From Raja brachyura (lineage: Eukaryota): a stretch of 64,000 nucleotides of DNA. Below the pieces are notes generated by a model. It was given only the letters and a program-made list of their open reading frames with translations, made no database searches and had not been told where the DNA came from. Each line of letters starts with the position of its first letter. Within the stretch, counting starts at the first letter, position 1. The position numbers were made by a program, and so were the translations under genes. Below, in pieces: positions 1-64,000 of the stretch. The stretch covers positions 19,716,001 through 19,780,000 of the forward strand of contig OY740806.1 in the NCBI GenBank assembly GCA_963514005.1, given 5' to 3'.

Positions 1-2469
1 GCCTGATGCCCTCTACAGCAGTATTTAAAGTAAAATAAGGCCATTTTTGTCCATGCTTATATTTAGTGCATAGCAAAGATGACTTTCCTTTTAAAAACTT
101 CCACTTTAATAACTTCAGGCTGTTTCCTTGTTTCTTTCACAAAATACTCTGCATTAAAAAGGTGCGAAACTTAGGTTTAACCGGTCGTGGCATTGGAATC
201 AATACCTATTCAAGTGGGGAACTCATTTTTCTGTTTACTTTCTTGTTTGTACAATTTTTTTAAATCTTGAAGACTTGAAGAGTAATGGGTCATGATTCTC
301 AAGCTGCGTCCAAATGCTAAAACTTAGAGAGAATTTTTGAAACTGTCGGACTTTCTCAAGAACTTGTGCATAAACCATTTGTGAGCTGGTCAGTAACTTT
401 GTTCCAAGTTAAATTTTTTTTGTCTCATTAGCATCCCTGATATAATTGGATTTATCGTAGCTGGAATTATTTCAAATAAACATTGCAGGGTTGAAATGTT
501 ATTTATAAACTAGTGAGGTTTTGCACTTCTCTCTTGAGTTCCTCTAAATACTTGTCAGTGTCTTTGGACCTCGTGTACATTTGCAGACATCTTGAACAAC
601 TTATTCACTGTGTTGCATCAATCTTTTGAAATATTTGTTTAAAGAAGCAATCTTTGTTGATTTTCAAAAAAAAACCTGTTTGGGGGTGGGGAACATCCAT
701 GGAACCACCTACTCTTTCGCTCCTCTGCTAATATGATACTCGTGTTGGCTATGCATTCGATACGGTATTAAATTCTGTGGTTGCCCTTTAGATTAAGACG
801 CAGTGTTAAAGTTTGTGTTTTATTGCTACCTGATATAACCGTGTCATTAGCAATTGCCTTAGGGAGTTCATGATGGGAATTTCCAACTTATTAATATAGA
901 AGGCAGTAAAACTATCTCTTCAACTTTCAGGATGAATAATTTTGTTTCCCAAAGGAAGTTTAAAACGGATGTAACTTAAATTCAATACATTCTAAATGAA
1001 AGTGAAGAATTAACTCCACACCACAAAAATGGTGCATAGAAATTCTGAGGAGAATACTTTTACTTATTGTTTAGGATCTTGACATTGTTAACAAACTACT
1101 TTGGTAGAAATCAGTACCTGCAATGGACCAGGCACTGTCTACCACTCTCCATTAGTCTCCTTCGTTCCTGGACATTCGAGTTGCAACCAATCAGTACACT
1201 TCAGAAGTTTAATAGAGTATCCCTCAATGCAAAGCTCCTCAATCTTCTAAGGAAGTAGAGGTGTTGATGAGCTTTCTTTTATTTGAGATTGCATCGATGT
1301 GTCTGATCCAGAGCAGATCTACAGATATATACACAACCACGAGGTTGAAGTTTTTAAGAAGGAACTGCAGATGCTGGAAAATTGAAGGTAGACAAAAGTG
1401 CTGGAGAAACTCAGCGGGTGCAGCAGCATCTATGGAGCGAAGTAAATAGGCAAAGTTTCGGGCCGAAACCCTTCTTCAACCCAGGAGGTTGAAGTTGATG
1501 ACTCTCATCTTGCTGTGACCATCTGGAAGAAAGAAAAGGAACCGTAAAACACTGATCACTCAGTTAACAAACAGCATCTCCCCAGAAGCCATCAGGTCTC
1601 TTGAACACTACATAAACCTAACATTTACAACTATAATCTTCTGTGGGCTGTATCTTTGGTTGCTGTATGAACTTCAGTTTTGCTCCTTATGCTTCCTCAC
1701 ACAGTATTATGGGTATTCATTTATTGTATTGCTATTTTATACTTATCTGTGTGTTATTGTGTTTACAGGCATGCTAGCTGCAGCAAGTATGAATTTCATT
1801 GTTTCACTGCTGTTCTTGGTACATATAGCGATTATACACTACTGATACTCTTCATACAATATCTATCATTTTATGATCAGAAATGGTATTCATAATACTA
1901 TTGAGCTATTAAAATTTGTTTTATTCAATGAGATAAACTCTTTAGGTGTGGAATGCAAAGGTAAACATCTCTTCTTTTTCTTAACCAAGAATAATGAACA
2001 AAGTAATTTCACTTTAAATCGCCCTACATTAATGCGAGGCCCCCGAGGCCAAAGAAGGGAAGAGATTGAACTTATTTTTTTGCCTTCCATCACAGTGAGG
2101 ATTGTGGAGGAGTCACTGTGGTGAATGTTCATGTTAAAATGTATTTTGTGTGTTCCATTGCTTTTTATTGGTATGACTGTATGGAAAATGAAATTCCTCG
2201 TAGGTTGCAAAATATATGGCTAAAATTATTATGATTATGATGTGTCATGTTTTCCACAAAAAACACACTATCAGCAAATGAGGACGTACTATCTGTGAAA
2301 CGCAACAATTGTTTAATGTAAATAACATTTTCAAGGTTATGAACACCTTCCTCCCTCATGTGATGATAAAATATTGAATTCCATGAGAGTTCATTCTAGA
2401 GGGCAAGTGAGATGTCCTTGTGAGACATAAATGCTCAGAGTGATGGAGATCTTCATTAGCACGGGGCAA

Positions 2470-4373
2470 TTTAGAGGTCAAAACTAGTGACTAGATTGAT
2501 AGAGCGAGGTACTAGCAGTTACATAGGAGATCCTGCGAGGCACTGGGTTTTCTGACTTAGTCTGGAACGTGAGTGTATCAGGAGTTGCTGACTGTGGTGG
2601 ATGTGAATTGTATTGTGAGGTCTGGTGTGAATGTCGTATTCCTGCTAATTACAATCGAGTAGCAAACTGAAGTTCAGTTTTAATCTGGCTGCTTTAAGCC
2701 CCATTGTCGGTGGGCTGCGGGTCAATTTGAAGGGGCAGTTGAAGATGGTTGAGTCTGAGAAATTGCTCCGTATGAATTTTCAGATGAGGATGGTTGACTT
2801 CCAACAACCACACCCGCCTTCCGTTGCGCATGGTTTGAGTCATGGTTCGGAGATCAAGCGAATGCCTGTGGGGGCAGAGAGCAACAGATTGAATGGGCCA
2901 AGTGTTGGTGGGGAGTGGGTGGTAAAAGCATGTCTGGTGGAGATAAAGGTGGGAAGAGATATTACATAAATAATGCAAGAGTAGGAGTGAGAGAAACATT
3001 ATGACTAACTGAATACTGGGCATTTGGAAATGCAAGAGTGGAATGGCAGATTGTGTAAGAAGGAACTGCAGATGTTAGTTTACACCATTAGAGATTCAGT
3101 ATCTCTAATTTCAAGTAACCCTTGCATTCCCTCCCTCCTGCCCTCCTCCTTCCCCACCCCAATCCTGCTAGTTCCACTGTTTGCATCCATATGCCTGTCC
3201 AAAAGACTCTTAAATGTCCCTATCATTTCTGCCACAACCACAATTCCTGGCAACACATTCCAGGCACTCACCACCTTCTGATTTAAAAAGAAAACGCCCT
3301 ACATTTTGCCCCACACTCCTTAAAGTTATGCCCTCTAGTATTTTTTTTTCTCATCCTGCGAAAAAGGTTCTGACTGTCTTCTCTCTCCCGGCCTTTCATA
3401 ATTTTATACACTTCTATCAAATGTCCCTGCAACTTCTGGCATTCCAGAGAAAACTATCCAACCTCTCCCTGTACCTAGTACTTCCTAATTCAGGTATCAT
3501 ACTGGTAAACCGGCAAGCATCCACATCCTTCTTATAATGGAGCAGCCAGAACAGCATGTGTATATATACAAATATGGTCTAACAAATCCTATAAAGCAGC
3601 ATTATGACTTCATGTCTCTAATACTCAATGCCCAAACCGATAAAAGCAAGCATTCAATATAGAAACATAGAAAAATAGGTGCAGGTGTAGGCCATTTGGC
3701 CCTTCGAGCCTGCACCGCCATTCAATATGATCATGGCTGATCATCCAACTCAGTATCCTGTACCTGCCTTCTCTCCATACCCCCTGATCCCTTTAGCCAC
3801 AAGAGACACATCCAATTCCCTCTTGAATATAGCCAATGAACTGGCCTCAACGACCTTCTGTGGCAGAGAATTCCAGAGACTCACCACTCTCTGTGTAAAG
3901 AATGTTTTCCTCATCTTGGTCCTAAAGGAATTCCCCCTTATCCATAGAATGACTTCTTATATGACTTCTTGTGTTGGGAAATGTGATCTGGGGGAAGATG
4001 TTTCTTGTGGACAACTGAGTGAAATATCTGTAAAGTTTCTCCTGCCTCCGGAGGTTGGTGCGCATTGAGGTTGAGTTGCATCTTGTGCTTGTGTTTTATA
4101 CATTGCTCATTTAATGGGAGGTACGTTATCTTTTGTTGAGACTTGTTTGCGTGAATACCAGTACGCTTGTTTGGGAAAGGGGAATGAGTGCATTCTAAAG
4201 AACCAAAAATTCAGGTCAACAGACACTGAAATTGTGCTGTAGACACTACAAGCCCAGAGATCATTCCATAAATTGTCATTCAGAACAGATTAGATATGTG
4301 GGTATTATTGACTTCACCTGGTCAAATCTTGTTCTGACATCAAGTCAACTCTGCAAAATCAGCTACGTGGAGC
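2470..4373 (-). pseudogene. Possible decayed exons of an unidentified gene (small exon 4373-4318, large exon starting 4194, interrupted by CR1s)
   Basis: GT-AG intron 4317-4195 with compatible phase 2. Long single-frame stretches (MHSFPFPKQAYWYSRKQVSTKDNVPPIK*AMYKTQAQDATQPQCAPTSGG..) have sparse TGA/TAA stops. Confidence 0.4.
3661..3942 (-). mobile_element. CR1 LINE 3' end, adjacent to an older LINE fragment at about 3170-3655
   Basis: Matches the 3' end of the other CR1 copies (agaaacatagaaaataggtgcagg..). Confidence 0.88.
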
Positions 4374-4431
4374 CTGTTTGAACAGAATGATACTGGGCAT
4401 CAGGGTAAAGGTGGAATTTACATAAGGTGGG

Positions 4432-5095
4432 GATATGGCGGATGCCGGGTGGCGCCGTACAATGGCAACCACGCCCACAGGTTTTCTCGTCCATTTATTT
4501 CTTTGTTGTTTTTAGTATGTTGTAAAATATATGTTTTCGTGGATCCTTAACTTTGTATTATGTGGAGGGTGGTCGGGGGAAACTTTTTTCTCATCTCTTT
4601 CCTCGACGGAGATGCAATTTTCTTCTGTATCGTGTCTCCGTCTGCGCTGCGGCCAACCTTCGAGGAGCTGGCTGCCTCTTGCTGGGGATGGACTTTGGAA
4701 GCTCCAACCGCGTGAGCCTGCAGAACTTAACATCATGGAGCTGGTGGTCCCTTTGTCAGGGATTGGCCTCGGGAGCTTCACCAATGGGAGCTTCGATCGA
4801 CCCGAAGCGGGAACTTTGATCGCCCGGATGGGGGATCTTCAATTGCTGACTGCGGGAGCTTTGATCGCCCCGACTGCGGATGGTTCGACTGCCCCCTCCG
4901 TGGCAGCATTAGGAGGAAAGAAGATAAGACTTTATTGCCTTCCATTACCTTGAAGAATGTGGGGGAGCCGCTCTGGTGGATGTTTATGTTAACTTTTATG
5001 TAGTTGTGTGTCTTGTTGCTTATTTCTGCTATGACTGGTAAATCAAATTTCACTGTACCTTAAATGGTACACGTGACAATAAAGGATCATTGAAC
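4432..5095 (+). mobile_element. GC-rich non-autonomous retroelement with a LINE-like tail
   Basis: Shares the 3' part (ttgccttccat..tgactg..aaatttc..acaataaagg) with 29745-30646 and 2030-2240. Confidence 0.55.
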
Positions 5096-7423
5096 CATAT
5101 GCAGTAAATGGCTTTAAAATATTTTGAAACATTTTGCATAAATTTACATGCTTGCTTTACTTGAATAACTATAATTTCGAAGGCTTGCTGCTTCACACAT
5201 GCACTCACTGTGTGTTGTATGGTTAAGGCTCATGAAAAGCAATGGTCACATCTAAGTGTTACATTACATTGAAAGTAACACCCAACTTTGAATTAATAAT
5301 TCACACCAGATTGTTGCCAGCATCAGACAACATCTTCTCTGGGCTGTACCGAAGCAGAAGGCGAGCAAACTGAAATAACAGTACACATATTCCACTTGGG
5401 TAGTTTGCAACCCAATGGTATGAAGATTGAATTCTCCAATTTCAAGTAATATCCCAAGTCCATACCTGCACACTGGTGTGCACACACTTCTGTCTTCTTC
5501 CAGCATCCAAGTCTTCCTGGTCCTTTCCCTTCTCTAAAAGCCCATCCACGAGTCCCATATTTCCCATTTAAACCCCTGTCTTTCCACTCCTCCCTGTCCC
5601 ATTCCATCCATGTCCTTTTCTCTGGTATAAAATTTCACACCTCCACTTATTTCCTGATCTGACATACTTTTGGTTTTATTTTCACCTATGGGCTTTGTCA
5701 CCATCTCCATATATCTCCATATATACCTGCATATCACACCCCTCCCTTGCCTGTATACGGCTGTCACTCACTGAGCCTTGCCGCACCCACGCCTCTCTTT
5801 ACCAGCTCCCTCTTCCCTAGTCCATCAGAGTGGAGAAGAGTGCCGACCCAAAGAATTGTCTGTCTATTTCCATCTACAGATGCTGAGTTCCTCCAGCATT
5901 TTCCTTTTTGTTCAGGTACCAATGTAACTTTTGTGATTCTTGACGTATTTCTGTTTATATACCTGCGTTATATCTTTCATTAGTGTTCATTCTCAGAATA
6001 CTGTCTTTAACCTTTATGGCTCGTAGCAAGAGTATCTCATTCAGCTAATTCTGTCACTTGCGTAGATCTTAACTGATCTGTACGACCACAACTTTTTTCC
6101 ATTGCGCTGACAAACCTCACCTTGTTCCGTGTGCTGCAGCTTTGTAGTGTGCTTTTGATCTAATATTTCTCGCATCGGTTAGACAAACTATCATACAACT
6201 TGAGAACTATTGGTCGGAATGGGGAAACCTGCTCTGCCCCCTCTCACCCTCTCATCCTCCCTACCCCCCTCCCTCCTTCCCCCATCACTCCCTCACTCCC
6301 CCATCCCTCTCTCCCTCCCCATCCATTACATTTGAAAAGAGACTGTATCTGTTGTTCCCAGTGTTTACCGTGACCATACCAGTGTATATTTACTGAAAGC
6401 ATTGCCCTGTTATTAGGAAACATCATATAAAGGAGTTTACCTTGTGGATGACCTTTCTGGGTTTCAGATTCCAACCTTCGCTGTGGAAAAAGGTTTTTCC
6501 TTAGTTACTCTTAATTCTCCTCTTATCTCATATATATATATATTAAAACTCTGTGGCCAGCTGGCGACAACTGTCTGCCGCGTCTCCGCTTTGATGTCGC
6601 GCTCCACCGAAACAGGACCCTCGGACGCCGCTGTTTTTCCCACTGGCCCGGACGTTACGCTCGCGCTTTCCCGACGGCGCTCCCCGTCACGTTTGGACGT
6701 CGTTACGTACGCCGTTTTTAATAAAATCCATCGCCCCCCCCTTTCGAAAATCGAACTGCTCGCACCCATAGAATGTTGGTAAACATTCCATCGTGCCATG
6801 TCACAATGCCCAAGGCTCACAGATGTCCAATCGGAACAGATCTTATTTACATCTGCCTCAGCCCCAGCCCCCCCCCCCCCCCCATACCCCGCCTGATGTT
6901 CCAGCACCTTCCCATTGTGTGATGTCACAATGCCATCCCTCACAGATGGCCAATCGGAACGGATCTCATTTACATCTGCCTTGGCCCCGGCCCCAGCAGC
7001 CTGTGTTTGACATGTGACTGGGGGGACATTGCCGGCTCGCGTTGCCTTGGGAACCTTTTCAAGAACATTCTTCCCCAACGGTCATTTGGACTTCGTTTCT
7101 CGACAGCGATCGATCTAAACGCTGGATTTCTGCCGTTGTTTCATTTTTCATTTGACACTTTTGTTTTGAAAATCTTATTATCGATTTACACTTTTGTCAA
7201 AAGGTAAACGTAGATGATGTTTTCAATATTTATTTATATTTGAATAATTCTTTTTATTAAGTTCTCCGTTATTTGCTCTGCCAAATTAACACACATTTTC
7301 CCATTTTTTTAAATATTCTCTCTTTATTCAAAGGACTCCATTACTCCACTTTGAAGAGATTGCTTTTCTGTTTCTAAACTGCAGTTATTTTCTTTGCCGA
7401 TTTCCACAGCCGTGTTTATCAAA

Positions 7424-8181
7424 TAGAAACATAGAACATAGAAAATAGGTACAGGAGTAGGCCATTCGGCCCTTCGAGCCTGCACCGCCATTCAATATGA
7501 TCATGGCTGATCAACCAACTCAGTATCCCGTACCTGCCTTCTCTCCATACCCTCTGATCCCCTTAGCCACAAGGGCCACATCTAACTCCCTCTTAATTAT
7601 AGCCAATGAACTGGCCTCAACTACCCTCTGTGGCAGAGAGTTCCAGAGACCCACCACTCTGTGTGTGAAAAAAGTCCTTCTCATCTCGGTCCTAAAGGAT
7701 TTCCCCCTTATCTTTAAGCTGTGACCCCTTGTCCTGGACCTCCCCAACATCGGGAACAATCTTCCTGCATCTAGCCTGTCCAACCCCTTAAGAATTTTGT
7801 AAGTTTCTATAAGATCCCCTCTCAATCTCTTAAATTCTAGAGAGTATAAACCGAGTCTATCCAGTCTTTCTTCATAAGGCAGTCCTGACATCCCAGGAAT
7901 CAGTCTGGTGAACCTTCTCTGCACTCCCTCTATGGCAATAATGTCCTTTCTCAGATTTGGAGAGCAGAACTGTACGCAATACTCCAGGTGTGGTCTCACC
8001 AAGACCCTATACAACTGAAGTAGAACCTCCCTGCTCCTATACTCAAATCGTTTGCTATGAAAGCTAACATACCATTGGCTTTCTTCACTGCCTGCTGCAC
8101 CTGCATGCCTACTTTCAATGACTGGTGTACCATGACACCCAGGTCGCGCTGCATCTCCCCTTTTCCTAATCGGCCACCATT
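7424..8181 (-). mobile_element. CR1 LINE 3' fragment nested in the Helitron
   Basis: ORF2 C-terminus [32 protein letters not shown], plus the CR1 3' tail. Confidence 0.92.
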
Positions 8182-8873
8182 GTTATCTTTATTTGCAATT
8201 TAATTCCTATTGAACAGATAATTCTTCCTTCTCTCCCCCTGCCCCTTCCCTCTCTCCCCCACCCCCTTCCCCCCCCCACTCTTCCACTTCTCTCTCCCTT
8301 CCCCCACCCCTCTCCCACCACACCTCTCTCCCTCCCTCTCCCTCTCTCTCCCCTCCCTCCGTATCTCCCCCACCCCTTTCCCCTACTCCTCTATCCCACT
8401 TCCAGCACCCCCTTCCCCCCTCTCTCTCTCCCACTTCCACCACTCTCCACTACACCTCACCCTCCCTCCCCATTTCCACTTCTCTTTCCCCATCTCCCTC
8501 CCCCATCCCTCTCTCCCCCTCCCTTTCCTCCCCCTCCCCACTCTTCCCCCTCTCTCCACTTTCCCCCTCCCTCCTCATTCTTCCCCCTCCTCATACCACT
8601 CTCCCCCTCCCTCCACACTCTTCTCTCTCTCTCTCTCTCCCCTACCCCTGTCCCTACCCCTCCCTCCACACTCTTCCCCCTCCCCTTCCCCTCCCACCCC
8701 TCTCTCAACCCCTCCCTGAACCCTCTCACCCCTTCCCCCACCCCCCTCTCCTCCTCCCTCTCCCCCTCTCCATTTCCCTCTCTCCTTACCGCTCCCACCC
8801 CCTCTCTCCCACCCCTCTTCATCCCCATCTCCCCCCCACCCCCTTCCCATCGCTCTTGCACCACTCCCTGCTA

Positions 8874-10005
8874 CCCCTCTTCCCCTTTCCCTCCCCCTCT
8901 TCCCCTTTCCCTCCCCCTCTTCCCCTCTCCCTCCCCCTCTTCCCCTCTCCCTCCCCCTCTTCCCCTCTCCCTCCCCCTCTTCCCCTCTCCCTCCCCCTCT
9001 ACCTCCCCCTCTTCCCCTCTCCCTCCCCCTCTTCCCCTCTCCCTCCCCCTCTTCCCCTCTCCCTCCCCCTCTTCCCCTCTCCCTCCCCCTCTTCCCCTCT
9101 CCCTCCCCCTCTTCCCCTCTCCCTCCCCCTCTTCCCCTCTCCCTCCCCCTCTTCCCCTCTCCCTCTCCCTCTTCCCCTCTCCCTCCCCCTCTTCCCCTCT
9201 CCCTCTTCCCCTCTCCCTCTCCCTCTTCCCCTCTCCCTCCCCCTCTTCCCCTCTCCCTCCCCCTCTTCCCCTCTCCCTCCCCCTCTTCCCCTCTCCCTCC
9301 CCCTCTTCCCCTCTCCCTCCCCCTCTTCCCCTCTCCCTCCCCCTCTTCCCCTCTCCCTCCCCCTCTTCCCCTCTCCCTCCCCCTCTTCCCCTCTCCCTCC
9401 CCCTCTTCCCCTCTCCCTCCCCCTCTTCCCCTCTCCCTCCCCCTCTTCCCCTCTCCCTCCCCCTCTTCCCCTCTCCCTCCCCCTCTTCCCCTCTCCCTCC
9501 CCCTCTTCCCCTCTCCCTCCCCCTCTTCCCCTCTCCCTCCCCCTCTTCCCCTCTCCCTCCCCCTCTTCCCCTCTCCCTCCCCCTCTTCCCCTCTCCCTCC
9601 CCCTCTTCCCCTCTCCCTCCCCCTCTTCCCCTCTCCCTCCCCCTCTTCCCCTCTCCCTCCCCCTCTTCCCCTCTCCCTCCCCCTCTTCCCCTCTCCCTCC
9701 CCCTCTTCCCCTCTCCCTCCCCCTCTTCCCCTCTCCCTCCCCCTCTTCCCCTCTCCCTCCCCCTCTTCCCCTCTCCCTCCCCCTCTTCCCCTCTCCCTCC
9801 CCCTCTTCCCCTCTCCCTCCCCCACTTCCCCTCTCCCTCCCCCACTTCCCCTCTCCCTCCCCCACTTCCCCTCTCCCTCCCCCTCTCCTTTCCCTCTCCC
9901 TCCCCCTCTCCTTTCCCTCTCCCTCCCCCTCTCCTTTCCCTCTCCCTCCCCCTCTCCTTTCCCTCTCCCTCCCCCTCTCCTTTCCCTCTCCCTCCCCCTC
10001 TCCCC
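8874..10005. repeat. 20-bp polypyrimidine minisatellite (CCCCTCTTCCCCTCTCCCTC)n within a C/T-rich tract spanning about 8220-11050
   Basis: Near-perfect 20-nt periodicity over more than 1 kb. Variant units occur at the right end. Confidence 0.95.
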
Positions 10006-11700
10006 TACCCCTCTTTCTCCTCCCCTCCTCTCCCCTCCACCTCCCTTTCCTCCCCTTTTCTCCATAACCCCTCTCCTCTCACCTTCCCCTCTCCTCTCCC
10101 CTTCCCCTTACCCCACCCCTCTCTAACCCCCTCACCCACCCTCAGGGACATGCTGCCCTGCCCCTCCCCCTACACATGTGACTAGGGGGACACTGCACCA
10201 CTATCCCCCACACATGTGACTGGGGGGAACATTGCTCGCTCGCGTTGCCTTTGAAACCTTTTCCAGAACATTCTTCCCCAACGGTAATTCGGACTTCGTT
10301 TCTCGACAGCGATCGATCTAAATTATTTTTCATTTTCAAAATCTTATTATTTGATTTAGTTCGACAGGAAAGTCAACTCTCCCTCCCCTTTCTCTCTCTC
10401 CCCTTCCACTCTCTCCCTCTCCTCTCTCTCCCCCTCCACTCTCTCTCCACCTCCCCTCCCCCTCTTCCTCCTCCTCTCCCCACCACCTGTCCATTTCCTC
10501 CCCTCTTCTCCACCACCCCTCTGCTCTCATCTCCCCCTCTTCCCCCCTCCCCTTCCCCCATCGCTCTCTACTCCCCTCACCCCCCTCCTCCTCCTCCCAC
10601 CCCCTTCCCTCTCTCCCCCACCCCCATCCTTCTCTCCACCTTCCCCTTCCCTCTCTCCCCCGCCCCCTTCCCCCCTACCCCTGTGCCTCTTCCACCACTC
10701 CCCCACCATCCTCCCCTCCCTCTCTTCAACTCCCACCACTCCCCTACCCCTCTCCCCCTCCCTCCCCACTCTTCCACCTCTCTCCCTTTCCCCACTCCTC
10801 TCCCACCCCACCTCTCTCCCTCACCCACCCTCTCTCTCCCCTCCTTCCCTATCTCCCCCATCCCTTTCCCCTACTACTCTCTCCCTCTTCCACCACTCCC
10901 CCTTCCCCCTCTCTCTCTCTCCCACTTCCGCCACTCTCCCCTATACCTCTCACCCTCCCTCCCCACTTCAACTTCTCTCTCCCCCATCCCTCACCTCTCC
11001 CCCTCCCTCCCCCACCCCTCTCTCCCCTCCTCCCTTCCCTCCCTCCCCCCTGCAACCACACGTTGGGGGAACAGACCCAACGGGTCTGCACTTGGTCTAG
11101 TTTATTTTAAACCTGTGACCTTTAATCCTTCACCACTTCTGACAGCCTTTGACATTTTATGCACTTTGATCAAATCTTCCCTCGTCTTTCTCTGTAGACG
11201 TTTCCAATTTATCCTCATAACTGTCAACTCCTCCCAGGAACATTCTCGTGAAACGTTTCTGGACCCTCACTAAAGCCCTCGCATCCTTCTGATAATGAAG
11301 TGACACTATTTTAAACACAGACTTTCAGTTGAGGCCAAGTCAGTGTCAAAATTAACATCTCTGCTTTTATAATCTCCTCATGGAACTCAGAATTATGAAT
11401 GCATTTACAGTTATAAACCAATCCCTTTACGTTCCGTGGCGACACAAGAGATTGCAGTTGCTGGAAATCTTGAGCAAATAAACAAAACTGCTGGAGGAAC
11501 TCAGCAGGTGATAAACATCCTGCTCAGGATCCTCCAAAGGTTTGTTTTGTTACTTTCACTTTCGATGACACATACACCCAGAGATCTTTATGATGTTAAA
11601 CTCTTATTGGAACGCAGGGCTGCCAACTCTCACGCATTGAGCATGAGACTCACGCATTTGATGAAATGCTCACGCTGATGTCAGAAGTTCTCACGCTCAA

Positions 11701-11702
<2 letters not shown>

Positions 11703-11754
<52 letters not shown>
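11703..11754. repeat. (TA)n microsatellite
   Basis: About 26 perfect AT units. Confidence 0.97.
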
Positions 11755-11757
<3 letters not shown>

Positions 11758-12520
11758 ATTCCTCCACACTCCCCAATGATAATATTTTTATGCCGGCGGG
11801 TTCCCCCTAAAGAACAAGCAATTTAATTGTCTTAAGCCCATCGCACACTATTTAAAATGGCAATGTAGACAAAGATGCTGGAGAAACTAAACCAGTGAGG
11901 CAGCATCTATGTGTGAGTTTGACCCTTCTTCAGACTCAAGCATTTCTCCAGCATTTTTGTCTACTGCTCTATAGATGCTGCCTCACCCACATTCACATTC
12001 CCGTGCAGATGGTGTGAAAGGTGAGACGCGGCGGTGGTCCCTGCAAGACTATGACACACTGTAGAAAGGGTGCAATTGCTCTGGAGAGGATCCAGGGGCG
12101 ATTTGTGAACATATTGGCAGGGCTGGAATTTTTTTTCACTTCAAAGAAAGATTTGATAACTGGGATTGTATTCTCTGCAGCAACGGAGGTGAGGAAAATA
12201 CTTTGTTGAGGTGAATAATATTATGAGAATAGGACCTGTTTCGCTTAACAAAGAGTGTAAGAAGGAACTGCAGATGGTGGTTTAAACTGAAGATAAACAT
12301 TAAAAGCTGGAATAACTCAGCAGGACATGCGGCATATCTGGAGAGAAAGAATAGGTGATGTTTCGGGTCGAGACATTAAGATTGAAGAGGTTAAAAACCA
12401 GCCATAAAACACAATGACTGGACATGTATGTTATCCAACTAAGCCGAGAAATCAGATTCATATGTTCATTTTTATTGATGTGACACCATAATAATTATAT
12501 TACAGAAAAAATATTGTAAT

Positions 12521-12796
12521 GGGGTGGCACGGTGGTGCAGCTGTAGAGTTGCTGTCTTGCAGCACCACAGACCCAGATTTGATCCTGACTACGGGTGCTG
12601 TCTGTAAAATATTTGTACATTCTCCTTATGACCACAAGGTTTTCTCTGGATATTCCGATTTCTCCCACATCCGAAAGAAGTGCAGGTTTGTAGGTTAATT
12701 GGCTGCTGTAAATTGTCCTTGCCGTGTAGGATAGAACTGGTGTATGGTAGATTGCTGGTCGGTGTGGACCTGGTGGACTGAAGGGCCTGTTTCCAT
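12521..12796 (+). mobile_element. tRNA-derived V-SINE (HE1-like)
   Basis: A-box TGGTGCAGCTG, degenerate B-box TTTGATCC and the V-core TTTGTACATTCTCC..GGTTTTCTC. Confidence 0.8.
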
Positions 12797-12891
12797 ATAT
12801 ATGTTTTACATATATATCTTAATTTCATTGAACCATACAGGGTTGAATATGTGGCATTATTTTCGTCTTGTTTCTATAGTCAAAGGGTTCA

Positions 12892-13679
12892 ACTTAGGAA
12901 AACTTGAACGGAAACCTCTGGTGACCTTCTACCCCACCCAAGGTTTCCCGGAGGTTTTGGTCACTCTCCGTAATGGTCGAAAGTGGTTTCCGCGTAGTCG
13001 AGGCTTCTTCTATGCTCCTGCGATTATTTCAACAAAATCAAAACCGGCCTCGACTAAAAAGAGGTTGCCGTTTGGTGGAAGCCAGTGGAGTGGGGTAGCT
13101 ATTTACTTACAGGCAGTCGAAAGCAATCTCCTTCTCAGACCAGCCATTTTGATCGGCTCATTGGAGTTTTCAGCAAAGATCCTGTAGTATTATCTTAATT
13201 CTATAGGATCTTTGGTTGTCAGGACCTAGAAGAACCGCCGGTAGGTAAAATGCCCGCTATACTTTATTAAACTTCTTAAAACTGTCTCCACTCCTTCTCC
13301 CCCCTCCTTAACTCCCCTTCTCTCCTCTTCTCCCCCCTTTTCTCTCCCCCTTCTCTCTCCCATCTTTGTCATTCTTTCCCCTTCTCTCCCTCCCTCCCGC
13401 GCTCTCTAAAGGACTTACCATACACTGTGGCAGCCGTTTACCTTCCTGTTCATCACGCAGACAGCGCTCCTCAGCTGTCCCTGGCCCCCACATTGGCTGT
13501 GTGTGTATGTGTGTGGTCGGTAGCAAAGATCCTGTAGGATCTTTGTCAGTAGATGCAGCTCACGCTTCAGTCGAGGCTTTCCAGGCGAGTCACCAAAACC
13601 TCTGCCGACTCGTGGAAACCTTGGGTGGGGCGCAAGGTCACCAGAGGTTTCCGTTCAGGTTTCCTAAGTGGGACAGGGG
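12892..13679. mobile_element. PIF/Harbinger-like MITE with long TIRs, left tip missing
   Basis: acttaggaaaacttgaacggaaacctctggtgacctt..ccccacccaagg is inverted at ccttgggtgggg..aaggtcaccagaggtttccgttcaggtttcctaagtgggacagggg|ttaa. Confidence 0.65.
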
Positions 13680-13756
13680 TTAATTGATTTATTTGTGAAG
13701 AATAGTAATGGAAGTCTGACTCCTCTTGCCTTGTTTCTAGGTTTTTGTTTCTCTAT

Positions 13757-14112
13757 AGAGTGAAGAAAGCGAATAGTATGTTGGCATTCATAGCAAAAGG
13801 GATGGAGTATAGGAGCAGGGACGTTCTACTGTAGTTGTACATGGTCTTGGTGAGACCACACCTGGAGTATTGCGTACAGTTTTGGTCTCCTAATCTGAGG
13901 AAAGACATTCTTGAAATAGATGAGGTGCAGAGAAGGTTCACCAGACTGATTCCTGGGTTGGCAGGACTTTCATAGGACGAAAGGCTGGATAGACTCGGCT
14001 TAATTTAGAAGATTAAGGGGGGGATCTTATAGAAACTTACAAAATTCTTAAGTGGTTGGACAGGAAGTTTGTTCTCGATGTTGGGAAGGTCCAGAACAAG
14101 GGATCACAGTTT
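13757..14112 (+). mobile_element. CR1 LINE, 5' part of a copy split by an L1 (continues at 18422-18712)
   Basis: Colinear with the CR1 ORF2 3' region. Resumes exactly after the L1 with TSD CACAGTTT. Confidence 0.9.
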
Positions 14113-17100
14113 TTGTTTAATTTCTTTTATTAGAAGTAATCGATTTACAATATTGTAAACAGTTTTGCAAACATCAACTTAATTCTAAATTTTTTTTTAA
14201 ATAACCCATTGAAAGTTATTATCTTCTATTTTTTAGGAAAAAAAGATAGAGATAGAGTAGTTTTAAATCAATAAGAGAGTGATTAAATAATAATTTGATT
14301 ATATAAAAGAGAAAAAGAAAATAGAAAAAGAAAATAAGGTTACCAGAAAAATAAAAATATATTATATATATATATATAAATGAAAAACAACCAAATATGT
14401 TTTATCTAAAACTATTACAAATAATAGTATCAATGAAGACATGCTTATTAATCCTAGTATAAGAATATGTTATTCTCATCAAGTCCCGCAGGGTACCCGT
14501 CAAGCTGTGTTGTCAAGAGCAGCTACTTCTCTAGGTACTGTATATATGGAGACCATATTTGTTCGAAAGAATTATATTTGTCCAGTAGGACAAATCTGAT
14601 TCTTTCCAATTGTAACGTCTCCAACATTTCTGCCGCCCACATTTTAATTGTGGGGGTTAAAGTTCCCTTCCAAAATTTCAATATTAATTTTTTCCCTATT
14701 ATCAAACAGTAATCAAAGAAATTTCTTTGATTTACTGTAAGGACCGAGTTTGAATCCAAAATTCCAAGTATTATTATCTTTGGGTCTGGATCCAATCTAA
14801 TTTTAAGAACCTCAGAGATAACCTTAAACATTTCTGTCCAGTAATGATTCAATTTGGAACATGTAGCAAAACTGTGTGTTAAATTTGCTTCTAAATTCTT
14901 ACATTTATCACAAATTGCAGAGAGATTGGGAAAGATACTATTTAATTTAGTTTTTGAGTAATATAATCTATATAATACTTTAAATTGTATCAATGTATGT
15001 CTGGCATTTAACGAACACCGATGTATTTGCTGTAAACTTTCTTCCCAAATTTCTTTTGTTATGGATAACCCAATTTCTTTTTCCCATACTTGCCGATATG
15101 TTTCAGCTGTTCGTTTCTCCTTATCCAAAATTATGTTATATATATATGCTATTAATTTTTCTGTATTTGGATGTAAATTAAACACATCATCTAATAATCC
15201 TGGTACTTTATTTTTGTAATCTTGTGTGTTGGATTTTATATAATCTCTAATTTGTAAGTACCTAAACAAATGTTGCGGAGACAGTCCGTAAATCTCTAGT
15301 AACTCTTGAAATAAAAGAAATTTTCCTTTACTATAAAGGTATTCTATCCTTTTAATTCCTAAATCATCCCAATGTCTAAACCCTCCATCCAATATAGAGG
15401 GTCTAAATAATGGGTTTTTCGTTATTGGTAGTCTGAGTGAAAGATTATCTAATTGTAAAGTCTTAACTATTTGTTTCCAAATACGTCTATTATTATAAAT
15501 TATAGGGTTATCCCTATACATTTTTTTTTGTACATCCTTTGGAGCAAAGAGAATCGAGCCTACCTTATAAGGTAAACAATCTTCCTTTTCCATCTTTAAC
15601 CACATTGGTTCCTGATCCACATTTACCCACCAAAAATTCATATTCTTAATCTGAACTGCCCAAAAGTAGTATAAAAAATTTGGAAGTGCTAATCCTCCAT
15701 TTATCTTAGATTTACATAAATGTTTTTTACTTATTCTATGATTTTTATAATCCCAAATAAAACTATAAATAATATTATCTATTTTTTTTTTTTAAAGTCT
15801 TTGGGGAAAAAAAAAGGAATAGCCTGAAACAAATATAATAATTGTGGTAAAAACACCATCTTTATAGCATTTATTCTACCAATCATGGATATAGGAAGTG
15901 TTTTTCAATACAGAATATTTTTTTTAAGTTTATCTAATGATAGAGGGTAATTAGATTTAATTAGCGAATTATAAGATTTAGTTACATTAATTCCTAAATA
16001 TTTAAATTTGTCTTTAACTAATTTTAATGGATATTGTTGTAATATGTTTAAATTAATTCCTGTTATAGGCATAATATCACTTTTGTTCCAATTAATCCTA
16101 AATCCTGAAAACGTACCAAATTTAGTTATAACATTAAACAGCTTTGGTATACTAATTTCCGGTTTTGTAATATAAATCAACACGTCATCTGCATATAAAG
16201 ATATTTTGTTGGTTGTAGTGTCGGTATTATAGCCATAGATTTCAGGTTCAGATCTGATTCTTTCCGCCAAAGGCTCTATCATCAAAGCGAATAATAAAGG
16301 CGATAATGGACATCCCTGTCTACAACCCCTAAAGAGTTTAAATTTAGCTGATAACATTTGATTAGTTAAGATTCTTGCCGTTGGATTCAAATATAGAATT
16401 CTTATCCATTTACAGAATCTATCCCCCAATTGATACTTTTCCATTATATTAAATAAATATAACCATTCCACCTGATCGAATGCTTTTTCCGCATCTAGCG
16501 ATATAACTGCTAGTTCCCCATCCCGTACTTTTTTTGAATATATAATATTAAACAGGCGTCTAAGATTATGGGATGAATAGCGTTTTGGAATAAAACCTGT
16601 TTGATCACGATGTATTAATTTAGAAATCACTAAACTTAATCTCTGAGATAAAACTTTAGTTAATATTTTTTGGTCTGTATTCAGAAGTGCGATCGCTCTA
16701 TATGATCCTGGATCTTCCAAATCCTTATCTACCTTAGGTATGAGTGTAATTGTGGATTCGTTTAAAGAGTCTGGTAATTTGCCTTGTTCATATGCGTATC
16801 TATATACTGTATGTAGTCTTGGGGAAATCAAGTCTTGAAATTTTTTATAAAATTCGGCACTCAGGCCATCAGGGCCCGCTGCTTTTCCATTCTTTAACAA
16901 ACTAATTGCTTCTTCAATATCTTTTACTGTTATTTCAGCGTTTAACAAATGTCTACCTTCCTGATCTAGATTGTTAATTTGACACTCTTGTAAAAATGTA
17001 TCCATACCAACTGTTTGGCCTGTTACCTTAGATGAATAAAGATTTTGATAGTATTGTAAAAATCTGTCATTAATATCTTTTGGTATCGTCAATATATTTC

Positions 17101-18421
17101 CATCCGTAGATCTAATTCTATGTATCAATTTTTCATCTGATTTTCTAAGCTGTCGTGCTAACAGTTTTTGTGGTTTGTCTCCAAACTCAAAGTACACTTG
17201 CTTGGTTTGTTGAAATAGTTTAATGACTTGATTAGAATATATTTTATTAAGTCTATATTTAGCTATTGCAATTTTATTACTTAGCTCTTTAGAAGGGTGT
17301 TTTATGTTTTCACTGTCTAGTTGTTTTATCTCATTTTCTAACTTTTGTTCCAGCTTTCTATTTTCTTTATTAAAATGAGCCTGTGCTGATATTATTGCAC
17401 CACGCATATACGCTTTAAATGTGTCCCAAAGTAATGCTGATGAAACCTCAGGTTTGTCATTAGTTTCAAAAAATAATTTAATCTGTTCCATTACGTATTT
17501 ACAACAGTCTTTATCCTTTAATATCTGGGGATTAAATCTCCAAGTAGTCATTTTATTAAGTATATCTTTTAGTTTTATCTTGAATGTTAGTGGCGCATGA
17601 TCTGAAATAATAATATTATGATATTTTGCGTCATATGTAAAAGGTAATAATTTTGAATCTACTAAAAAATAATCTATCCTGGAGTAGGTTCCATATACAG
17701 GCGAAAAAAACGAGTATTCTCGTCCGGATGGATTATCTAGCCTCCAAATATCTTTAACATTAGATGTACTTATAAAAGAATTTATAAGTTTACTTGAATT
17801 AGAGGTAGCTTTCCTTTTTGTAGAAGACCTATCTAAGGTGCAGTTAAAATCACCCCCAATAATTAAATTATATTGAGTGGAAATAGGAATATTATTAAAT
17901 ATTTTCTTAAAAAATAATGGATTATCAAAATTAGGGGCGTATATATTCACCAAAATTACTTTCTGTGAATATAATTCCCCTGTAATTATTACATATCTAC
18001 CCTCTTTATCCTCTATTATAGAAGTTTGTTTAAAGGGTATACCTTTCCGAATAATTATTGCGACTCCTCGAGATTTGTGTATAAATGAAGAGTGATATAC
18101 CTTAGAAATCCATTTTGCTGTTAATCTATGTTGGGCATCTCTTTTAAGGTGCGTCTCTTGGAGGAAGATCACGTCTGATTTCAATCTGTTCAACAATGCT
18201 AGCATCTTTCCCCTTGTAATTGGTTCGTTAATTCCCTTAACATTCCAACTACAGAAGGTAATTCCACCCCCCACAGTCTTCACATTCATGTCTTGCATTT
18301 TACTGTTAGGGTGGTTTTTTTTGGAGTAGCCTTCTCGACCCCTCCAGCCTAGCGGTATACCCAAACGCCAACCCGATGAGAATTTCTATCCACAGTAATC
18401 CATATACATATCTTCTTAAAG
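14113..18421 (-). mobile_element. L1-clade LINE, 5'-truncated, near-complete but disrupted ORF2 (APE endonuclease, RT, Cys-rich C-terminus)
   Basis: SWNVKGIN, FLQETHL, GGDFN, YSRIDYF, SDHAP, SLDAEKAFD, GCRQGCPLSP, LYADD and CDKC..H...C. Stop at 15905 and shifts in A-runs. AATAAA and A-rich tail near 14115-14130. 8-bp TSD. Confidence 0.95.
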
Positions 18422-18712
18422 CACAGTTTAAGGATAAGGGGGAATTCCTTTAGGACCGAGATGAGGAAAACATTTTTCACACAAAGAGTGGTGAGTCTCT
18501 GGAATTCTCTGCCACAGAAGGTAGTTGAGGCCAGTTAATTGGCTATATTTAAGAGGGAGTTAGATGTGGCCCTTGTAGCTAAAGGGATCAGGGGGTATGG
18601 AGAGAAGGCAGGTACGGGATACTGAGTTGGATGATCAGCCATGATCATATTGAATGGCGGTGCAGGCTCGAAGGGCTGAATGGCCTACTCCTGCACCTAT
18701 TGTCTATGTTTC
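18422..18712 (+). mobile_element. CR1 LINE 3' end (second half of the split copy)
   Basis: TEMRKTFFTQRVVSLWNSLP coding followed by the 3' tail. Confidence 0.9.
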
Positions 18713-18990
18713 GAATTATAATCTGATTTCCATACATGAATATACTAAGGTCATTCATGTGCTGCACCTGTTGATCAGAGCCTGGCTCTACTGTGGAATG
18801 TAATTAGGAATGTAATTTAGCCTAACCTTATTCATACCTAATCCAATTTAAAGCATAATTGATGCATTCAAGTGTAAATTAAAAGACTCGCAACAGTATG
18901 CACCAGATTGCACAATTTCAAGCTGAAATATGAGGGGACACTATCTCCCAATTTCTTACTCTCAACTCTCACCCAATGTTGGCAACCCTG

Positions 18991-21116
18991 AGAACATCAT
19001 ATTTGGCTCTTCCCATTCCCCTAAATAGACTGGTATACATAGGCAGTTAATCTTTTCTCATGAATTATTTTTACCCCTCTTATTTTCCAGTACCTTTTTT
19101 TTGCAATCGGTCTGGCTCTTGCAGTTATTACAGCATAATACTTGAAATAAGGACCTTTCTTCTTGGTTTATCTTTCTCTGTATGCCTTCAACACCCAAGA
19201 AACTGTCTCACTGACTCTGATGCCTGGGAGTGAACGAGAAAGGGAGATAACATGGAACTAGTGTGAACGTGTTATCAATGGTCGATGTGGGCTGAAGGGC
19301 CTCGTTTCCATGCTTAAATCTCTAAATTTCCTGGCTCCCTTGGACATGTTGTTTGAAGAACTTCAGCGGACAAAAGCTGGTATCAAGTTTACGTTGCCTA
19401 CCTCTCAGTATTTTCATTTGCCAGCATATATAAGCATTCAAGTCCTCTTCATGTATCAACAGTGAGGGTGGAGTTAACACTTAATTTTGAGATTAACTTG
19501 CATTTCCTTCAGTCAAACATCAGCTGAAGCATTTCCTTTGATAAAGACCCACAAGGCATGTGCTCAAATATTTCTGAACTGTAAGCTGCTGCTGCTTGCA
19601 TTATAACATTTCTTTATCAGTGGGATCTGAGGCTCAATTTTTTAGCAGAAGTCTTCTAAGTGCATGGTGTTCTGGAGATACTGGCAGATCCTTGTACTGT
19701 TGAGAGAAAAGTCTACATTCTTCTTGAGATTTATCACAACAACATTATAATAGTTGGTAGATTCTTTGCAGAGAGCTATTATAGATTAATATGTCTCTTT
19801 CAAACTTAAGAACTGAAGTTTCTTTCCTTGCTGTTGTCTCGTTTGTAGACCTTGACATTACTGCATCTCCTTCATCCCCAGTCTTCATGAGATGTCACTG
19901 ATTACATTCAGTACTTTCCTAAACAAACTGCAGTATCTCAGCACTTTCTGATCAAATACTCAGTTTTGGCAGAGACAACATATCCCGCAGATATTCATCA
20001 CTACTCAGAAACAAAGCTTCCAACAGCTTTACTGACTATTAGCCAACTTGTTCATGGCCAGGATGGAGTTGGACAAAGTCTTAGGCTAGGGTGTGGCAAA
20101 ACAGCATAGGCGATGTCCATAGACTCTAGGGTGGCGCAGTGGTCGAGCTCCGGGTTTATAACGGCAGAGACCCGAGTTCGATCCTGACTACGGGGGCTTG
20201 TCTGTATGGAGTTTGTATGTTCTCCCCATGACCTGCGTGGGTTTTCTCCTTGATCTTCGGTTTCCTCCCACATTCCAAAGACGTACAGTTTTGTAGGATA
20301 ATTGGCTTGATATAAATGTAAATTGTCCTTGGTGTGTGTGGAATAGTGTTAATGTGTGGGGATCGCTGGTAGGTGCGGACTCGGTGGGCCAAAAGGTCTG
20401 TTTCTGTGCTGTATCTCTAAACTACACGAAACTCCAACTTTTCTCTCGGTATAACCGCTCGCCTGGTGGAACTGTTGCAATGATTACTTGTCTTATTCAC
20501 CAGTGAGTTAGTCTCTTTCAACACATTCTCACGATACCTCCTGTGCAAGGTGCTCCCATCTGTAGCAGGTGTGTTCTATATCTCTGTATGACTCTAAGAC
20601 TCAAATGTACAACGTTTTTGAAAGCTTGATTTTCTTTAATGGCCGATGGCCCTCTAAAACGATTTCCCAGAAATGATCTCAGACTTGAATTGCAAATTAA
20701 AATCTTGGAATGGTTCCAATAGGAATGAATGATGCTTATATTAGGTCATACACGGAAGGATACGGTACTAAAGTCAGGCTGGCAATGTCAAATTGTGTTT
20801 CCTTTGTACGATTTTTTTTAACGCTTTACAGCAAGAAGTGCTGATGTGGTCGATTTCACCATATTTTGCATTGTACGTATTTGAATCCCGTAATGTGCAA
20901 CGTGGCACATTATGACTACCACATTTACGGTTATCCAGTTGTTTTATTCAGCTCCCATCTCTTGTCGTCATTGTACTGTTGCTCCCTCTCTCTGGAACTA
21001 ATCAGCCTCACAACTCCAGTTTGGTGCTGTAACCTTTCAAATTCTTCAAAGGTTTTTATTCCAAGATTATAACCCCAGGTTAGAGCTATGATCTTTTGAA
21101 CCACTTAGTTTCCTGC
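18991..21116 (-). pseudogene. Possible decayed large exon (same or similar dead gene)
   Basis: Strong acceptor ctttttcttgttcacaaacag at 21118-21117. Open stretches of 50-60 codons are broken by stops, frameshifts and a SINE. Confidence 0.35.
20128..20425 (+). mobile_element. tRNA-derived V-SINE (HE1-like)
   Basis: A-box TGGCGCAGTGG, B-box GTTCGATCC, V-core and tctaaacta tail. Confidence 0.85.
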
Positions 21117-21741
21117 CTGTTTGTGAACAAGAAAAAGTGGACCTGCTAATCGTATCTGGGCTTCTACACGTTGCATCTTTTAGTCAAGTAACGGATTACA
21201 GCCACAAATCAGGGTTGAATGAACAAAAGAACACAGTGCTGCAGAAATAAAGAAATGCAGATGCTGGCTAATACCTAAAAGGACACAATGTACTGGAGAA
21301 ACACATTTGGCAGGCTGTATCTTTGGAGAACATGGATAGGCGACATTTCAGGTCAAGACGCTTCTTGGCAGCACTTTTGTGTATCAACCAGCGTCTGCAG
21401 TTCTTTGCTTCCACATTTTCAATACACATTTTGCTGCAACTTTGGATTCAAGTTTCATATATCCCATCAAGTTCCCATTGCACCCCAATCCCTCCCCCAT
21501 TTCATCATCTGTACTTCTACCCTTCCACCATTTTTTTTTCTAATCTGGGAAAATAGCAAGAAATTACAGATTAACTGTAAATGTGGACAACTCAGAATCG
21601 AGCCTGTTGCAGTCAGCAATAGTGAAAGTGAAACGTAATGCAGAACTGTGATTAAATTAGTTGCATTTTGGTTGTGGGAATTAATTATTTGAAAGTGAAT
21701 TTTGCAGTGGTTGTATTTATGAAAATACTGCAGGAGAATTA

Positions 21742-22358
21742 TGGGCAGTGCAGTGGTAGAGTTGCTGCCTTACAGCACCAGAGACCCGGGTAGGATCCTG
21801 ACTATGGGTGCTGGCTGTACAAAGTTTGTAAATTCTCTCCGTGACCTGTGTGGGTTTTCTCCTGGTGCTCCGGTTTCCTCCCACAGGTTTGTAGGTTAAT
21901 TGCCTTTGTTAAAATTGTAAATTGTCTCTAGTGTATGTAGTATAGTGTTAGTATGTGGGGATAACCGATGTTGACGAAGTCCAGAACAAGGGGTCACAAT
22001 TTAAGTATAAGGGGGAAGTCTTTTAGGACCGAGATGAGAAAATGATTTTTCACACACAGAGTGGTGAATCTCTGGAATTCTCTGCCACAGAAAGTAGTTG
22101 AGGCCAGTTCATTGGCTATATTTAAGAGGGAGTTAGATGTGGCCCTTGTGGTTAAAGGGATCAGGGGGTATGGAGAGAAGGCAGGTACAGGATACTGAGT
22201 TGGATGATCAGCCATGATCATATTGAATGGCGGTGCAGGCTCCAAGGGCCGAATGGCCTACTCCTGCACCTATTTTCTATGTTTCTATGATAACTAATCG
22301 GTGCGGACTCAGTGGGCTGAAGGGCCCGTTTCCGCGCAGTATCTCTAAACTAAACTAA
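21742..22358 (+). mobile_element. V-SINE interrupted by a CR1 3' fragment (21966-22288, TSD GATAAC)
   Basis: SINE head, core and (TAAAC)n tail flank a CR1 tail. GATAAC occurs at 21960-21965 and 22289-22294. Confidence 0.85.
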
Positions 22359-22655
22359 AGAATTCTAAAGATACTCAGCGTGTAACTGGAGAGAGAATGA
22401 AACATACTTAATATGTTGGAACAATTGTAAGATGACCTTTCATTCTGGACACACATGCAACCCAACCTGACGGTGCATGTGGCACTGAAAATGTGGATGC
22501 ATCGTTGATGATGATGATTGGATTCTAACTACACTGAACGTTGTTCATTTTACTTTTTTAATACTTATCCTCCTTGCATTGTTAATTAATATTCTGGAAT
22601 TTAAGGTGCCTGATGCACAGTTATTTATACACTGAACCTTTTGTCTATCCTGCAG

Positions 22656-22760
22656 AAGTGCGAAAGGATGCGAGTCGACCTCTTGCCGTGAGCTCGTGGT
22701 TGTCCACTCGCTCAAAAGTCAGGTTAGGACTTTGCCCGATTGGTGTGCATCCAACAGTAA
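22656..22760 (+). other. Candidate non-coding 5'UTR exon of Ig gene A
   Basis: ttttgtctatcctgcag acceptor and tandem GTAAGT donors at 22757 and 22761. CpG-containing unique sequence upstream of the leader exon, which itself begins at an acceptor. Confidence 0.4.
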
Positions 22761-23006
22761 GTAAGTTAGCTTTTGTGGAGACATTTCAAAATAACAAAGC
22801 ACAGAGTTGAGGCAATGAAGATATGAAAATACTGGAAAAAATTGGCTTTTGTTATAAATTTGCTATCCAAATTTTAGACTAAATGTTGAAAGAATACCAA
22901 ATCAAGTCTCTAGTCTGGCATTCTGTGATCTGGCACCACATGCACGGTACAAAAGATAAAATGCAGCAAATGATACAAGGTGCAGAATATAGTTCACAGC
23001 ATTGTA

Positions 23007-23953
23007 CATAGAAACATAGAAAATAGGTACAGGAGTAGGCCATTCAGCCCTTCGAGCCTGCACCACCATTCAATATGATCATGGCTGATCATCCAACTCA
23101 GTATCCCGTTCCTGCCTTCTCTCCATAACCCCTGATCCCCTTAGCCACAAGGGCCACATCTAACTCCCTCTTAAATATAGCCAATGAACTGGCCTCAACT
23201 ACCTTCTGTGGCAGAGAATTCCAGAGATTCACCACTCTCTGTGTGAAATATGTTTTTCTCATCTCGGTCCTAAAAGACTTCCCCCTTATCCTTAAACTGT
23301 GATCCCTTGTTCTGGACTTCCCCAACATCGGGAACAATCTTCCTGCACCTAGCCTGTCCAACCCCTTAAGAATTTTGTAAGTTTCTATAAGATCCGCCCT
23401 CAATCTTCTAAATTCTGGCGAGTACATGCCGAATCTATTCAGTCTTTCTTCATATGAAAATCCCGACATCCCAGGAATCAGTCTGGTGAACCTTCTCTGT
23501 ATGGCAAGAATGGCTTTCCTCAGATTAGGAGACCAAAACTGTACGCAATACTCCAGGTGTGGTCTCACCAAGACCCTGTACAACTGCAGTAGAACCTCCC
23601 TGCTCCTATACTCAAATCCTTTTGCTATGAATGCTAACATACCATTCGCTTTCTTCACTGCCTGCTGCACCTGCATCCCTACTTTCAATGACTGGTGTAC
23701 CATGACACCCAGGTCTCGTTGCATCTCCCCTTTTACTAATCGGCCACCATTCAGATAATAGTCTACTTTCCTGTTTTTGCCACCAAAGTGGATAACCTCA
23801 CATTTATCCACATTATACTGCATCTGCCATGCATTTGCCCACTCACCCAACCTATCCTAGCATCCTCCTCACAGCTAACACTGCCCCCCAGCTTCGTGTC
23901 ATCTGCAAACCTGGAGATATTGCATTCAATTTCCTCGTCCAAATCATTAATAT
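23007..23953 (-). mobile_element. CR1 LINE 3' fragment (RT C-terminal, FADDTKL)
   Basis: ORFs 23098-23850 and 23763-23972 translate to CR1 ORF2. Confidence 0.93.
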
Positions 23954-24659
23954 AATTTTGAGAGGCTCTCAACTGGAAACATCACCCATTCCTTCTATCC
24001 ATAGAAAGGTACACCACAAGAATGGGCTCTTCGGCTCTCTATGTCTGCGCCAAGTATGATACCAAGTTATACTGATCTCATCTGCCTGTACACGATCCAT
24101 ATCACTCTATTTCCTGCACTTCCATGTGCCTGACGAAAAGCCTCTTAAACACAACTATTATATCTGCCTCCATCACCACCCCTGGCAATGCATTTCAGAT
24201 CCCCCCACTACTCTCTGTGCAAAAACAAATTTGTACTTTCCCCTTCCACTGAACCTCCTGATGGAGCAACTCCTACATACTCAGGTTAAATTTAATCTGG
24301 CATTTCTGCAGCTGATCTATATCCCCCTATATCTTCTGACAGCCCTCCACACTGTCTGCAGCTCCTCCAGTTTTGGTGTCATCAGCAAACCTGCTCACCA
24401 TCCCATCTACATTTACGTCCAAGTAATTTATATGTCTCGCAAACTACAGAGATCCCAGCGGAACACCACTGACCACAGACGTCCAGCCAGAATATCTAAC
24501 TTTCACCACAACCCTCTAACTGCTATGAATAAACTAGTTCTGATTCCATACGACCAAGTCATCATGAATCCCATACATCTTAATCTTCTGGATCAGAAGT
24601 ATAATGCAAACAGTTTAGAGGAAAAAGTCCAATGTCCACAATGAGAAAGGTTGGAGATT

Positions 24660-25589
24660 GTATCCTAGCTTATGGAAGCATGGTTCAAAAGGCTGATAAA
24701 GGAGGAGAAGAATTTCTTGAGTCTAAGGGTGTGTGCTTTTAAGTTTCATAACTTCTGCCAATTGGAAGTGGTGAGAAGAAGAAATGACCGAGGTAGAAAA
24801 GATCCTTTATTAAGTTGGCTGCTTTCCCAACTCAGTGAAATGTAGATGGAGTTAATGGTGGGAAGTCTGATCTGTGTGATGGTCTGAGCTACATCTTCAT
24901 ATCTTCAATATCTTGTGTACTTGGGTAGAGCTATTCCTAAACCAAGCTGTGGTGCAACCCAACAGTATGCATGATGCGGTAGATCTGCAGAAGTATGTAA
25001 GGGTCGTTGGAGATGTGCCAAATTCCGCAGTCGCCTAACTGTAGGAAGTAGAAGCGCTGATGTGCATTTTATACTGTGGCTTCAATGTGAGTTATTCCAC
25101 AACAGATTGTTGATAATATTTACGTCTAGAAACTTGAAGTTGTGAACCATTTCCACCTCGGCACCGTTGATGCTGATTGGGAAATGTATTCCACCACAGT
25201 TCCTGAAATCAATAATTATCAACTTGGTTTTGTTGAGGGAGAGGGTGTTGTCTTGACACCATGTTACTAAGCTCTCTATCTCATCATTGCTCATGATTGC
25301 TCGGTAACTCCGCAGTGGTGTCATCTGTAAACTTGTGGATGGGGTTAGAGCCGAATTTGGCCGTACAGTCATGTGTGTATGGATAATATAGCTGGGGACT
25401 GTGAAGACATCCTTGCAGGGTACCGTTGCTGAGAATTATTGTGTTGCTGCGTATCCTCACTGATTGTGGTCTATGGGTCCGAAAGCAATCACCCAGTCTC
25501 AAAGTTGGGTGCTAATTCCTAGGTCCAGGTGTTTGTAGATTGGTTTGAATGGGTTTATAGTGTTGAAGGCAGAGCTGTAGTCAATGAAT
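24660..25589 (-). mobile_element. Degenerate Rex1/Babar-like LINE RT fragment
   Basis: GTLQGCLHSPQLYYPYTHDC..KFTDDT, WCQDNTLSLNKTK and FKFLDVNI motifs. Confidence 0.7.
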
Positions 25590-26060
25590 CATAGAAAATA
25601 GGTGCAGGAGTAGGCCATTCGGCCCTTCGAGCCTGCACCGCCATTCAATATGATCATGGCTGATCATTCAACTCAGTATCCTGTACCTGCCTTCTCTCCA
25701 TACCCCTGATCCCTTTAGCCACAAGGGCCACATCTAGCTCCCTCTTAAATATAGCCAATGAACTGGCCTCAACTACCTTCTGTGGCAGAGAATTCCACAG
25801 ACTCACCACTCTCTGTGTGAAAAAAGATCTTCTCATCTCGGTCCTAAAAGACTTCACCATTATCCTTAAACTGTGACCCCTTGGTCTGGAGTTCCCCAAC
25901 ATCGGGAACATTCTTCCTGCATCTAGCCTGTCCAACCCCTTAAGAATGTTGTAAGTCTCTATAAGATCGCCCCTCAATCTCCTAAATTCCAGCGAGTACA
26001 AGCCAAGTCTTTCCAGTCTTTCTTCATATGGAAGTCCTGCCATCCCAGGAATCAGTCTGG
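25590..26060 (-). mobile_element. CR1 LINE 3' fragment
   Basis: YEERLERLGLYSLEFRRLRGDLIETY.. Confidence 0.92.
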
Positions 26061-26503
26061 TAGAGGTCTAAAAGAGGTCTCATTTTGGTACCAGAGAGAT
26101 AAGGGGGAGAGGGGCATACAGAAATAAGGAAGTGTAACGTGTGAAAACGAGACAGAGGATAACAGTTCAACGAATGTAGAAAATGTAGAAATGAGACATT
26201 TGATATCACTTCTGTCTCGTTTTACACTTCCTTATCTATATATCTCCTTCTCCTCTCATTCATTCTGAAGAAGGGCCTCGACCTGAAACATCACCCATTT
26301 CTTCTATTCAGAGATGCTGCCTGTCCCGCTGAGTTACTCCAGTATTTTGTGTCTATCTACAGTTTAAACCAGCATCTGCAGTTCCTTCCTACACATTGTT
26401 CCCACATTGTTGATTGTTGAATTTCAGCCACTGTTTTACAGAACGGGAAGGATGCATTTTTTCATTGTTTAACCATTCCCTTTCTTTTCAGATTTCCACA
26501 GAA

Positions 26504-26570
26504 ATGGGTGGATTACCAAGCATCATCCATGTTATCTTATTAACATTCATACTGGAAGCAAATTCTGAGA
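26504..26570 (+). CDS. Ig gene A, first coding exon: signal peptide MGGLPSIIHVILLTFILEANSE
   Basis: Acceptor tttcttttcag before 26492 and ATG at 26504 (gaaATGg). Hydrophobic leader, then a GTAAGT donor at 26571 in phase 1, typical of IgSF leader exons. Confidence 0.85.
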
Positions 26571-28977
26571 GTAAGTACTGGATTGATGCAACTGATGAAA
26601 CAAAGTGGGCAGATAAATATAGTTATGAGGCTGTGGGTACAAGATACCACAGATGCTGATTTACCAAGGAAAGGCACACAATGCTGGATTTACTCAGCAG
26701 GTCGGGCAATGGCCATGGAGAACATGGATAAGTGCCCTTCTGGGTTGAGACCCTTTTTCCGACTCATTGCCTATCCATGTTCTCCAGGGAAGCTGCCTGA
26801 TATGCTGAGTTATTCGAGCAGTTTGTGTCTTTCCTCAGTTATGAGGCTGGCTGCTTATATACTCAACATATCTTTGCTGTGTCAAAATTCTAGCTAAATC
26901 CTTATTTATAAAGAATTCATTAAATGAGGAAGCAACACAAACAATATCTAATGTTTCCCTAGCTGCACGGCAGCTTGGCTTGCCTATGGTCAGTTACCAT
27001 GGTTTGGAATTCCCCTCCTCATATCATCTACATTATCGCTTCAGTGCACGAGATGCTAGATTTCAGCTCCGAATCACTGAACCTGCACCATAACAACAGA
27101 TTAAATTTGCTCTTTGATGTTAGGAGCAAACTGCGTACTAAATTTTCCAGCTTTGGAGCAATTGCAGGATTTCAAATGAGTAGTGAAATTGTTTTAAGAT
27201 GCGTGGAAGGCCACAGTAGGGCAGCTGTAAACACAAAATCTTACCTGGATAATTTTAAATAAAATACCTGTTGCGATCCAAAGCTATTGTTGCAATGATG
27301 ACAAGAAGAGGAGTATTCCGATGAGATCGTTTCTCACAATTTCTATGCCCATAACATCATCTGCGTCAATGCAATTTAATATTTTCTTGTTGTGAATCTG
27401 TCCCTGTATATTTGGGTAGAATTATTTTTTTATATTATAATTATGATAAATAGTCCATTGGATAACAATGCAATTATAGTTGCAAATGGGTTATTTCAGT
27501 GCAAGATGTTAATGTAACGATATTTGATATTTTAGAAAATTAATATTTGTTATTGCTAAATGAAGGAGGTTATTGTGGTATAATTTAAAAAAATCTCTCA
27601 GGAGATATATCGGAAAACACAACACTTCTATTTTAGGTTTCAAAGGGAGGACTTTGCATTTGTTGGGTTCCTGGAATATGCTCAGTTTACAAACTATTTA
27701 AATGATGGGAACTTGGTTGCACTTACCAACATGCAATTACTTAATTTAATTTGCTATTTCTGGGAACAGAAGAACATATTGCAAAATAAATGTAAAAATA
27801 ATTGAGTAGACATTTGAAATGAAAGTCCAAGGAACAGAATTATTGGAGCAAAGTTCTTTGCAAATATGTTCCTGTTTGCACATTTTACATGTAAAAGAGA
27901 GGGCAGTTTTCTATCCCAATGTTGAAGTTAAATTATTTTAAACTTCATTGTTGTGTTTGGCATAAGTGAGAGAATGAATAACTTCCAGTTCTATTTTCTC
28001 ACTGTTCCATCCAAACTATTTTATACCATGTTCAATGCAGAGTGAAGTCCAACAAAGTGACGCAGGCTCAGCATTGGAAACCGTCAGAGATTTTTCCTGG
28101 AATAAATGTCAGCACAATTTGGCAATAACGTATTTGTAAGGAACTGTGCTCCAGTAATTCACTTCCATTGGCCCCCATTCAAAATTTTAAATGTGTTTAT
28201 ATTTCAGTATGTGGTTGACTTGAATCTAGTTCTAATCATTCTTTTAATTATAACTATTTCACAACAAAACCCAGCTCCTCTGTTGTCTGGCTGTTCTATC
28301 TCTCTCACCCTTTTTGCATGCTTCCTTGTGTCTTCTCTCACTTCTCACCTTCTATCATTCCCCCAAGCTCTCTTGTCATTCTCCTCCTCATCCCTCTCTC
28401 CCTCTCCCTCTATGCTTGCTCTCGCTGGCTAGCTTTCTCCCGGCCTACCCGGTGCTTTCATTTCTCAACCCTCTAGAAATTGCTGAGCATTTGATTAAAG
28501 TGATTGAAGTTCAGCGTGCGACCAGCCACAATTAACATACCTTAATCAATTCAATTACATGATTTGATGTCACAGGATTTGACCTCGTGTTGTTCTAAAT
28601 TGTATGATAAGTGTAAGCACACACTAAAACATTGCTGTACTGGAGATATAGTTTTGTCCAAGGTATAAAGCCATGATTGCTTTGCACAAGTATTGCTTGG
28701 ATTATTTCTCCTGTCTCATCTTAGTTGCACAAAGTGACCTTACAACCCAGTTTTTCTAAAGCATGTGAGAACTCAAATCCATCTTAGCTGAACACAGCTG
28801 CTCCATTTTCCTAATTGGTTGTACAAAACAGGAATTGGGTGCATACATTATGCAATCTGCCCAAAGCTCAATTTTTAACTTCCAGATTTGGGCTTATAAT
28901 AACTGACGGACATAAAATTCCAACTTTCATTCCTTATACATTAGTTGGTTAGATCAAGACATCAATGAAATATGTTT

Positions 28978-29102
28978 AAGAAGGAACTGCAGATGCTGGA
29001 AAATCGAAGGTAGACAAAAACCTGGAGAACCTCAGCGGCTGAGGCAACATCTATGGAGTGAAGGGAATAGGCAACGTTTCGGGTCGAAACCCTTCTTCAG
29101 AC
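28978..29102 (-). mobile_element. Penelope-derived short element with a hammerhead-like core. Other copies lie near 1357, 11865, 12258, 26265, 33797, 36447, 47388, 50588, 52440, 58551 and 63952
   Basis: Minus strand reads CTGAAGA-A-GGGT-TTCG-ACCC-GAAA-CGTT. The family co-occurs with Penelope ORF ends (LGSLQPNGMxIEF at about 5388-5445 and 61477-61525). Confidence 0.6.
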
Positions 29103-29165
29103 TAAGATGAAATATGGGTGTTTTCAAAATGCTGAATAATTTCTTTTTTTTTATTTTTTAAACAG

Positions 29166-29474
29166 GCATTAAGCATTTAAAAGTCACCCTGATATCCGGC
29201 AGACAGGGATCACTGAAGTGTCCCCATTCATTAAAGAACACAGATCAAAATTATATTTCGTACTGGAATAAAGAAGCTGAAACAATTTGCTATGTGAATT
29301 TCAACGGGAACGCTGATGTACAAGGGTGTACTGCATTGCAACTTCACGTAAAGGAAGGAGAAATTACCTTAACTATTACAGAAGTGAAACACTCAGATTT
29401 TGGGAACTACACTGGCTACTTGTACACAAAAGATGAACATTTTGAATGCAAAGTTAACTTGCTTGTAAGACATG
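29166..29474 (+). CDS. Ig gene A, V-type Ig domain exon (SIKHLKVTLISGRQGSLKCPH..YISYWNKE..ITLTITEVKHSDFGNYTGYLY..FECKVNLLVRH)
   Basis: Long poly-T tract plus AACAG acceptor and G|GTAGGT donor. The exon is 309 nt, open, phase 1-1. It has a B-strand Cys, C-strand Trp, LTI E-strand and DxGxY motif. Confidence 0.9.
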
Positions 29475-29744
29475 GTAGGTGTTTTAAAAATTGGTGTGGC
29501 TTTGAGGTACTTTCAAGTCAAATATTATGACAAAATCACTTCATAGCTTGGGATTTATTTATATGTGACAGTAAATCCATTGTATGTGTCATCTATGCAT
29601 TGGCTGGAGTATAGCTGGATTCCAGGACTGAAAAGTTTGTGCTGATGTTTCCTCAGAGTTGCAGACCAACTTGTTGCCGAGCCTCACTTGAGTAACATAG
29701 CATAAGCTAGAATGACTGTGATGTTTCTGCACTCTAAATACGTG

Positions 29745-30646
29745 ACCGGAAGTGGCGGCGCTGCCTGGCAGCTGCGGCTCGCCTGCAGTCCGTCTGTTTT
29801 TTCTTTTTGTTGTTGTTTTGCTTGTGTCTGTTTTAGTTTTGTTTAGTTTAGTTAGTTTATTAGATTGTGTAAGTGTGGGGGGGGGGGTGGGAGAAACATG
29901 GTTTAGTCTCTTCCTTCGGGGGGGATACGACCTTTTCTTGTTGTGTCCCCTGTCTCCGTCTGCGCTGAGGCCTAATGGTGGAGCTGACGGCCTCGGGCGG
30001 CGTTCGCGGCAGTGGCAGTTCTGGCAGCGACAGTGGCCCGACTGGCCCGACCTGGCAGCAGCAGCGGCCCGACTTGGAGCTGTGGCGGCACTCCGGCGAT
30101 CCGGTAGCGGCAGCGGCCCGACCTGCAGCTGTGGCCTGACTTTGGAGCTGTGGCGGTGTTCTGGCATTTCGGCGACGGTGGTGGCGTGGCTTCCGAGGCC
30201 CGGCCGCGGGCCCAGTGGACGACATCGTCGGGAGCTCGCAGGTCACAGGTTGGTGACCTGTTTTCTGGAGCTCCCGCAACAACAGCTGCGTCCGCTGGAC
30301 TGGAGGGCGGCAGCTTTGACCGCCCCGGGCCGCGGAGTTTGAATCGGACCGTTCGCGGAGCTGGATTCAGCCGCGGGACTGACTCACTTACCAACACCCA
30401 GCGGGGTCACAACATTGGAGGCCTGGATCGCCTCAGCGCAGAGGGTGAACAAGGAGGGAAGAGACAAAGACTAAGACTTTTGCCTTCCATCACAGTGAGG
30501 AGGTGTTTGGTGAGCTCACTTTGGTTGATGTTAAATTTGTGTTTATTGTGTGTTTTTGTTACTTTTAATATATGTATGACTGCAGGCACGAAATTTCGTT
30601 CAGACCGAAAGGTCTGAATGACAATAAAGGTAAATCTGAATCTGAA
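29745..30646 (+). mobile_element. CpG-rich non-autonomous retroelement ending in acaataaagg and (tctgaa)2, in intron of Ig gene A
   Basis: Same 3' module as 4432-5095. The short tandem tail is typical of LINE-mobilised elements. The overlapping ORFs are GC artefacts. Confidence 0.55.
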
Positions 30647-33600
30647 CATGGGAGCACAGAGGGTACCGTCTCTGCTTTGCAATATCGATCATGACCTATA
30701 ACGTGGAAGAGTACAGCACAAGAATAGGAGCCCGCAATGTCTGTGCGGAACATGATGCCACGGCCATCTCTTATCTACCTACACGTGATCTATATCCCAC
30801 CATTCACTGCATATCTACATGACTATCCAAAAGTCTATTAAATGCCACTAATGAACATCTGCCTCAACCGCCAATCCCCGCAGTGCACTCCAGGCACTCA
30901 CCACCCTCTGTGTAAAGACAAAGAACGTGCCCCACACATCTCCTTTAAACTTTGCCCCTCTTACCATAAAGATGCGTTCTCTAGTATTTGATTTTTCAAT
31001 CTTGGGGAAAAGATTTCTAGCTGTATTGTTATGCGCTATGTATAACTTCATAGCTATACCCTCTAGTGTTGGGCATTTCCACCTGGTGGGGTGGGGGGGG
31101 GGGGGAGGTTCTGACTGTCTTTCCGATCTTTGCCTCTCATAATTTTATATACTTCTGTTAGTTCTCCCCGCAACCTCCGGTGTTCCAGAGAAAACAATCC
31201 AAGTCTGTCCAGTCTTAGTCCCCTTTAGCTAATGCTGCGTAATCCAGGCATCATTCAGGTAAACCTTCAAAGCCCTCCACATCCTTCTTGTATTGGGGCA
31301 ACTAAAACTGCAGTCTATACTCCAAATGCGGCCTAACTAAAGTCATACAAAGCTTCATCACGACTTCCTGTCTGTTGTACTCAAGGGTATAACCTCTGGC
31401 ACGAACTCTGTGGCATTTCAATCTCTCACTGTATGGCCTTTCCCCAAGTGCTTCTGTTTTCTGGGCAGCTCAAAGATGTGCTGGAGAGTCAATTGGCCAC
31501 CATAAATTTCTGCTGGTGTCGGGGGAAGTAGTAGTAGCAGTGAGGAGGGAAAACGCATCTGAGAGAGAACAGACTGCAGGGAAACAAGTAGAGGAAATGG
31601 AACCAACAGGATTGCTAGCTGCTATTGACTTGATGGGCTGAAAGTCCTCTGTATTGTAAGGAAGTTTAGTTCAATTTCAGCTTACACATTCTTACACAAC
31701 TGTTTATAGATACAGCATGGCAACAGGCCCTTTAGCCCACCTAGTCTATGCTGACGATCGATCACTCGATCACGCTAGTTCATAAGTTCATCTGTTGTAG
31801 GAGCAGAATTAGGCCATTCGGCCCATCAAGCATACTCTGCCATTCAATCATGGATGATCTATCTTTCCCTCTCAATCCTATTTCCCTGCCTTCTCTCCAT
31901 AGCCCCTGACACCCGTACTAATCAAGAATCTGTCAATTTCCACCTTAAAAACCTCCATTGTTGGCCCCCACAGCCTTCTGTGGCAATAGATTCCATCGAT
32001 TCACCACACACTGACTAAAGAAATTCCTCCTCGTCTCCTTTCAAAAGTTATGTGAACTCTCCCACTAGTGGAAACATCCTCTCTACATCCACTCTATCCA
32101 CGCTTTTCACTATTTGGTAAGTTTCAATGAGGTTCCCATTCATTTAAACCCCAGCTTGTACAGGCACACTGCCATCAAACACTGATCACATGTTGACCCA
32201 ATCATTCCTGGGATCATTCTCGAAATCCACCTCTGGACGCTTTCCAGCACCAGCAGATCTTTCCACAGATATGGAGCCCATATATCTATGTTCTATGTTA
32301 TCCCACTAGTTCTATGCTATCCCACTTTCTCATCCACTCCCTACACACAAGGGGGAAACCCAACTGGACGACACCCACACGGTCACGGGGACAGTGTGTT
32401 AGCTCCACACTGACAGTACCCAAGCCAGGATTGAACCCAGGTCTCTGGTGCTATGAAGCGGCAGCTCGATCAGCTTCGCCCAGTTTAAAAATAAATCTGC
32501 AGCAGCCAAAGGAGTGAGTGATTACAGAGTTAAATATAATACATTGAACTTTGTTTACGGAAGGATGTTTCTCGTGAAACTCAAGTAGAAATCAGCTGAT
32601 ATTCATGTGAATCTGTGACTGTACAGTCACGGGGGGGGGGGGGGGGGAGGGGGAGGGGAGGTGATATTTATGGTTTACTTCCTTGATATTTGTGCCAGAC
32701 AGTCGTCTTAAGCAAATATGCAGAGCCCATCATCTGCTTTATATCTATAAATAAACATTTTTCTGAGGTAGCATTTCTATCTCAGCATAATTTAAATGGG
32801 CACCGGTCCAAAGTGGGCACTTTTCTTTGGTGTTCAGTGTATAATCCTCAAGTTATTTAAGACACCGACATCTCTGTGCAATTGTGTACTTTGTGTCTTG
32901 TGTTTAAGATTGATTTGCCAAAAGTGCAAACTTGCTGCCTGGATTAGAGCGTGCGAGAGAGGGTGGACAGACTTGAATTGATTTCCCTGGAGTGTTGGAG
33001 GTTGAGGGGGCACCTGATAGAAGTGTATACATTCATGAAAAGCCTTGCTCGGGTAGACAGCCAGAACATTTTTTTCAGTGGAAATTTCAAAGCCTGGAGA
33101 GCATAGTGTTGTGAGTGGGGCAAGAAATAAAAGGGAAGTGTGGGTCAAGTGTTTTTACACAGAGAGTGGTGAGTGTCGCTAATGCAGTGCCATGGCTGGT
33201 GCTGGAGGCAAATATAATTGTGGCGTTTAAGAGGCTGTTAGCTAGGGATACAGATATGCGGGGCATGAATCACATGGACGTAGAGGGGATTCATTTAACT
33301 TGGCATGGATACATAAAAACATTGAAACATAGAAAACAGGTGCTGGAGTAGGCCATTCGGCCCTTCGAGCTATCACTGCCATTCAATATGATCAAAGCTG
33401 ATCATCCAAAATCAGTACCCTGTTCATGCCTTTTCCCCTTATCTCTTGACTCCTTGAGTCCTAAGGGCTAAATCTAACTCTCTCTTGCAAAATGGACATT
33501 GTGGGCCAAAGGACAAGGTCCTGTGCTGGACTGTTCTATTTTTTTTTAAATTCTCATTTTACACTCTGCACTAGATCAGATGAAATGTACGGCGAAGCCT

Positions 33601-34441
33601 TATCACTAACTATTAAAATCAAGAGCTGATATTTCTACTCCAAGTGACAATTTCAAATGCTGTGGCCTATTGTCAAGATTTGGCCTGAATCACACTCATG
33701 AAGATCCACCTACAGTTCCAAATTGGAGGTGAATCTTCATAATATGTGAAAGTTTATATTCCTCCCCACCCACCAAATCCCATGACCACACATGCAGGAC
33801 GGAACTGCAGATGCTGGTTTACACCAAAGATAGACACAAAACGTTGGAGTGACTCAGCGGGTCAAGCAGCATGTCCGAGGAAAAGGAATAGGTGACATTT
33901 CGGGTTGAGACCCTTTTTCATACCCCTTTCATGGTGGTAATTGAGAGAGATGGTAATAAACAGGATATAACTCTAACCTCCAGAAAAAATACAGGAAGAA
34001 CTTTTTAGGATCATGATAAATAGAACATTTGCATTACTAATTTGCCACTTAGTCTTGTTTGACCCAAAACAAATCGTTTGGCCTACTTGCTTCCTGCTAT
34101 TCATATTTTTCAAACAAAAAGCAACTGAGAAATAATTATTCCAATAACTCATAACTTCTAATCATAGTTGGCATCCATTGTATTCATTCTTAATTAAAAC
34201 CATCCTAAGTTGCAAGAGTTCAGTCCAATGAGCAATTGATTTTAGTTTGACTAGCTTTTGTAGATTTTGTTAAGTTAAATTGAGGAAGTTCTTGGAAACT
34301 GAAATCTATCTCTGCCTTCCTGTTTCTTTTAAATTTAAATTCCTATAATACAGTTTCAGTTTGTGAAAAAGCAATCTTGAAAACCGTTCATTTAGTCAGC
34401 CATAAAAAGCATGGTTTATATTTCACATTTTATTTTAACAG

Positions 34442-34456
34442 CTGGAAATCAATGTG
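34442..34456 (+). CDS. Ig gene A, candidate 15-nt micro-exon (AGNQC)
   Basis: tttcacattttattttaacag|CTGGAAATCAATGTG|gtaaag. Phase 1-1 and frame-preserving. Confidence 0.5.
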
Positions 34457-36699
34457 GTAAAGGAAGGGGGCTTATTGCGTAAACTTTCCAGTGCTGAGAG
34501 GAGTCATCAGCACTGCTGACTGGATCAAGTAAAGCACATGACTCCCACTACCACAGTCAGCAAAATTTACATAATTGACTGAGATTGCATTTCTGATGTA
34601 AAAAATTACTGGAGGCAGAAGAGATACCCTCTCGCCCCGCACATCTTTAAACTTTGTCCCACTCACTTTTAAACAATGCCCACTGTCTTTAATGTTTCCA
34701 CTCTGGGGAAAACGGTCCCAAATGTCTACCCTTTCTGTGCCTCCCGTAATTTAATAAACTTGTATCAGGTCTCCTGTCAACATTTGATGCACTAGAACCA
34801 GGGAGTAATGTTGTGATTCTTCTGCAGATTTAGTTTAGATGCATGTTAATGATTTGGAGCAAAGCATAAAAACCTCTGCTGCCCAGAAAGATTTCTCCAC
34901 TCCTACCCAGTGAAGAGAGGGAGTAGGAATGGTTATAGCTGGACTGCTCTGATTGGAGCTTGTAGACACTTGATGGGCCCAATAGCCGCCTCCTGTGTTG
35001 TGTCCATCATCATAACCTCGTCTTAGCTTTGGCCCAAACATGGAAGAAAGAGTTGAATTTTCAAAATGAGACTTGAGTGACTGTCCTTGACATCAGGGTA
35101 GCGTTTTTGCTGAGTGTGACATTGGTTGAAACAATACAACTAATATCCATGAGTTTAAAAGGGAAGATACTTCCGGGGTTGGAGTTGTACCTCTCACTCA
35201 ACCCAAACCCCTGATCTTACTCCATTGGATCCTCAAAAAGATGCCCTGAGCCCAACCATCTTCAGCATCTTCATCAACGACCTTCCTTCCATCAGTAGGT
35301 TGGGAGTGGGAATATTTGCTCATGATTGCACAATGTTCAAGTTCAATTACAATTGTTGCCCCTCAGAAAATTAAGCAATCAACGACCATCAGAGCTAAAC
35401 AATACTAAAGCAGTTGTGTATTAAGTAGCAAATAACAGTTGTGCCACTAGAGGGAACATGCCCAACGTGGTAGTGAAAAACTATCAGCAGATGCAGCAAA
35501 ATGACCATCACTGATCCTACATATTGTAGACAGTCTGAACCTTTTCCCCAGGATAGAAAAGTTCAACAGTAGAGGTCACAGCTATAAGGTGAGAGGGGAA
35601 AGTTTAATGGAGATGTTGGGAGCAACACAGGAGGTGTTTGGGGCCTGGAACTCATTGCCAGGGGTGGTGATGGAGGCAGATACAATAGTGGCATTTAAGA
35701 GGCTTTTAGACAGGCACATGGAAGCGCAGGGAATAGAGGGACATCGATCCTGTGCAGGCAGATGTGATCAGTGTAACTAGGCATAATTTTCAGTGCAGAT
35801 ATTGTGGGCCGAAGGGCCTGTTCCTGTTCTGTGTTCTATCTTCTATGGCCTATTGTCAAGCAATGGACCAATTACATAAATCCCATGGCTACAAGACTAG
35901 GTCAGAGGCTGGCTTTTGGATTGTGAGTGACTCTCCTACCAGCTGCTGGGCTCCCAACTCCCTCCTGGGAAGCCTGTCAACACTGCTGGTGCACAGGATG
36001 TGGGGTGGGGTTTGGAGGAAGAGGTGGGCAGAAAATGTGGAGGGATGGGGTGAAACAGGGATTGTAAAATTGGGGTGTAACGGATGGAAGTTGGGTGGAA
36101 CGAAATCGGGTGGAAGAATGGGTTCAGCTATTTTTGTTCAGCTAACTAGATGACACATGTTCCCTTAAGCCAAAATTGTGTGTCAACAAAAATCCCTAAG
36201 TAGGGACACCTTTGCTTTAAGATACATGAATCATTTTAATTTAAAATACAACACATGGGAGAAATTCATTTGAAACTACATATTGAATTTCTGGGCTATA
36301 TTGTCTACTTCCTCAGCCAGTAAATCACACTGCAGACAACTTTCACAACGCTGATTTGAACAATTACAATGAGCTCCACTCATGAAAGCATTCAATGGTA
36401 AATATTGTTCCATGTGTGTCCAATGGATGCAAGAGAAGATTAAACGTGTAGGAAGGAACTCAGATGCTGGTTTACACTGAATATAGACACAAAATGCTGG
36501 AGCTTCGTTGTCACCTTCCCCTAGCTAACAATGATCTATTCTCCATTTTCCTTGATATTTATCCCCTTTGATCTCTCATTTTCATTCCTTCCCCTTCCAT
36601 ATCACTCATTTCCCTTTCCCCTGACTCTCAGCCTGAAGTAGAGTCTCGACCCGAAATGCTGGCCATTCCTTCTATCCGGAGATGCTGCATCTGCCACAT

Positions 36700-38880
36700 T
36701 TATTCCGGAAGCCCCTTTTACTTACATTCTCACCAATCATAACCAGCGTGCAGATAAGGCCAATTAGTGCGCCTGACCTTGGAGTTGTTATTGAGTTCTT
36801 GTGGCTCGACCTTTTCGTGAGGCTGCTGGAGAGTTGCCAGCGGTGACAGGTTGTCTGGAAAACCAACGTAGGCATGAAGGCACCACAGCTCCCTCCTCAG
36901 CCTCGGAGTCATACAAGCCTGGCTTTGTCTGGCAGGTTGATTCTACGGCCTGATCTTGTTTTGTACTGCAGTGTGGGAGGTCATTGACAGGAAGTGTTGG
37001 GGCCTTGTGACTTTGCCTGTTCGGTGGGTGAGGTAGTCAGTTGGTTCTCGACGTAGGCTGGCTTTAACTGGTTGATGGATACGGTGTCAGTTTTTCCATT
37101 CCGATAGATCACGAAACCTTTGGGTAGGCGTTGGATGACTTGGTAAGGGCCATTGTGTGCTTGCTGAAGAGGTCGGTGGACGGCATTGTGTCGGACCAAA
37201 ACATGTGCACAAAACATGTGTTGGAGGTCAGCAGGCAGGTAGACCATTGCAGGTGTTCACCGTGTCAGTGTTGGCCTGAGTAGCTGCATAGTTCATTGTA
37301 ATCGATCGACATTCCTGCTTGGATCATAGGATCTGTCCAAGCAGAACCAGAGGCAACTGTTCACTCCAGGCCGTTCGCTTGTTGATGATACGCAATCATT
37401 CGGATCTGGTTCGTACCCAAGAGGTTGGTTAGTGTTTGAAACAGAACGGACTCGAATTGCGGTCCACGGTCTGTTGCGATCATACTTGGGACCCAAAGAC
37501 CGAAATCCATCGGTCAACAAAAGCACGGGCTATTGTTTCCGCAGAAATGTTGATAACTGGGAAAGCATCTTGCCATCTTGTGAACACAAGTGAGCAGATA
37601 TGTGTAGTTTCTTGATGGTGGGAGTGGGCTGACCAAGTCCAGGTGCACATGCTCAAAACTCATCATCAGGGGTCCTAGTGTGCCTGGAGATCATGGATTG
37701 TTGACACGGTAGACATGTCTTCACCCATAATCCAATGTCATGCTTGATGAAAGGCCAGATGAAACTTTCAGAGATTCATTTTATCGTAGCCTTCTTGCCC
37801 GGATGTGGTAAGTTGTGCAGCGTGCTGAAAACTTCTTGACACATCGTCCTAGGCACAAACGGCCTTGGTTTGCCAGTGGAAGTGTCACAGATGATGGTTT
37901 CTCTTGTGTTACCGATCGGTACATCTTCCAATTTTAGGGCTGTATGTGTCCGATGGTAATGGATGAGATCGGGATTAGTATGTTGCACGCGTGCCATGGC
38001 ATAAAAATCAATAAGTGTGGCCGCATTCAGAGCCTCGACCTCCAGTCTTGATGGGGCATCGGCAACCGATGTCACTGGAGAATTGCAGAACGATGTCCAA
38101 GTGGCGGATTTCCCCTGGTGAATCGTTCCCCACACTTGTACAAGTAGTGTCTGTGAACGGTTGGTGATCCGTATAAATGGTGAATTGACGGCCTTCCAAC
38201 AGATGGCGGAAATGCTTGCCGGCGAGGTACATAGCTGAAAGTTCTCGCCCGAGCGTCCAGTACCTCATCTGAGTGGGTGATAATTTTGCCGAAAAGAATG
38301 CCAGAGGCTCCCACCTGCAACTGACTCGTTGCTCCACGACGGCACCCACGACGTTGATGGTGGCATCAGTGGTGAGTGAAAATACGGCACTGGGCTTCTG
38401 ATGGACCAGTAGTTGTGTCGGCGAGAGTCCTCTTAACGGCTTTGATGGCTTGCACAGCATCCTCAAGTAAACCAACGGTTTCTTTGAAGACTATTTGTCT
38501 GAACCTTTGAGTCAGTTGGTAGAAAGCGGCGGTAGAAATACATCATCCCCAAAAATTGCCATAATTGATTTAACAAATTTGGCACTGGGTGGTTTCTGAT
38601 TTCCTGCACCTTTCATTCGCCGGGCAGGATTCCATTCTCAGTCACGCGATGCCCGAGGAAAGTGAGTTCACGAGCGGCAAACACGCATTTGTTCGTGTTA
38701 ATGGCAGTAACATATTCGTCAAGACGCCGGGACAATATTCCGAGGTGTTTCTTGTGTTCGCCTTCGCTGGAGGTCACTACCAACATGTCATCGATGTATG
38801 CATAGACTAAACCGAGGCCGGAGAGTACATGGTCCATGAAACGCTGGAACGATTGTGCTGCGTTCCGTAACCCAAATGCT
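36700..38880 (-). mobile_element. Degenerate Ty3/Gypsy pol remnant (RT, RNase H, integrase) in intron of Ig gene A
   Basis: YAYIDDMLV, LTTDA..VGAV, PLAFFSAKLS, FRHLLEGRQFTIYTDHQP, LHNLPHPG and GPYQVI, in Gypsy order with frameshifts. Confidence 0.88.
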
Positions 38881-39259
38881 GAGTTACTCTAGCATTTTGT
38901 GTCCATTTTAAGACTGATTTCTCCACCACCTACATGTATTTCCAGCTATCTGCACAATCTATTTTCAGCTGAATCAATTAAAAAAATATATAATTATTCT
39001 GCTATGAAAGGATATTTTGAAAAGCAAAAACACTGCTGATTGCACTGGGTTGTAACAGATTTAATGTCTTCAAAAAGCTCCAGGCAATTGAATAGTACAA
39101 TGTTTGCTCAGCTAGGGCTGTGATGGACTTTTCTGCCAACATAAATAATGCATTTCATACTTCAGTGTTCCTTTTATGAAATCTGAACTGGTGTTTTGGA
39201 AATTCAAGTGATGTATTTCAAGTGATCTTGTCTGATTGATGTCTTCCATTTTATTACAG

Positions 39260-39304
39260 ATAGCAGAATGTTACCTGGTTCTCATGGCATTTGTACAACA
39301 GCAG
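39260..39304 (+). CDS. Ig gene A, stalk/GPI omega-site exon (DSRMLPGSHGICTTA)
   Basis: ccattttattacag acceptor and CAG|GTATGA donor. 45 nt, phase 1-1, open. Confidence 0.75.
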
Positions 39305-40564
39305 GTATGAATGTAAGGGCTTAGCTAATCTTTCAACAGATGAAAAAAAGCATTGTTGAATGTGGGAAATTACAAATTGCTTTGATGTAATTCAGAACTC
39401 TCGCCTCCTCTCACGGTATTGTGGAATGGTATAAAGATACAGCACAGATGTTTGCCCTTCCAGCCTACCCCGTCCACACCAACCATCTTACTCTGCTAAC
39501 CCCATTTGCCTGCATTAGGCTCATATTCCTTCCTATGTTTCCCTCCCAAGTATCTGTCCAAACGCCTTTTCAAAATTGTAATTGCATCCATCTCCATTAC
39601 CTGTCCTGGCAGCTCTTCCATAGTTTCAGCACTACTGTAAAAAACTTTCCCCTCAGATCCCCCTTAAAGTTCTTACCGTAAACCTGTGCCCTCTAGTTGT
39701 GGGCTCCACTGGGTTAAATTTTCCGATTATCTATCATATCTGTGCCTCTGATAATTGTATAATTGTTATTAAGCACATGTCTCAATCTCATGTGATAATT
39801 TCAGTAATAATAAACCCAGCCTATCTAATCCCTCCATATAACAACATAGCTTCTGTGTTTGCTTTATAGCTATTACATTTTTCCTACCATATGCTGACAA
39901 GAACTCTACATACTTATTGCAATCTAACCAATATTTTAACTTTCCACTATCTGGGACGCACAAGTCAAAATTTTGATGGAACATCATTCATTTGCCAGAA
40001 CACATTTCACCTGTCCAATAATATTCAGGACAAATTAGCCTGCTTTATTGGCATGCACCAAAATGGAAACATAAACGATTCACAAATGCACTGCAATCCT
40101 CACCAAGGTTGTGTCAACACTTGACCTCATCAAACAAAAAAAAAAATGAGGGCAACAGGCCATGGTGTACACTACCACCCTGTGTTTCCATAGAACAGTG
40201 CAATACAGGAACAGGCCCTTTAGCCTGCAATGTCTGTGCCAAAAATAATGCCAAGTCCAACCCTTATCTGCCTGCACATAATCTGTATCCCTCCATATCC
40301 ATGAGTTTATTCAGAAGTCTCTTTAATGCCACTATCAACCTGCATCTATCATCATCCCTGGCAGTGTGTTCCAGGCACTTACTTCACTCTGTGTAAAAAA
40401 ACAACTTGCCCAGCACATCTCCTTTAAACATTGCCCCTCACCTTAGAGCTATGCCCTCTAGTGTTTGATATTTTAATTCTATGTCAAGCACCAACTTGAC
40501 TTGGAAATATTTCACAGTGCCTTTATCATCAAAGATTGAATTCCTGGAAATTCCTGATCATTTC

Positions 40565-41092
40565 TTGAAAGTAAGCGTGCAAGTACAGCAGGAAGTGAAG
40601 AAAGCTAATGGCATATTGGCCTTCATAACGTGAGGAGTTGAGGAGTACATGCAAAGAGGTCCGTATGCAGTTGTACATGACCCTGGTGAGACCACACCTT
40701 AAGTATTGTGTGCAGTTTTGGCCTCATTTGAGGAAGGACATATGCAAGATGCAGGAATCGTGTTCCCGATGTTGTGGGGGTCCAGAACCAGGAGCCACAG
40801 TTTAGGAATAAGGGGTAGGCCATTTAGAACTGAGATGAGGAAAATACTTTTCACCCAGTGAGTTGTGAATTTGTGGAATTCTCTGCCTCCGAAGGCAGTG
40901 GAGGCTGATTCACTAGATGTATTCAAAAGAGACTTGGATAGGGCTCTTGGGGCTAGCTGAATCAAGGGATATGGGGAGAAGGCAGGAACGGGGTACTAAT
41001 TGTGGATGATCAGCCATGACCACATTGAATGGCGGTGCTGGCTCGAAGGGCTGAAGGGCCTACTCCTGTACCTATTGTCTATGTAACTATGT
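40565..41092 (+). mobile_element. CR1 LINE 3' fragment (internally deleted)
   Basis: Similar to the other CR1 3' ends and ends in a ctatgtaactatgt tail. Confidence 0.85.
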
Positions 41093-41497
41093 AATTCCAT
41101 TCACGAGAAGGATTGAAATAATTCTAGTGTGCAGGAAAGAACTGCAGATGTTGATTTAGATCGAAGATAGACACAAAATGCTGGAGTAACTCAGTAGTGC
41201 AGGCAGCATCTCTGGTTCCTGAGGGGCAAATGGGGTGGACATTGAATAACTGTTATGTCCACTTCACATAAATAAATGATTAATATTGCAAGGCTGAATC
41301 TCTATGCACCTCATACAACTGGAATGATCAATTGCCCAACTTATCCTCTGAAAATGCCCTTGATTGAATTTGTCCTCATTAAGTTGATGATTAAATCGTA
41401 AAGAATTTGACCATAAGATTAATTTGTATCATTGACGTGCTTGAGATGTTTTGGAAAATCATTTTTGTGATTCATACAAAACTTCTATTCTTTTCAG

Positions 41498-41559
41498 GTC
41501 CGTTCTTGCTGCTACTGCCAATTGCTGTGGTCATTTGGAATTTTCCATTCCTCTTGTAG
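41498..41559 (+). CDS. Ig gene A, terminal exon: hydrophobic GPI-signal tail GPFLLLLPIAVVIWNFPFLL*
   Basis: cttctattcttttcag acceptor, phase 1. A 19-residue mostly hydrophobic run ends at TAG with no cytoplasmic tail. Confidence 0.75.
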
Positions 41560-43429
41560 AAAGGCAAATGTTGCGACAGACCGAGTTCTGAAAATCTGAT
41601 GTTCTTGAAAGATCATTTGCCATTCAAGTAATGTGCAATATAAAGAGGATATTTGCAAAACATGATCCAGCAACATTTCAATTAAAGTCATCTGAGGGAC
41701 AATCCTGAAAAGTTGCAATACTACGTACCACTTTCAGCCTGTGTGCGTGACATTTTGGGCTGTACATTGAACTGTTACATTCCTTTGCCTATTGTGATAT
41801 GAGGGCATTTCAGCAGGATGTGAATTATGATTTGTAATGCTTCTGAAGTTAAGCATCCATGACATCTTAAGGTTACAAGCCATATTCTGCAAACAGTGTT
41901 TTGACATTTTATTATGTGCCAACGAGATTGATTTATTTTTACATCAAATCATTTAATTGTCTTTTAAAATATTTTGATTTTGTGAGGCTTCAGAGGACAA
42001 TATATAAATGCAGGACTGGATATAAAAATACAAATTACAAAAACAATGGTTAGTGCCAATAGTTAGTGGTATTTGTCATTAAAAAGTCCTTCCAAGTCTC
42101 TCCAGACTGAATGCGCTATTTGGTTCAGTGAATGCCACTACAGCAAGATTTAGTTTATGGTAAACTACTTCCCGTACTTCCCCTTGAGGCAAACTTTATC
42201 TTTTGACATTTTGCTTTAAAGGATGAAACTGTAATTAGTAAAATTAATTTCATTATTTTTAACAAAGCAGGTAAAACTTAAAACTAAGATTGTTGAACTC
42301 ACACAAGTCAGAGGTGTATTGCAAGTTTGGAGAAGGGTAAGTAGGGACTTCTCTCTGCTTCAATAATGTGCTGTGATTACGGCCCTCACGTTTATCCAAT
42401 CACAACAAGGAAATTTGAGGTCCTGTATACAGATCTGTTTAACATTTATTCAAACAGTACAGAACCAAAAGAATTCAGGTCATTTCTAATTTAGAATTGA
42501 CATTATTTCCTGTCCATCATTCTATATATATGAATGAAAATATTTTTGTGAACTAAACTCGGTAATTTTTGCTCTTTGATTCAGTGTATCTATGCTAACT
42601 GTGAGAGCAAATAACTATGGTACTCTGGGAATGGGGCTGGACGAGCAAATTATGGTGATGAAACTAATCTTCTGTAAAGGTTGCTAGTTTGCTTACATCC
42701 AACAGTTGTACTGATCAAGCGAACCAAAATAATTCAGGTCATTTCTAATTTGGATCACTATCAAATCATGTGATAAAATTGAAGTGCAGATCTGACTAGT
42801 TATTTAAAATTAGAAGTTCATACAAATGAATCTGCGGTTCAACATCATATTAATAATCAACATTTTCCAAGCCCACCATTGAATCAGAGTGCCTAGTCCA
42901 ATGATCGCATTCCCAGTTGCAGCAAATGGTCGTTCTAAGCTGGGGACGGTCTATTTATACACTACACCAACAGGAAATAAGTATGAAGAAATAGTCATCT
43001 CATCTTGCTGGAGATGTGATGAATAATTTGTAATAGTTCTGACGATTTAATCTCAGATTTTAATTGTAACAGTAACAACAACATTTGTGACATCATGTTT
43101 CGTATATGTCTGTGTCTTGTGAATTGTGCACTTGTGACAGGAGAATTTAAGAATAGTTCTAATGTTGTGCTGCATGTAAAGTTCCCAGTGACAGATGCTT
43201 GGGAATATGTACATTTTTGATTTTTGGGATCTAATCACTCCTGTTGCATTCTCAACATGTAATCAATATATCTTCAGAAGCTGAACAGACTCTTGCATTA
43301 ATATTTAAAATCTGTGAAATTACATTTTTTTGTGATAAAGTTGCAGGTCAAAGTAAATTCAAAAACAGAATATATTTTGTCTGGTCCTCTGTACATCAAT
43401 CACTGTAGTGTGATCCACTACCAATAGCC

Positions 43430-44470
43430 TTGAAGACAAATACCCTGAGGACCTATTCATCACGGTTTGGGCTAGACCAGGCCGACCTCAAGAGTGTGCG
43501 ACCAAGATACTATCAGCATGTATCCTGCCCTACCAGAGGATCGAATGCCCTTGAACACAGCGACACAGCTATCAAAGACATCTATCACTCCGTCTAACTT
43601 ACACACTCTGCTCCTCCTTCCTGCATACAAGAAGAAACTGAATCAATAGGATTTGGTATAGAAAGTCGAACGGTATTTGTCTGAATAAACATGAGCTCCT
43701 ACATTACTGTTTGAGTCGGTAGACTGGTCCATGTTCAAGCGCCCGCCCCAAGTGGATACACTGGTTGTGTCGCAGGGTTCATCAATAAGTGTCTAAAGGA
43801 CTGCATGTCAAAGATGTCAATATGAGTGTTCCCCAACTGGAAACAATGGATGAACTGTGACATCCATTGCTAAGTAAGGATCAAGTCTGAGACGTTCAAG
43901 TCGGGTGATCCCGATGTGTACAATAAATCTGGATAGCACCATCATAAAGACATCAGGAATGCCAAGAGACAATTCCGGACAAACCACAAAGAGCCTGTTG
44001 ATTCTGGAAAACCTTGCATTCTATAATGGACTACATGCTGAGTCTGCCAGAATCACTAGCAATGACATTCCCCATCCAGACGAGCTCATGCATTCTATGC
44101 TCGTCTCGAACACCAGATCAATGGAATTATGTCACCCACCCCCTTGGGTGCTTATGTACCACACCCAGCTGATTGGCAGCTGGGCAGAAGATACAAATGT
44201 TTAAAAGCATGTATCACCAGATTCAGACAAAGCTTCTTCCCCAATTTTATCAGACCTCTAAGGATGAAATCCCACTCCCCCAATCTAGTTGTTGCAGCTC
44301 ATGTACTTTCTTTAATCTGCAATTTCTCTGTCGTTGTAACACAATATACACCACTCTGTTTATGTTCTCTTTTGCATTACCTGATGCATTCATGTATGGT
44401 GCGATTTGCCTAGATAGCACCAAATCAAAGATCATTACTGTACCTTGGTACACATGACATTAATAAACCA
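43430..44470 (+). mobile_element. Highly degenerate Rex1/Babar-like LINE fragments
   Basis: Recognisable residues (tgtttgagtcggtagactggtccatgttcaag; ttccccaactggaaacaatggatgaac; agcttcttcccc) and a gacattaataaacc tail. Confidence 0.5.
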
Positions 44471-45117
44471 ACATCAATGGAAATATCAATAGTACGACCG
44501 AGCCTTTTTTATTTCAGCAGAAGTTGCTGTTAACTTTGCCCTGACCAAATTATGAATGTTGCTTTTTTGCTTAAGTATTGTATTGTGTTAAGTATTGTGA
44601 TGGTTTACAAACAGATGTGCATATTTCTTTTGCCTGGCAATCAGATTGACAATCTGAATCAAAATCCACATCTGGTGAATACAAATTGTTTAAATTTCTT
44701 TCCAGATGTGGATTTTTTTTTCTCTTTCATTCGAGCCTGCAGTGCAGGGCCAAGGGCCTCTCCTACACCTATGTTCTATTAACACAAAGAGACAGACTGG
44801 TACCAAAACAAGCTTTGGTTTTGTACCAGATATAATTTTTATTCTTTCCTAATGTCTGTTCTTCAAATTTAAAATTATAAATTGGAAAATTGATATTTTA
44901 TTCTCCAGTTTATCAAAAAAGTATAATATGTATTTAAATAAATACGTAGTTTACTTATTACTGTTAAAATATGTATACAATTTGCATGTTTTGAACATCT
45001 TTGTTGATATAAACTTTTGTGCATAGAAACCTAAAAACATTTGCGAGCTAATATAAATTGTGTCAGATGATGCAGTGGTATGATTGAATGTAAATGTGTG
45101 CTATGGTTCTTAAAGTA

Positions 45118-46725
45118 CAGTGGCTTGCAAAAGTATTCATACCCCTTGAACTTTTCCACATTTTGTCACGTTACAACCACAAACGTAAATGTATTTTATT
45201 GGGATTTTATGTGATAGACCAACACAAAGTGGTGCATAATTGTGAAGTGGAAGGAAAATGATACATGGTTTTCACATTTTTTTACAAATAAAAAACTGAA
45301 AAGTGTGGCGTGCAAAAGTATTCAGCCCCCTTTACTCTGATACCCCTAAATAAAATAGAGTGCAACCAATTGCCTTCAGAAGTCACCTAATTAGTAAATA
45401 GAGTCCACTTGTGTGTAATCTAACCTCAGTATAAATACAGCTGTTCTGTGAAGATCTCAGAGGTTTGTTAGAGAACATTAGTGACCAAACAGCATCATGA
45501 GGCCCAAGAAACACGCCAGACAGGTGAGGGATAAAGTTGTGGAGAAGTTTAAAGCAGGGTTAGGTTATAAAAAAATATCCCAAGCTTTGAACATCTCACG
45601 GAGCACTGTTCAATCCATCATCCGAAAATGGAAAGAGTATGGCACAACTGCAAACCTACCAAGACATGGCCGTCCACCTAAACTGACAGGCCGGGCAAGG
45701 AGAGCATTGATCAGAGAAGCAGCCAAGATGCCCATGGTAACTCTGGAGGAGCTGCAGAGATCCACAGCTCGGGTGGGAGAATCTGTCCACAGGACAACTA
45801 TTAGTCATGTACTCAACAAATCGGGCCTTTATAATAGAGTGGCAAGAAGAAAGCCATTGTTGAAACAAAGCCATAAGAAGTCCCGTTTGCAGTTTGCCAC
45901 AAGCCATTTGGGGGACACAGCAAACATGTGGAGGAAGGTGCTCTGGTCTGATGAGACCAAAATTGAAGTTTTTGGCCTAAATGCAAGACGCTATGTGTGG
46001 TGGAAAACTAACACTGCACATCACCCTGAACACACCATCCCCACTGTAAAACATGGTGGTGGCAGCATCATGCTGTGGGGATGATTTTCTTCAGCAGGGA
46101 CAGGGAAGCTGGTCAGAGTTGATGGGAAGATGGATGGAGCCAAATACAGGGCAATCTTGGAAGATAACCTGTTAGAGTCTGCAAAAGACTTGAAACTGGG
46201 GCGGAGGTTCACCTTAGGACAACGACCCTAAACATACAGCCAGAACTACAATGGAATGGTTTAGATCAAAGCATTTTCATGTGTTAGAATGGCCCAGTCA
46301 AAGTCCAGACCTAAATCCAATTGAGAATCTCTGGCAAGGCTTGCAAATTGCTGTTCACAGATGCTCTCCATCCAATCTGACTGAGCTTGAGCTATTTTGC
46401 AAAGAAGAATGGGCAAAAATGTCAGTCTCTAGATGTGTAAAGCAGGTAGAGACATACCCCAAAAGACATGCAGCTGTAATTGCAGCGAAAGGTGGTTCTA
46501 CAAAGTATTGACTGGGGGGCTGAATACTTTTGCACACCACACTTTTCAGATTTTTATTTGTAATAAAGTTTGGAAATCATGTATAATTTTCCTTCCACTT
46601 CACAATTATGCACCACTTTGTGTTGGTCTATCATATAATCCCAATAAAATATATTTACGTTTGTGGTTGTAACGTGACAAAATGTGGAAAAGTTCAAGGG
46701 GTATGAATACTTTTGCAAGCCACTG
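45118..46725 (+). mobile_element. Full-length Tc1 (DD34E, IR/DR-type) DNA transposon, 1608 bp
   Basis: TA|CAGTGGCTTGCAAAAGTATTCATACCCCTTG...CAAGGGGTATGAATACTTTTGCAAGCCACTG|TA, with TIRs of about 210 bp containing internal direct repeats. Confidence 0.97.
45497..46511 (+). pseudogene. Tc1 transposase, inactivated by a nonsense codon at 46082-46084 and a small deletion near 46215
   Basis: Paired-like HTH, GRPPKL, WSDETK, KHGGGSIMLWG*, (Q)DNDPKH and [15 protein letters not shown]. Confidence 0.93.
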
Positions 46726-48841
46726 TATTTTAGCTCCCAGCCTTTCCCAGCCTGGAGTTAATTGTTTTTCTTTTTGACCATACATAACACTGCTGTCATC
46801 TTCAACTTTGAAAAACCTGCTGAAGTAAATATGAAGTTGTAGAATTTCTGCTTATATAGACTTAGTGCAGTTTTCCTATGAAGCCTTTTAAATTTGCACA
46901 TAAGATCACAAAAGTAAAATATAACTGATACTGAAAAGATGACTTAATAGTAAAAAATTTGCCGGAGTTTGGACAATGCCTATGGAGAGAGGACCTGAGT
47001 CGACATTTCATCTTTTTTTTTTACCTGTAAATGTTTTTGACCTAAGAATGGACTGTGTGATTTACATTCTATGCACGGTATTTTGCTTTTAATTAATGGA
47101 TAATTTGTACACTTGGGGACAATTTGGTATTTAAAATGCTTGCAAAGTAGGCCAGGAGTAAACTTTCCATTAAAAGATCAGTGCTAACTGGGTCTCGCCA
47201 CCATGTTGGAATCCATGGCTAACCAGAGAACTTATATAGATACTGAACGTAGCCCACAAGTTTAGTACATTTCTTGCTATTCCTACAGTTTCACATCTGC
47301 TAAATTTCTACTTTCAATCTAAAATTGGAACACGTTATGTGATAACATCTTACCTTCTTTGGTCTGAATTGAGTAGCTCTTTAATTTCTCTGAAGAAGGG
47401 TTCTAACCCTAAACGTCACCTATTCCTTTTCTCCAATGATGCTGCCAGACCCAGCATTTTGTTACTCCAGCATTTTGTCTCTATCTTCGGTACAAACTAA
47501 CATCTACAGTTCCTTCGACATGGTTTATCTTCTAATCCTTGCCAATTTCAATTAAGAATCGTGAATGATAAAGGAATTAATAATAATAATTAACTTTTGA
47601 ATTAGATGGTGATTAATGTCACATGCAAAAGATATTTAGGCTATTAATTCAATTATGTGTAATGTTGATGCATTAAATGCAGTCCTATGTACTCTTTGTA
47701 AAACAACAGTTTACAGTTGGTATTTCAATACCAGGAAATGAGATGGAATTATTAGTGTGCTGTTTTGGGTATTATGCGTAGTACTTAGGCCAAATATGGT
47801 GCCCCAAAGAAATGCAATTGGTAATGCCTTTTAAGAACTTGTAATTTATGATTTGCACTCATTCATGTTGATAAACTCAATCTGAATCCTTTGGAGTTTA
47901 GAACTGGCACCCCATCCATTCTCCACAATCCCTCCAATTCCCTCTCATCTCTGTTGTAGTGACAGTCATCACTAAAGAGATCTCTCCACAAGGACTGTGA
48001 CTGCCATGGAGGTGATAGAGAAATGTTTGAGGTTATGGAAAATGAGATTGGCAGAATCTTGAATATGGAAGGTTCATTGATTTCCCAACTATGGAGTGGG
48101 GAAATTGGTGTCTATCTTCATAGTGGCCCCGACTACCTGAGCTCAATGGCAGTACTAAGTCCAGAGATTATAGCTCTATCATTGTTACCAGTTCATAGAC
48201 CTCTCAATCTCTTATAGATGACCTGTAAGTCACATTATTCCATGGACAGTTGACTTTTGCATCATGATATATTCCTCATTTTGTTGTGTATTCTTTACAA
48301 AGATTGTAAGTTATGACCAGAAATGATTTCACGAGTGAGATACATGATCGATGCATGACAGAATATGCTAGTAAATCATGACAGAACGTGCTAGTGGAAT
48401 GATCCTCAAGAGGAAATGAGAGCAATCTAAAAGAGGCTCAAAATGTTTCAAGTGCATCTTGTTTATTGAAAAGAAAGGCAAAAAAGGTTGAATTCCCAGG
48501 AACATGTGTTGGATAGTCAGTGGAAAGTGAATTTAGTGGGGTGGGGTGGAGGGTGTGAGGGGGGGGTCAGTGTTCAGTGGTGACGCATGTCACTAAAGCA
48601 GCCATATCTGAGCCATTGAACTGATTGGCGTGCTGGATGTTTTCAGAAAGCAATTAACCATATAACCATATAACAATTACAGCACAGAAACAGGCCTTCT
48701 CGGCCCTTCCAGTCCGTGCCAACCATTTATTTTCCCCTAATTAATATTGAATCATATTGCTATGGGTTGGGAGCTCTATTGGCCAGACGGGATTTCCTCC
48801 TCTAAAAGACATTAATTAAAGTTATTTTATTTTCTTATACA

Positions 48842-49120
48842 GCAGTGGCGTAACGGTGCCAACTCTACAGCGTTACAGCGCCAGAGTCCCACGTTTGATC
48901 TTGACGGCGGGTGTTGTCTGTGCGGAGTTTGTAGGTTCTCCCTGTGACCGTGTGAGTTTTCTCCAGGTGCTCATGTTTCCTCCTAGTGCCAAAGACATGT
49001 AGGTTTGTAGCTTAATTGGCTTCAGTAAAATTGTAAATTGTCCCTAGTATGTAAAATAGTGTTAGGGTATGGGGTGGACTCAGTGGGCTGAAGAGCCTAT
49101 TTTCACATTGGATATCTAAA
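48842..49120 (+). mobile_element. V-SINE (HE1-like), degenerate
   Basis: V-core GGAGTTTGTAGGTTCTCCCTGTGACCGTGTGAGTTTTCTCC. Confidence 0.75.
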
Positions 49121-49280
49121 GTCGGACAATTTGCTTAAGGCTATTGGAAAGCAAAAAGAAAAATGGCAAGACGGCTGCCAATTTGAAACGAAGGTCATCC
49201 ATATAATCTGAGAACTAAAAGGTTTGCACAGCTGCAAGGGAAAATTTTTCATATCACAGCATGGAGCGATTACCAGCAAT

Positions 49281-50448
49281 TTGGACCCTTGAAGACCGAA
49301 AAAGGTGAATTTATTATAGGGAACAAGGAAATGGCAGATGAGTTGAACAGGTACTTTGGATCTGTCTTCACTAAGGAGGACACAAACAATCTTCCTGATA
49401 TAGTAGTGGCCAGAGGATCTGGGGTGACAGAGGAACTGAAGGAAATCCGCATTAGGCAGGAAATGGTGTTGGATAGACTGATGGGACTGAAGGCTGGTAA
49501 ATCCCCAGGGCCTGATGGTCTGCATCCCAGGGTACATAAGGAAGTGGCTCTAGAAATTGTGGATGCATTGGTGATAATTTTCCAATGTACCATATACTCA
49601 GGATTAGTTCCTGTGGATTGGAGGGTAGCTAATGTTATCCCACTTTTTTAAAAAGGTGGAAGAGAGAAAACAGGCAATTATAGACCAGTTAGCCTGACAT
49701 CGGTGGTGGGGAAGATGCTGGTGTCAATTATAAAAGATGAGATAGCCGCTCATTTGGATAGCAGTAACAGGATCGGTCTGAGTCAGCATGGGTTTACGAA
49801 GGGGACAACATGCTTGACTAATCTTCTGGAATTTTTTGAAGATGTAACTAGGAAAATGGACAAGGGAGAGCCAGTGCATTTAGTATACCTGGACTTTCAG
49901 AAAGCATTTGATAAGGTCCCACATAGGAGATTAGTGGGCAAAATTAGGGCACATGGTATTGGGGGTAGAGTGCTGGCATGGATAAAGAAGTGGTTGGCAG
50001 ATTGGAAACAAAGAGTAGGGATTAACGGGTCCCTTTCAGAATGGCAGGCAGTGACTAGTGGGGTACCGCAAGGCTCAGTGTTGGGACTGCAGCTATTTAC
50101 AATATACATCAATGATTTGGATGAAGGGATTCAAAGTAACATTAGCAAATTTGCAGATGACACAAAGCTGGGTGGCAGTGTGAACTATGAGGAGGATGCT
50201 ATGAGAATGCAGGGTGACTTGGACAGGTTGGGGGAGTGAGCAGATGCATGGTAGATGAAGTTTAATCCAGATAAATGTGATGTTATCCAATTTGATAGCA
50301 AAAACAGGAAGGCAGATTACTATCTACATGGGGTCAAGTTGGGAAAAGGGGAAGTACAACGGGATCTGGGGGCCCTTGTACATCAGTCTGTGAAAGTAAG
50401 CATGCAGGTGCAGCAGGCAGTGAACAAAGCGAATGGCATGTTGGCCTT
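49281..50448 (+). mobile_element. CR1 LINE ORF2 RT fragment, followed by an inverted CR1 tail (about 50455-50535)
   Basis: [39 protein letters not shown] and KFADDTKL, with stops. Confidence 0.93.
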
Positions 50449-51099
50449 TAGAATCATAGAAAATCATAGAATCATAGAAAATCGGTGCAGGAGGAGGCCA
50501 TTCGGCCCTTCGAGCCTGCACCACCATTCAATATGCAAGTAGTCTTGGGTTCACTCCATTACCATAAAGTCATGAAAGGGTGATGTGGCTGAAGAAGGGT
50601 GTCGACCTGAAATGTCACCTATCCATGTTCTCCAGAGATGCTGCCTCACCTGTTGCGTTACTCCAGCTCTTTGTGTCCTTTAGTGTATTAACCTGCATCT
50701 GCAGTTCCTTGTTTCTACACCTTATTCCAAGTTAGCATTCAAGGCAGTATCATAGTAAATTAGATTCCACAATTAAAGAAATGCTTAATTTAACATTGCA
50801 TGCATGATGTGGAATGTATCATGCTGAAACAAACCATTTAAGCCAACAGCGGCAATGTCACGGTCCCCACAAATCATCTCCGTCGCTAACACTTTCTCAC
50901 TCCACAGATGTTTCCTCAACAACTGGCGGTTCTGCCATTTTCTCTTGTTATTTTAGAGTTCCAGTGCCGTTTTTTTAAATTATCAGGATGTTGGTAAATA
51001 TTGGCTATTTTATTAGGGAATTAAAAGGAAACAATGACATTTTGACATTTTGTATTTTGTGAGAGTTTGTTTCATATTTTCATAATTATTTAATTCCTT

Positions 51100-51510
51100 A
51101 TTGACAGACTCCGTGCAGATGATTAACAGCACCTCCTCCTCACTGACCTTCAACATAAGGGCACAAGGCTGTGTGCTTGGCCCTCTGCTCTACTCTCTTT
51201 TCTCCCATGATTGTGTGGCCAAGCACAGCTCCAATGCTATCTACAAATTTGCTGTTGACCCTCACTGCTGTTGGCTAAATCCCAAGTAGCTGACAAGTCA
51301 GAATGCAGGAGATAGAACATGTCGTTGAGTGGTGCTGCAACGACAACCTATTGCTCAACGTCAACCAAAAGAATAAACTAATCCTTGACTTCAGAAAAGG
51401 GAAGTTGAGAGCCTGTTTTCATTGCCAGTTCAGCAACAGAGAGTTAACAGCCTCACATTCCTGGATATTAAAGTCTTGGATGATCTGTCATAGGCCTAGC
51501 ACATGGATAC
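51100..51510 (+). mobile_element. Rex1/Babar-like LINE RT fragment
   Basis: QGCVLGPLLYSLFSHDC..IYKFA and EWCCNDNLLLNV. Confidence 0.7.
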
Positions 51511-52999
51511 ATTCAGTAAATGATGCACATGGATTTCTTCCATGAATGATCCTTGCCATTCAGTCAGGGAACTCCAGCAGGAAGATTGTGGTTTTGTAGT
51601 CTTCACTGAGCCGGAGGATACAATAGAAAATGAATTGCAGGAAGCCGTAGCCCGAGAAAATACTTTTAACTTCATATATTTCCCAAGAGGGGATAACCAA
51701 GGTTCTTATTTGACACTTGGAACATCTCTTTCACATTTGGTTCTATTCAGGGTTGTCAGTTCTAACAGACTTCAATTCATGGAAGTGTTTTGTGGATTTT
51801 TATGTTACTCAGTCACACTCTGATCATTGACTCATTCTTGTCCTCAGACAATTTTCCCAAATCAGAATCATGGCTTGTGAAATCATTGCTTTCTTCATCA
51901 ATACCTTTTGTAAGACATTTATGATATTGAGGGAAAATGTAGTTCTGTTTAGTACCATTGTGGATTTTCTGATGAGCTATTCACTGAATTTCATGAAGGC
52001 TTTTCTTTAAATCAAAGATGACGAGAAAGGTTGACAGTCCAAACAGCATCTGATATTGCTGGATAACTACTTTACCTGACTGTGGCAGTAATTAAAAATA
52101 CTGAACGAGCGCACACTAAGTGACATCTTGTGAACATGTCTAAACTTCCAATTCTCTAACAAATGAAGAGATGTGCTTTATTTATACCAAATTATTATAA
52201 CATGCAGAGCAACATTTCTGACAGTGCGTTCTCTGGAGAGGTAAACTCTCCTGTGAGCTGTACACTAAAACAATGCTTCAGCAGAGTTACTCATATGCGT
52301 TAATTTCAAAAGAGGTACACACTCAAAATTCCATGTTACAGGTAATGTTCCATTGATGTAGATGCTGGTAAGTTAAACTCAAATCTAATATTGTTTTCAG
52401 TGAGTTTAATGGTTTCTAAAACAATGCACATTTATGATAAGGTAGACAAAAATGCTGGATAAACTCAGCGGGTGAGGCAGCATCTATGGAGTGTGGGAAA
52501 TAGGCAACATTTCAGGTCGAGACCCTTTGGAAGGGTCTCGACCAGAAACGTTGCCTATTTCTTTTGAATGCAAAGGAAGCTTGTTAGCCTTTGTAAACAC
52601 TTCCAGCCAATGCAAGATATACCTTATGGAACTATCTTAGTGAGAAGGAGTAGGGGGTCGGAGAGATCAGGAAAATGGTCAAACAATTATACCAAATGTC
52701 AATTTCAGATATCAACGTCTAAATGTCTGAACGTCTGTTGCAAGTACTTTTTAGCCAATCTGTGGAAATAATTTCAAACACATGTCACCTCATTTAGATC
52801 CATCACCTATTGGGACTTTATTGGCTCTTGATATAAAGTTTAAAAATAAAAAATAAAGCTATCCACGAAGAATAAGCCATCTCTTTATTACCTTTCAGCT
52901 GAGAGCACAAGCTCATGAGAAAATTTTTTATTTGTAGGGGACCAAAAGATTGAGGAATGGAAAAGTTACATTTACCAAAGAAAAGAAAATCCACTTGTT

Positions 53000-53225
53000 T
53001 AAAAAAAAAATACACTAAGTGCTGGAGCTCCCGAACAGTTCGGGCATCATCACTGGAGATCGTGGACAGGCAACATTTTGGGTGAGGACAATTCTCAGAT
53101 TGCCGAGAAGGAGTTGGGGTGCTAGAGATCAAAGACCGTTTGATGTAACCAACAAAAGGGCAGGCATTGGTGGAGCCCATGCGAGTGCCCATGGCGACAA
53201 ATTTAACTTGAAGAAAGTGCAAGGA
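53000..53225 (-). mobile_element. Penelope RT fragment plus Penelope-derived repeat in the 3'UTR region of Ig gene B
   Basis: FLQVKFVAMGTRMGSTNACPFVGY resembles the PLE RT motif QxxGxAMGTRMGPxYAxLF. Confidence 0.6.
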
Positions 53226-53475
53226 GTCAAAAAAGAAGTAATTGAGAGTGAAAAGATTCCACCAGATGGAGAGGAATGTTAGTGGAGGGAAACTGAATTG
53301 GGCTGTGTTCCGGGAAAATGTGGAGGGCCATGAGACCTGGGGATGGAAGTGTGCAGATAAATCCTCTTGTTCCTCAAGAAATACAGACTCTTTTCAGGAA
53401 TACTTCAGGAAATTCGGTTTCTACAAGAGAGCTTAGCAGAAAAGTCTAATTGCCCTCTGTAAAACTATCATGTGC

Positions 53476-53575
53476 TCAGAATTCAGAAGTAATTATGTTG
53501 TCTTTTTGGCTATTGACATTTTCTGGAGAGTCACTTTTGGCCAATCTGCTTTGGTTCCTGTGCTGCTTTGAGTTC
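53476..53575 (-). CDS. Ig gene B, terminal exon (RNSKQHRNQSRLAKSDSPENVNSQKDNIITSEF*)
   Basis: Strong acceptor ctatttttctttctcattag. Phase-2 entry is open to TGA at 53478-53476. AATAAA signals lie downstream (52932-52927 and 52822-52817). Confidence 0.7.
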
Positions 53576-54659
53576 CTAATGAGAAAGAAAAATAGCAAAG
53601 TTGTGAGGAATAAGTTTCCAAATTATTTTGTGATGCTCAATTAAGAACCACCCAGGAATAATAATCCAGAGTGATTATTCTCAGCTTCTTCCTCAAACAC
53701 ACAACCAAATCTGTCACTCCACCCAATCCATTTACTTTTTTACTAAAATGCCTTGGGTTATTTTACCAATTTGAACATCAGTACAAGCAAATTCTACTCA
53801 ATAGAGTTTAATGAATTTTCAACTATAAAGAATGGCAAAGGCATGCCCGTATTCTATGATTTATCTTCTGAAACTACTTTCAAGTAATTCCTCAGGATCA
53901 ATTTTGGACACCCTTTTTTCCACACTGTGAAGATATCCAGTTAACCTCAATTTTATCATTCTATTTACCTGTTATGCACTTCTGGCCATGTTACTCCCAG
54001 TTTACCTCCAGTTTTCTCAGCATAGCCCAGATATGTATATCAATGAAACATCGGAAGTTAAATGCAATTACAAAATGCTTTATTTGCAAGGGAATCTGAG
54101 TACAAAGATAGACACATTTGGTTCCAATTGCATACGAGTCTAGTTGGACTGCATCTGAAATATTATGTACTGGTCTGGTTTCCTAATCCAAGAAATGAAT
54201 TTACATGATGAAGAGAGAGTAGATTCCTGGAATGGTGGCATTGTCATGGGGGGACATTAGGCAGACTGGGCCTATACCAATTATATTATATGTGGTAAAT
54301 TGTGATTGCATTGAGGCATTACAAGTTATTATCATGGGAAAGTGAGGATGATGTTTCCCCAGACGAGCATGTTCGGAATCACAATAAGGAGGTCACCATT
54401 CTGGACAGGAAGGAGAACAAGGTCCTTCACCTTGAGGATAGAGGTCTTTGGAATTCTTACCTGGGTGGAGGCTTAGTCAGTTGAGAGAGAGATGGGGAGA
54501 TTTTTTGGATAATAAGGGATATGAAGGAAAGTTGTATTGAGATAAAAGATCAAGTCAATGATCTTATTGAAGTGTTGAACAGGTGCAAGGGACCAATGGC
54601 CTGCATGTGTTCTTGTGTGATGTGCAGCTTGAATGTGAATATTTGCAACTTTTGGTACA

Positions 54660-55680
54660 TTTTCTTTTTTGTAATATTTTTTTATTAAAGATAATCAATT
54701 ACGATACCTTAAACAAGTTTACAGATATCAGATAATTCATTTTATCATACATGTAAAACATTAATAATACTTATCTATTATTTTTTTAGAAATAAAGATA
54801 AAGAAAAAGTAGCTTATAAATCAATGAGGGTATAGTTAACTAATAATTTGATAATTGTAAAAAAGAAAAGAAGAGAAAAGAACTAAAATTTTTTTTAAAA
54901 AAACAACAAAAAAAAACAAAAAATTTTAACCTCTGCCTATATTATATATATAAATAAAAGATCACAATATGTATTATTAATAACTCTACTACAAATGATG
55001 GTATCAGTAAAGACATGTTACTTCCATTTTAAAAATACATTATTCTCATCAGATCCCGCGGGGGGCACGTCGAGCCATGTTGCCAAGAACAGCTACTTAT
55101 CTAGATACAATATATATGGAGACCACATCTGTTCAAAAAAATTATACCTGTCCAATAGGACAAATCTAATTCTTTCCAGATGTAGCGTCTCCATCATCTC
55201 TGCTGCCCACATTTTAGTTGTGGGGGATAGTGTTCCCTTCCAAAATTTCAATATAATTTTTTTCCCAATTATCAAACAGTAATCAAAGAAATTTCTTTAA
55301 TTTACTGTAAGTGATAACTGTAAGTCCGGAATTCCAAATATTATTGACTTTGGGTTGGGGTCCAATTTAACTTTTATAACTTCAGAAATAACTTAAAAAA
55401 TTTCTGTCCAATAATGATTCAATTTAGGACATGTGACAAAACTATGTATTAAATTTGCCTCTGTTTTCTTACATTTGTCACAGATAGCAGAAAGCTTCGG
55501 AAAGATACTATTTAATTTAACTTTTGAATAATGTAACCTATATAATACTTTAAATTGAATCAATATATGTCTGGCGTTTAATGAACATCGGTGTATACGT
55601 TGTAAACTTTCTTCCCAGTTTTCTTTTGTTATAGCTAATTCTATGTCATTTTCCCATGTCCTTTTGGTACATTTTCTGTC
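54660..55680 (-). mobile_element. L1-clade LINE 3' fragment (same family as 14113-18421)
   Basis: WEESLQRIHRCSLNARHILIQFKVLYRL..CDKC..KFWKGTLSPT matches the larger L1. Confidence 0.92.
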
Positions 55681-56079
55681 CATCATCAAGACCATAAAAT
55701 AATTACTCGCTATCTGCACCTGCCGCTGCTGAACTTAGCCCGTGATCTGACAAATCTCTCACCTGAATCTTTTTTTACTTTCAGATGGGGCTGTTGCAAA
55801 GCTCTCTGTCCAGCCCCATGGGCTTCTCTCACCTGTGGTTCAGCCACACCATGGTGTTAAGCAGTTGGTCTTACTCTAAACCTTATTCCCTGTATTGTGT
55901 ATCTATACACTGTGGATGGCGTGATAGTAATCATGTATTGTCTTTCTGCTCACTAGTTAGCTTTTCACTGTACCCTGAGTCTGAGTTTCAAAATTCCTCA
56001 AATCCTTGCTCCTTGCTGTTGCAAACTTGCTTACTACTTAATGCATATTATTGGAGAAAAAATGTTCATCATTTATATA

Positions 56080-56368
56080 TCTTAAGGATAAGGGGGAAAT
56101 CCTTTAGGACCGAGATGAGAAGGACTTTTTTCACACAGAGAGTGGTGGGTCTCTGGAACTCGCTGCCACAGAGGGTAGTTGAGGCCAGTTCATTGGCTAT
56201 ATTTAAGAGGGAGTTAGATGTGGTCCTTGTGGCTAAAGGGATCAGAGGGTATGGAGAGAAAGCAGGTACAGGATACCGAGTTGGATGATCAGCCATGATC
56301 ATATTGAATGGCGGTGCAGGCTCGAAAGGCCGATTGGCCTACTCCTGCACCTAATTTCTATGTTTCTA
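56080..56368 (+). mobile_element. CR1 LINE 3' end
   Basis: RTEMRRTFFTQRVVGLWNSLP plus tail. Confidence 0.9.
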
Positions 56369-56402
56369 TATAAAAAGGATAAAAGGCTATTTTAAGGCTT
56401 AC

Positions 56403-56427
56403 CTCCATTTGCACAAGCAGTCCCGAT
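56403..56427 (-). CDS. Ig gene B, small cytoplasmic exon (DRDCLCKW)
   Basis: ccttttt attgtatag acceptor and GAG|GTAAGC donor. 25 nt, phase 1 to 2, matching both neighbours. Confidence 0.7.
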
Positions 56428-56548
56428 CTATACAATAAAAAGGACACATTATTAGGGAAATTCTCCCATACGTATCATTTTTTTCATCTGCAATCTGATT
56501 GTCATAATATAGAAAATTTGTTTTTATTTAATTGCTTTGACACATTTG

Positions 56549-58443
56549 ACACAGGCAAACGGCCTGGTGGGGAGGTTCCACCGGCAACTCAAGGCAGCGC
56601 TGAAGGCAAGACTCTCAGCCCGGACTGGATGGAAGCACTGCCGTGGGTCTTGCTGGGCATCCGAACTGCGCCGAAGGAGGTCATGGGCTCAAGTTCAGCG
56701 GAGCTCGTTTATGGGTCGCCGCTCACGGTGTCCAGGGAGTTTGTGTCGTCGGCGTCGGGGCAGCAGGGACTGCTCATTCATCCTACAGTGCCTTCGCGAG
56801 CAAGTCGGCAGGCACCCGCTAGCGCCGACAACCCGCCATGGGACATTCCGCCCGCACGTGCCAACCACCTTCCGGAACTGCCCCGGTTTTCCTGCGCCGT
56901 GTCGCCAACCGGACGCTGCTCCAGAGGCCGTATGTAGGTATGTTACAAATCTTACGTTGACCCGCGCTGCAGTTCTGCCGCTCCCCGTGTGCGCGACATT
57001 AGCAGCTTTCAGAGGGGGGCGGGCTTAAAGTGCCGTTTTTCCACAGGCAGGGAAAATCGATCATGTCGGGCGTTTTTGTTGCGGAAGAAAAATCGTTCCG
57101 ACATTTCACGAATGAAGGTATTTTTAAATTACGCTAAATTATTTATTAACTAGAGTAATTTAAAAATCACCTTCAAAAGCCGTGAGCACCGACAACCGGA
57201 AAGATTTTGCGTAGGGGAGAAAAACAGGTAAATTGTTTATTTTTATATTAAAAGTTGGTTTTTTTGGGAGGCTTTAATAATATTTTCATGTTGCGAAATG
57301 TGGTCCAAAAAAATGTATGAACAAACAGTATTTTTCCTCCCGACTTCACAGCAAACCGCAACGTTCTAATCCACCGCATTCCGCTAAAACCCACTCGCGT
57401 TGATTTAAATGGCCATTAATTTACAGGCATAAAACACTAAATTCCTTCCATTTGGCCCAGAAATTCATGAAAATTAGATTTTAAAATTATGTTATATTGT
57501 GGATTATTGTGTGAATGTTATTTGGACACTTAGGCAATTTAAAAAAAGTTTATATTTTCTTAAGAAATGGATAGATGTTTAGATCTACTCATTGAATTTT
57601 GTAATTAGCTACAATTAGATAACTAACTAATTATATGTTTTAATTTCAGGTCATCCAAGTAAGATTTTTTCATATTTGTTTCAGAATGCTTCAATCTATA
57701 ATAACTGAAAATTCCATTGAGTTCTCTTAATTTTTAAGAAAGTTATGAGCTTTTAACTGTTCCAGATCACAGCTTTTGAGTTAAGTCAATTGAAAGGCAA
57801 TGGGGAACAAGATGCTAATTTCCGAGTATGAAAATGGCCATAACTTTCTTAATACTGAAGATATGAAAGTGAATTAGGTGTCAAATTAAACTTCTTTTTA
57901 TGCTTTATCTGATGGGATAAATTGCAGACTTGATTTTTTAAATCTCAAAATTTTGTAATATTGCTACAGTAAGAGGGCCCGTTCCGATTGCTGGAGCACA
58001 GACAGACGACCTTTGTGTTGGACATGGGGGGGACGGCTGGAGGCCGTGTCGATTGACCGGTTAAAGCCGGCACACTTGGACATTGACCAGCCGGTGCTGG
58101 TTGCCCAGCTCATCTGTGAGGTCGCCCCTCTTCGCAGCTCCCTCCTCCTGTCCCTCCATCTGTGCCTCCACCGGCCCCTCTGTCGGCCGATTTCCGTACG
58201 CGGTCCGGTCGTGTTGTACGCCCACCGGTACATTTCGTGCCTCCTGTTCTGGGGGGGGGGGGAGCTGTGACGGGTCTCAAGGGTCGGGCTATTCCTCTAT
58301 CGAACCCCTCGGCATGAGAATGAACTAGTCCGGGGGCGGCCCTTAGCTACAGGGATAAAGGGCAGGGGTTTATGCGCGATTGTTCTCTTGCAGACCCGAC
58401 TCTCTGATTATTGCATGTTGCCACACTCTATTCAACTGTAACA
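56549..58443 (+). mobile_element. Gypsy integrase C-terminus, polypurine tract and 3' LTR (58266-58443), split by a DNA transposon
   Basis: QANGLVGRFHRQLKAAL, LPWVLLGIRTAPKE, SSAELVYG, QRPY/EGPF and VSIDRLKPAHLD. G-run PPT, then TGTGAC...GTAACA. Confidence 0.85.
56933..57968. mobile_element. Non-autonomous DNA transposon with imperfect TIRs of about 18 bp
   Basis: TGTAGGTATGTTACAAA ... TTTGTAATATTGCTACA. It interrupts the Gypsy PY|EGP codons. Confidence 0.7.
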
Positions 58444-58550
58444 ATGGAGCTGACCATCGTAGGAATACTTTATTCCATAGGTATCGTAGCTTGAATTATT
58501 CTGTCATTCCAAATTCTTTCACTTAAATAAATAAATAAATACGTGGGGAA

Positions 58551-58741
58551 TGCAGTTGCTGATTTAAATCGAAGGTAGACACAAAATGCTGGAGCAACTC
58601 AGCGGGACAGGCAGCATCTCTGGAGACATAAAATGCTGATGAACAGTCTGAAGAAGGGTCTCGACCCCAAATGTCACCCATTCGTTCCCTCCAGAGATGC
58701 TGCCTGTACCGCCGAGTTACTCCAGCATTTTGTGTCTACCT
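58551..58741. repeat. Penelope-derived inverted-repeat element (arms of about 50 bp, 58576-58626 and 58690-58738)
   Basis: tagacacaaaatgctggag..cagcatctctggag is inverted as ctccagagatgctgcc..ctccagcattttgtgtcta, with a degenerate hammerhead-like core between the arms. Confidence 0.75.
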
Positions 58742-58807
58742 AAGTGGTGAATGTTAATAGCTATTAAAACTTCTGCTTCACATTTGTTTGTTTACCAGTT
58801 AATTTAC

Positions 58808-58885
58808 CTTTCCTGCAGCAGAGCAGTAACAAAATCAGAGTCGTCATGAAGATTGGCACCGTTACAAATCGGACAGGGAAATGAC
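58808..58885 (-). CDS. Ig gene B, transmembrane exon (SHFPVRFVTVPIFMTTLILLLLCCRK)
   Basis: tttgttgtcttacag acceptor and AAG|GTAAAT donor. 78 nt, phase 1-1. Hydrophobic helix followed by CC and a basic stop-transfer. Confidence 0.85.
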
Positions 58886-59289
58886 CTGTAAGACAACAAA
58901 AATATGGGTTTCTTATGGTTTGGATCAGTATAAAAATACGCTGGCAAATATCATTTAAATTGCCTTCCTTGTGTATCGATTCAGGGCAGTATTAATATCA
59001 TGAATTGCAAATTCATTTCTCATGCCATTATTTGTGAGATAGGATTGTACCAGGCCATCTAGGTTTAGATTTCTTATTGCCATGTTCACCGAGGTCCAGT
59101 GAAGAGCGTTGTTTTGGATGACATCGAAACAGATCACATTAATACAATCACATCAAACTCAAGCACAATAAATAAAGCAAGGGAGAAGATGCACAGTGCA
59201 GAATATAGTTCTCAGCATTCAGTTTCATAGACAAAGCCCATGATAGTAAGTTTGCAGATGATATCAAGATTGCTGGGGTCACGGACTGT

Positions 59290-59940
59290 GAAGAAGGATG
59301 CCAAAGTTTACATTATTTTGGCTGCTTTTCTGAGGCAGAGTGGAGTGTAGATGGAATCAATAGTGGGAAGTCTGGTCTGTATGATGGTCTGGGCTACATC
59401 TACTATTCTCTGCCATTTCTTGCGGTCTTGGGCAGAACTGCTCCCAAACCAAGCTGTGTTGCAACCCAACAGTGGGCATTCTATGGTGCTTTTGTGGAAG
59501 TTTGTAAGAGTCATTGAATAATATTATATTATAAGAGTCATTGAACTAATAATATTAAAGGCAAGAAAATTGAAGATTTCAACCATTTTCCGCTTCATTG
59601 TTGGTGATTTGGGCATGTTTTGCACCACACTTTCAGACATTGATAACTAGCTCAATTATCTTGTAAATATTGAGGGAGAGGTTATTGTCAATATGTATAG
59701 ACTTCTGTCCATATTTTCCTAACCTCATTTTACTAAGTGCTCTATCTCCTTCCTGTCTTGTCATTGTTCATGATCCAGCCCACCACATTGGAGCATCTGC
59801 AAATTGGTGGATGGACTTTTAACCAACTTTGGCCATACAGTCGTTAGTGCATCGGGAGTACAGTAAGGGACTGAGAAAGCATCCTTGCAGGACACTGATA
59901 TTGACAATTATTGTGGAGGAGGTGTTGTTAGATTGTAGTC
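59290..59940 (-). mobile_element. Rex1/Babar-like LINE fragments
   Basis: LTNFHKSTIECPLLGCNTAWFGSSSAQDRKKWQRIV resembles the Rex1 ORF C-terminus. Confidence 0.65.
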
Positions 59941-60863
59941 TAGGCATCAGAAAATCAAGACTCATTGATAGAATCCAAATGTTATTGATTTACTGCAATC
60001 CATTCAAATTGCAGTTAAGACTCGTATACTTGTTGTATAATGTTGGCATAATGTGAGAGGGGGAAAGTTTATTGGATAAGTGAGGGGTAAGTTTTTTTTG
60101 CACAATCTGGTGGTGGTGGGGGACTGGAACACACTGCCAGGGCTTGTGGTGGAGGCAGCTACGATAGTGGTGTTTAAGAGGCTTTTGGATAGGCACATGG
60201 ATATGCAGGGGATGGAGGGATATGGATCTTGTACAGGCAGATGAGATCAGTTTAACTTGGCATCGTGTTTGGCACAGACATTGTGATATACTCTTCTATT
60301 TTAATAGCTGACATATCTGACCACCTTAGAATATTAATATAAAAATACCATTAATTGTGTTCTCACTAACACGTTAGGCAAGAAATGTTAATTTGTGATT
60401 CCAATGTTCGATTGTTCTCATTGACGGTAATTCATTCCTTCCACAATGTACTTGCCCTCTGAAATGCGGATGGTTATATAGATGAATGCAATTCAGGCTG
60501 CTTCATGTATGATTCACATAGGCAAAATCTGGCAACTGAGCCTTCCTATCAACAACTAGAGAGCCGTCCTAAGCTATTATCTACCTCATTGGAGACCCTT
60601 GGACTATTTTTCATTGGACTTTACTGAACTTTATCTTGCACAAAACGTATTCACACTATTCCCTTTATCATGCATCTATCTGTACAGTGTGGATGGCTCG
60701 ATTGTAAACATGTATTGTCGTTCTGCTGACTGGAATATAGTGTAGAATATCATTGATTGGCAGGAGCCACAGTTGTTACAGGAGCCTGTTTTTGCACATC
60801 ACCCCTCTATAAATTAACAAATTAGAAAAATATTGTTTCTTTGGCCGATATAACAGTACTTAC

Positions 60864-61184
60864 TTTTCCAATCTGATGTCACGTATACTCTCACAGAAGA
60901 TTCTTTGGTGCCATATGAATTGTAAGCTCTGCAGATATACTTTCCATTGAAGGAATCATCGATCTTCTCTTTCTGCAGAATTGAATGACTTAATCCAATA
61001 GACAATTGTATCCTTTCAGTTTGGTCTCCTGATTTCATCCAGATGACCGTGGATATTGGATTACTGTCCGTGGTACAATTTAGTTGAAGATATGACTGAG
61101 GTTCAACATAGATGAATTCTTGGAGCAGAGGCTGCAATTGATGCGCAATAGAATTCCTGTAATGTATTGCTGGCTGTGGACCAT
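60864..61184 (-). CDS. Ig gene B, I/C2-set Ig domain exon (YGPQPAI..LQLNCTTDSNPISTVIWMK..DSFNGKYICRAYNSYGTKESSVRVYVTSDWK)
   Basis: 321 nt, phase 1-1, A|GTAAGT donor. Pyrimidine tract with a GAG acceptor gives a YGP junction. Contains C..SNP....W and GxYxCxAxNxxG motifs. Confidence 0.88.
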
Positions 61185-62319
61185 CTCAATCAGAACAGTG
61201 GAAAAAAAAGGCATAAGTCACAAGGGCAGCTTCAACAAAGCTTTGAAAGTACCACCTGTCACCCCTTTGTATTTGCGCCTCATTTTTAACCTGTTATTTA
61301 AAATAGATTTTGTATATTTGAAATAACATTTCGCTTAACAATGCTGAATGTTTTATAAAATTGTGGAGGTTATTTGTCCAATTACTCCAGTGTTGACATA
61401 AAGGAGGAGTCCAGATTTTGCCCATACATTCCTCCATCACAAGAGTGAGGCCACGTACTAAGTGAAAGAATCTAATGTTCTGCTTGGGTAGTTTACACCC
61501 CAATGGCATGACATTGAATTCTTCAATTCACAGTTATACTTTTCCTACATTCCTTTGGCCTAATGGGTGGCTTCAGAACCAACAAGGGCCATGAGAAGTG
61601 AATGCAAATCAGACTGGCCATTAATCCAAGAGTTGCCATGACAGTTCAAGATTTGATGGTTTGTTTGGATCAGTGGTGGTGAGGAAGGCTGCAAGCTTAA
61701 TAGTTGACTGATAAGAAGTGCAATTATATACAGTACTGTGCGCATTTGTGACATTTGAACATCCCTGTTAGATTTTAGCAATGTGCAGGTTAATTTTTGG
61801 CCAATAATGTTTCTCAATTTTCCTTCTCAAAACCCTTCATCAATCATGAGAAGTACTCATTAAGAGGCAGATTAGGCTTTGTCCAATGGAGTGTACTGGA
61901 CATGATTATCTCAATTTGGTCTCCACTACATGCTGTGGTCGTTTTGATGAGCACCTGCACTCAGTGGTCTAGTAGTGATCCCCAGCTTCCTAGTATTTCC
62001 CACTTTAATTCCCAATTCTACGTCTATTCTGACCTGTGCATCAGTGGCCTGCTCCACTCCCAGTAGTGACGCCTGACATAAACTAGAACAACATCTTATC
62101 ATCTGTTGAGGTACTTTTGCAATTTTCTGGAATGAATATTACGTTTTCCAACTTCACATACTGCTCTCCTATTGTGTTCTTATGTTCCTTTCTCAAACAG
62201 CTTATTTGAACAGTCATGCTCCTTAATATCTGATCTTTCTTAAATTATCTCCATTGTCTTGCCCCTCATTCCTCCCTCCAGCTCTGCTTTGAAAACTGCC
62301 AACCCTGCACTCCAGTAGA

Positions 62320-62630
62320 GTTACTGCAGCAGTAGAGTTGCTGCCTTACAATGGCAAAGATCCAGGTTCGATCCTGACGTAGGGTGCTCTACACTGAATT
62401 TGTACGTCCTGCCCATGACCTGCGTGGGTTTTCTCCGAGATCTTCAGTTTCCTCCCACACTCCAAAGATGTACAGATTTGTGGGTAGGCTTGGTATAAAT
62501 GTAAATTGTATAAATGTAAACTGTCCCTAATGTGTGTAGAATAGCGTTAATGTGTGGGGATAGTTGGTAGGCACAGACTCGGTGGGTCGAAGGGCCTGTT
62601 TCCATGCTGTATTTCTAAACAAAACTAAAC
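62320..62630 (+). mobile_element. V-SINE (HE1-like)
   Basis: B-box GGTTCGATCC, V-core and aaactaaac tail. Confidence 0.8.
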
Positions 62631-63498
62631 TCTCTCCAGCCTCTCCATTTCTAAGAAAGGGTCAATGAATCAAATTATTGTTTCTCTTTCATCTGGACTG
62701 GGTGAGTTCTTCCAACATTTTGGTTCATGTTTCAACATCTGTAGATTTATGTATTAACTTCCTTAACTTTCTTCATTCAACTTAGTAAAATTCCATCTTC
62801 TTCAATCTTTCTGCAAGAACTGCTTTCCTAAATCACTCTAATTATTCAAACAAATGTTTTTTCTCTCCTCTAGACTTGCTAAAATGGATAGCTAGAAATG
62901 TCTACCATGTTCCAGCTAACTCAACAATTGAGATTGAGAAAAGCATTGTTGAAATTTGTTACCAGTTAGAAGTATTTTCTATGTGGTCCGTGGACTATAA
63001 ATCTTCACAGGAATCAATAGGAGAGACAACATGCCTCATTGGGTGATGTTCTATCCCATTGTCACCAGCCATGCTGGTTCGGTACATTTACAACATTGCG
63101 TAGCTATCAGCATGGATTACTCACCAGGCAGGTCAAAAAGTCAATTAATTACAAACTGTTAACTCTCAATCCTCAGCAATGTCCATGAATAGCAATGTTG
63201 GCATTGTTATCCTGTGGAACTTGCTCACTTGTAGCCTACACCCTAGTGCTTAGTTTGGATTTTGAGAGAACCACTTCACTTCACACCACATCCTGGCCAA
63301 ATTGTCTAAGACTACGAGATCCAGAAGACCTTCACCACAGTCAATTAAGCTGCATTTCAGACTGAAAAATCAAGGTGAGAAGCATTTCTGACATTACCTG
63401 GTTATTTAAAAGGCTAGGTGAAATACTTAGAACTTAGCCCATGTCCATGGTACGTAATTGGAAATTGTAATGAAAGAGCACAAAATGAACATACTTAC

Positions 63499-63825
63499 AA
63501 TTAACGTTGAGTGTTATGTGTTGCATTATCCACTCTTTGCTTGTTGCATGAAGGACCTGACAAGTAAAAACTGTCCTGTGGTCTTGCAAAGTGGGAGTAA
63601 AACTAATTTGACTTGTTGCGTCAAATGTGCCATCAGAGTTCCTGGTTGGGGAGAGTTTTGTGGTAATATTAACATCTGATTTTGTAGCTTGAGTGTCGTG
63701 AGGATGTTGCCATTGCATTGTGATGTTCTCAGGATAAAATCCCCATGCATGGCAGTCCAAAACAGATGCTTTCTCTGCTATTAAATCTCCCTGAGTCATT
63801 AGAATTTTTGGTGTAGATTCTGGGA
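63499..63825 (-). CDS. Ig gene B, C1-set Ig domain exon (PESTPKI..LDCHAWGFYPENITMQW..RNSDGTFDATSQISFTPTLQDHRTVFTCQVLH..ITLNVN)
   Basis: tgttatttgttacag acceptor and T|GTAAGT donor. 327 nt, phase 1-1. Carries the C1 signatures CxAxGFYP..W, NxDGTF and FxCxVxH. Upstream exons lie beyond the window. Confidence 0.92.
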
Positions 63826-64000
63826 CTGTAACAAATAACATGAAACAAAGTTATATGTTGCGCTACATACTTACATACTTATCCTTTCGTGCTAAATTAA
63901 AAACAAAAACAAAGCATGTTAATTAGCATTTATCCACTTAATGTATATAGGTCTGAAGAATGGTCTTGACCTGAAACATCACCCATTCCTTCTCTCCAGA

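Follow-up and report, generated by a model that had tools for sequence, protein, structure and literature searches.

Convergent IgSF genes and the DNA between them

The window analysed here, a stretch of 64,000 nucleotides of Raja brachyura DNA, holds two intact IgSF genes that converge tail to tail, gene A on the forward and gene B on the reverse strand (Table 1). The original prediction had described a GPI-type single-V gene facing a C1-containing transmembrane (TM) receptor about 12 kb away, and this layout was borne out: the coordinates are exact, with 26504 as the gene A ATG and 63825 as the first base of the gene B C1 exon, both reading frames are intact, gene A closes as a four-exon model with a predicted GPI signal, and gene B has a C1-set domain (Pfam, E 8.4e-13) and a TM exon. 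All nine exons of the two genes are supported by orthologues. Beyond that earlier picture, the C1 domain of gene B is followed by another Ig domain, of I type, and the N-terminal part of gene B lies past base 64000.

By their coordinates the two stop codons are 11,916 bp apart. No host gene was found in this gap, either by a Pfam scan of 72 ORFs of at least 48 aa or by an exon scan, and when these ORFs were taken together with 103 upstream and 10 others, the matches above the cut-off were to transposon families only; the upstream and intergenic scans likewise found no synteny marker within the window. Since the Pfam scans excluded ORFs shorter than 48 aa or lying mostly in window repeats, and the exon scan, a stricter one, recovered only two of the known exons, genes with small exons may remain in the gap. 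Among the listed pieces from DNA contigs of four sequencing runs (region 39100-59000), none was found to span the gap; the contigs of a close relative reach the 3' ends of both genes. Given the tail-to-tail order, A and B have no shared promoter.

Table 1. Coding exons of genes A and B and the features of the gap between them, in window positions.
Feature	Position	Strand	Observations
Gene A coding exon 1, signal peptide	26504..26570	+	19/22 identical to P0002
Gene A exon 2, V-type Ig	29166..29474	+	68/98 identical to P0002
Gene A exon 3, 15-residue stalk	39260..39304	+	14/15 identical to P0002
Gene A exon 4, hydrophobic C-terminus without charge, of GPI-signal type, with stop	41498..41559	+	19/20 identical to P0002
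Intergenic gap	41560..53475		11,916 bp; Tc1 transposase, CR1-type reverse transcriptase, other repeats
Tc1 transposase	45485-46508		in A-B gap; Pfam ORF scan
CR1-type reverse transcriptase	49652-50236		in A-B gap; Pfam ORF scan
Gene B last exon, cytoplasmic tail and stop	53476..53575	-	ends TSEF, same four residues in P0001
Gene B 25-nt micro-exon, Cys-rich juxtamembrane segment	56403..56427	-	matches stingray segment
Gene B transmembrane exon	58808..58885	-	16/26 vs stingray
Gene B membrane-proximal Ig (I-set/Ig_3)	60864..61184	-	64/107 identical to P0001
Gene B C1-type Ig exon	63499..63825	-	74/109 identical to P0001; exons upstream lie beyond window

Gene A, a predicted GPI-anchored single-V protein

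Gene A (26504-41559) has four coding exons in an open frame, separated by introns that are all GT-AG, and its product of 160 aa opens with a signal peptide, continues with a single Ig domain of V type and a stalk of 15 residues, and ends in a GPI-type tail. Because the ATG exon has a splice acceptor at 26493, a non-coding exon should lie further upstream. The V domain falls below the Pfam cut-off (V-set, E 4.5e-4) and is modelled by AF2 with a pLDDT of 82 (V-fold Z 13.4); it has one N-glycan site and cysteines in the B, C', C'' and G strands, with a Gly at the F-strand Cys position and no Cys in the A strand (protein Cys positions 41, 64, 77, 117 and 137), and would likely be held by B-G and C'-C'' disulfides. 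Within the gene A family the partner in the canonical disulfide is likely swapped between members, B-G as against B-F.

The stalk offers candidate GPI attachment sites and one more Cys. Small residues stand 20-28 positions from the C-terminal end, and the last 20 residues are hydrophobic (hydropathy 2.35) and carry no charge (0/20). By a rule applied to the sequence rather than by a predictor, the combination of signal peptide, small omega site, spacer, uncharged hydrophobic end and absence of a cytoplasmic tail suggests a GPI protein, and P0002 and P0007 share this GPI-type build. Such a product would be cleaved at a small stalk residue and then receive its anchor; tail-less, it would signal only via partners or lipid rafts, like Thy-1 and CD48.

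The homologues include P0002, P0006 and P0007. P0002 is an unnamed orthologue (120/155 identical, 77%) that matches every exon, and two further relatives stand at 33-34% identity. A word-index search with the V domain gave no match although P0002 exists, so the index is insensitive for this domain.

In language-model features the top three neighbours of gene A are Thy-1 clusters (0.94-0.95), and its product resembles Thy-1 (CD90) in having a signal peptide, a single V and a GPI-type tail within about 160 aa, two likely internal disulfides and a non-coding first exon. The disulfides of Thy-1 are the canonical B-F bond and one from the A strand to the anchor, whereas gene A has neither the F-strand nor the A-strand Cys and carries G-strand and C'/C'' cysteines; as a further difference, its stalk occupies a separate exon. 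Thy-1 has been described as having "two internal disulphide bonds" (PMC6305390), and RLD and REKRK, which are mammalian Thy-1 motifs (PMC6689999), are both absent from gene A. These differences speak against taking A and B as THY1 and NECTIN1 themselves, true orthologues that have diverged, a reading that would draw on the SP-V-GPI build of gene A and on Atlas neighbours that are Thy-1 and nectin clusters. No Thy-1 chain was among the fold-search matches of gene A, a result that is uninformative either way.

Fold comparison of the gene A V domain gives a tie between the V domains of B7 and of CD2/SLAM proteins (Z 13.0-13.4). Like the GPI-type ligands CD48 and CD58 it is without the canonical B-F disulfide, and its compact V superposes on theirs at an rmsd of 1.8 (CD48 Z 13.0, CD58 Z 12.3), scores that are tied with those of B7 domains; identity, however, is 15-21%. 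The CD2/SLAM ectodomain comprises V and C2, while the four-exon model of gene A, and likewise P0002, has one Ig domain and no C2, so that membership was rejected. The CD28 family (including CD28H, CD28HL and CD28X) was rejected as well: its members combine IgV, TM and a cytoplasmic tail with a Tyr motif, and have PPP/EIP in CDR3 (PMC11599192), whereas gene A has neither TM plus tail nor PPP/EIP. CD28H, an idea raised by the C'/C'' Cys pair, was rejected on this architecture, and five short motifs of the gene A family were not found in nine supplement texts.

Gene B, a C1-bearing transmembrane receptor

Gene B runs from 63825 to 53476 and its 5' end lies outside the window; the five exons seen, again with GT-AG introns throughout and an open frame, encode 282 aa in the order C1-type Ig, I-type Ig, transmembrane helix and 43-residue tail. 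The C1 domain also matches C2-set_2 (7.8e-5), and the membrane-proximal Ig matches Ig_3 (7.8e-8) and I-set (1e-7). At its outer edge the TM helix has an Arg that is conserved in stingray. The tail, 19/40 identical to that of stingray overall, has no tyrosine in Raja brachyura and one in stingray. Its conserved end forms a putative class I PDZ-type motif (S-x-hydrophobic), which would recruit a PDZ scaffold and anchor the receptor inside the cell; the juxtamembrane cysteines may be palmitoylated.

The orthologue P0001, from the red stingray Hemitrygon akajei, has the same exon series (173/282 identical, 61%); its model is without a V domain and begins with a LINE-derived artefact. P0023, from the catshark Scyliorhinus canicula, is 31% identical and has C1, I and TM in common with gene B, to which it adds a V domain and a tail with three tyrosines. 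The names of the two, "syg-2-like" and "CADM3-like" respectively, are automatic. As in P0023, gene B likely has an N-terminal V, through which it would bind another Ig protein in trans. Word-index searches with gene B gave 1/37 and 2/218 candidates.

Sequence places the C1 domain nearer to B7-H6 and antibody C domains, with the nectins further off: its best non-antibody human match is B7-H6 (E 2.7e-8), SIRP-gamma also matches (E 1.4e-6), and no nectin occurs among the 60 best sequence matches of either gene B domain. The modelled C1 fold ties with Necl-4 (Z 11.8), PVR (11.5) and nectins 1/3/4 (11.2), among others, and also with SIRP and MHC-II; among feature neighbours a nectin-4-like cluster comes first (0.95, 195/256 shared), and the Atlas structure search favours Siglec/MAG/CD22. 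Both genes are only weakly placed by family. In the fold scores many Ig domains tie with one another, and the resemblance to the Atlas neighbours may come from a common build and not from descent.

Gene B is built like the nectin/CRTAM adhesion receptors and corresponds fully to no family. With CRTAM, nectins and Necl (CADM) proteins it shares a C1-type domain with another Ig after it, a single TM and a short tail with a C-terminal PDZ-type motif, together with fold ties to Necl-4, PVR and nectin D2, although the C1-like fold ties with many C-type domains. Nectins and CADMs end in afadin-binding or EYFI-type sequences; the tyrosine-free gene B tail does not, and the gene B C1, unlike theirs, carries antibody-like C1 motifs. 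CRTAM is defined by V-C1 and a class I PDZ motif (PMC3858274); gene B has a putative motif of this class, but adds an I-type Ig after C1 where CRTAM has only the two domains.

A true C1-set domain is common to gene B, B7-H6 (NCR3LG1) and SIRP, from both of which gene B differs in its lack of tail tyrosines. SIRP was rejected as its family, the SIRP ectodomain being V-C1-C1 whereas the proximal domain of gene B is I-set/Ig_3 with no C1-set match. B7-H6, in which the V-C ectodomain directly precedes the TM (PMC3972465), was rejected on account of the extra I-set domain after C1 in gene B.

The charged TM residue allows a different reading, in our view unlikely, in which gene B belongs to an elasmobranch family of V-C1-I paired receptors as an activating member, coupled to an ITAM adaptor via the TM-edge Arg, the tyrosine-tailed P0023 types are the signalling or inhibitory forms, and A is unrelated. 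Eight consecutive residues that include the Arg are unchanged in stingray, against 16/26 for the whole exon, the Raja brachyura tail is short and tyrosine-free, and B7-H6 as best non-antibody human match and the C1-I module common to P0023 point the same way, as does the precedent of NCRs, which couple to ITAM adaptors through charged TM residues (PMC3972465). Yet the Arg may do no more than mark the edge of the membrane, the stingray tail carries a tyrosine, and the comparison is between two orthologues only. A PDZ-type end, conserved here, is moreover unusual among adaptor-coupled receptors.

Neighbours or partners

Adjacency and compatible size, with one Ig domain in A and probably three in B, support reading the two genes as a linked ligand-receptor pair, which we nevertheless regard as quite unlikely. 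On this reading the GPI single V would reach the membrane-distal domain of the three-Ig receptor and bind it in trans. The 1+3 geometry would resemble that of CD47-SIRP or TIGIT-PVR, and the four domains together would span the distance that is usual at immune contacts. Physical linkage is close, only transposon families having been found between these immediate neighbours, and the Ig domains of both diverge fast (60-69% to orthologues). A looser linkage precedent is the binding pair CRTAM/Necl-2, both on chicken chromosome 24 (PMC3858274). However, there are hundreds of IgSF genes (PMC13262535), and they are clustered, so adjacency is common, and the Raja brachyura gene B tail has no tyrosine for signalling. 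The V domain of gene A shows no similarity to the gene B fragment (E 3.2), which is without gene B's own V, nor to the V of P0023, the nearest full-length relative of gene B (E 7; hhalign probability 8.7%). The precedents named in the original prediction, CD2/CD58, CD48/CD244 and CD200/CD200R, are by contrast pairs of mutually related proteins, whereas A and B differ in build. A complex prediction for the gene B C1 with the gene A V, run without alignments or controls and on a domain that is not the likely binding one, scored 0.01 against a mark of 0.34.

A narrower version strikes us as very unlikely: an elasmobranch-specific linked 1+3 pair, the shark and ray counterpart of CD47-SIRP, in which the gene A V with its unusual B-G disulfide would bind a V-C1-I receptor of an undescribed family with adaptor-coupled (TM Arg) and tyrosine-tailed members.

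Human THY1 adjoins NECTIN1 on the same strand, and the products of these linked genes are not known to bind. The Thy-1 neighbours of A and the nectin-4-like neighbour of B weakly suggest that the locus is a block paralogous to theirs. Orthology proper we hold to be highly improbable, with A and B convergent and the nectins missing from the 60 best sequence matches of either gene B domain.

The reading we favour, at a probability of roughly 55%, is that A and B are two separate, intact IgSF surface-protein genes, neighbours likely without mutual binding, A being a single-V protein, predicted to be GPI-anchored, that would serve as an adhesion molecule or ligand, and B likely a nectin/CRTAM-style adhesion receptor with a PDZ-type tail. 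Its basis is the observed exon structures, open frames, domain types, orthologues, layout and conserved gene B C-terminal motif. Their adjacency would likely stem from an old IgSF-rich block, comparable to human THY1 beside NECTIN1.

No published description of either gene was found in the literature searched, a scope that left out most subscription papers. The locus adds two uncharacterised elasmobranch IgSF families, one of receptors with a C1 domain and one of predicted GPI single-V proteins, among which the canonical disulfide partner is swapped. Non-rearranging C1-domain receptors in cartilaginous fish are relevant to the origin of antigen-receptor and MHC constant domains, which makes gene B worth placing in a tree. 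If A and B do bind and stay linked across chondrichthyans, they would represent an immune checkpoint-like pair of ancient origin with no known mammalian equivalent.

Layout of the two genes

Two host genes, which we call A and B, lie in the window, which is otherwise vertebrate DNA rich in repeats. The original prediction, that a GPI-anchored single-V gene (+) and a C1-containing transmembrane receptor gene (-) converge about 12 kb apart, was confirmed: both frames are open, the stops lie 11,916 bp apart, and the anchor of A is predicted by rule. Pfam scans found above cut-off only a Tc1 transposase and reverse transcriptase among 72 ORFs of the intervening gap, and only a LINE among 103 ORFs upstream, though small exons could escape both. 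The last two exons of A, several intergenic pieces and the stop of B are also represented, with about 1–2% differences, in contigs of another, closely related organism (3 runs, 2 samples, 1 study); none of the pieces listed spans the gap.

Coordinates of genes and repeats (window positions)
Feature	Positions	Strand	Remarks
Gene A coding exons	26504-26570, 29166-29474, 39260-39304, 41498-41559	+	introns all GT-AG; spliced frame open, 160 aa; second exon V domain, third stalk
Gene B exons	63825-63499, 61184-60864, 58885-58808, 56427-56403, 53575-53476	-	frame open, 282 aa in window; third exon transmembrane
Tandem array	8200-11100		polypyrimidine/polypurine, ~2.9 kb, 20-bp period, ~78 copies in main block
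LINE ORF2	14526-18385	-	endonuclease + reverse transcriptase; 826-aa open frame, 422-aa frame downstream
Fragment related to this LINE ORF2	near 54900-55730		
LTR-retrotransposon remnants	36700-38900	-	second intron of A; reverse transcriptase + RNase H matches
LTR-retrotransposon remnants	56400-58300		similar-looking pieces in introns of B
Tc1/Sleeping-Beauty-type transposase	45485-46508	+	in pieces, between A and B

Gene A and its relatives

Gene A encodes a signal peptide, a V domain, a 15-residue stalk and a 20-residue end; because this end is uncharged and hydrophobic, with no cytoplasmic tail, it fits the rule for a GPI anchor. A HMMER search of 1.84 billion representatives gave 21 matches at E <=0.001, including the orthologue P0002 (E 1.4e-32), which matches all four exons (19/22, 68/98, 14/15 and 19/20 identities). 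The more distant P0006 and P0007 (33–34% identical to A) likewise have a signal peptide and a single V.

In the V domain, a cysteine is missing at the canonical F-strand position but present in the G strand. P0002 and P0006 likewise have B- and G-strand cysteines and none in F, P0007 shows the opposite (F present, G absent), and a C'/C'' pair is kept in all four proteins. Since titin Ig domains provide a structural example of a B-G disulfide (available text of PMC5766482), the disulfide partner has likely been swapped within this family. The F-Gly/G-Cys pattern also occurs in several domains of P0003, an unnamed six-domain protein. A fifth cysteine, in the stalk and kept in P0002, could serve for GPI attachment or homodimer formation, or be lost with the pro-peptide.

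The AF2 model is a compact V (pLDDT 82) whose fold matches tie (B7-H6 and CD80, Z 13.4; 2B4, CD48 and B7-H3, Z 13.0; 12–21% identity), and Foldseek was no more specific. CD48 and CD58 have two Ig domains each, whereas A has one. The nearest Atlas feature clusters of A are Thy-1 (0.95, 187/256 shared), a nearness for which common build may be the sole cause. The cysteine layout of Thy-1, a protein with two internal disulfides (excerpts of PMC6305390), and the RLD and REKRK motifs (excerpts of PMC6689999) are absent from A, and we regard diverged THY1 and NECTIN1 orthologues as a highly improbable identity for A and B. Membership of the CD28 family was rejected on its definition in the accessible portions of PMC11599192 and supplements.

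Gene B as a probable adhesion-type receptor

The first in-window domain of B is C1-set (E 8.4e-13; C2-set_2, 7.8e-5) and the second I-set/Ig_3 by Pfam. In sequence, the C1 comes closest to the constant domains of antibodies, to shark UrIg2 (a sum over three domains) and to B7-H6 (E 2.7e-8). Its fold scores tie among Necl-4, PVR, nectin D2, SIRP-gamma, MHC-II and others (Z 11.1–12.1); the Atlas matches of B are a nectin-4-like cluster by features and Siglec/MAG/CD22 by structure. A UrIg-like assignment was rejected, the build being different in the part of PMC12227049 consulted.

The stingray orthologue P0001 (Hemitrygon akajei, automatically named 'syg-2-like') is identical at 173/282 positions, which makes a ray or skate the likely source of the window. 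Its model has no V, and since residues 1–58 are CR1-LINE-derived (matching window 49889-50026), its N-terminus is likely an annotation artefact, with the real signal peptide and V exon missing. The sole further relative found, catshark P0023 (31%), has a signal peptide, V, C1, I and transmembrane order with tail tyrosines; by analogy, a V domain of B probably lies past base 64000.

The 43-residue tail of B is free of tyrosine and has clustered cysteines next to the membrane; its end, a class I PDZ-type motif, is identical in P0001 and of the kind seen in CRTAM, which is defined by V-C1 and a C-terminal class I PDZ motif (PMC3858274, in part). The P0001 tail has a tyrosine motif that B lacks in its last exon, where contigs of 2/4 runs show a two-base difference (Pro to Leu). 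In the transmembrane exon (16/26 identical overall), an Arg at the outer helix edge lies within an eight-residue run identical in stingray, possibly an adaptor-pairing or dimer motif. The charged-transmembrane principle (passages of PMC3972465) would then favour B as an adaptor-coupled activating receptor, which we nevertheless consider unlikely.

We found no paper describing A or B, although subscription papers and supplements on shark IgSF genes, outside our search, may cover them. Neither gene fits a named family; both builds are familiar.

Pair or neighbours

The pairs CD2/CD58, CD48/CD244 and CD200/CD200R consist of related proteins that arose by local duplication. That A and B form such a linked receptor-ligand pair, as the original prediction proposed, would agree with their direct adjacency, with the fast change of both sets of Ig domains and with one plus probably three domains, which suits the immune-contact distance. 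However, unlike these precedents, the V of A shows no likeness to the B fragment (E 3.2) or P0023 (E 7; hhalign 8.7%), the convergent order provides no shared promoter, and THY1-NECTIN1 is a precedent for linkage of genes whose products are not known to bind. IgSF genes are also numerous (PMC13262535, in part) and lie in clusters, and a true pair seems very unlikely.

We favour, at roughly 55%, A and B being neighbours in an IgSF-rich block, A a tail-less GPI-anchored ligand or adhesion molecule and B a nectin/CRTAM-style adhesion receptor. A would act via partners or rafts, B would bind in trans through its distal V and dock on a PDZ scaffold by its tail, and each would likely have other binding partners rather than the other.

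Follow-up and report, generated by a model that had tools for sequence, protein, structure and literature searches.

What kind of receptor is encoded by the immunoglobulin-domain exons on the minus strand of this skate locus, and does it belong to a known lineage? The preliminary description of the DNA had read five phase-consistent exons as encoding, in this order, a C1-set and an I-set domain, a transmembrane (TM) segment and a tail, and had seen in them a possible undescribed chondrichthyan immune receptor to which no orthologue could be assigned. We analysed the same window from Raja brachyura, a stretch of 64,000 nt on contig OY740806.1 in which all positions below are counted, and found five minus-strand exons with canonical splice sites and consistent phases, followed by a putative 3' untranslated region (UTR):

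63499-63825, minus strand: exon of the C1-set Ig domain, phase 1/1 (acceptor ...ttgttacag, donor gtaagt)
60861-61184, minus strand: exon of the I-set Ig domain, phase 1/1 (acceptor ...ctgattgag, donor gtaagt)
58808-58885, minus strand: transmembrane exon, phase 1/1
56403-56427, minus strand: cytoplasmic micro-exon of 25 nt, phase 1 in and 2 out (acceptor ttattgtatag, donor gtaagc)
53476-53575, minus strand: last coding exon, phase 2, 32 aa without tyrosine, stop codon TGA at 53478-53476
52817-53475, minus strand: putative 3' UTR, placed from motif positions only (AATAAA signals 543, 586 and 653 nt past the stop)

Searches were run with single exons or with natural homologue proteins as queries. 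Tblastn with four homologues matched exactly these exons, colinearly and once each, and the single-exon peptides aligned over their full length with spliced proteins annotated in other elasmobranchs. Since these homologues align to the exons in the same order, every join is supported, including that of the micro-exon. The 5.2-kb intron offers 139 micro-exon candidates that are open, fit the phases and are bounded by AG..GT; of these, 56427-56403 alone gives the family's D-R...C-x-C. Taken together, the colinear matches, the end-to-end alignment and the single fitting micro-exon indicate that the five-exon gene is more than a product of chance. Two other models were rejected. Splicing the TM exon straight to the last exon would give a four-exon gene in another frame, with a 27-aa tail ending in K-K-T-T, and is ruled out by the micro-exon segment and the T-S-E-F frame of the homologues; joining the C1 exon to the I-set exon in phase 0 is ruled out by the N-Y-G-P that the homologues show there, the split codon in the skate encoding Y, followed by G-P. 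All five exons are open, the introns are crowded with transposon debris, and the leader and V exon lie beyond the window, 5' of the part read. What the window contains is thus an intact 3' part, five exons long, of a batoid (skate/ray) gene for a type I membrane glycoprotein; splice sites, Pfam scores, tblastn and homologue alignment together confirm the exons and domains that had been proposed.

A search of 1.84 billion proteins with the C1 exon, combined with word searches, revealed homologues in no fewer than five further elasmobranchs: one stingray, one sawshark, one catshark and two carpet sharks. Orthologues can therefore be assigned after all, as automatically named models, and the skate gene is a member of a conserved family, not a one-off. 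Identities were 68% to the stingray, 56% to the sawshark and 44% to a carpet shark protein, and single-domain scores reached 65-218 bits within the family as against at most 57 bits outside it. The nearest known proteins by sequence were SIRPs and Ig light chains (25-28% identity), no closer match being found outside the elasmobranchs; SIRPalpha and SIRPbeta were the first non-elasmobranch matches of the word search, and the best C1 scores outside the family belonged to V-C1-C1 models from reptiles, which bear an assortment of automatic names (NCR3LG1-like, SIRPbeta1). In the C1 phylogeny, one of the checks proposed at the outset, the family formed a clade (support 99/96) with a batoid-shark split within it, and this clade joined an unresolved polytomy in which the SIRP branches were long. 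Judged from the members found, which include no chimaera, the family appears so far to be one of sharks and rays, to which the label "chondrichthyan" should be narrowed. The supposition that the gene was undescribed holds: the searches brought up no described orthologue, and a literature search found no paper describing a V-C1-Iset gene.

The first domain in the window is, by its Pfam score and its predicted fold, which agree, a true C1-set domain. Its exon encodes the motifs W-G-F-Y-P, N-S-D-G-T-F and C-Q-V-x-H, two N-I-T sequons and the canonical cysteines at residues 24 and 88 of the exon peptide. It scored 49 bits against Pfam C1-set (PF07654; cut-off 21), 26 bits ahead of the CD80-like C2-set_2 profile (23 bits). 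The best 60 matches of the exon in a PDB sequence search were all C1 domains, and the best 50 PDB matches that Foldseek returned for its AlphaFold model (pLDDT 87) were MHC class I alpha3, MHC class II alpha2/beta2, Ig CL/CH1 and beta2-microglobulin. The second domain scored 32.4 bits against I-set (PF07679; cut-off 23.7) and 33.1 bits against Ig_3 (cut-off 30), with no C1-set match in Pfam, so that both profiles suggested by the preliminary description were found above cut-off. It starts with Y-G-P across the junction, carries one N-C-T sequon and canonical cysteines at residues 36 and 84, and ends in a membrane-proximal S-D-W-K. Its best 60 PDB sequence matches included titin, DSCAM, Robo and contactins, all through their I-set domains, as well as MAG; scores of 80-136 bits were reached with elasmobranch family members only.

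The sawshark protein carries an additional, germline-joined VJ-type V domain N-terminal to the C1 domain, which makes the family layout VJ-C1-Iset-TM. This V domain matched Ig lambda V best, extending through a J-like G-P-G-T-R-L; the joined V with its J-like G-x-G-T-x-L directly before C1 was seen in this homologue, the skate V exon lying past position 64000. Against the PDB, the full-length sawshark protein matched SIRPalpha first (58.6 bits), then Ig light chains over both V and C, with SIRPgamma in sixth place. Its structural neighbours in the Atlas were three-domain clusters of CADM-like, nectin-3-like and siglec-like type; for the CADM1-like, CADM3-like and nectin-3 clusters the TM-scores were 0.56-0.65. 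Modelling the complete sawshark protein with AlphaFold on a 9-row alignment gave a poor result (pLDDT 46), which was left out of the fold searches. The full layout suggests a non-rearranging, antigen-receptor- or SIRP-like VJ-C1 head placed on an extra adhesion-type Ig domain. The mixture of SIRP-like and nectin/CADM-like layouts noted earlier is borne out, with the PDB matches on the one side and the Atlas neighbours on the other.

The TM exon encodes an arginine, an 18-residue hydrophobic run and then C-C-R-K; its best 19-aa hydropathy window reaches 2.23 and has the arginine at its second position. This arginine and V-P-I-F are conserved in all five aligned family sequences with a TM segment. 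The micro-exon adds D-R-D-C-L-C-K-W-(R), a two-cysteine juxtamembrane motif with a D-R...C-x(1,2)-C equivalent in each of the four homologues with tails. Past the hydrophobic run, the skate tail measures 45 aa, slightly more than the 43 or so first given. It is indeed free of tyrosine, a feature that does not extend to the family, as three homologues have tail tyrosines, never in a conserved or ITIM/ITAM context. Because the alignment of family tails contains no conserved tyrosine motif, the tail would not signal through an ITIM or ITAM. The C-terminus is T-S-E-F in the skate and fits [S/T]-x-[F/L], a PDZ-ligand type, in all five family sequences.

We consider it probable, with some reserve, that these sequences represent an elasmobranch-only family in which a VJ-C1 head sits on an I-set domain, a TM segment and a tail that together work as follows. 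The V domain, beyond the window, would form the ligand-binding tip of a stalk of three Ig domains. The arginine conserved on the outer margin of the TM helix would pair with an adaptor chain that has an acidic TM residue, of the FcRgamma, DAP12 or CD3zeta type; SIRPbeta and other activating IgSF receptors work by such adaptor pairing. The C-terminal [S/T]-x-[F/L] would anchor the tail to a PDZ scaffold in the manner of CRTAM, JAMs and nectin-like molecules, and the two juxtamembrane cysteines may be palmitoylated or form a metal clasp. An arginine at the membrane edge could also be a mere stop-transfer or interface residue, and the conserved 45-aa tail exceeds that of typical adaptor-dependent activating receptors. 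The PDZ-ligand reading, which draws on five C-termini and a degenerate motif, is likewise tentative. The gene would then add a previously undescribed form to the non-rearranging VJ-C1 receptors, with a function that we infer from sequence.

Among known systems, the SIRPs come closest by sequence, no solved structure or named protein giving a better match. They share with the family a non-rearranging VJ-type V domain, a true C1 as second domain, an ectodomain of three Ig domains and one TM segment, and in SIRPbeta a basic TM residue likewise serves for adaptor pairing. The family could accordingly be an elasmobranch orthologue or co-orthologue of SIRP in which an I-set domain took the place of the membrane-proximal C1 and the ITIM tail disappeared, and the first and sixth places of SIRPalpha and SIRPgamma among the sawshark PDB matches, as well as the word-search matches to SIRPalpha and SIRPbeta, agree with such an origin. 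We nevertheless regard it as unlikely. The SIRP ectodomain is V-C1-C1, whereas the third domain here is an I-set without any C1-set match. Neither the ITIM tail of SIRPalpha nor the very short tail of SIRPbeta is present; instead, a conserved tail with a TM-edge arginine ends in a PDZ-ligand-type motif, and identity is low, at 25-28%. In the C1 tree, a sister relation to SIRP C1 goes unsupported, and the best C1 scores outside the family come from reptile V-C1-C1 models, not from mammalian SIRPs. B7-H6 (NCR3LG1) and these tetrapod NCR3LG1-like or SIRPbeta-like V-C1-C1 models have the nearest C1 outside the family (at most 57 bits), and B7-H6 was among the best 60 PDB matches of both the C1 exon and the sawshark protein. 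The models differ in having no I-set domain and another tail, their C1 domains form a separate well-supported clade, and their V domains look B7-type, as judged by eye.

An origin among the nectins and nectin-like molecules (nectins, CADMs, CRTAM, PVR) was also considered. These share the plan V-C(1-like)-I/C2-TM-short tail with a PDZ-binding-type end, and they are among the Atlas neighbours. A divergent member of this group, acting mainly in adhesion between cells through PDZ scaffolds, would have kept or acquired a canonical C1 as its second domain. We judge this quite improbable: nectin ectodomain structures have been solved, yet no nectin, CADM or PVR chain appeared among the best 60 PDB matches of any of three queries (full-length sawshark protein, C1 exon, I-set exon), and the Atlas TM-scores reflect the shared three-Ig architecture. 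Unlike nectins and CADMs, the skate protein has a TM arginine and a canonical C1, preferred over C2-set_2 by the margin given above, and the family V is VJ-type, resembling Ig lambda and SIRP. Its C-terminus is neither the nectin motif, which binds afadin, nor the CADM motif, which is of the class II PDZ/4.1-binding kind. There is a slim chance that the family is a surviving intermediate, in which the VJ-C1 head still sits on the I-set stalk, TM segment and PDZ-anchored tail of a nectin/JAM-like adhesion molecule; if so, it would document how VJ-C1 receptors (SIRP and the precursors of Ig and TCR) arose from adhesion molecules.

A further question is whether the skate locus has fallen silent or is decaying, so that it would be an unexpressed remnant of a family that functions elsewhere. 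The sequencing runs found to contain DNA of the locus include no RNA run and are all genomic; the four read or contig sets over it are genomic contigs running through the introns, in which thousands of apparent joints proved to be repeat artefacts. Word searches in limited length ranges, with the C1 exon and the stingray protein, returned no annotated protein from the skate genome, the C1 exon yielding a single genomic fragment, and transposon debris fills the introns. The skate copy may be unannotated. Silence or decay is very unlikely, as the five exons are open with canonical splice sites and the C1 exon is open both in a close relative and in a third species with 93% protein identity. The close relative, at about 0.8% DNA divergence, differs too little for an informative comparison of exon and intron conservation.

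It is scarcely credible that the protein is of the siglec/sialoadhesin or SYG-2 type, as suggested by the NCBI and UniRef names of the homologues (syg-2-like, sialoadhesin-like, siglec-10/11), by MAG (siglec-4) among the I-set matches and by the siglec clusters in the Atlas, since the names contradict one another, the second domain is C1, the homologue V matches Ig lambda V best and has a J-like motif, SIRPalpha tops the whole-protein search, and the MAG match spans generic I/C2 folds only. Siglecs, in which an N-terminal V-set domain that binds sialic acid precedes C2-set domains exclusively, are not known to have a C1-set domain, and the automatic names siglec-10, sialoadhesin-like and syg-2-like are misleading for the family.

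The favoured VJ-C1 reading concerns a layout that we have not found described, a true C1 between a VJ domain and an I-set domain, and it joins features of activating immune receptors (the conserved TM arginine) with those of junctional adhesion molecules (the PDZ-type tail). Leukocyte-restricted expression would make the gene a candidate new immune receptor lineage; with epithelial or neural expression, it would be a novel adhesion molecule that contains an antibody-type domain. Reconstructions of antigen receptors as they were before the RAG transposon draw chiefly on the non-rearranging VJ-C1 genes of cartilaginous fish (PMC12227049, PMC10751288). Among them, UrIg combines a germline-joined VJ exon with C1 in elasmobranchs and is discussed as a relic of antigen-receptor precursors (PMC12227049, PMC10751288), and UrIg2 contains as many as 9-11 domains of C1 type but lacks an I-set domain (PMC12227049). 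UrIg2 was a PDB match at only 16-19 bits per domain, and membership of UrIg/UrIg2, which are built solely of C1-type domains, was rejected on these grounds. PRARP, a non-rearranging VJ-C1 gene of the chicken said to have been described by Fu et al. in 2019, reportedly has the layout VJ-C1-TM. A shark "titin-like" multi-C1 protein formed a separate clade in the C1 tree.

The gene encoding the putative receptor lies on the minus strand, and its structure agrees with the preliminary description, which had proposed five phase-consistent exons. Between 63825 and 53476, we found five open minus-strand segments whose splice sites are canonical and whose phases match:

63825-63499, minus strand: C1 exon, phase 1/1, with a good pyrimidine tract and donor gtaagt
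61184-60861, minus strand: I-set exon, phase 1/1, with a weaker acceptor (...ctgattgag) and donor gtaagt
58885-58808, minus strand: transmembrane (TM) exon, phase 1/1
56427-56403, minus strand: micro-exon of 25 nt, entered in phase 1 and left in phase 2
53575-53476, minus strand: last exon, phase 2, with the stop codon at 53478-53476

At the C1/I-set junction, the split codon encodes Y, with G-P next in the sequence, as had been read from the sequence alone. The tail, composed of C-C-R-K, the micro-exon, and the last exon, comprises 45 aa and is indeed devoid of Tyr. AATAAA signals follow 543-653 nt downstream of the stop codon. Read-through of the I-set exon donor (60817-60861, minus strand) reaches a stop after 16 codons.

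The label of a "true C1" domain proved correct based on three lines of evidence. The C1 exon scored 49 bits against Pfam C1-set (cut-off 21) versus 23 bits against the CD80-like C2-set_2, and its sequence matches in the PDB were exclusively C1 domains (UrIg2, Ig constant domains, B7-H6, MHC, and SIRPgamma). Consistently, the best 50 Foldseek matches of its AlphaFold model (pLDDT 87, 31 aligned sequences) comprised nothing but classical C1 domains, from MHC class I/II, Ig CL/CH1, and beta2-microglobulin. The second exon exceeded the Pfam cut-offs for I-set and Ig_3, as claimed, and matched I-set domains of titin, DSCAM, Robo, contactins, and MAG in the PDB. The TM exon encodes an Arg, 18 hydrophobic residues, and then C-C-R-K, with the Arg at the second position of the top-scoring 19-residue hydropathy window.

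Individual exons or natural homologue proteins served as the query in every search. Relatives were searched among 1.84 billion representative proteins with the C1 exon as the only query, a design that bony-vertebrate relatives retaining only the I-set, TM, and tail would escape. The search returned P0001, a genomic fragment of another species that shares 93% identity and extends into both introns, and three proteins matching in one stretch, namely P0007 (68%), P0037 (56%), and P0100 (44%). The remaining matches were hundreds of generic C1 domains. The elasmobranch homologues carry the automatic names synaptogenesis protein syg-2-like (P0007, stingray Hemitrygon akajei), sialoadhesin-like (P0037, sawshark Pristiophorus japonicus), sialic acid-binding Ig-like lectin 10 (P0100, epaulette shark Hemiscyllium ocellatum, and P0151, Chiloscyllium plagiosum), and siglec 11 (P0156, catshark Scyliorhinus torazame); such mutually contradictory names are to be expected of an uncurated family. 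By their best single domain, members of the family reached 65-218 bits against the C1 exon and 80-136 bits against the I-set exon. The highest C1 score of any non-member was 57 bits, and the I-set exon had no matches outside the family among the proteins compared.

A maximum-likelihood tree built from 64 C1 domains recovered the receptor family as a single clade (support 99/96). Within it, the window gene, P0001, and the stingray were separated from the sharks, which places the window gene with batoids. The tree gave no supported attachment of this clade to other C1 groups. Using the full sawshark protein and the stingray protein as queries, word searches retrieved nothing nearer outside elasmobranchs than SIRPalpha/beta (25-28% identity), and no protein from the genome of the window. 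We regard it as highly probable that the window gene genuinely belongs to a VJ-C1-Iset family conserved in elasmobranchs. Residues 1-57 of P0007 resemble reverse-transcriptase debris (tblastn match to window positions 49889-50026). As this segment stands where the V domain should be, the 5' end of the P0007 RefSeq model is probably a mis-prediction.

The comparison with annotated spliced homologues lends good, though indirect, support to all four exon joins. In the alignment, the four searched exon peptides of the window fitted these proteins with gap-free junctions (...L-N-V-N / Y-G-P... between C1 and I-set, ...S-D-W-K-S / ...P-V-R... between I-set and TM), and the last exon aligned onto N-S-K-Q...T-S-E-F. 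The micro-exon peptide, D-R-D-C-L-C-K-W-R, was too short to be included in the searches; its counterparts are D-R-C-F-L-C-N-R-R in the stingray and D-R-Y-G-P-C-N-C-R in the sawshark. The 5.2-kb intron contains 139 open AG..GT candidates of compatible phase, of which 56427-56403 alone carries the two-Cys motif. With four homologues as tblastn queries, each receptor exon was matched once and in colinear order, and no V exon was detected within the window. The six sequencing runs containing receptor DNA were genomic, with contigs crossing the introns and none recorded as RNA. Extremely high-copy repeats occupy the introns at 58400-58800, 62400-62800, and 63800-64000, where summed contig depth reached 0.2-3 million in each of the four genomic runs; these repeats account for thousands of false "joints" in the contigs.

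Several features of the TM and tail are shared across the family. The TM-edge Arg was present in all five sequences reaching the TM, within a conserved R-x-V-x-V-P-I-F, and all five carried two Cys on the micro-exon segment, spaced C-x-C or C-x-x-C. The C-termini (T-S-E-F, T-S-E-F, I-T-E-F, T-S-K-L, and T-S-E-L) conform to [S/T]-x-[F/L], the class I PDZ-ligand pattern. Tyrosine-based signalling is not conserved, since the Tyr residues in three homologue tails are non-aligned or outside ITIM/ITAM motifs. P0100 stops shortly past the I-set domain without a TM, its short end resembling donor read-through, similar to that predicted for the window gene; it may represent a soluble isoform, and a secreted form of the receptor through intron retention is possible.

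In the sawshark protein, Pfam places an additional V-set domain at the N-terminus. The closest matches of this domain are Ig lambda V domains, with the similarity reaching through a J-like G-P-G-T-R-L-H-V. The top PDB match of the whole protein was SIRPalpha, which scored 58.6 bits and aligned with V and the beginning of C1. Ig light chains came next, aligned along both V and C, ahead of SIRPgamma, UrIg2, B7-H6, and MAG; nectin, CADM, and PVR chains were absent from the best 60. Its structure-based Atlas neighbours were three-domain V/C2-set_2/I-set clusters (TM-scores 0.5-0.65), including CADM1-like, CADM3-like, nectin-3, and siglec. The protein therefore has an antigen-receptor/SIRP-like head at the sequence level on an overall plan resembling nectin-like adhesion molecules, for which "mixed layout" had been a fair description.

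Conservation of the TM and tail motifs leads us to propose a surface receptor that would bind a ligand and have two outputs: the TM Arg would pair with an adaptor bearing an acidic TM residue, and the C-terminus would anchor the receptor to PDZ scaffolds. Against adaptor pairing, the Arg may be no more than an interface residue, and adaptor-dependent receptors typically have shorter tails. The adaptor-plus-PDZ mechanism as stated is tentative and rather doubtful, while family membership and mechanism taken together appear somewhat probable.

Among known families, SIRP identity was rejected on domain composition, the third domain being I-set, and the C1 tree gave no support either way. UrIg and UrIg2, in which a VJ domain is combined with many C1-type domains (PMC12227049), were also rejected, as were nectin and CADM on sequence, given their absence from the best 60 PDB matches, and siglecs because of the C1 domain. 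The receptor fits the broader kind of non-rearranging VJ-C1 IgSF receptors (PMC10751288, PMC12227049), to which its family adds an I-set domain and a PDZ-type tail. No description of this combination was found in the literature, which is weak evidence given that most subscription journals lie outside the coverage.

Elsewhere in the window, an open 122-aa segment (29162-29527, plus strand) weakly resembles a V-set domain (20 bits in Pfam, under the cut-off) and lies ~24 kb from the receptor gene and on the opposite strand. A nearly full-length LINE (14526-18385, minus strand) encodes an 826-aa ORF with endonuclease and reverse-transcriptase domains (RVT_1 132 bits), directly followed downstream by a 422-aa ORF without a Pfam match; a copy of the C-terminal part of the latter lies in a receptor intron (55096-55734). 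A frame-split remnant of a Tc1/mariner (Sleeping Beauty-like) transposase occupies 45485-46508 on the plus strand (HTH_Tnp_Tc3_2 84 bits, DDE_3 37 bits). Finally, a ~3 kb CT-rich, strongly strand-skewed low-complexity repeat (~8170-11270; GC up to 0.645, GC skew -0.94) contains long pseudo-ORFs rich in Pro/Ser/Leu or Gly/Glu/Arg in every frame.

Follow-up and report, generated by a model that had tools for sequence, protein, structure and literature searches.

A 25-nt cytoplasmic micro-exon within the 64-kb stretch of DNA analysed here (hereafter the window) is confirmed by sequence comparison as a genuine, conserved piece of a gene that sharks and rays share and that encodes an antibody-like receptor of the cell surface. 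Its predicted product is a type I receptor with the layout V(J)-C1-I, and the exons for the C1 and I domains lie in the window. Our best reading of the product, held tentatively as a good possibility, is a receptor that pairs with an ITAM adaptor, is palmitoylated at its juxtamembrane cysteines, and has a predicted PDZ-scaffold C-terminus. Two elements of that reading stand higher when each is taken alone: pairing with an ITAM adaptor is probable, and palmitoylation is equally probable as the role of the cysteines. An earlier note had labelled the tail coreceptor-like; that label overlooks an invariant arginine in the transmembrane (TM) segment and a PDZ-type C-terminus, and the two cysteines of the micro-exon probably serve to attach lipid and not to clasp Lck in the CD4/CD8 manner.

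Results

The receptor gene and its orthologues

The exons of the receptor gene and the other features of the window are listed in Table 1. The C1 exon scores far higher against Pfam C1-set than against C2-set_2, and its best PDB sequence matches are UrIg2, immunoglobulin (Ig) constant domains, B7-H6, and MHC. The window ends at position 64000, short of the V exon and leader, and we infer the V domain of its gene from the sawshark orthologue, which has the layout V-set, C1-set, I-set, TM, tail; the V domain of that orthologue closes with a J-like GxG strand and finds its best matches among Ig light chains. The window gene is closest to the stingray orthologue: exon by exon, the residues identical between the two number 73/108 (C1), 64/107 (I), 16/26 (TM), 5/9 (micro-exon), and 15/32 (last exon).

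Table 1 Positions of the receptor gene's parts and of other features of the window
Feature	Positions	Strand	Remarks
Ig C1-set exon	63499..63825	minus	phase 1/1; Pfam C1-set E 1.5e-12
Ig I-set exon	60864..61184	minus	phase 1/1; Pfam Ig_3 E 1.1e-7, I-set E 1.5e-7
TM exon, 78 nt	58808..58885	minus	phase 1/1
Arg codon of the TM exon	58871-58869		outer end of the hydrophobic stretch
Cys-Cys at the TM end	58820-58815	minus
Branch-point-like CTAAT	56451..56455	minus	28 nt upstream of the micro-exon; pattern match only
Cytoplasmic micro-exon, 25 nt, two cysteines	56403..56427	minus	phase 1 in, 2 out
Cysteine codons of the micro-exon	56419-56417 and 56413-56411	minus
Last coding exon	53476..53575	minus	phase 2 in; tblastn with the stingray orthologue E 1.2e-4
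Ser-Glu-Phe before the stop	53487-53479		end of the last exon; class I PDZ-binding pattern
Three AATAAA hexamers	52817..52932	minus	540-660 nt past the stop; candidate polyadenylation signals by pattern alone, the DNA being AT-rich
Exons of the convergent neighbour gene	26504-26570, 29166-29474, 39260-39304, 41498-41559	plus
C/T-only low-complexity tandem repeat	8220-11050		about 2.8 kb; extreme GC skew
Transposon remains	14523-18385	minus
Transposon remains	37500-38870	minus
Transposon remains	45485-46511	plus
Transposon remains	49187-50542	plus
Transposon remains	56513-58330

A word-indexed search of longer proteins for homologues of the C1 exon returned nothing; a full HMMER search with the same exon gave 658 matches, mostly distant multi-domain proteins, of which four were close. 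Orthologues came from about five other shark and ray species, namely the stingray Hemitrygon akajei (XP_072885644.1), the sawshark Pristiophorus japonicus, Hemiscyllium ocellatum, Chiloscyllium plagiosum, Scyliorhinus torazame, and S. canicula, with tails available in four. Counts for the tail are therefore given for five gene models (window, stingray, sawshark, bamboo shark, and catshark); models P0100 and P0158, which are without TM and tail, and the C1-only fragments P0002 and P0151 were left out of them. The databases label the orthologues Siglec, sialoadhesin, or syg-2-like.

Identity between rays and sharks across the ectodomain is about 45-68% per exon. These searches, which would miss distant relatives, found no bony-vertebrate orthologue; no paralogue was found in the window, and none beyond one gene per species among the 163 proteins compared. 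In the ESM Atlas the I exon and the V domain of the orthologue matched nothing more specific than generic Ig clusters, and an AlphaFold2 model of the sawshark protein (6-row alignment) was set aside, with a mean pLDDT of 43 and a TM region below 50. Several gene models are odd. The S. canicula model (P0158) joins V straight to the I domain and skips C1, and both it and P0100 read through the donor of the I exon; these oddities reflect either alternative splicing or model error. Residues 1-46 of the stingray model P0007 resemble a LINE reverse transcriptase that the window contains, and the N-terminus of that model is probably a false first exon, an error of the gene model.

The micro-exon and its reading frame

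The micro-exon lies between an AG acceptor, preceded by a 70% pyrimidine tract, and a GTAAGC donor, and its in-exon codons read RDCLCKW. In a home-made splice-site score it comes second among 717 open candidates for an exon in the 5.2 kb that separate the TM exon from the last exon, behind an 18-nt candidate that follows a poly-C run at 58243. Among the 11 open 25-nt AG..GT segments it is the best match to the orthologue peptides, with a score of 51 against 15 for the next. The 41-residue tail that includes the micro-exon scores 87, 58, 55, and 41 against the four orthologue tails, all of them taken from database gene models, and 0/1000 shuffles reach each of these four scores. The frame that results from skipping scores -25, -37, -39, and -18 against the same four tails; because it fails to align with them, we reject exon skipping as the main form. 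When the 3123 open 9-mers of the interval are ranked free of any splice constraint, the top 6 do not include the micro-exon peptide, so that support for the micro-exon comes from its splice sites, length, and frame, and peptide similarity alone does not single it out. The 64-kb window holds no second copy of the micro-exon, which leaves a repeat origin unsupported. The dedicated 25-nt exon proposed in the earlier note is thus borne out by splice sites, phases, and a frame-dependent alignment with orthologues, and the spliced tail reads LLCC-RKDRD-CLC-KWR, exactly as first claimed.

Two cysteines with a sliding register

The nine-residue peptide of the micro-exon is DRCFLCNRR in stingray, DRYGPCNCR in sawshark, DRYCPCNSR in bamboo shark, and GWCGPCNSG in catshark. 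The cysteine at position 6 is invariant (5/5 species), and a second is present in each, at position 4 (window and bamboo shark), 3 (stingray and catshark), or 8 (sawshark), so that the invariant cysteine comes second in the pair except in sawshark, where it comes first. What survives of the CC...CxC motif described in the earlier note is therefore the pair itself: CxC occurs in 3/5 species, in two registers (4+6 and 6+8), CxxC (3+6) occurs in the other two, and the CC at the TM end is found only in the window and catshark. That note had taken a lack of CxC conservation to count against its Lck reading, and the orthologue tails go half of the way there. Extra cysteines vary between species both at the TM end and further down the tail.

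About 10 residues at most separate the exon cysteines from the membrane. An acidic residue (Asp) stands ahead of the first cysteine in 4/5 species; the wider region is net basic, with 4-6 Lys or Arg per 17 residues around the cysteines in the four orthologues. Most of the residues found in place of cysteine (Tyr, Phe, Gly, Trp, Arg, and Ser) are one base from a Cys codon, which makes it plausible that an ancestral Cys-rich exon is decaying or turning over. Near the membrane, CxC or CxxC occurs in 0/14 unrelated type I Ig tails (11 clusters) and, with looser filters, in 0/92 unrelated Ig proteins, a crude and unnamed background that shrinks from 92 proteins to 14 once tails longer than 250 residues are dropped.

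The absence of such motifs from this crude background would suit the idea that the two cysteines clasp the CxxC of Lck through zinc, so that the receptor, like NKR-P1C, would carry a kinase of its own to its ITAM adaptor; we judge this unlikely. In common with its counterpart in CD8α, the micro-exon is short, comes right after the TM exon, and encodes two potential zinc ligands, and its phases, 1 then 2, are those of the motif-bearing exon in the 13/13 CD8α tails of PMC10768021 (Suppl. File 7). The CxC-Lys of the window is also seen, without a following proline, in the CD8α of lungfish, frog, and chicken, so that the missing proline need not be fatal to a clasp, and the RYCPC of bamboo shark is one residue from the RYCPH of 4/8 chondrichthyan CD4 tails. 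The CD8α-Lck interface is moreover described as needing few contacts besides zinc (PMC12198760). However, the 13 CD8α tails in that Suppl. File 7 all keep a fixed Cx(C/H), as CxH in 8 and CxC in 5, after a basic run and with an acidic residue before the first cysteine in none (0/13), whereas the receptor described here has a sliding spacing and an Asp before its motif. In addition, its motif lies a few residues nearer the membrane. CxH is used by all 3 chondrichthyan CD8α and all 8 chondrichthyan CD4 tails (PMC10768021), and no such histidine occurs here. We consider a clasp less likely because the second cysteine moves among positions 3, 4, and 8, a shift that a fixed tetrahedral interface should resist, and because the change of ligand order in sawshark and the CxxC of two species weigh in the same direction. 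The Lck-recruiting tail proposed earlier thus retains its CD8α-like phases and its constant pair of cysteines and is weakened by the spacing and the preceding acid. The ectodomain was rightly taken to be other than that of CD4 or CD8: CD8 has a V domain plus stalk and CD4 has four Ig domains, none of them C1, whereas in this gene a C1-set and an I-set exon come before the TM exon and the orthologue is V-C1-I, which rules out identity with the CD8α or CD4 coreceptor.

An Lck-recruiting tail outside CD4 and CD8 does have a precedent, in that rodent NKR-P1 recruits Lck on an unrelated ectodomain: NKR-P1C and NKR-P1A (KLRB1) are described as combining an FcR-γ-pairing TM arginine with an Lck-recruiting dicysteine, CxCP (PMC4041007). 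These proteins differ in being C-type lectins with a CxCP(R/H) consensus and have no homology to the receptor, and only under the Lck reading would NKR-P1 be a functional analogue. A related proposal, that receptor and coreceptor are united in one chain, with an arginine for the ITAM adaptor and an Lck clasp whose ligands slide between CxC and CxxC, is distinctly unlikely.

Palmitoylation suits the sliding register of the cysteines better than a clasp does, and it was the fallback of the earlier note, which spoke of a multi-palmitoylation cluster. Palmitoylated juxtamembrane clusters of varied spacing are described for CD4 (Cys419/422) and CD80 (Cys261/262/266/271) (PMC13270668). Counting against this fallback, and against our best reading as a whole, exactly two exon cysteines in 5/5 species would suit a metal site too.

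A different kind of metal or redox site would be one in which the cysteines bridge two copies of the receptor, by Zn(Cys)4 or a redox-sensitive disulfide; the two halves would change together, so that both CxC and CxxC would be tolerated. Two cysteines in each of the five species with free spacing would fit such a bridge, which we regard as decidedly improbable: membrane-proximal cysteines are usually acylated. Precedents on its side are the Zn-mediated homodimers given by the tail cysteines of CD4 (PMC12198760) and the report that UrIg2, a non-rearranging VJ-C1 protein, is a homodimer (PMC12227049).

Transmembrane arginine and C-terminus

The two marks of an Arg-type adaptor-paired receptor are both found, namely a conserved arginine at the outer edge of the TM segment (5/5 species) and a short tail, of about 40 residues, without ITAM or ITIM. 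A phenylalanine three residues before the arginine is likewise invariant (5/5). Tyrosine is absent from the tails of the window and catshark and occurs singly, at differing places, in the other three. In NKp30 and NKp46 a TM arginine is described as mediating pairing with CD3-ζ or FcR-γ (PMC6514059). The arginine of the receptor could nevertheless be a plain boundary residue, because only 18-19 uncharged residues follow it before the next charge and, in 4/5 species, a proline stands five residues past it.

PDZ-binding ends are typical of adhesion molecules more than of adaptor-paired NK receptors, a point against our best reading. The C-termini of the five species are SEF, SEF, TEF, SKL, and SEL, all of which follow the class I PDZ-binding pattern, C-terminal X-S/T-X-hydrophobic (PMC7138185); ends of this type occur in 1/14 and 3/92 of the background Ig proteins. 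That enrichment is what a CADM/CRTAM-like adhesion or polarity receptor would show, in which the arginine would mark the membrane edge, the cysteines would be palmitoylated, and the PDZ ligand would be the working end. The V-C-I layout of three domains is shared with CADM proteins, and an identity of about 45-68% per ectodomain exon between ray and shark is low for adhesion molecules. CRTAM, an Ig receptor with a C-terminal PDZ ligand, binds Scribble through that motif (PMC7210543). An adhesion receptor is nonetheless improbable: besides the low identity, the TM arginine is invariant, the C1 domain is of antigen-receptor type by its Pfam scores and PDB matches, and the orthologue V domain matches Ig light chains. 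The arginine, the dicysteine exon, and the antigen-receptor-type C1 set the gene apart from CRTAM and CADM.

Expression in leukocytes is a further expectation that we infer for the receptor. A marker sheet for bamboo shark liver, spleen, and kidney (PMC11372145) has cd8a as a T-cell marker; among its 8,645 rows the database name of the orthologue does not appear, nor do descriptions of Lck or NCR3. The sheet is of low sensitivity, so its silence is weak evidence on expression; such as it is, the missing name tells against a clasp for Lck, and its absence among immune cluster markers would suit an adhesion receptor.

Placement among Ig receptor families

The gene belongs, as judged from its domains and in a broad sense, with the non-rearranging VJ-C1 genes (UrIg, UrIg2, and PRARP): a J-like GxG strand in the V domain followed by a C1-set domain is found in orthologues P0037, P0100, and P0158. 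The best PDB match of the window C1 exon is UrIg2 (E 2e-13, summed over several domains); identity with it is ruled out by the nine C1 domains reported for UrIg2 (PMC12227049). A C1 domain followed by this I domain was not seen in the other C1 matches compared. SIRP, too, has VJ then C1, and SIRPα is the best PDB match of the full sawshark protein (E 4.7e-15). The SIRP ectodomain is V-C1-C1, and SIRP is ruled out by a third domain that scores as I-set/Ig_3. The gene differs from SIRP, UrIg, UrIg2, and PRARP alike in having an I-set rather than a C1 third domain, no ITIM, and arginine as its charged residue.

Siglecs have a sialic-acid-binding arginine on the F strand of the V domain, followed by C2-type domains; this database label is ruled out, since the F strand of P0037 is without that arginine and domain 2 is C1-set. 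The FG loop in the V domains of P0037, P0100, and P0158 has a conserved Tyr-Pro-Pro followed by GxG, which resembles CD28, CTLA-4, and CD28X, the last with the motif YxCx6PPPx4/5GxG (PMC11599192); a B7-family ligand is a lead only. Membership of the CD28 family is described in terms of a single V domain, PPP or EIP, and a cytoplasmic tyrosine motif (PMC11599192), and is ruled out here by three Ig domains, PP rather than PPP, and the lack of a conserved tyrosine. NKp30 (NCR3) shares a non-rearranging V domain and a TM arginine with the gene; NKp30 and the CD28 family are single-V receptors, whereas the gene has two more Ig domains and a PDZ-type end.

Other features of the window

The convergent neighbour gene encodes a product of 160 aa with a signal peptide, one V-set domain without the F-strand cysteine, a short stalk, and a hydrophobic end without a tail, for which a GPI anchor is predicted. 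It matches Rhinoraja longicauda LOC144608712, to which its V domain is 66% identical and its leader, stalk, and end 90-95%, a difference that suggests fast evolution of the binding domain. With a skate match for this neighbour and the stingray as closest orthologue of the receptor, the window is probably skate or ray DNA. The transposon remains include a LINE whose endonuclease-RT frame spans 826 aa, along with a Tc1/mariner transposase and another RT fragment. LTR-retroelement-like pieces were recognised by eye, one of them in the intron that separates the micro-exon from the TM exon.

Discussion

If the receptor is paired with an adaptor and palmitoylated, as we tentatively favor, its V domain would bind a ligand and its TM arginine would pair with an ITAM adaptor, FcR-γ or CD3-ζ, so that signalling would pass through the partner chain. 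The micro-exon cysteines would be palmitoylated and anchor the tail at the membrane, the C-terminus would bind a PDZ scaffold, and any Src-family kinase would be reached through shared lipid domains and not through a zinc clasp.

Non-rearranging VJ-C1 genes are regarded as relics of antigen-receptor precursors (PMC10751288; PMC12227049). To these genes the receptor adds a VJ-C1-I layout and a tail that combines a TM arginine, a two-cysteine exon, and a PDZ end, and we did not find this layout and tail described in the limited literature compared, which was not searched by accession. Should the cysteines be only palmitoylated, the gene would be a modest addition to the list of shark immune receptors. 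Its natural series of tails, with CxC in two registers and CxxC, offers peptides with which the strictness of the Lck clasp geometry could readily be tested. Were the distinctly unlikely one-chain arrangement to prove true, the micro-exon and the CD8 tail exon would be sisters, and the receptor would be a model of signalling before the split between TCR and coreceptor.
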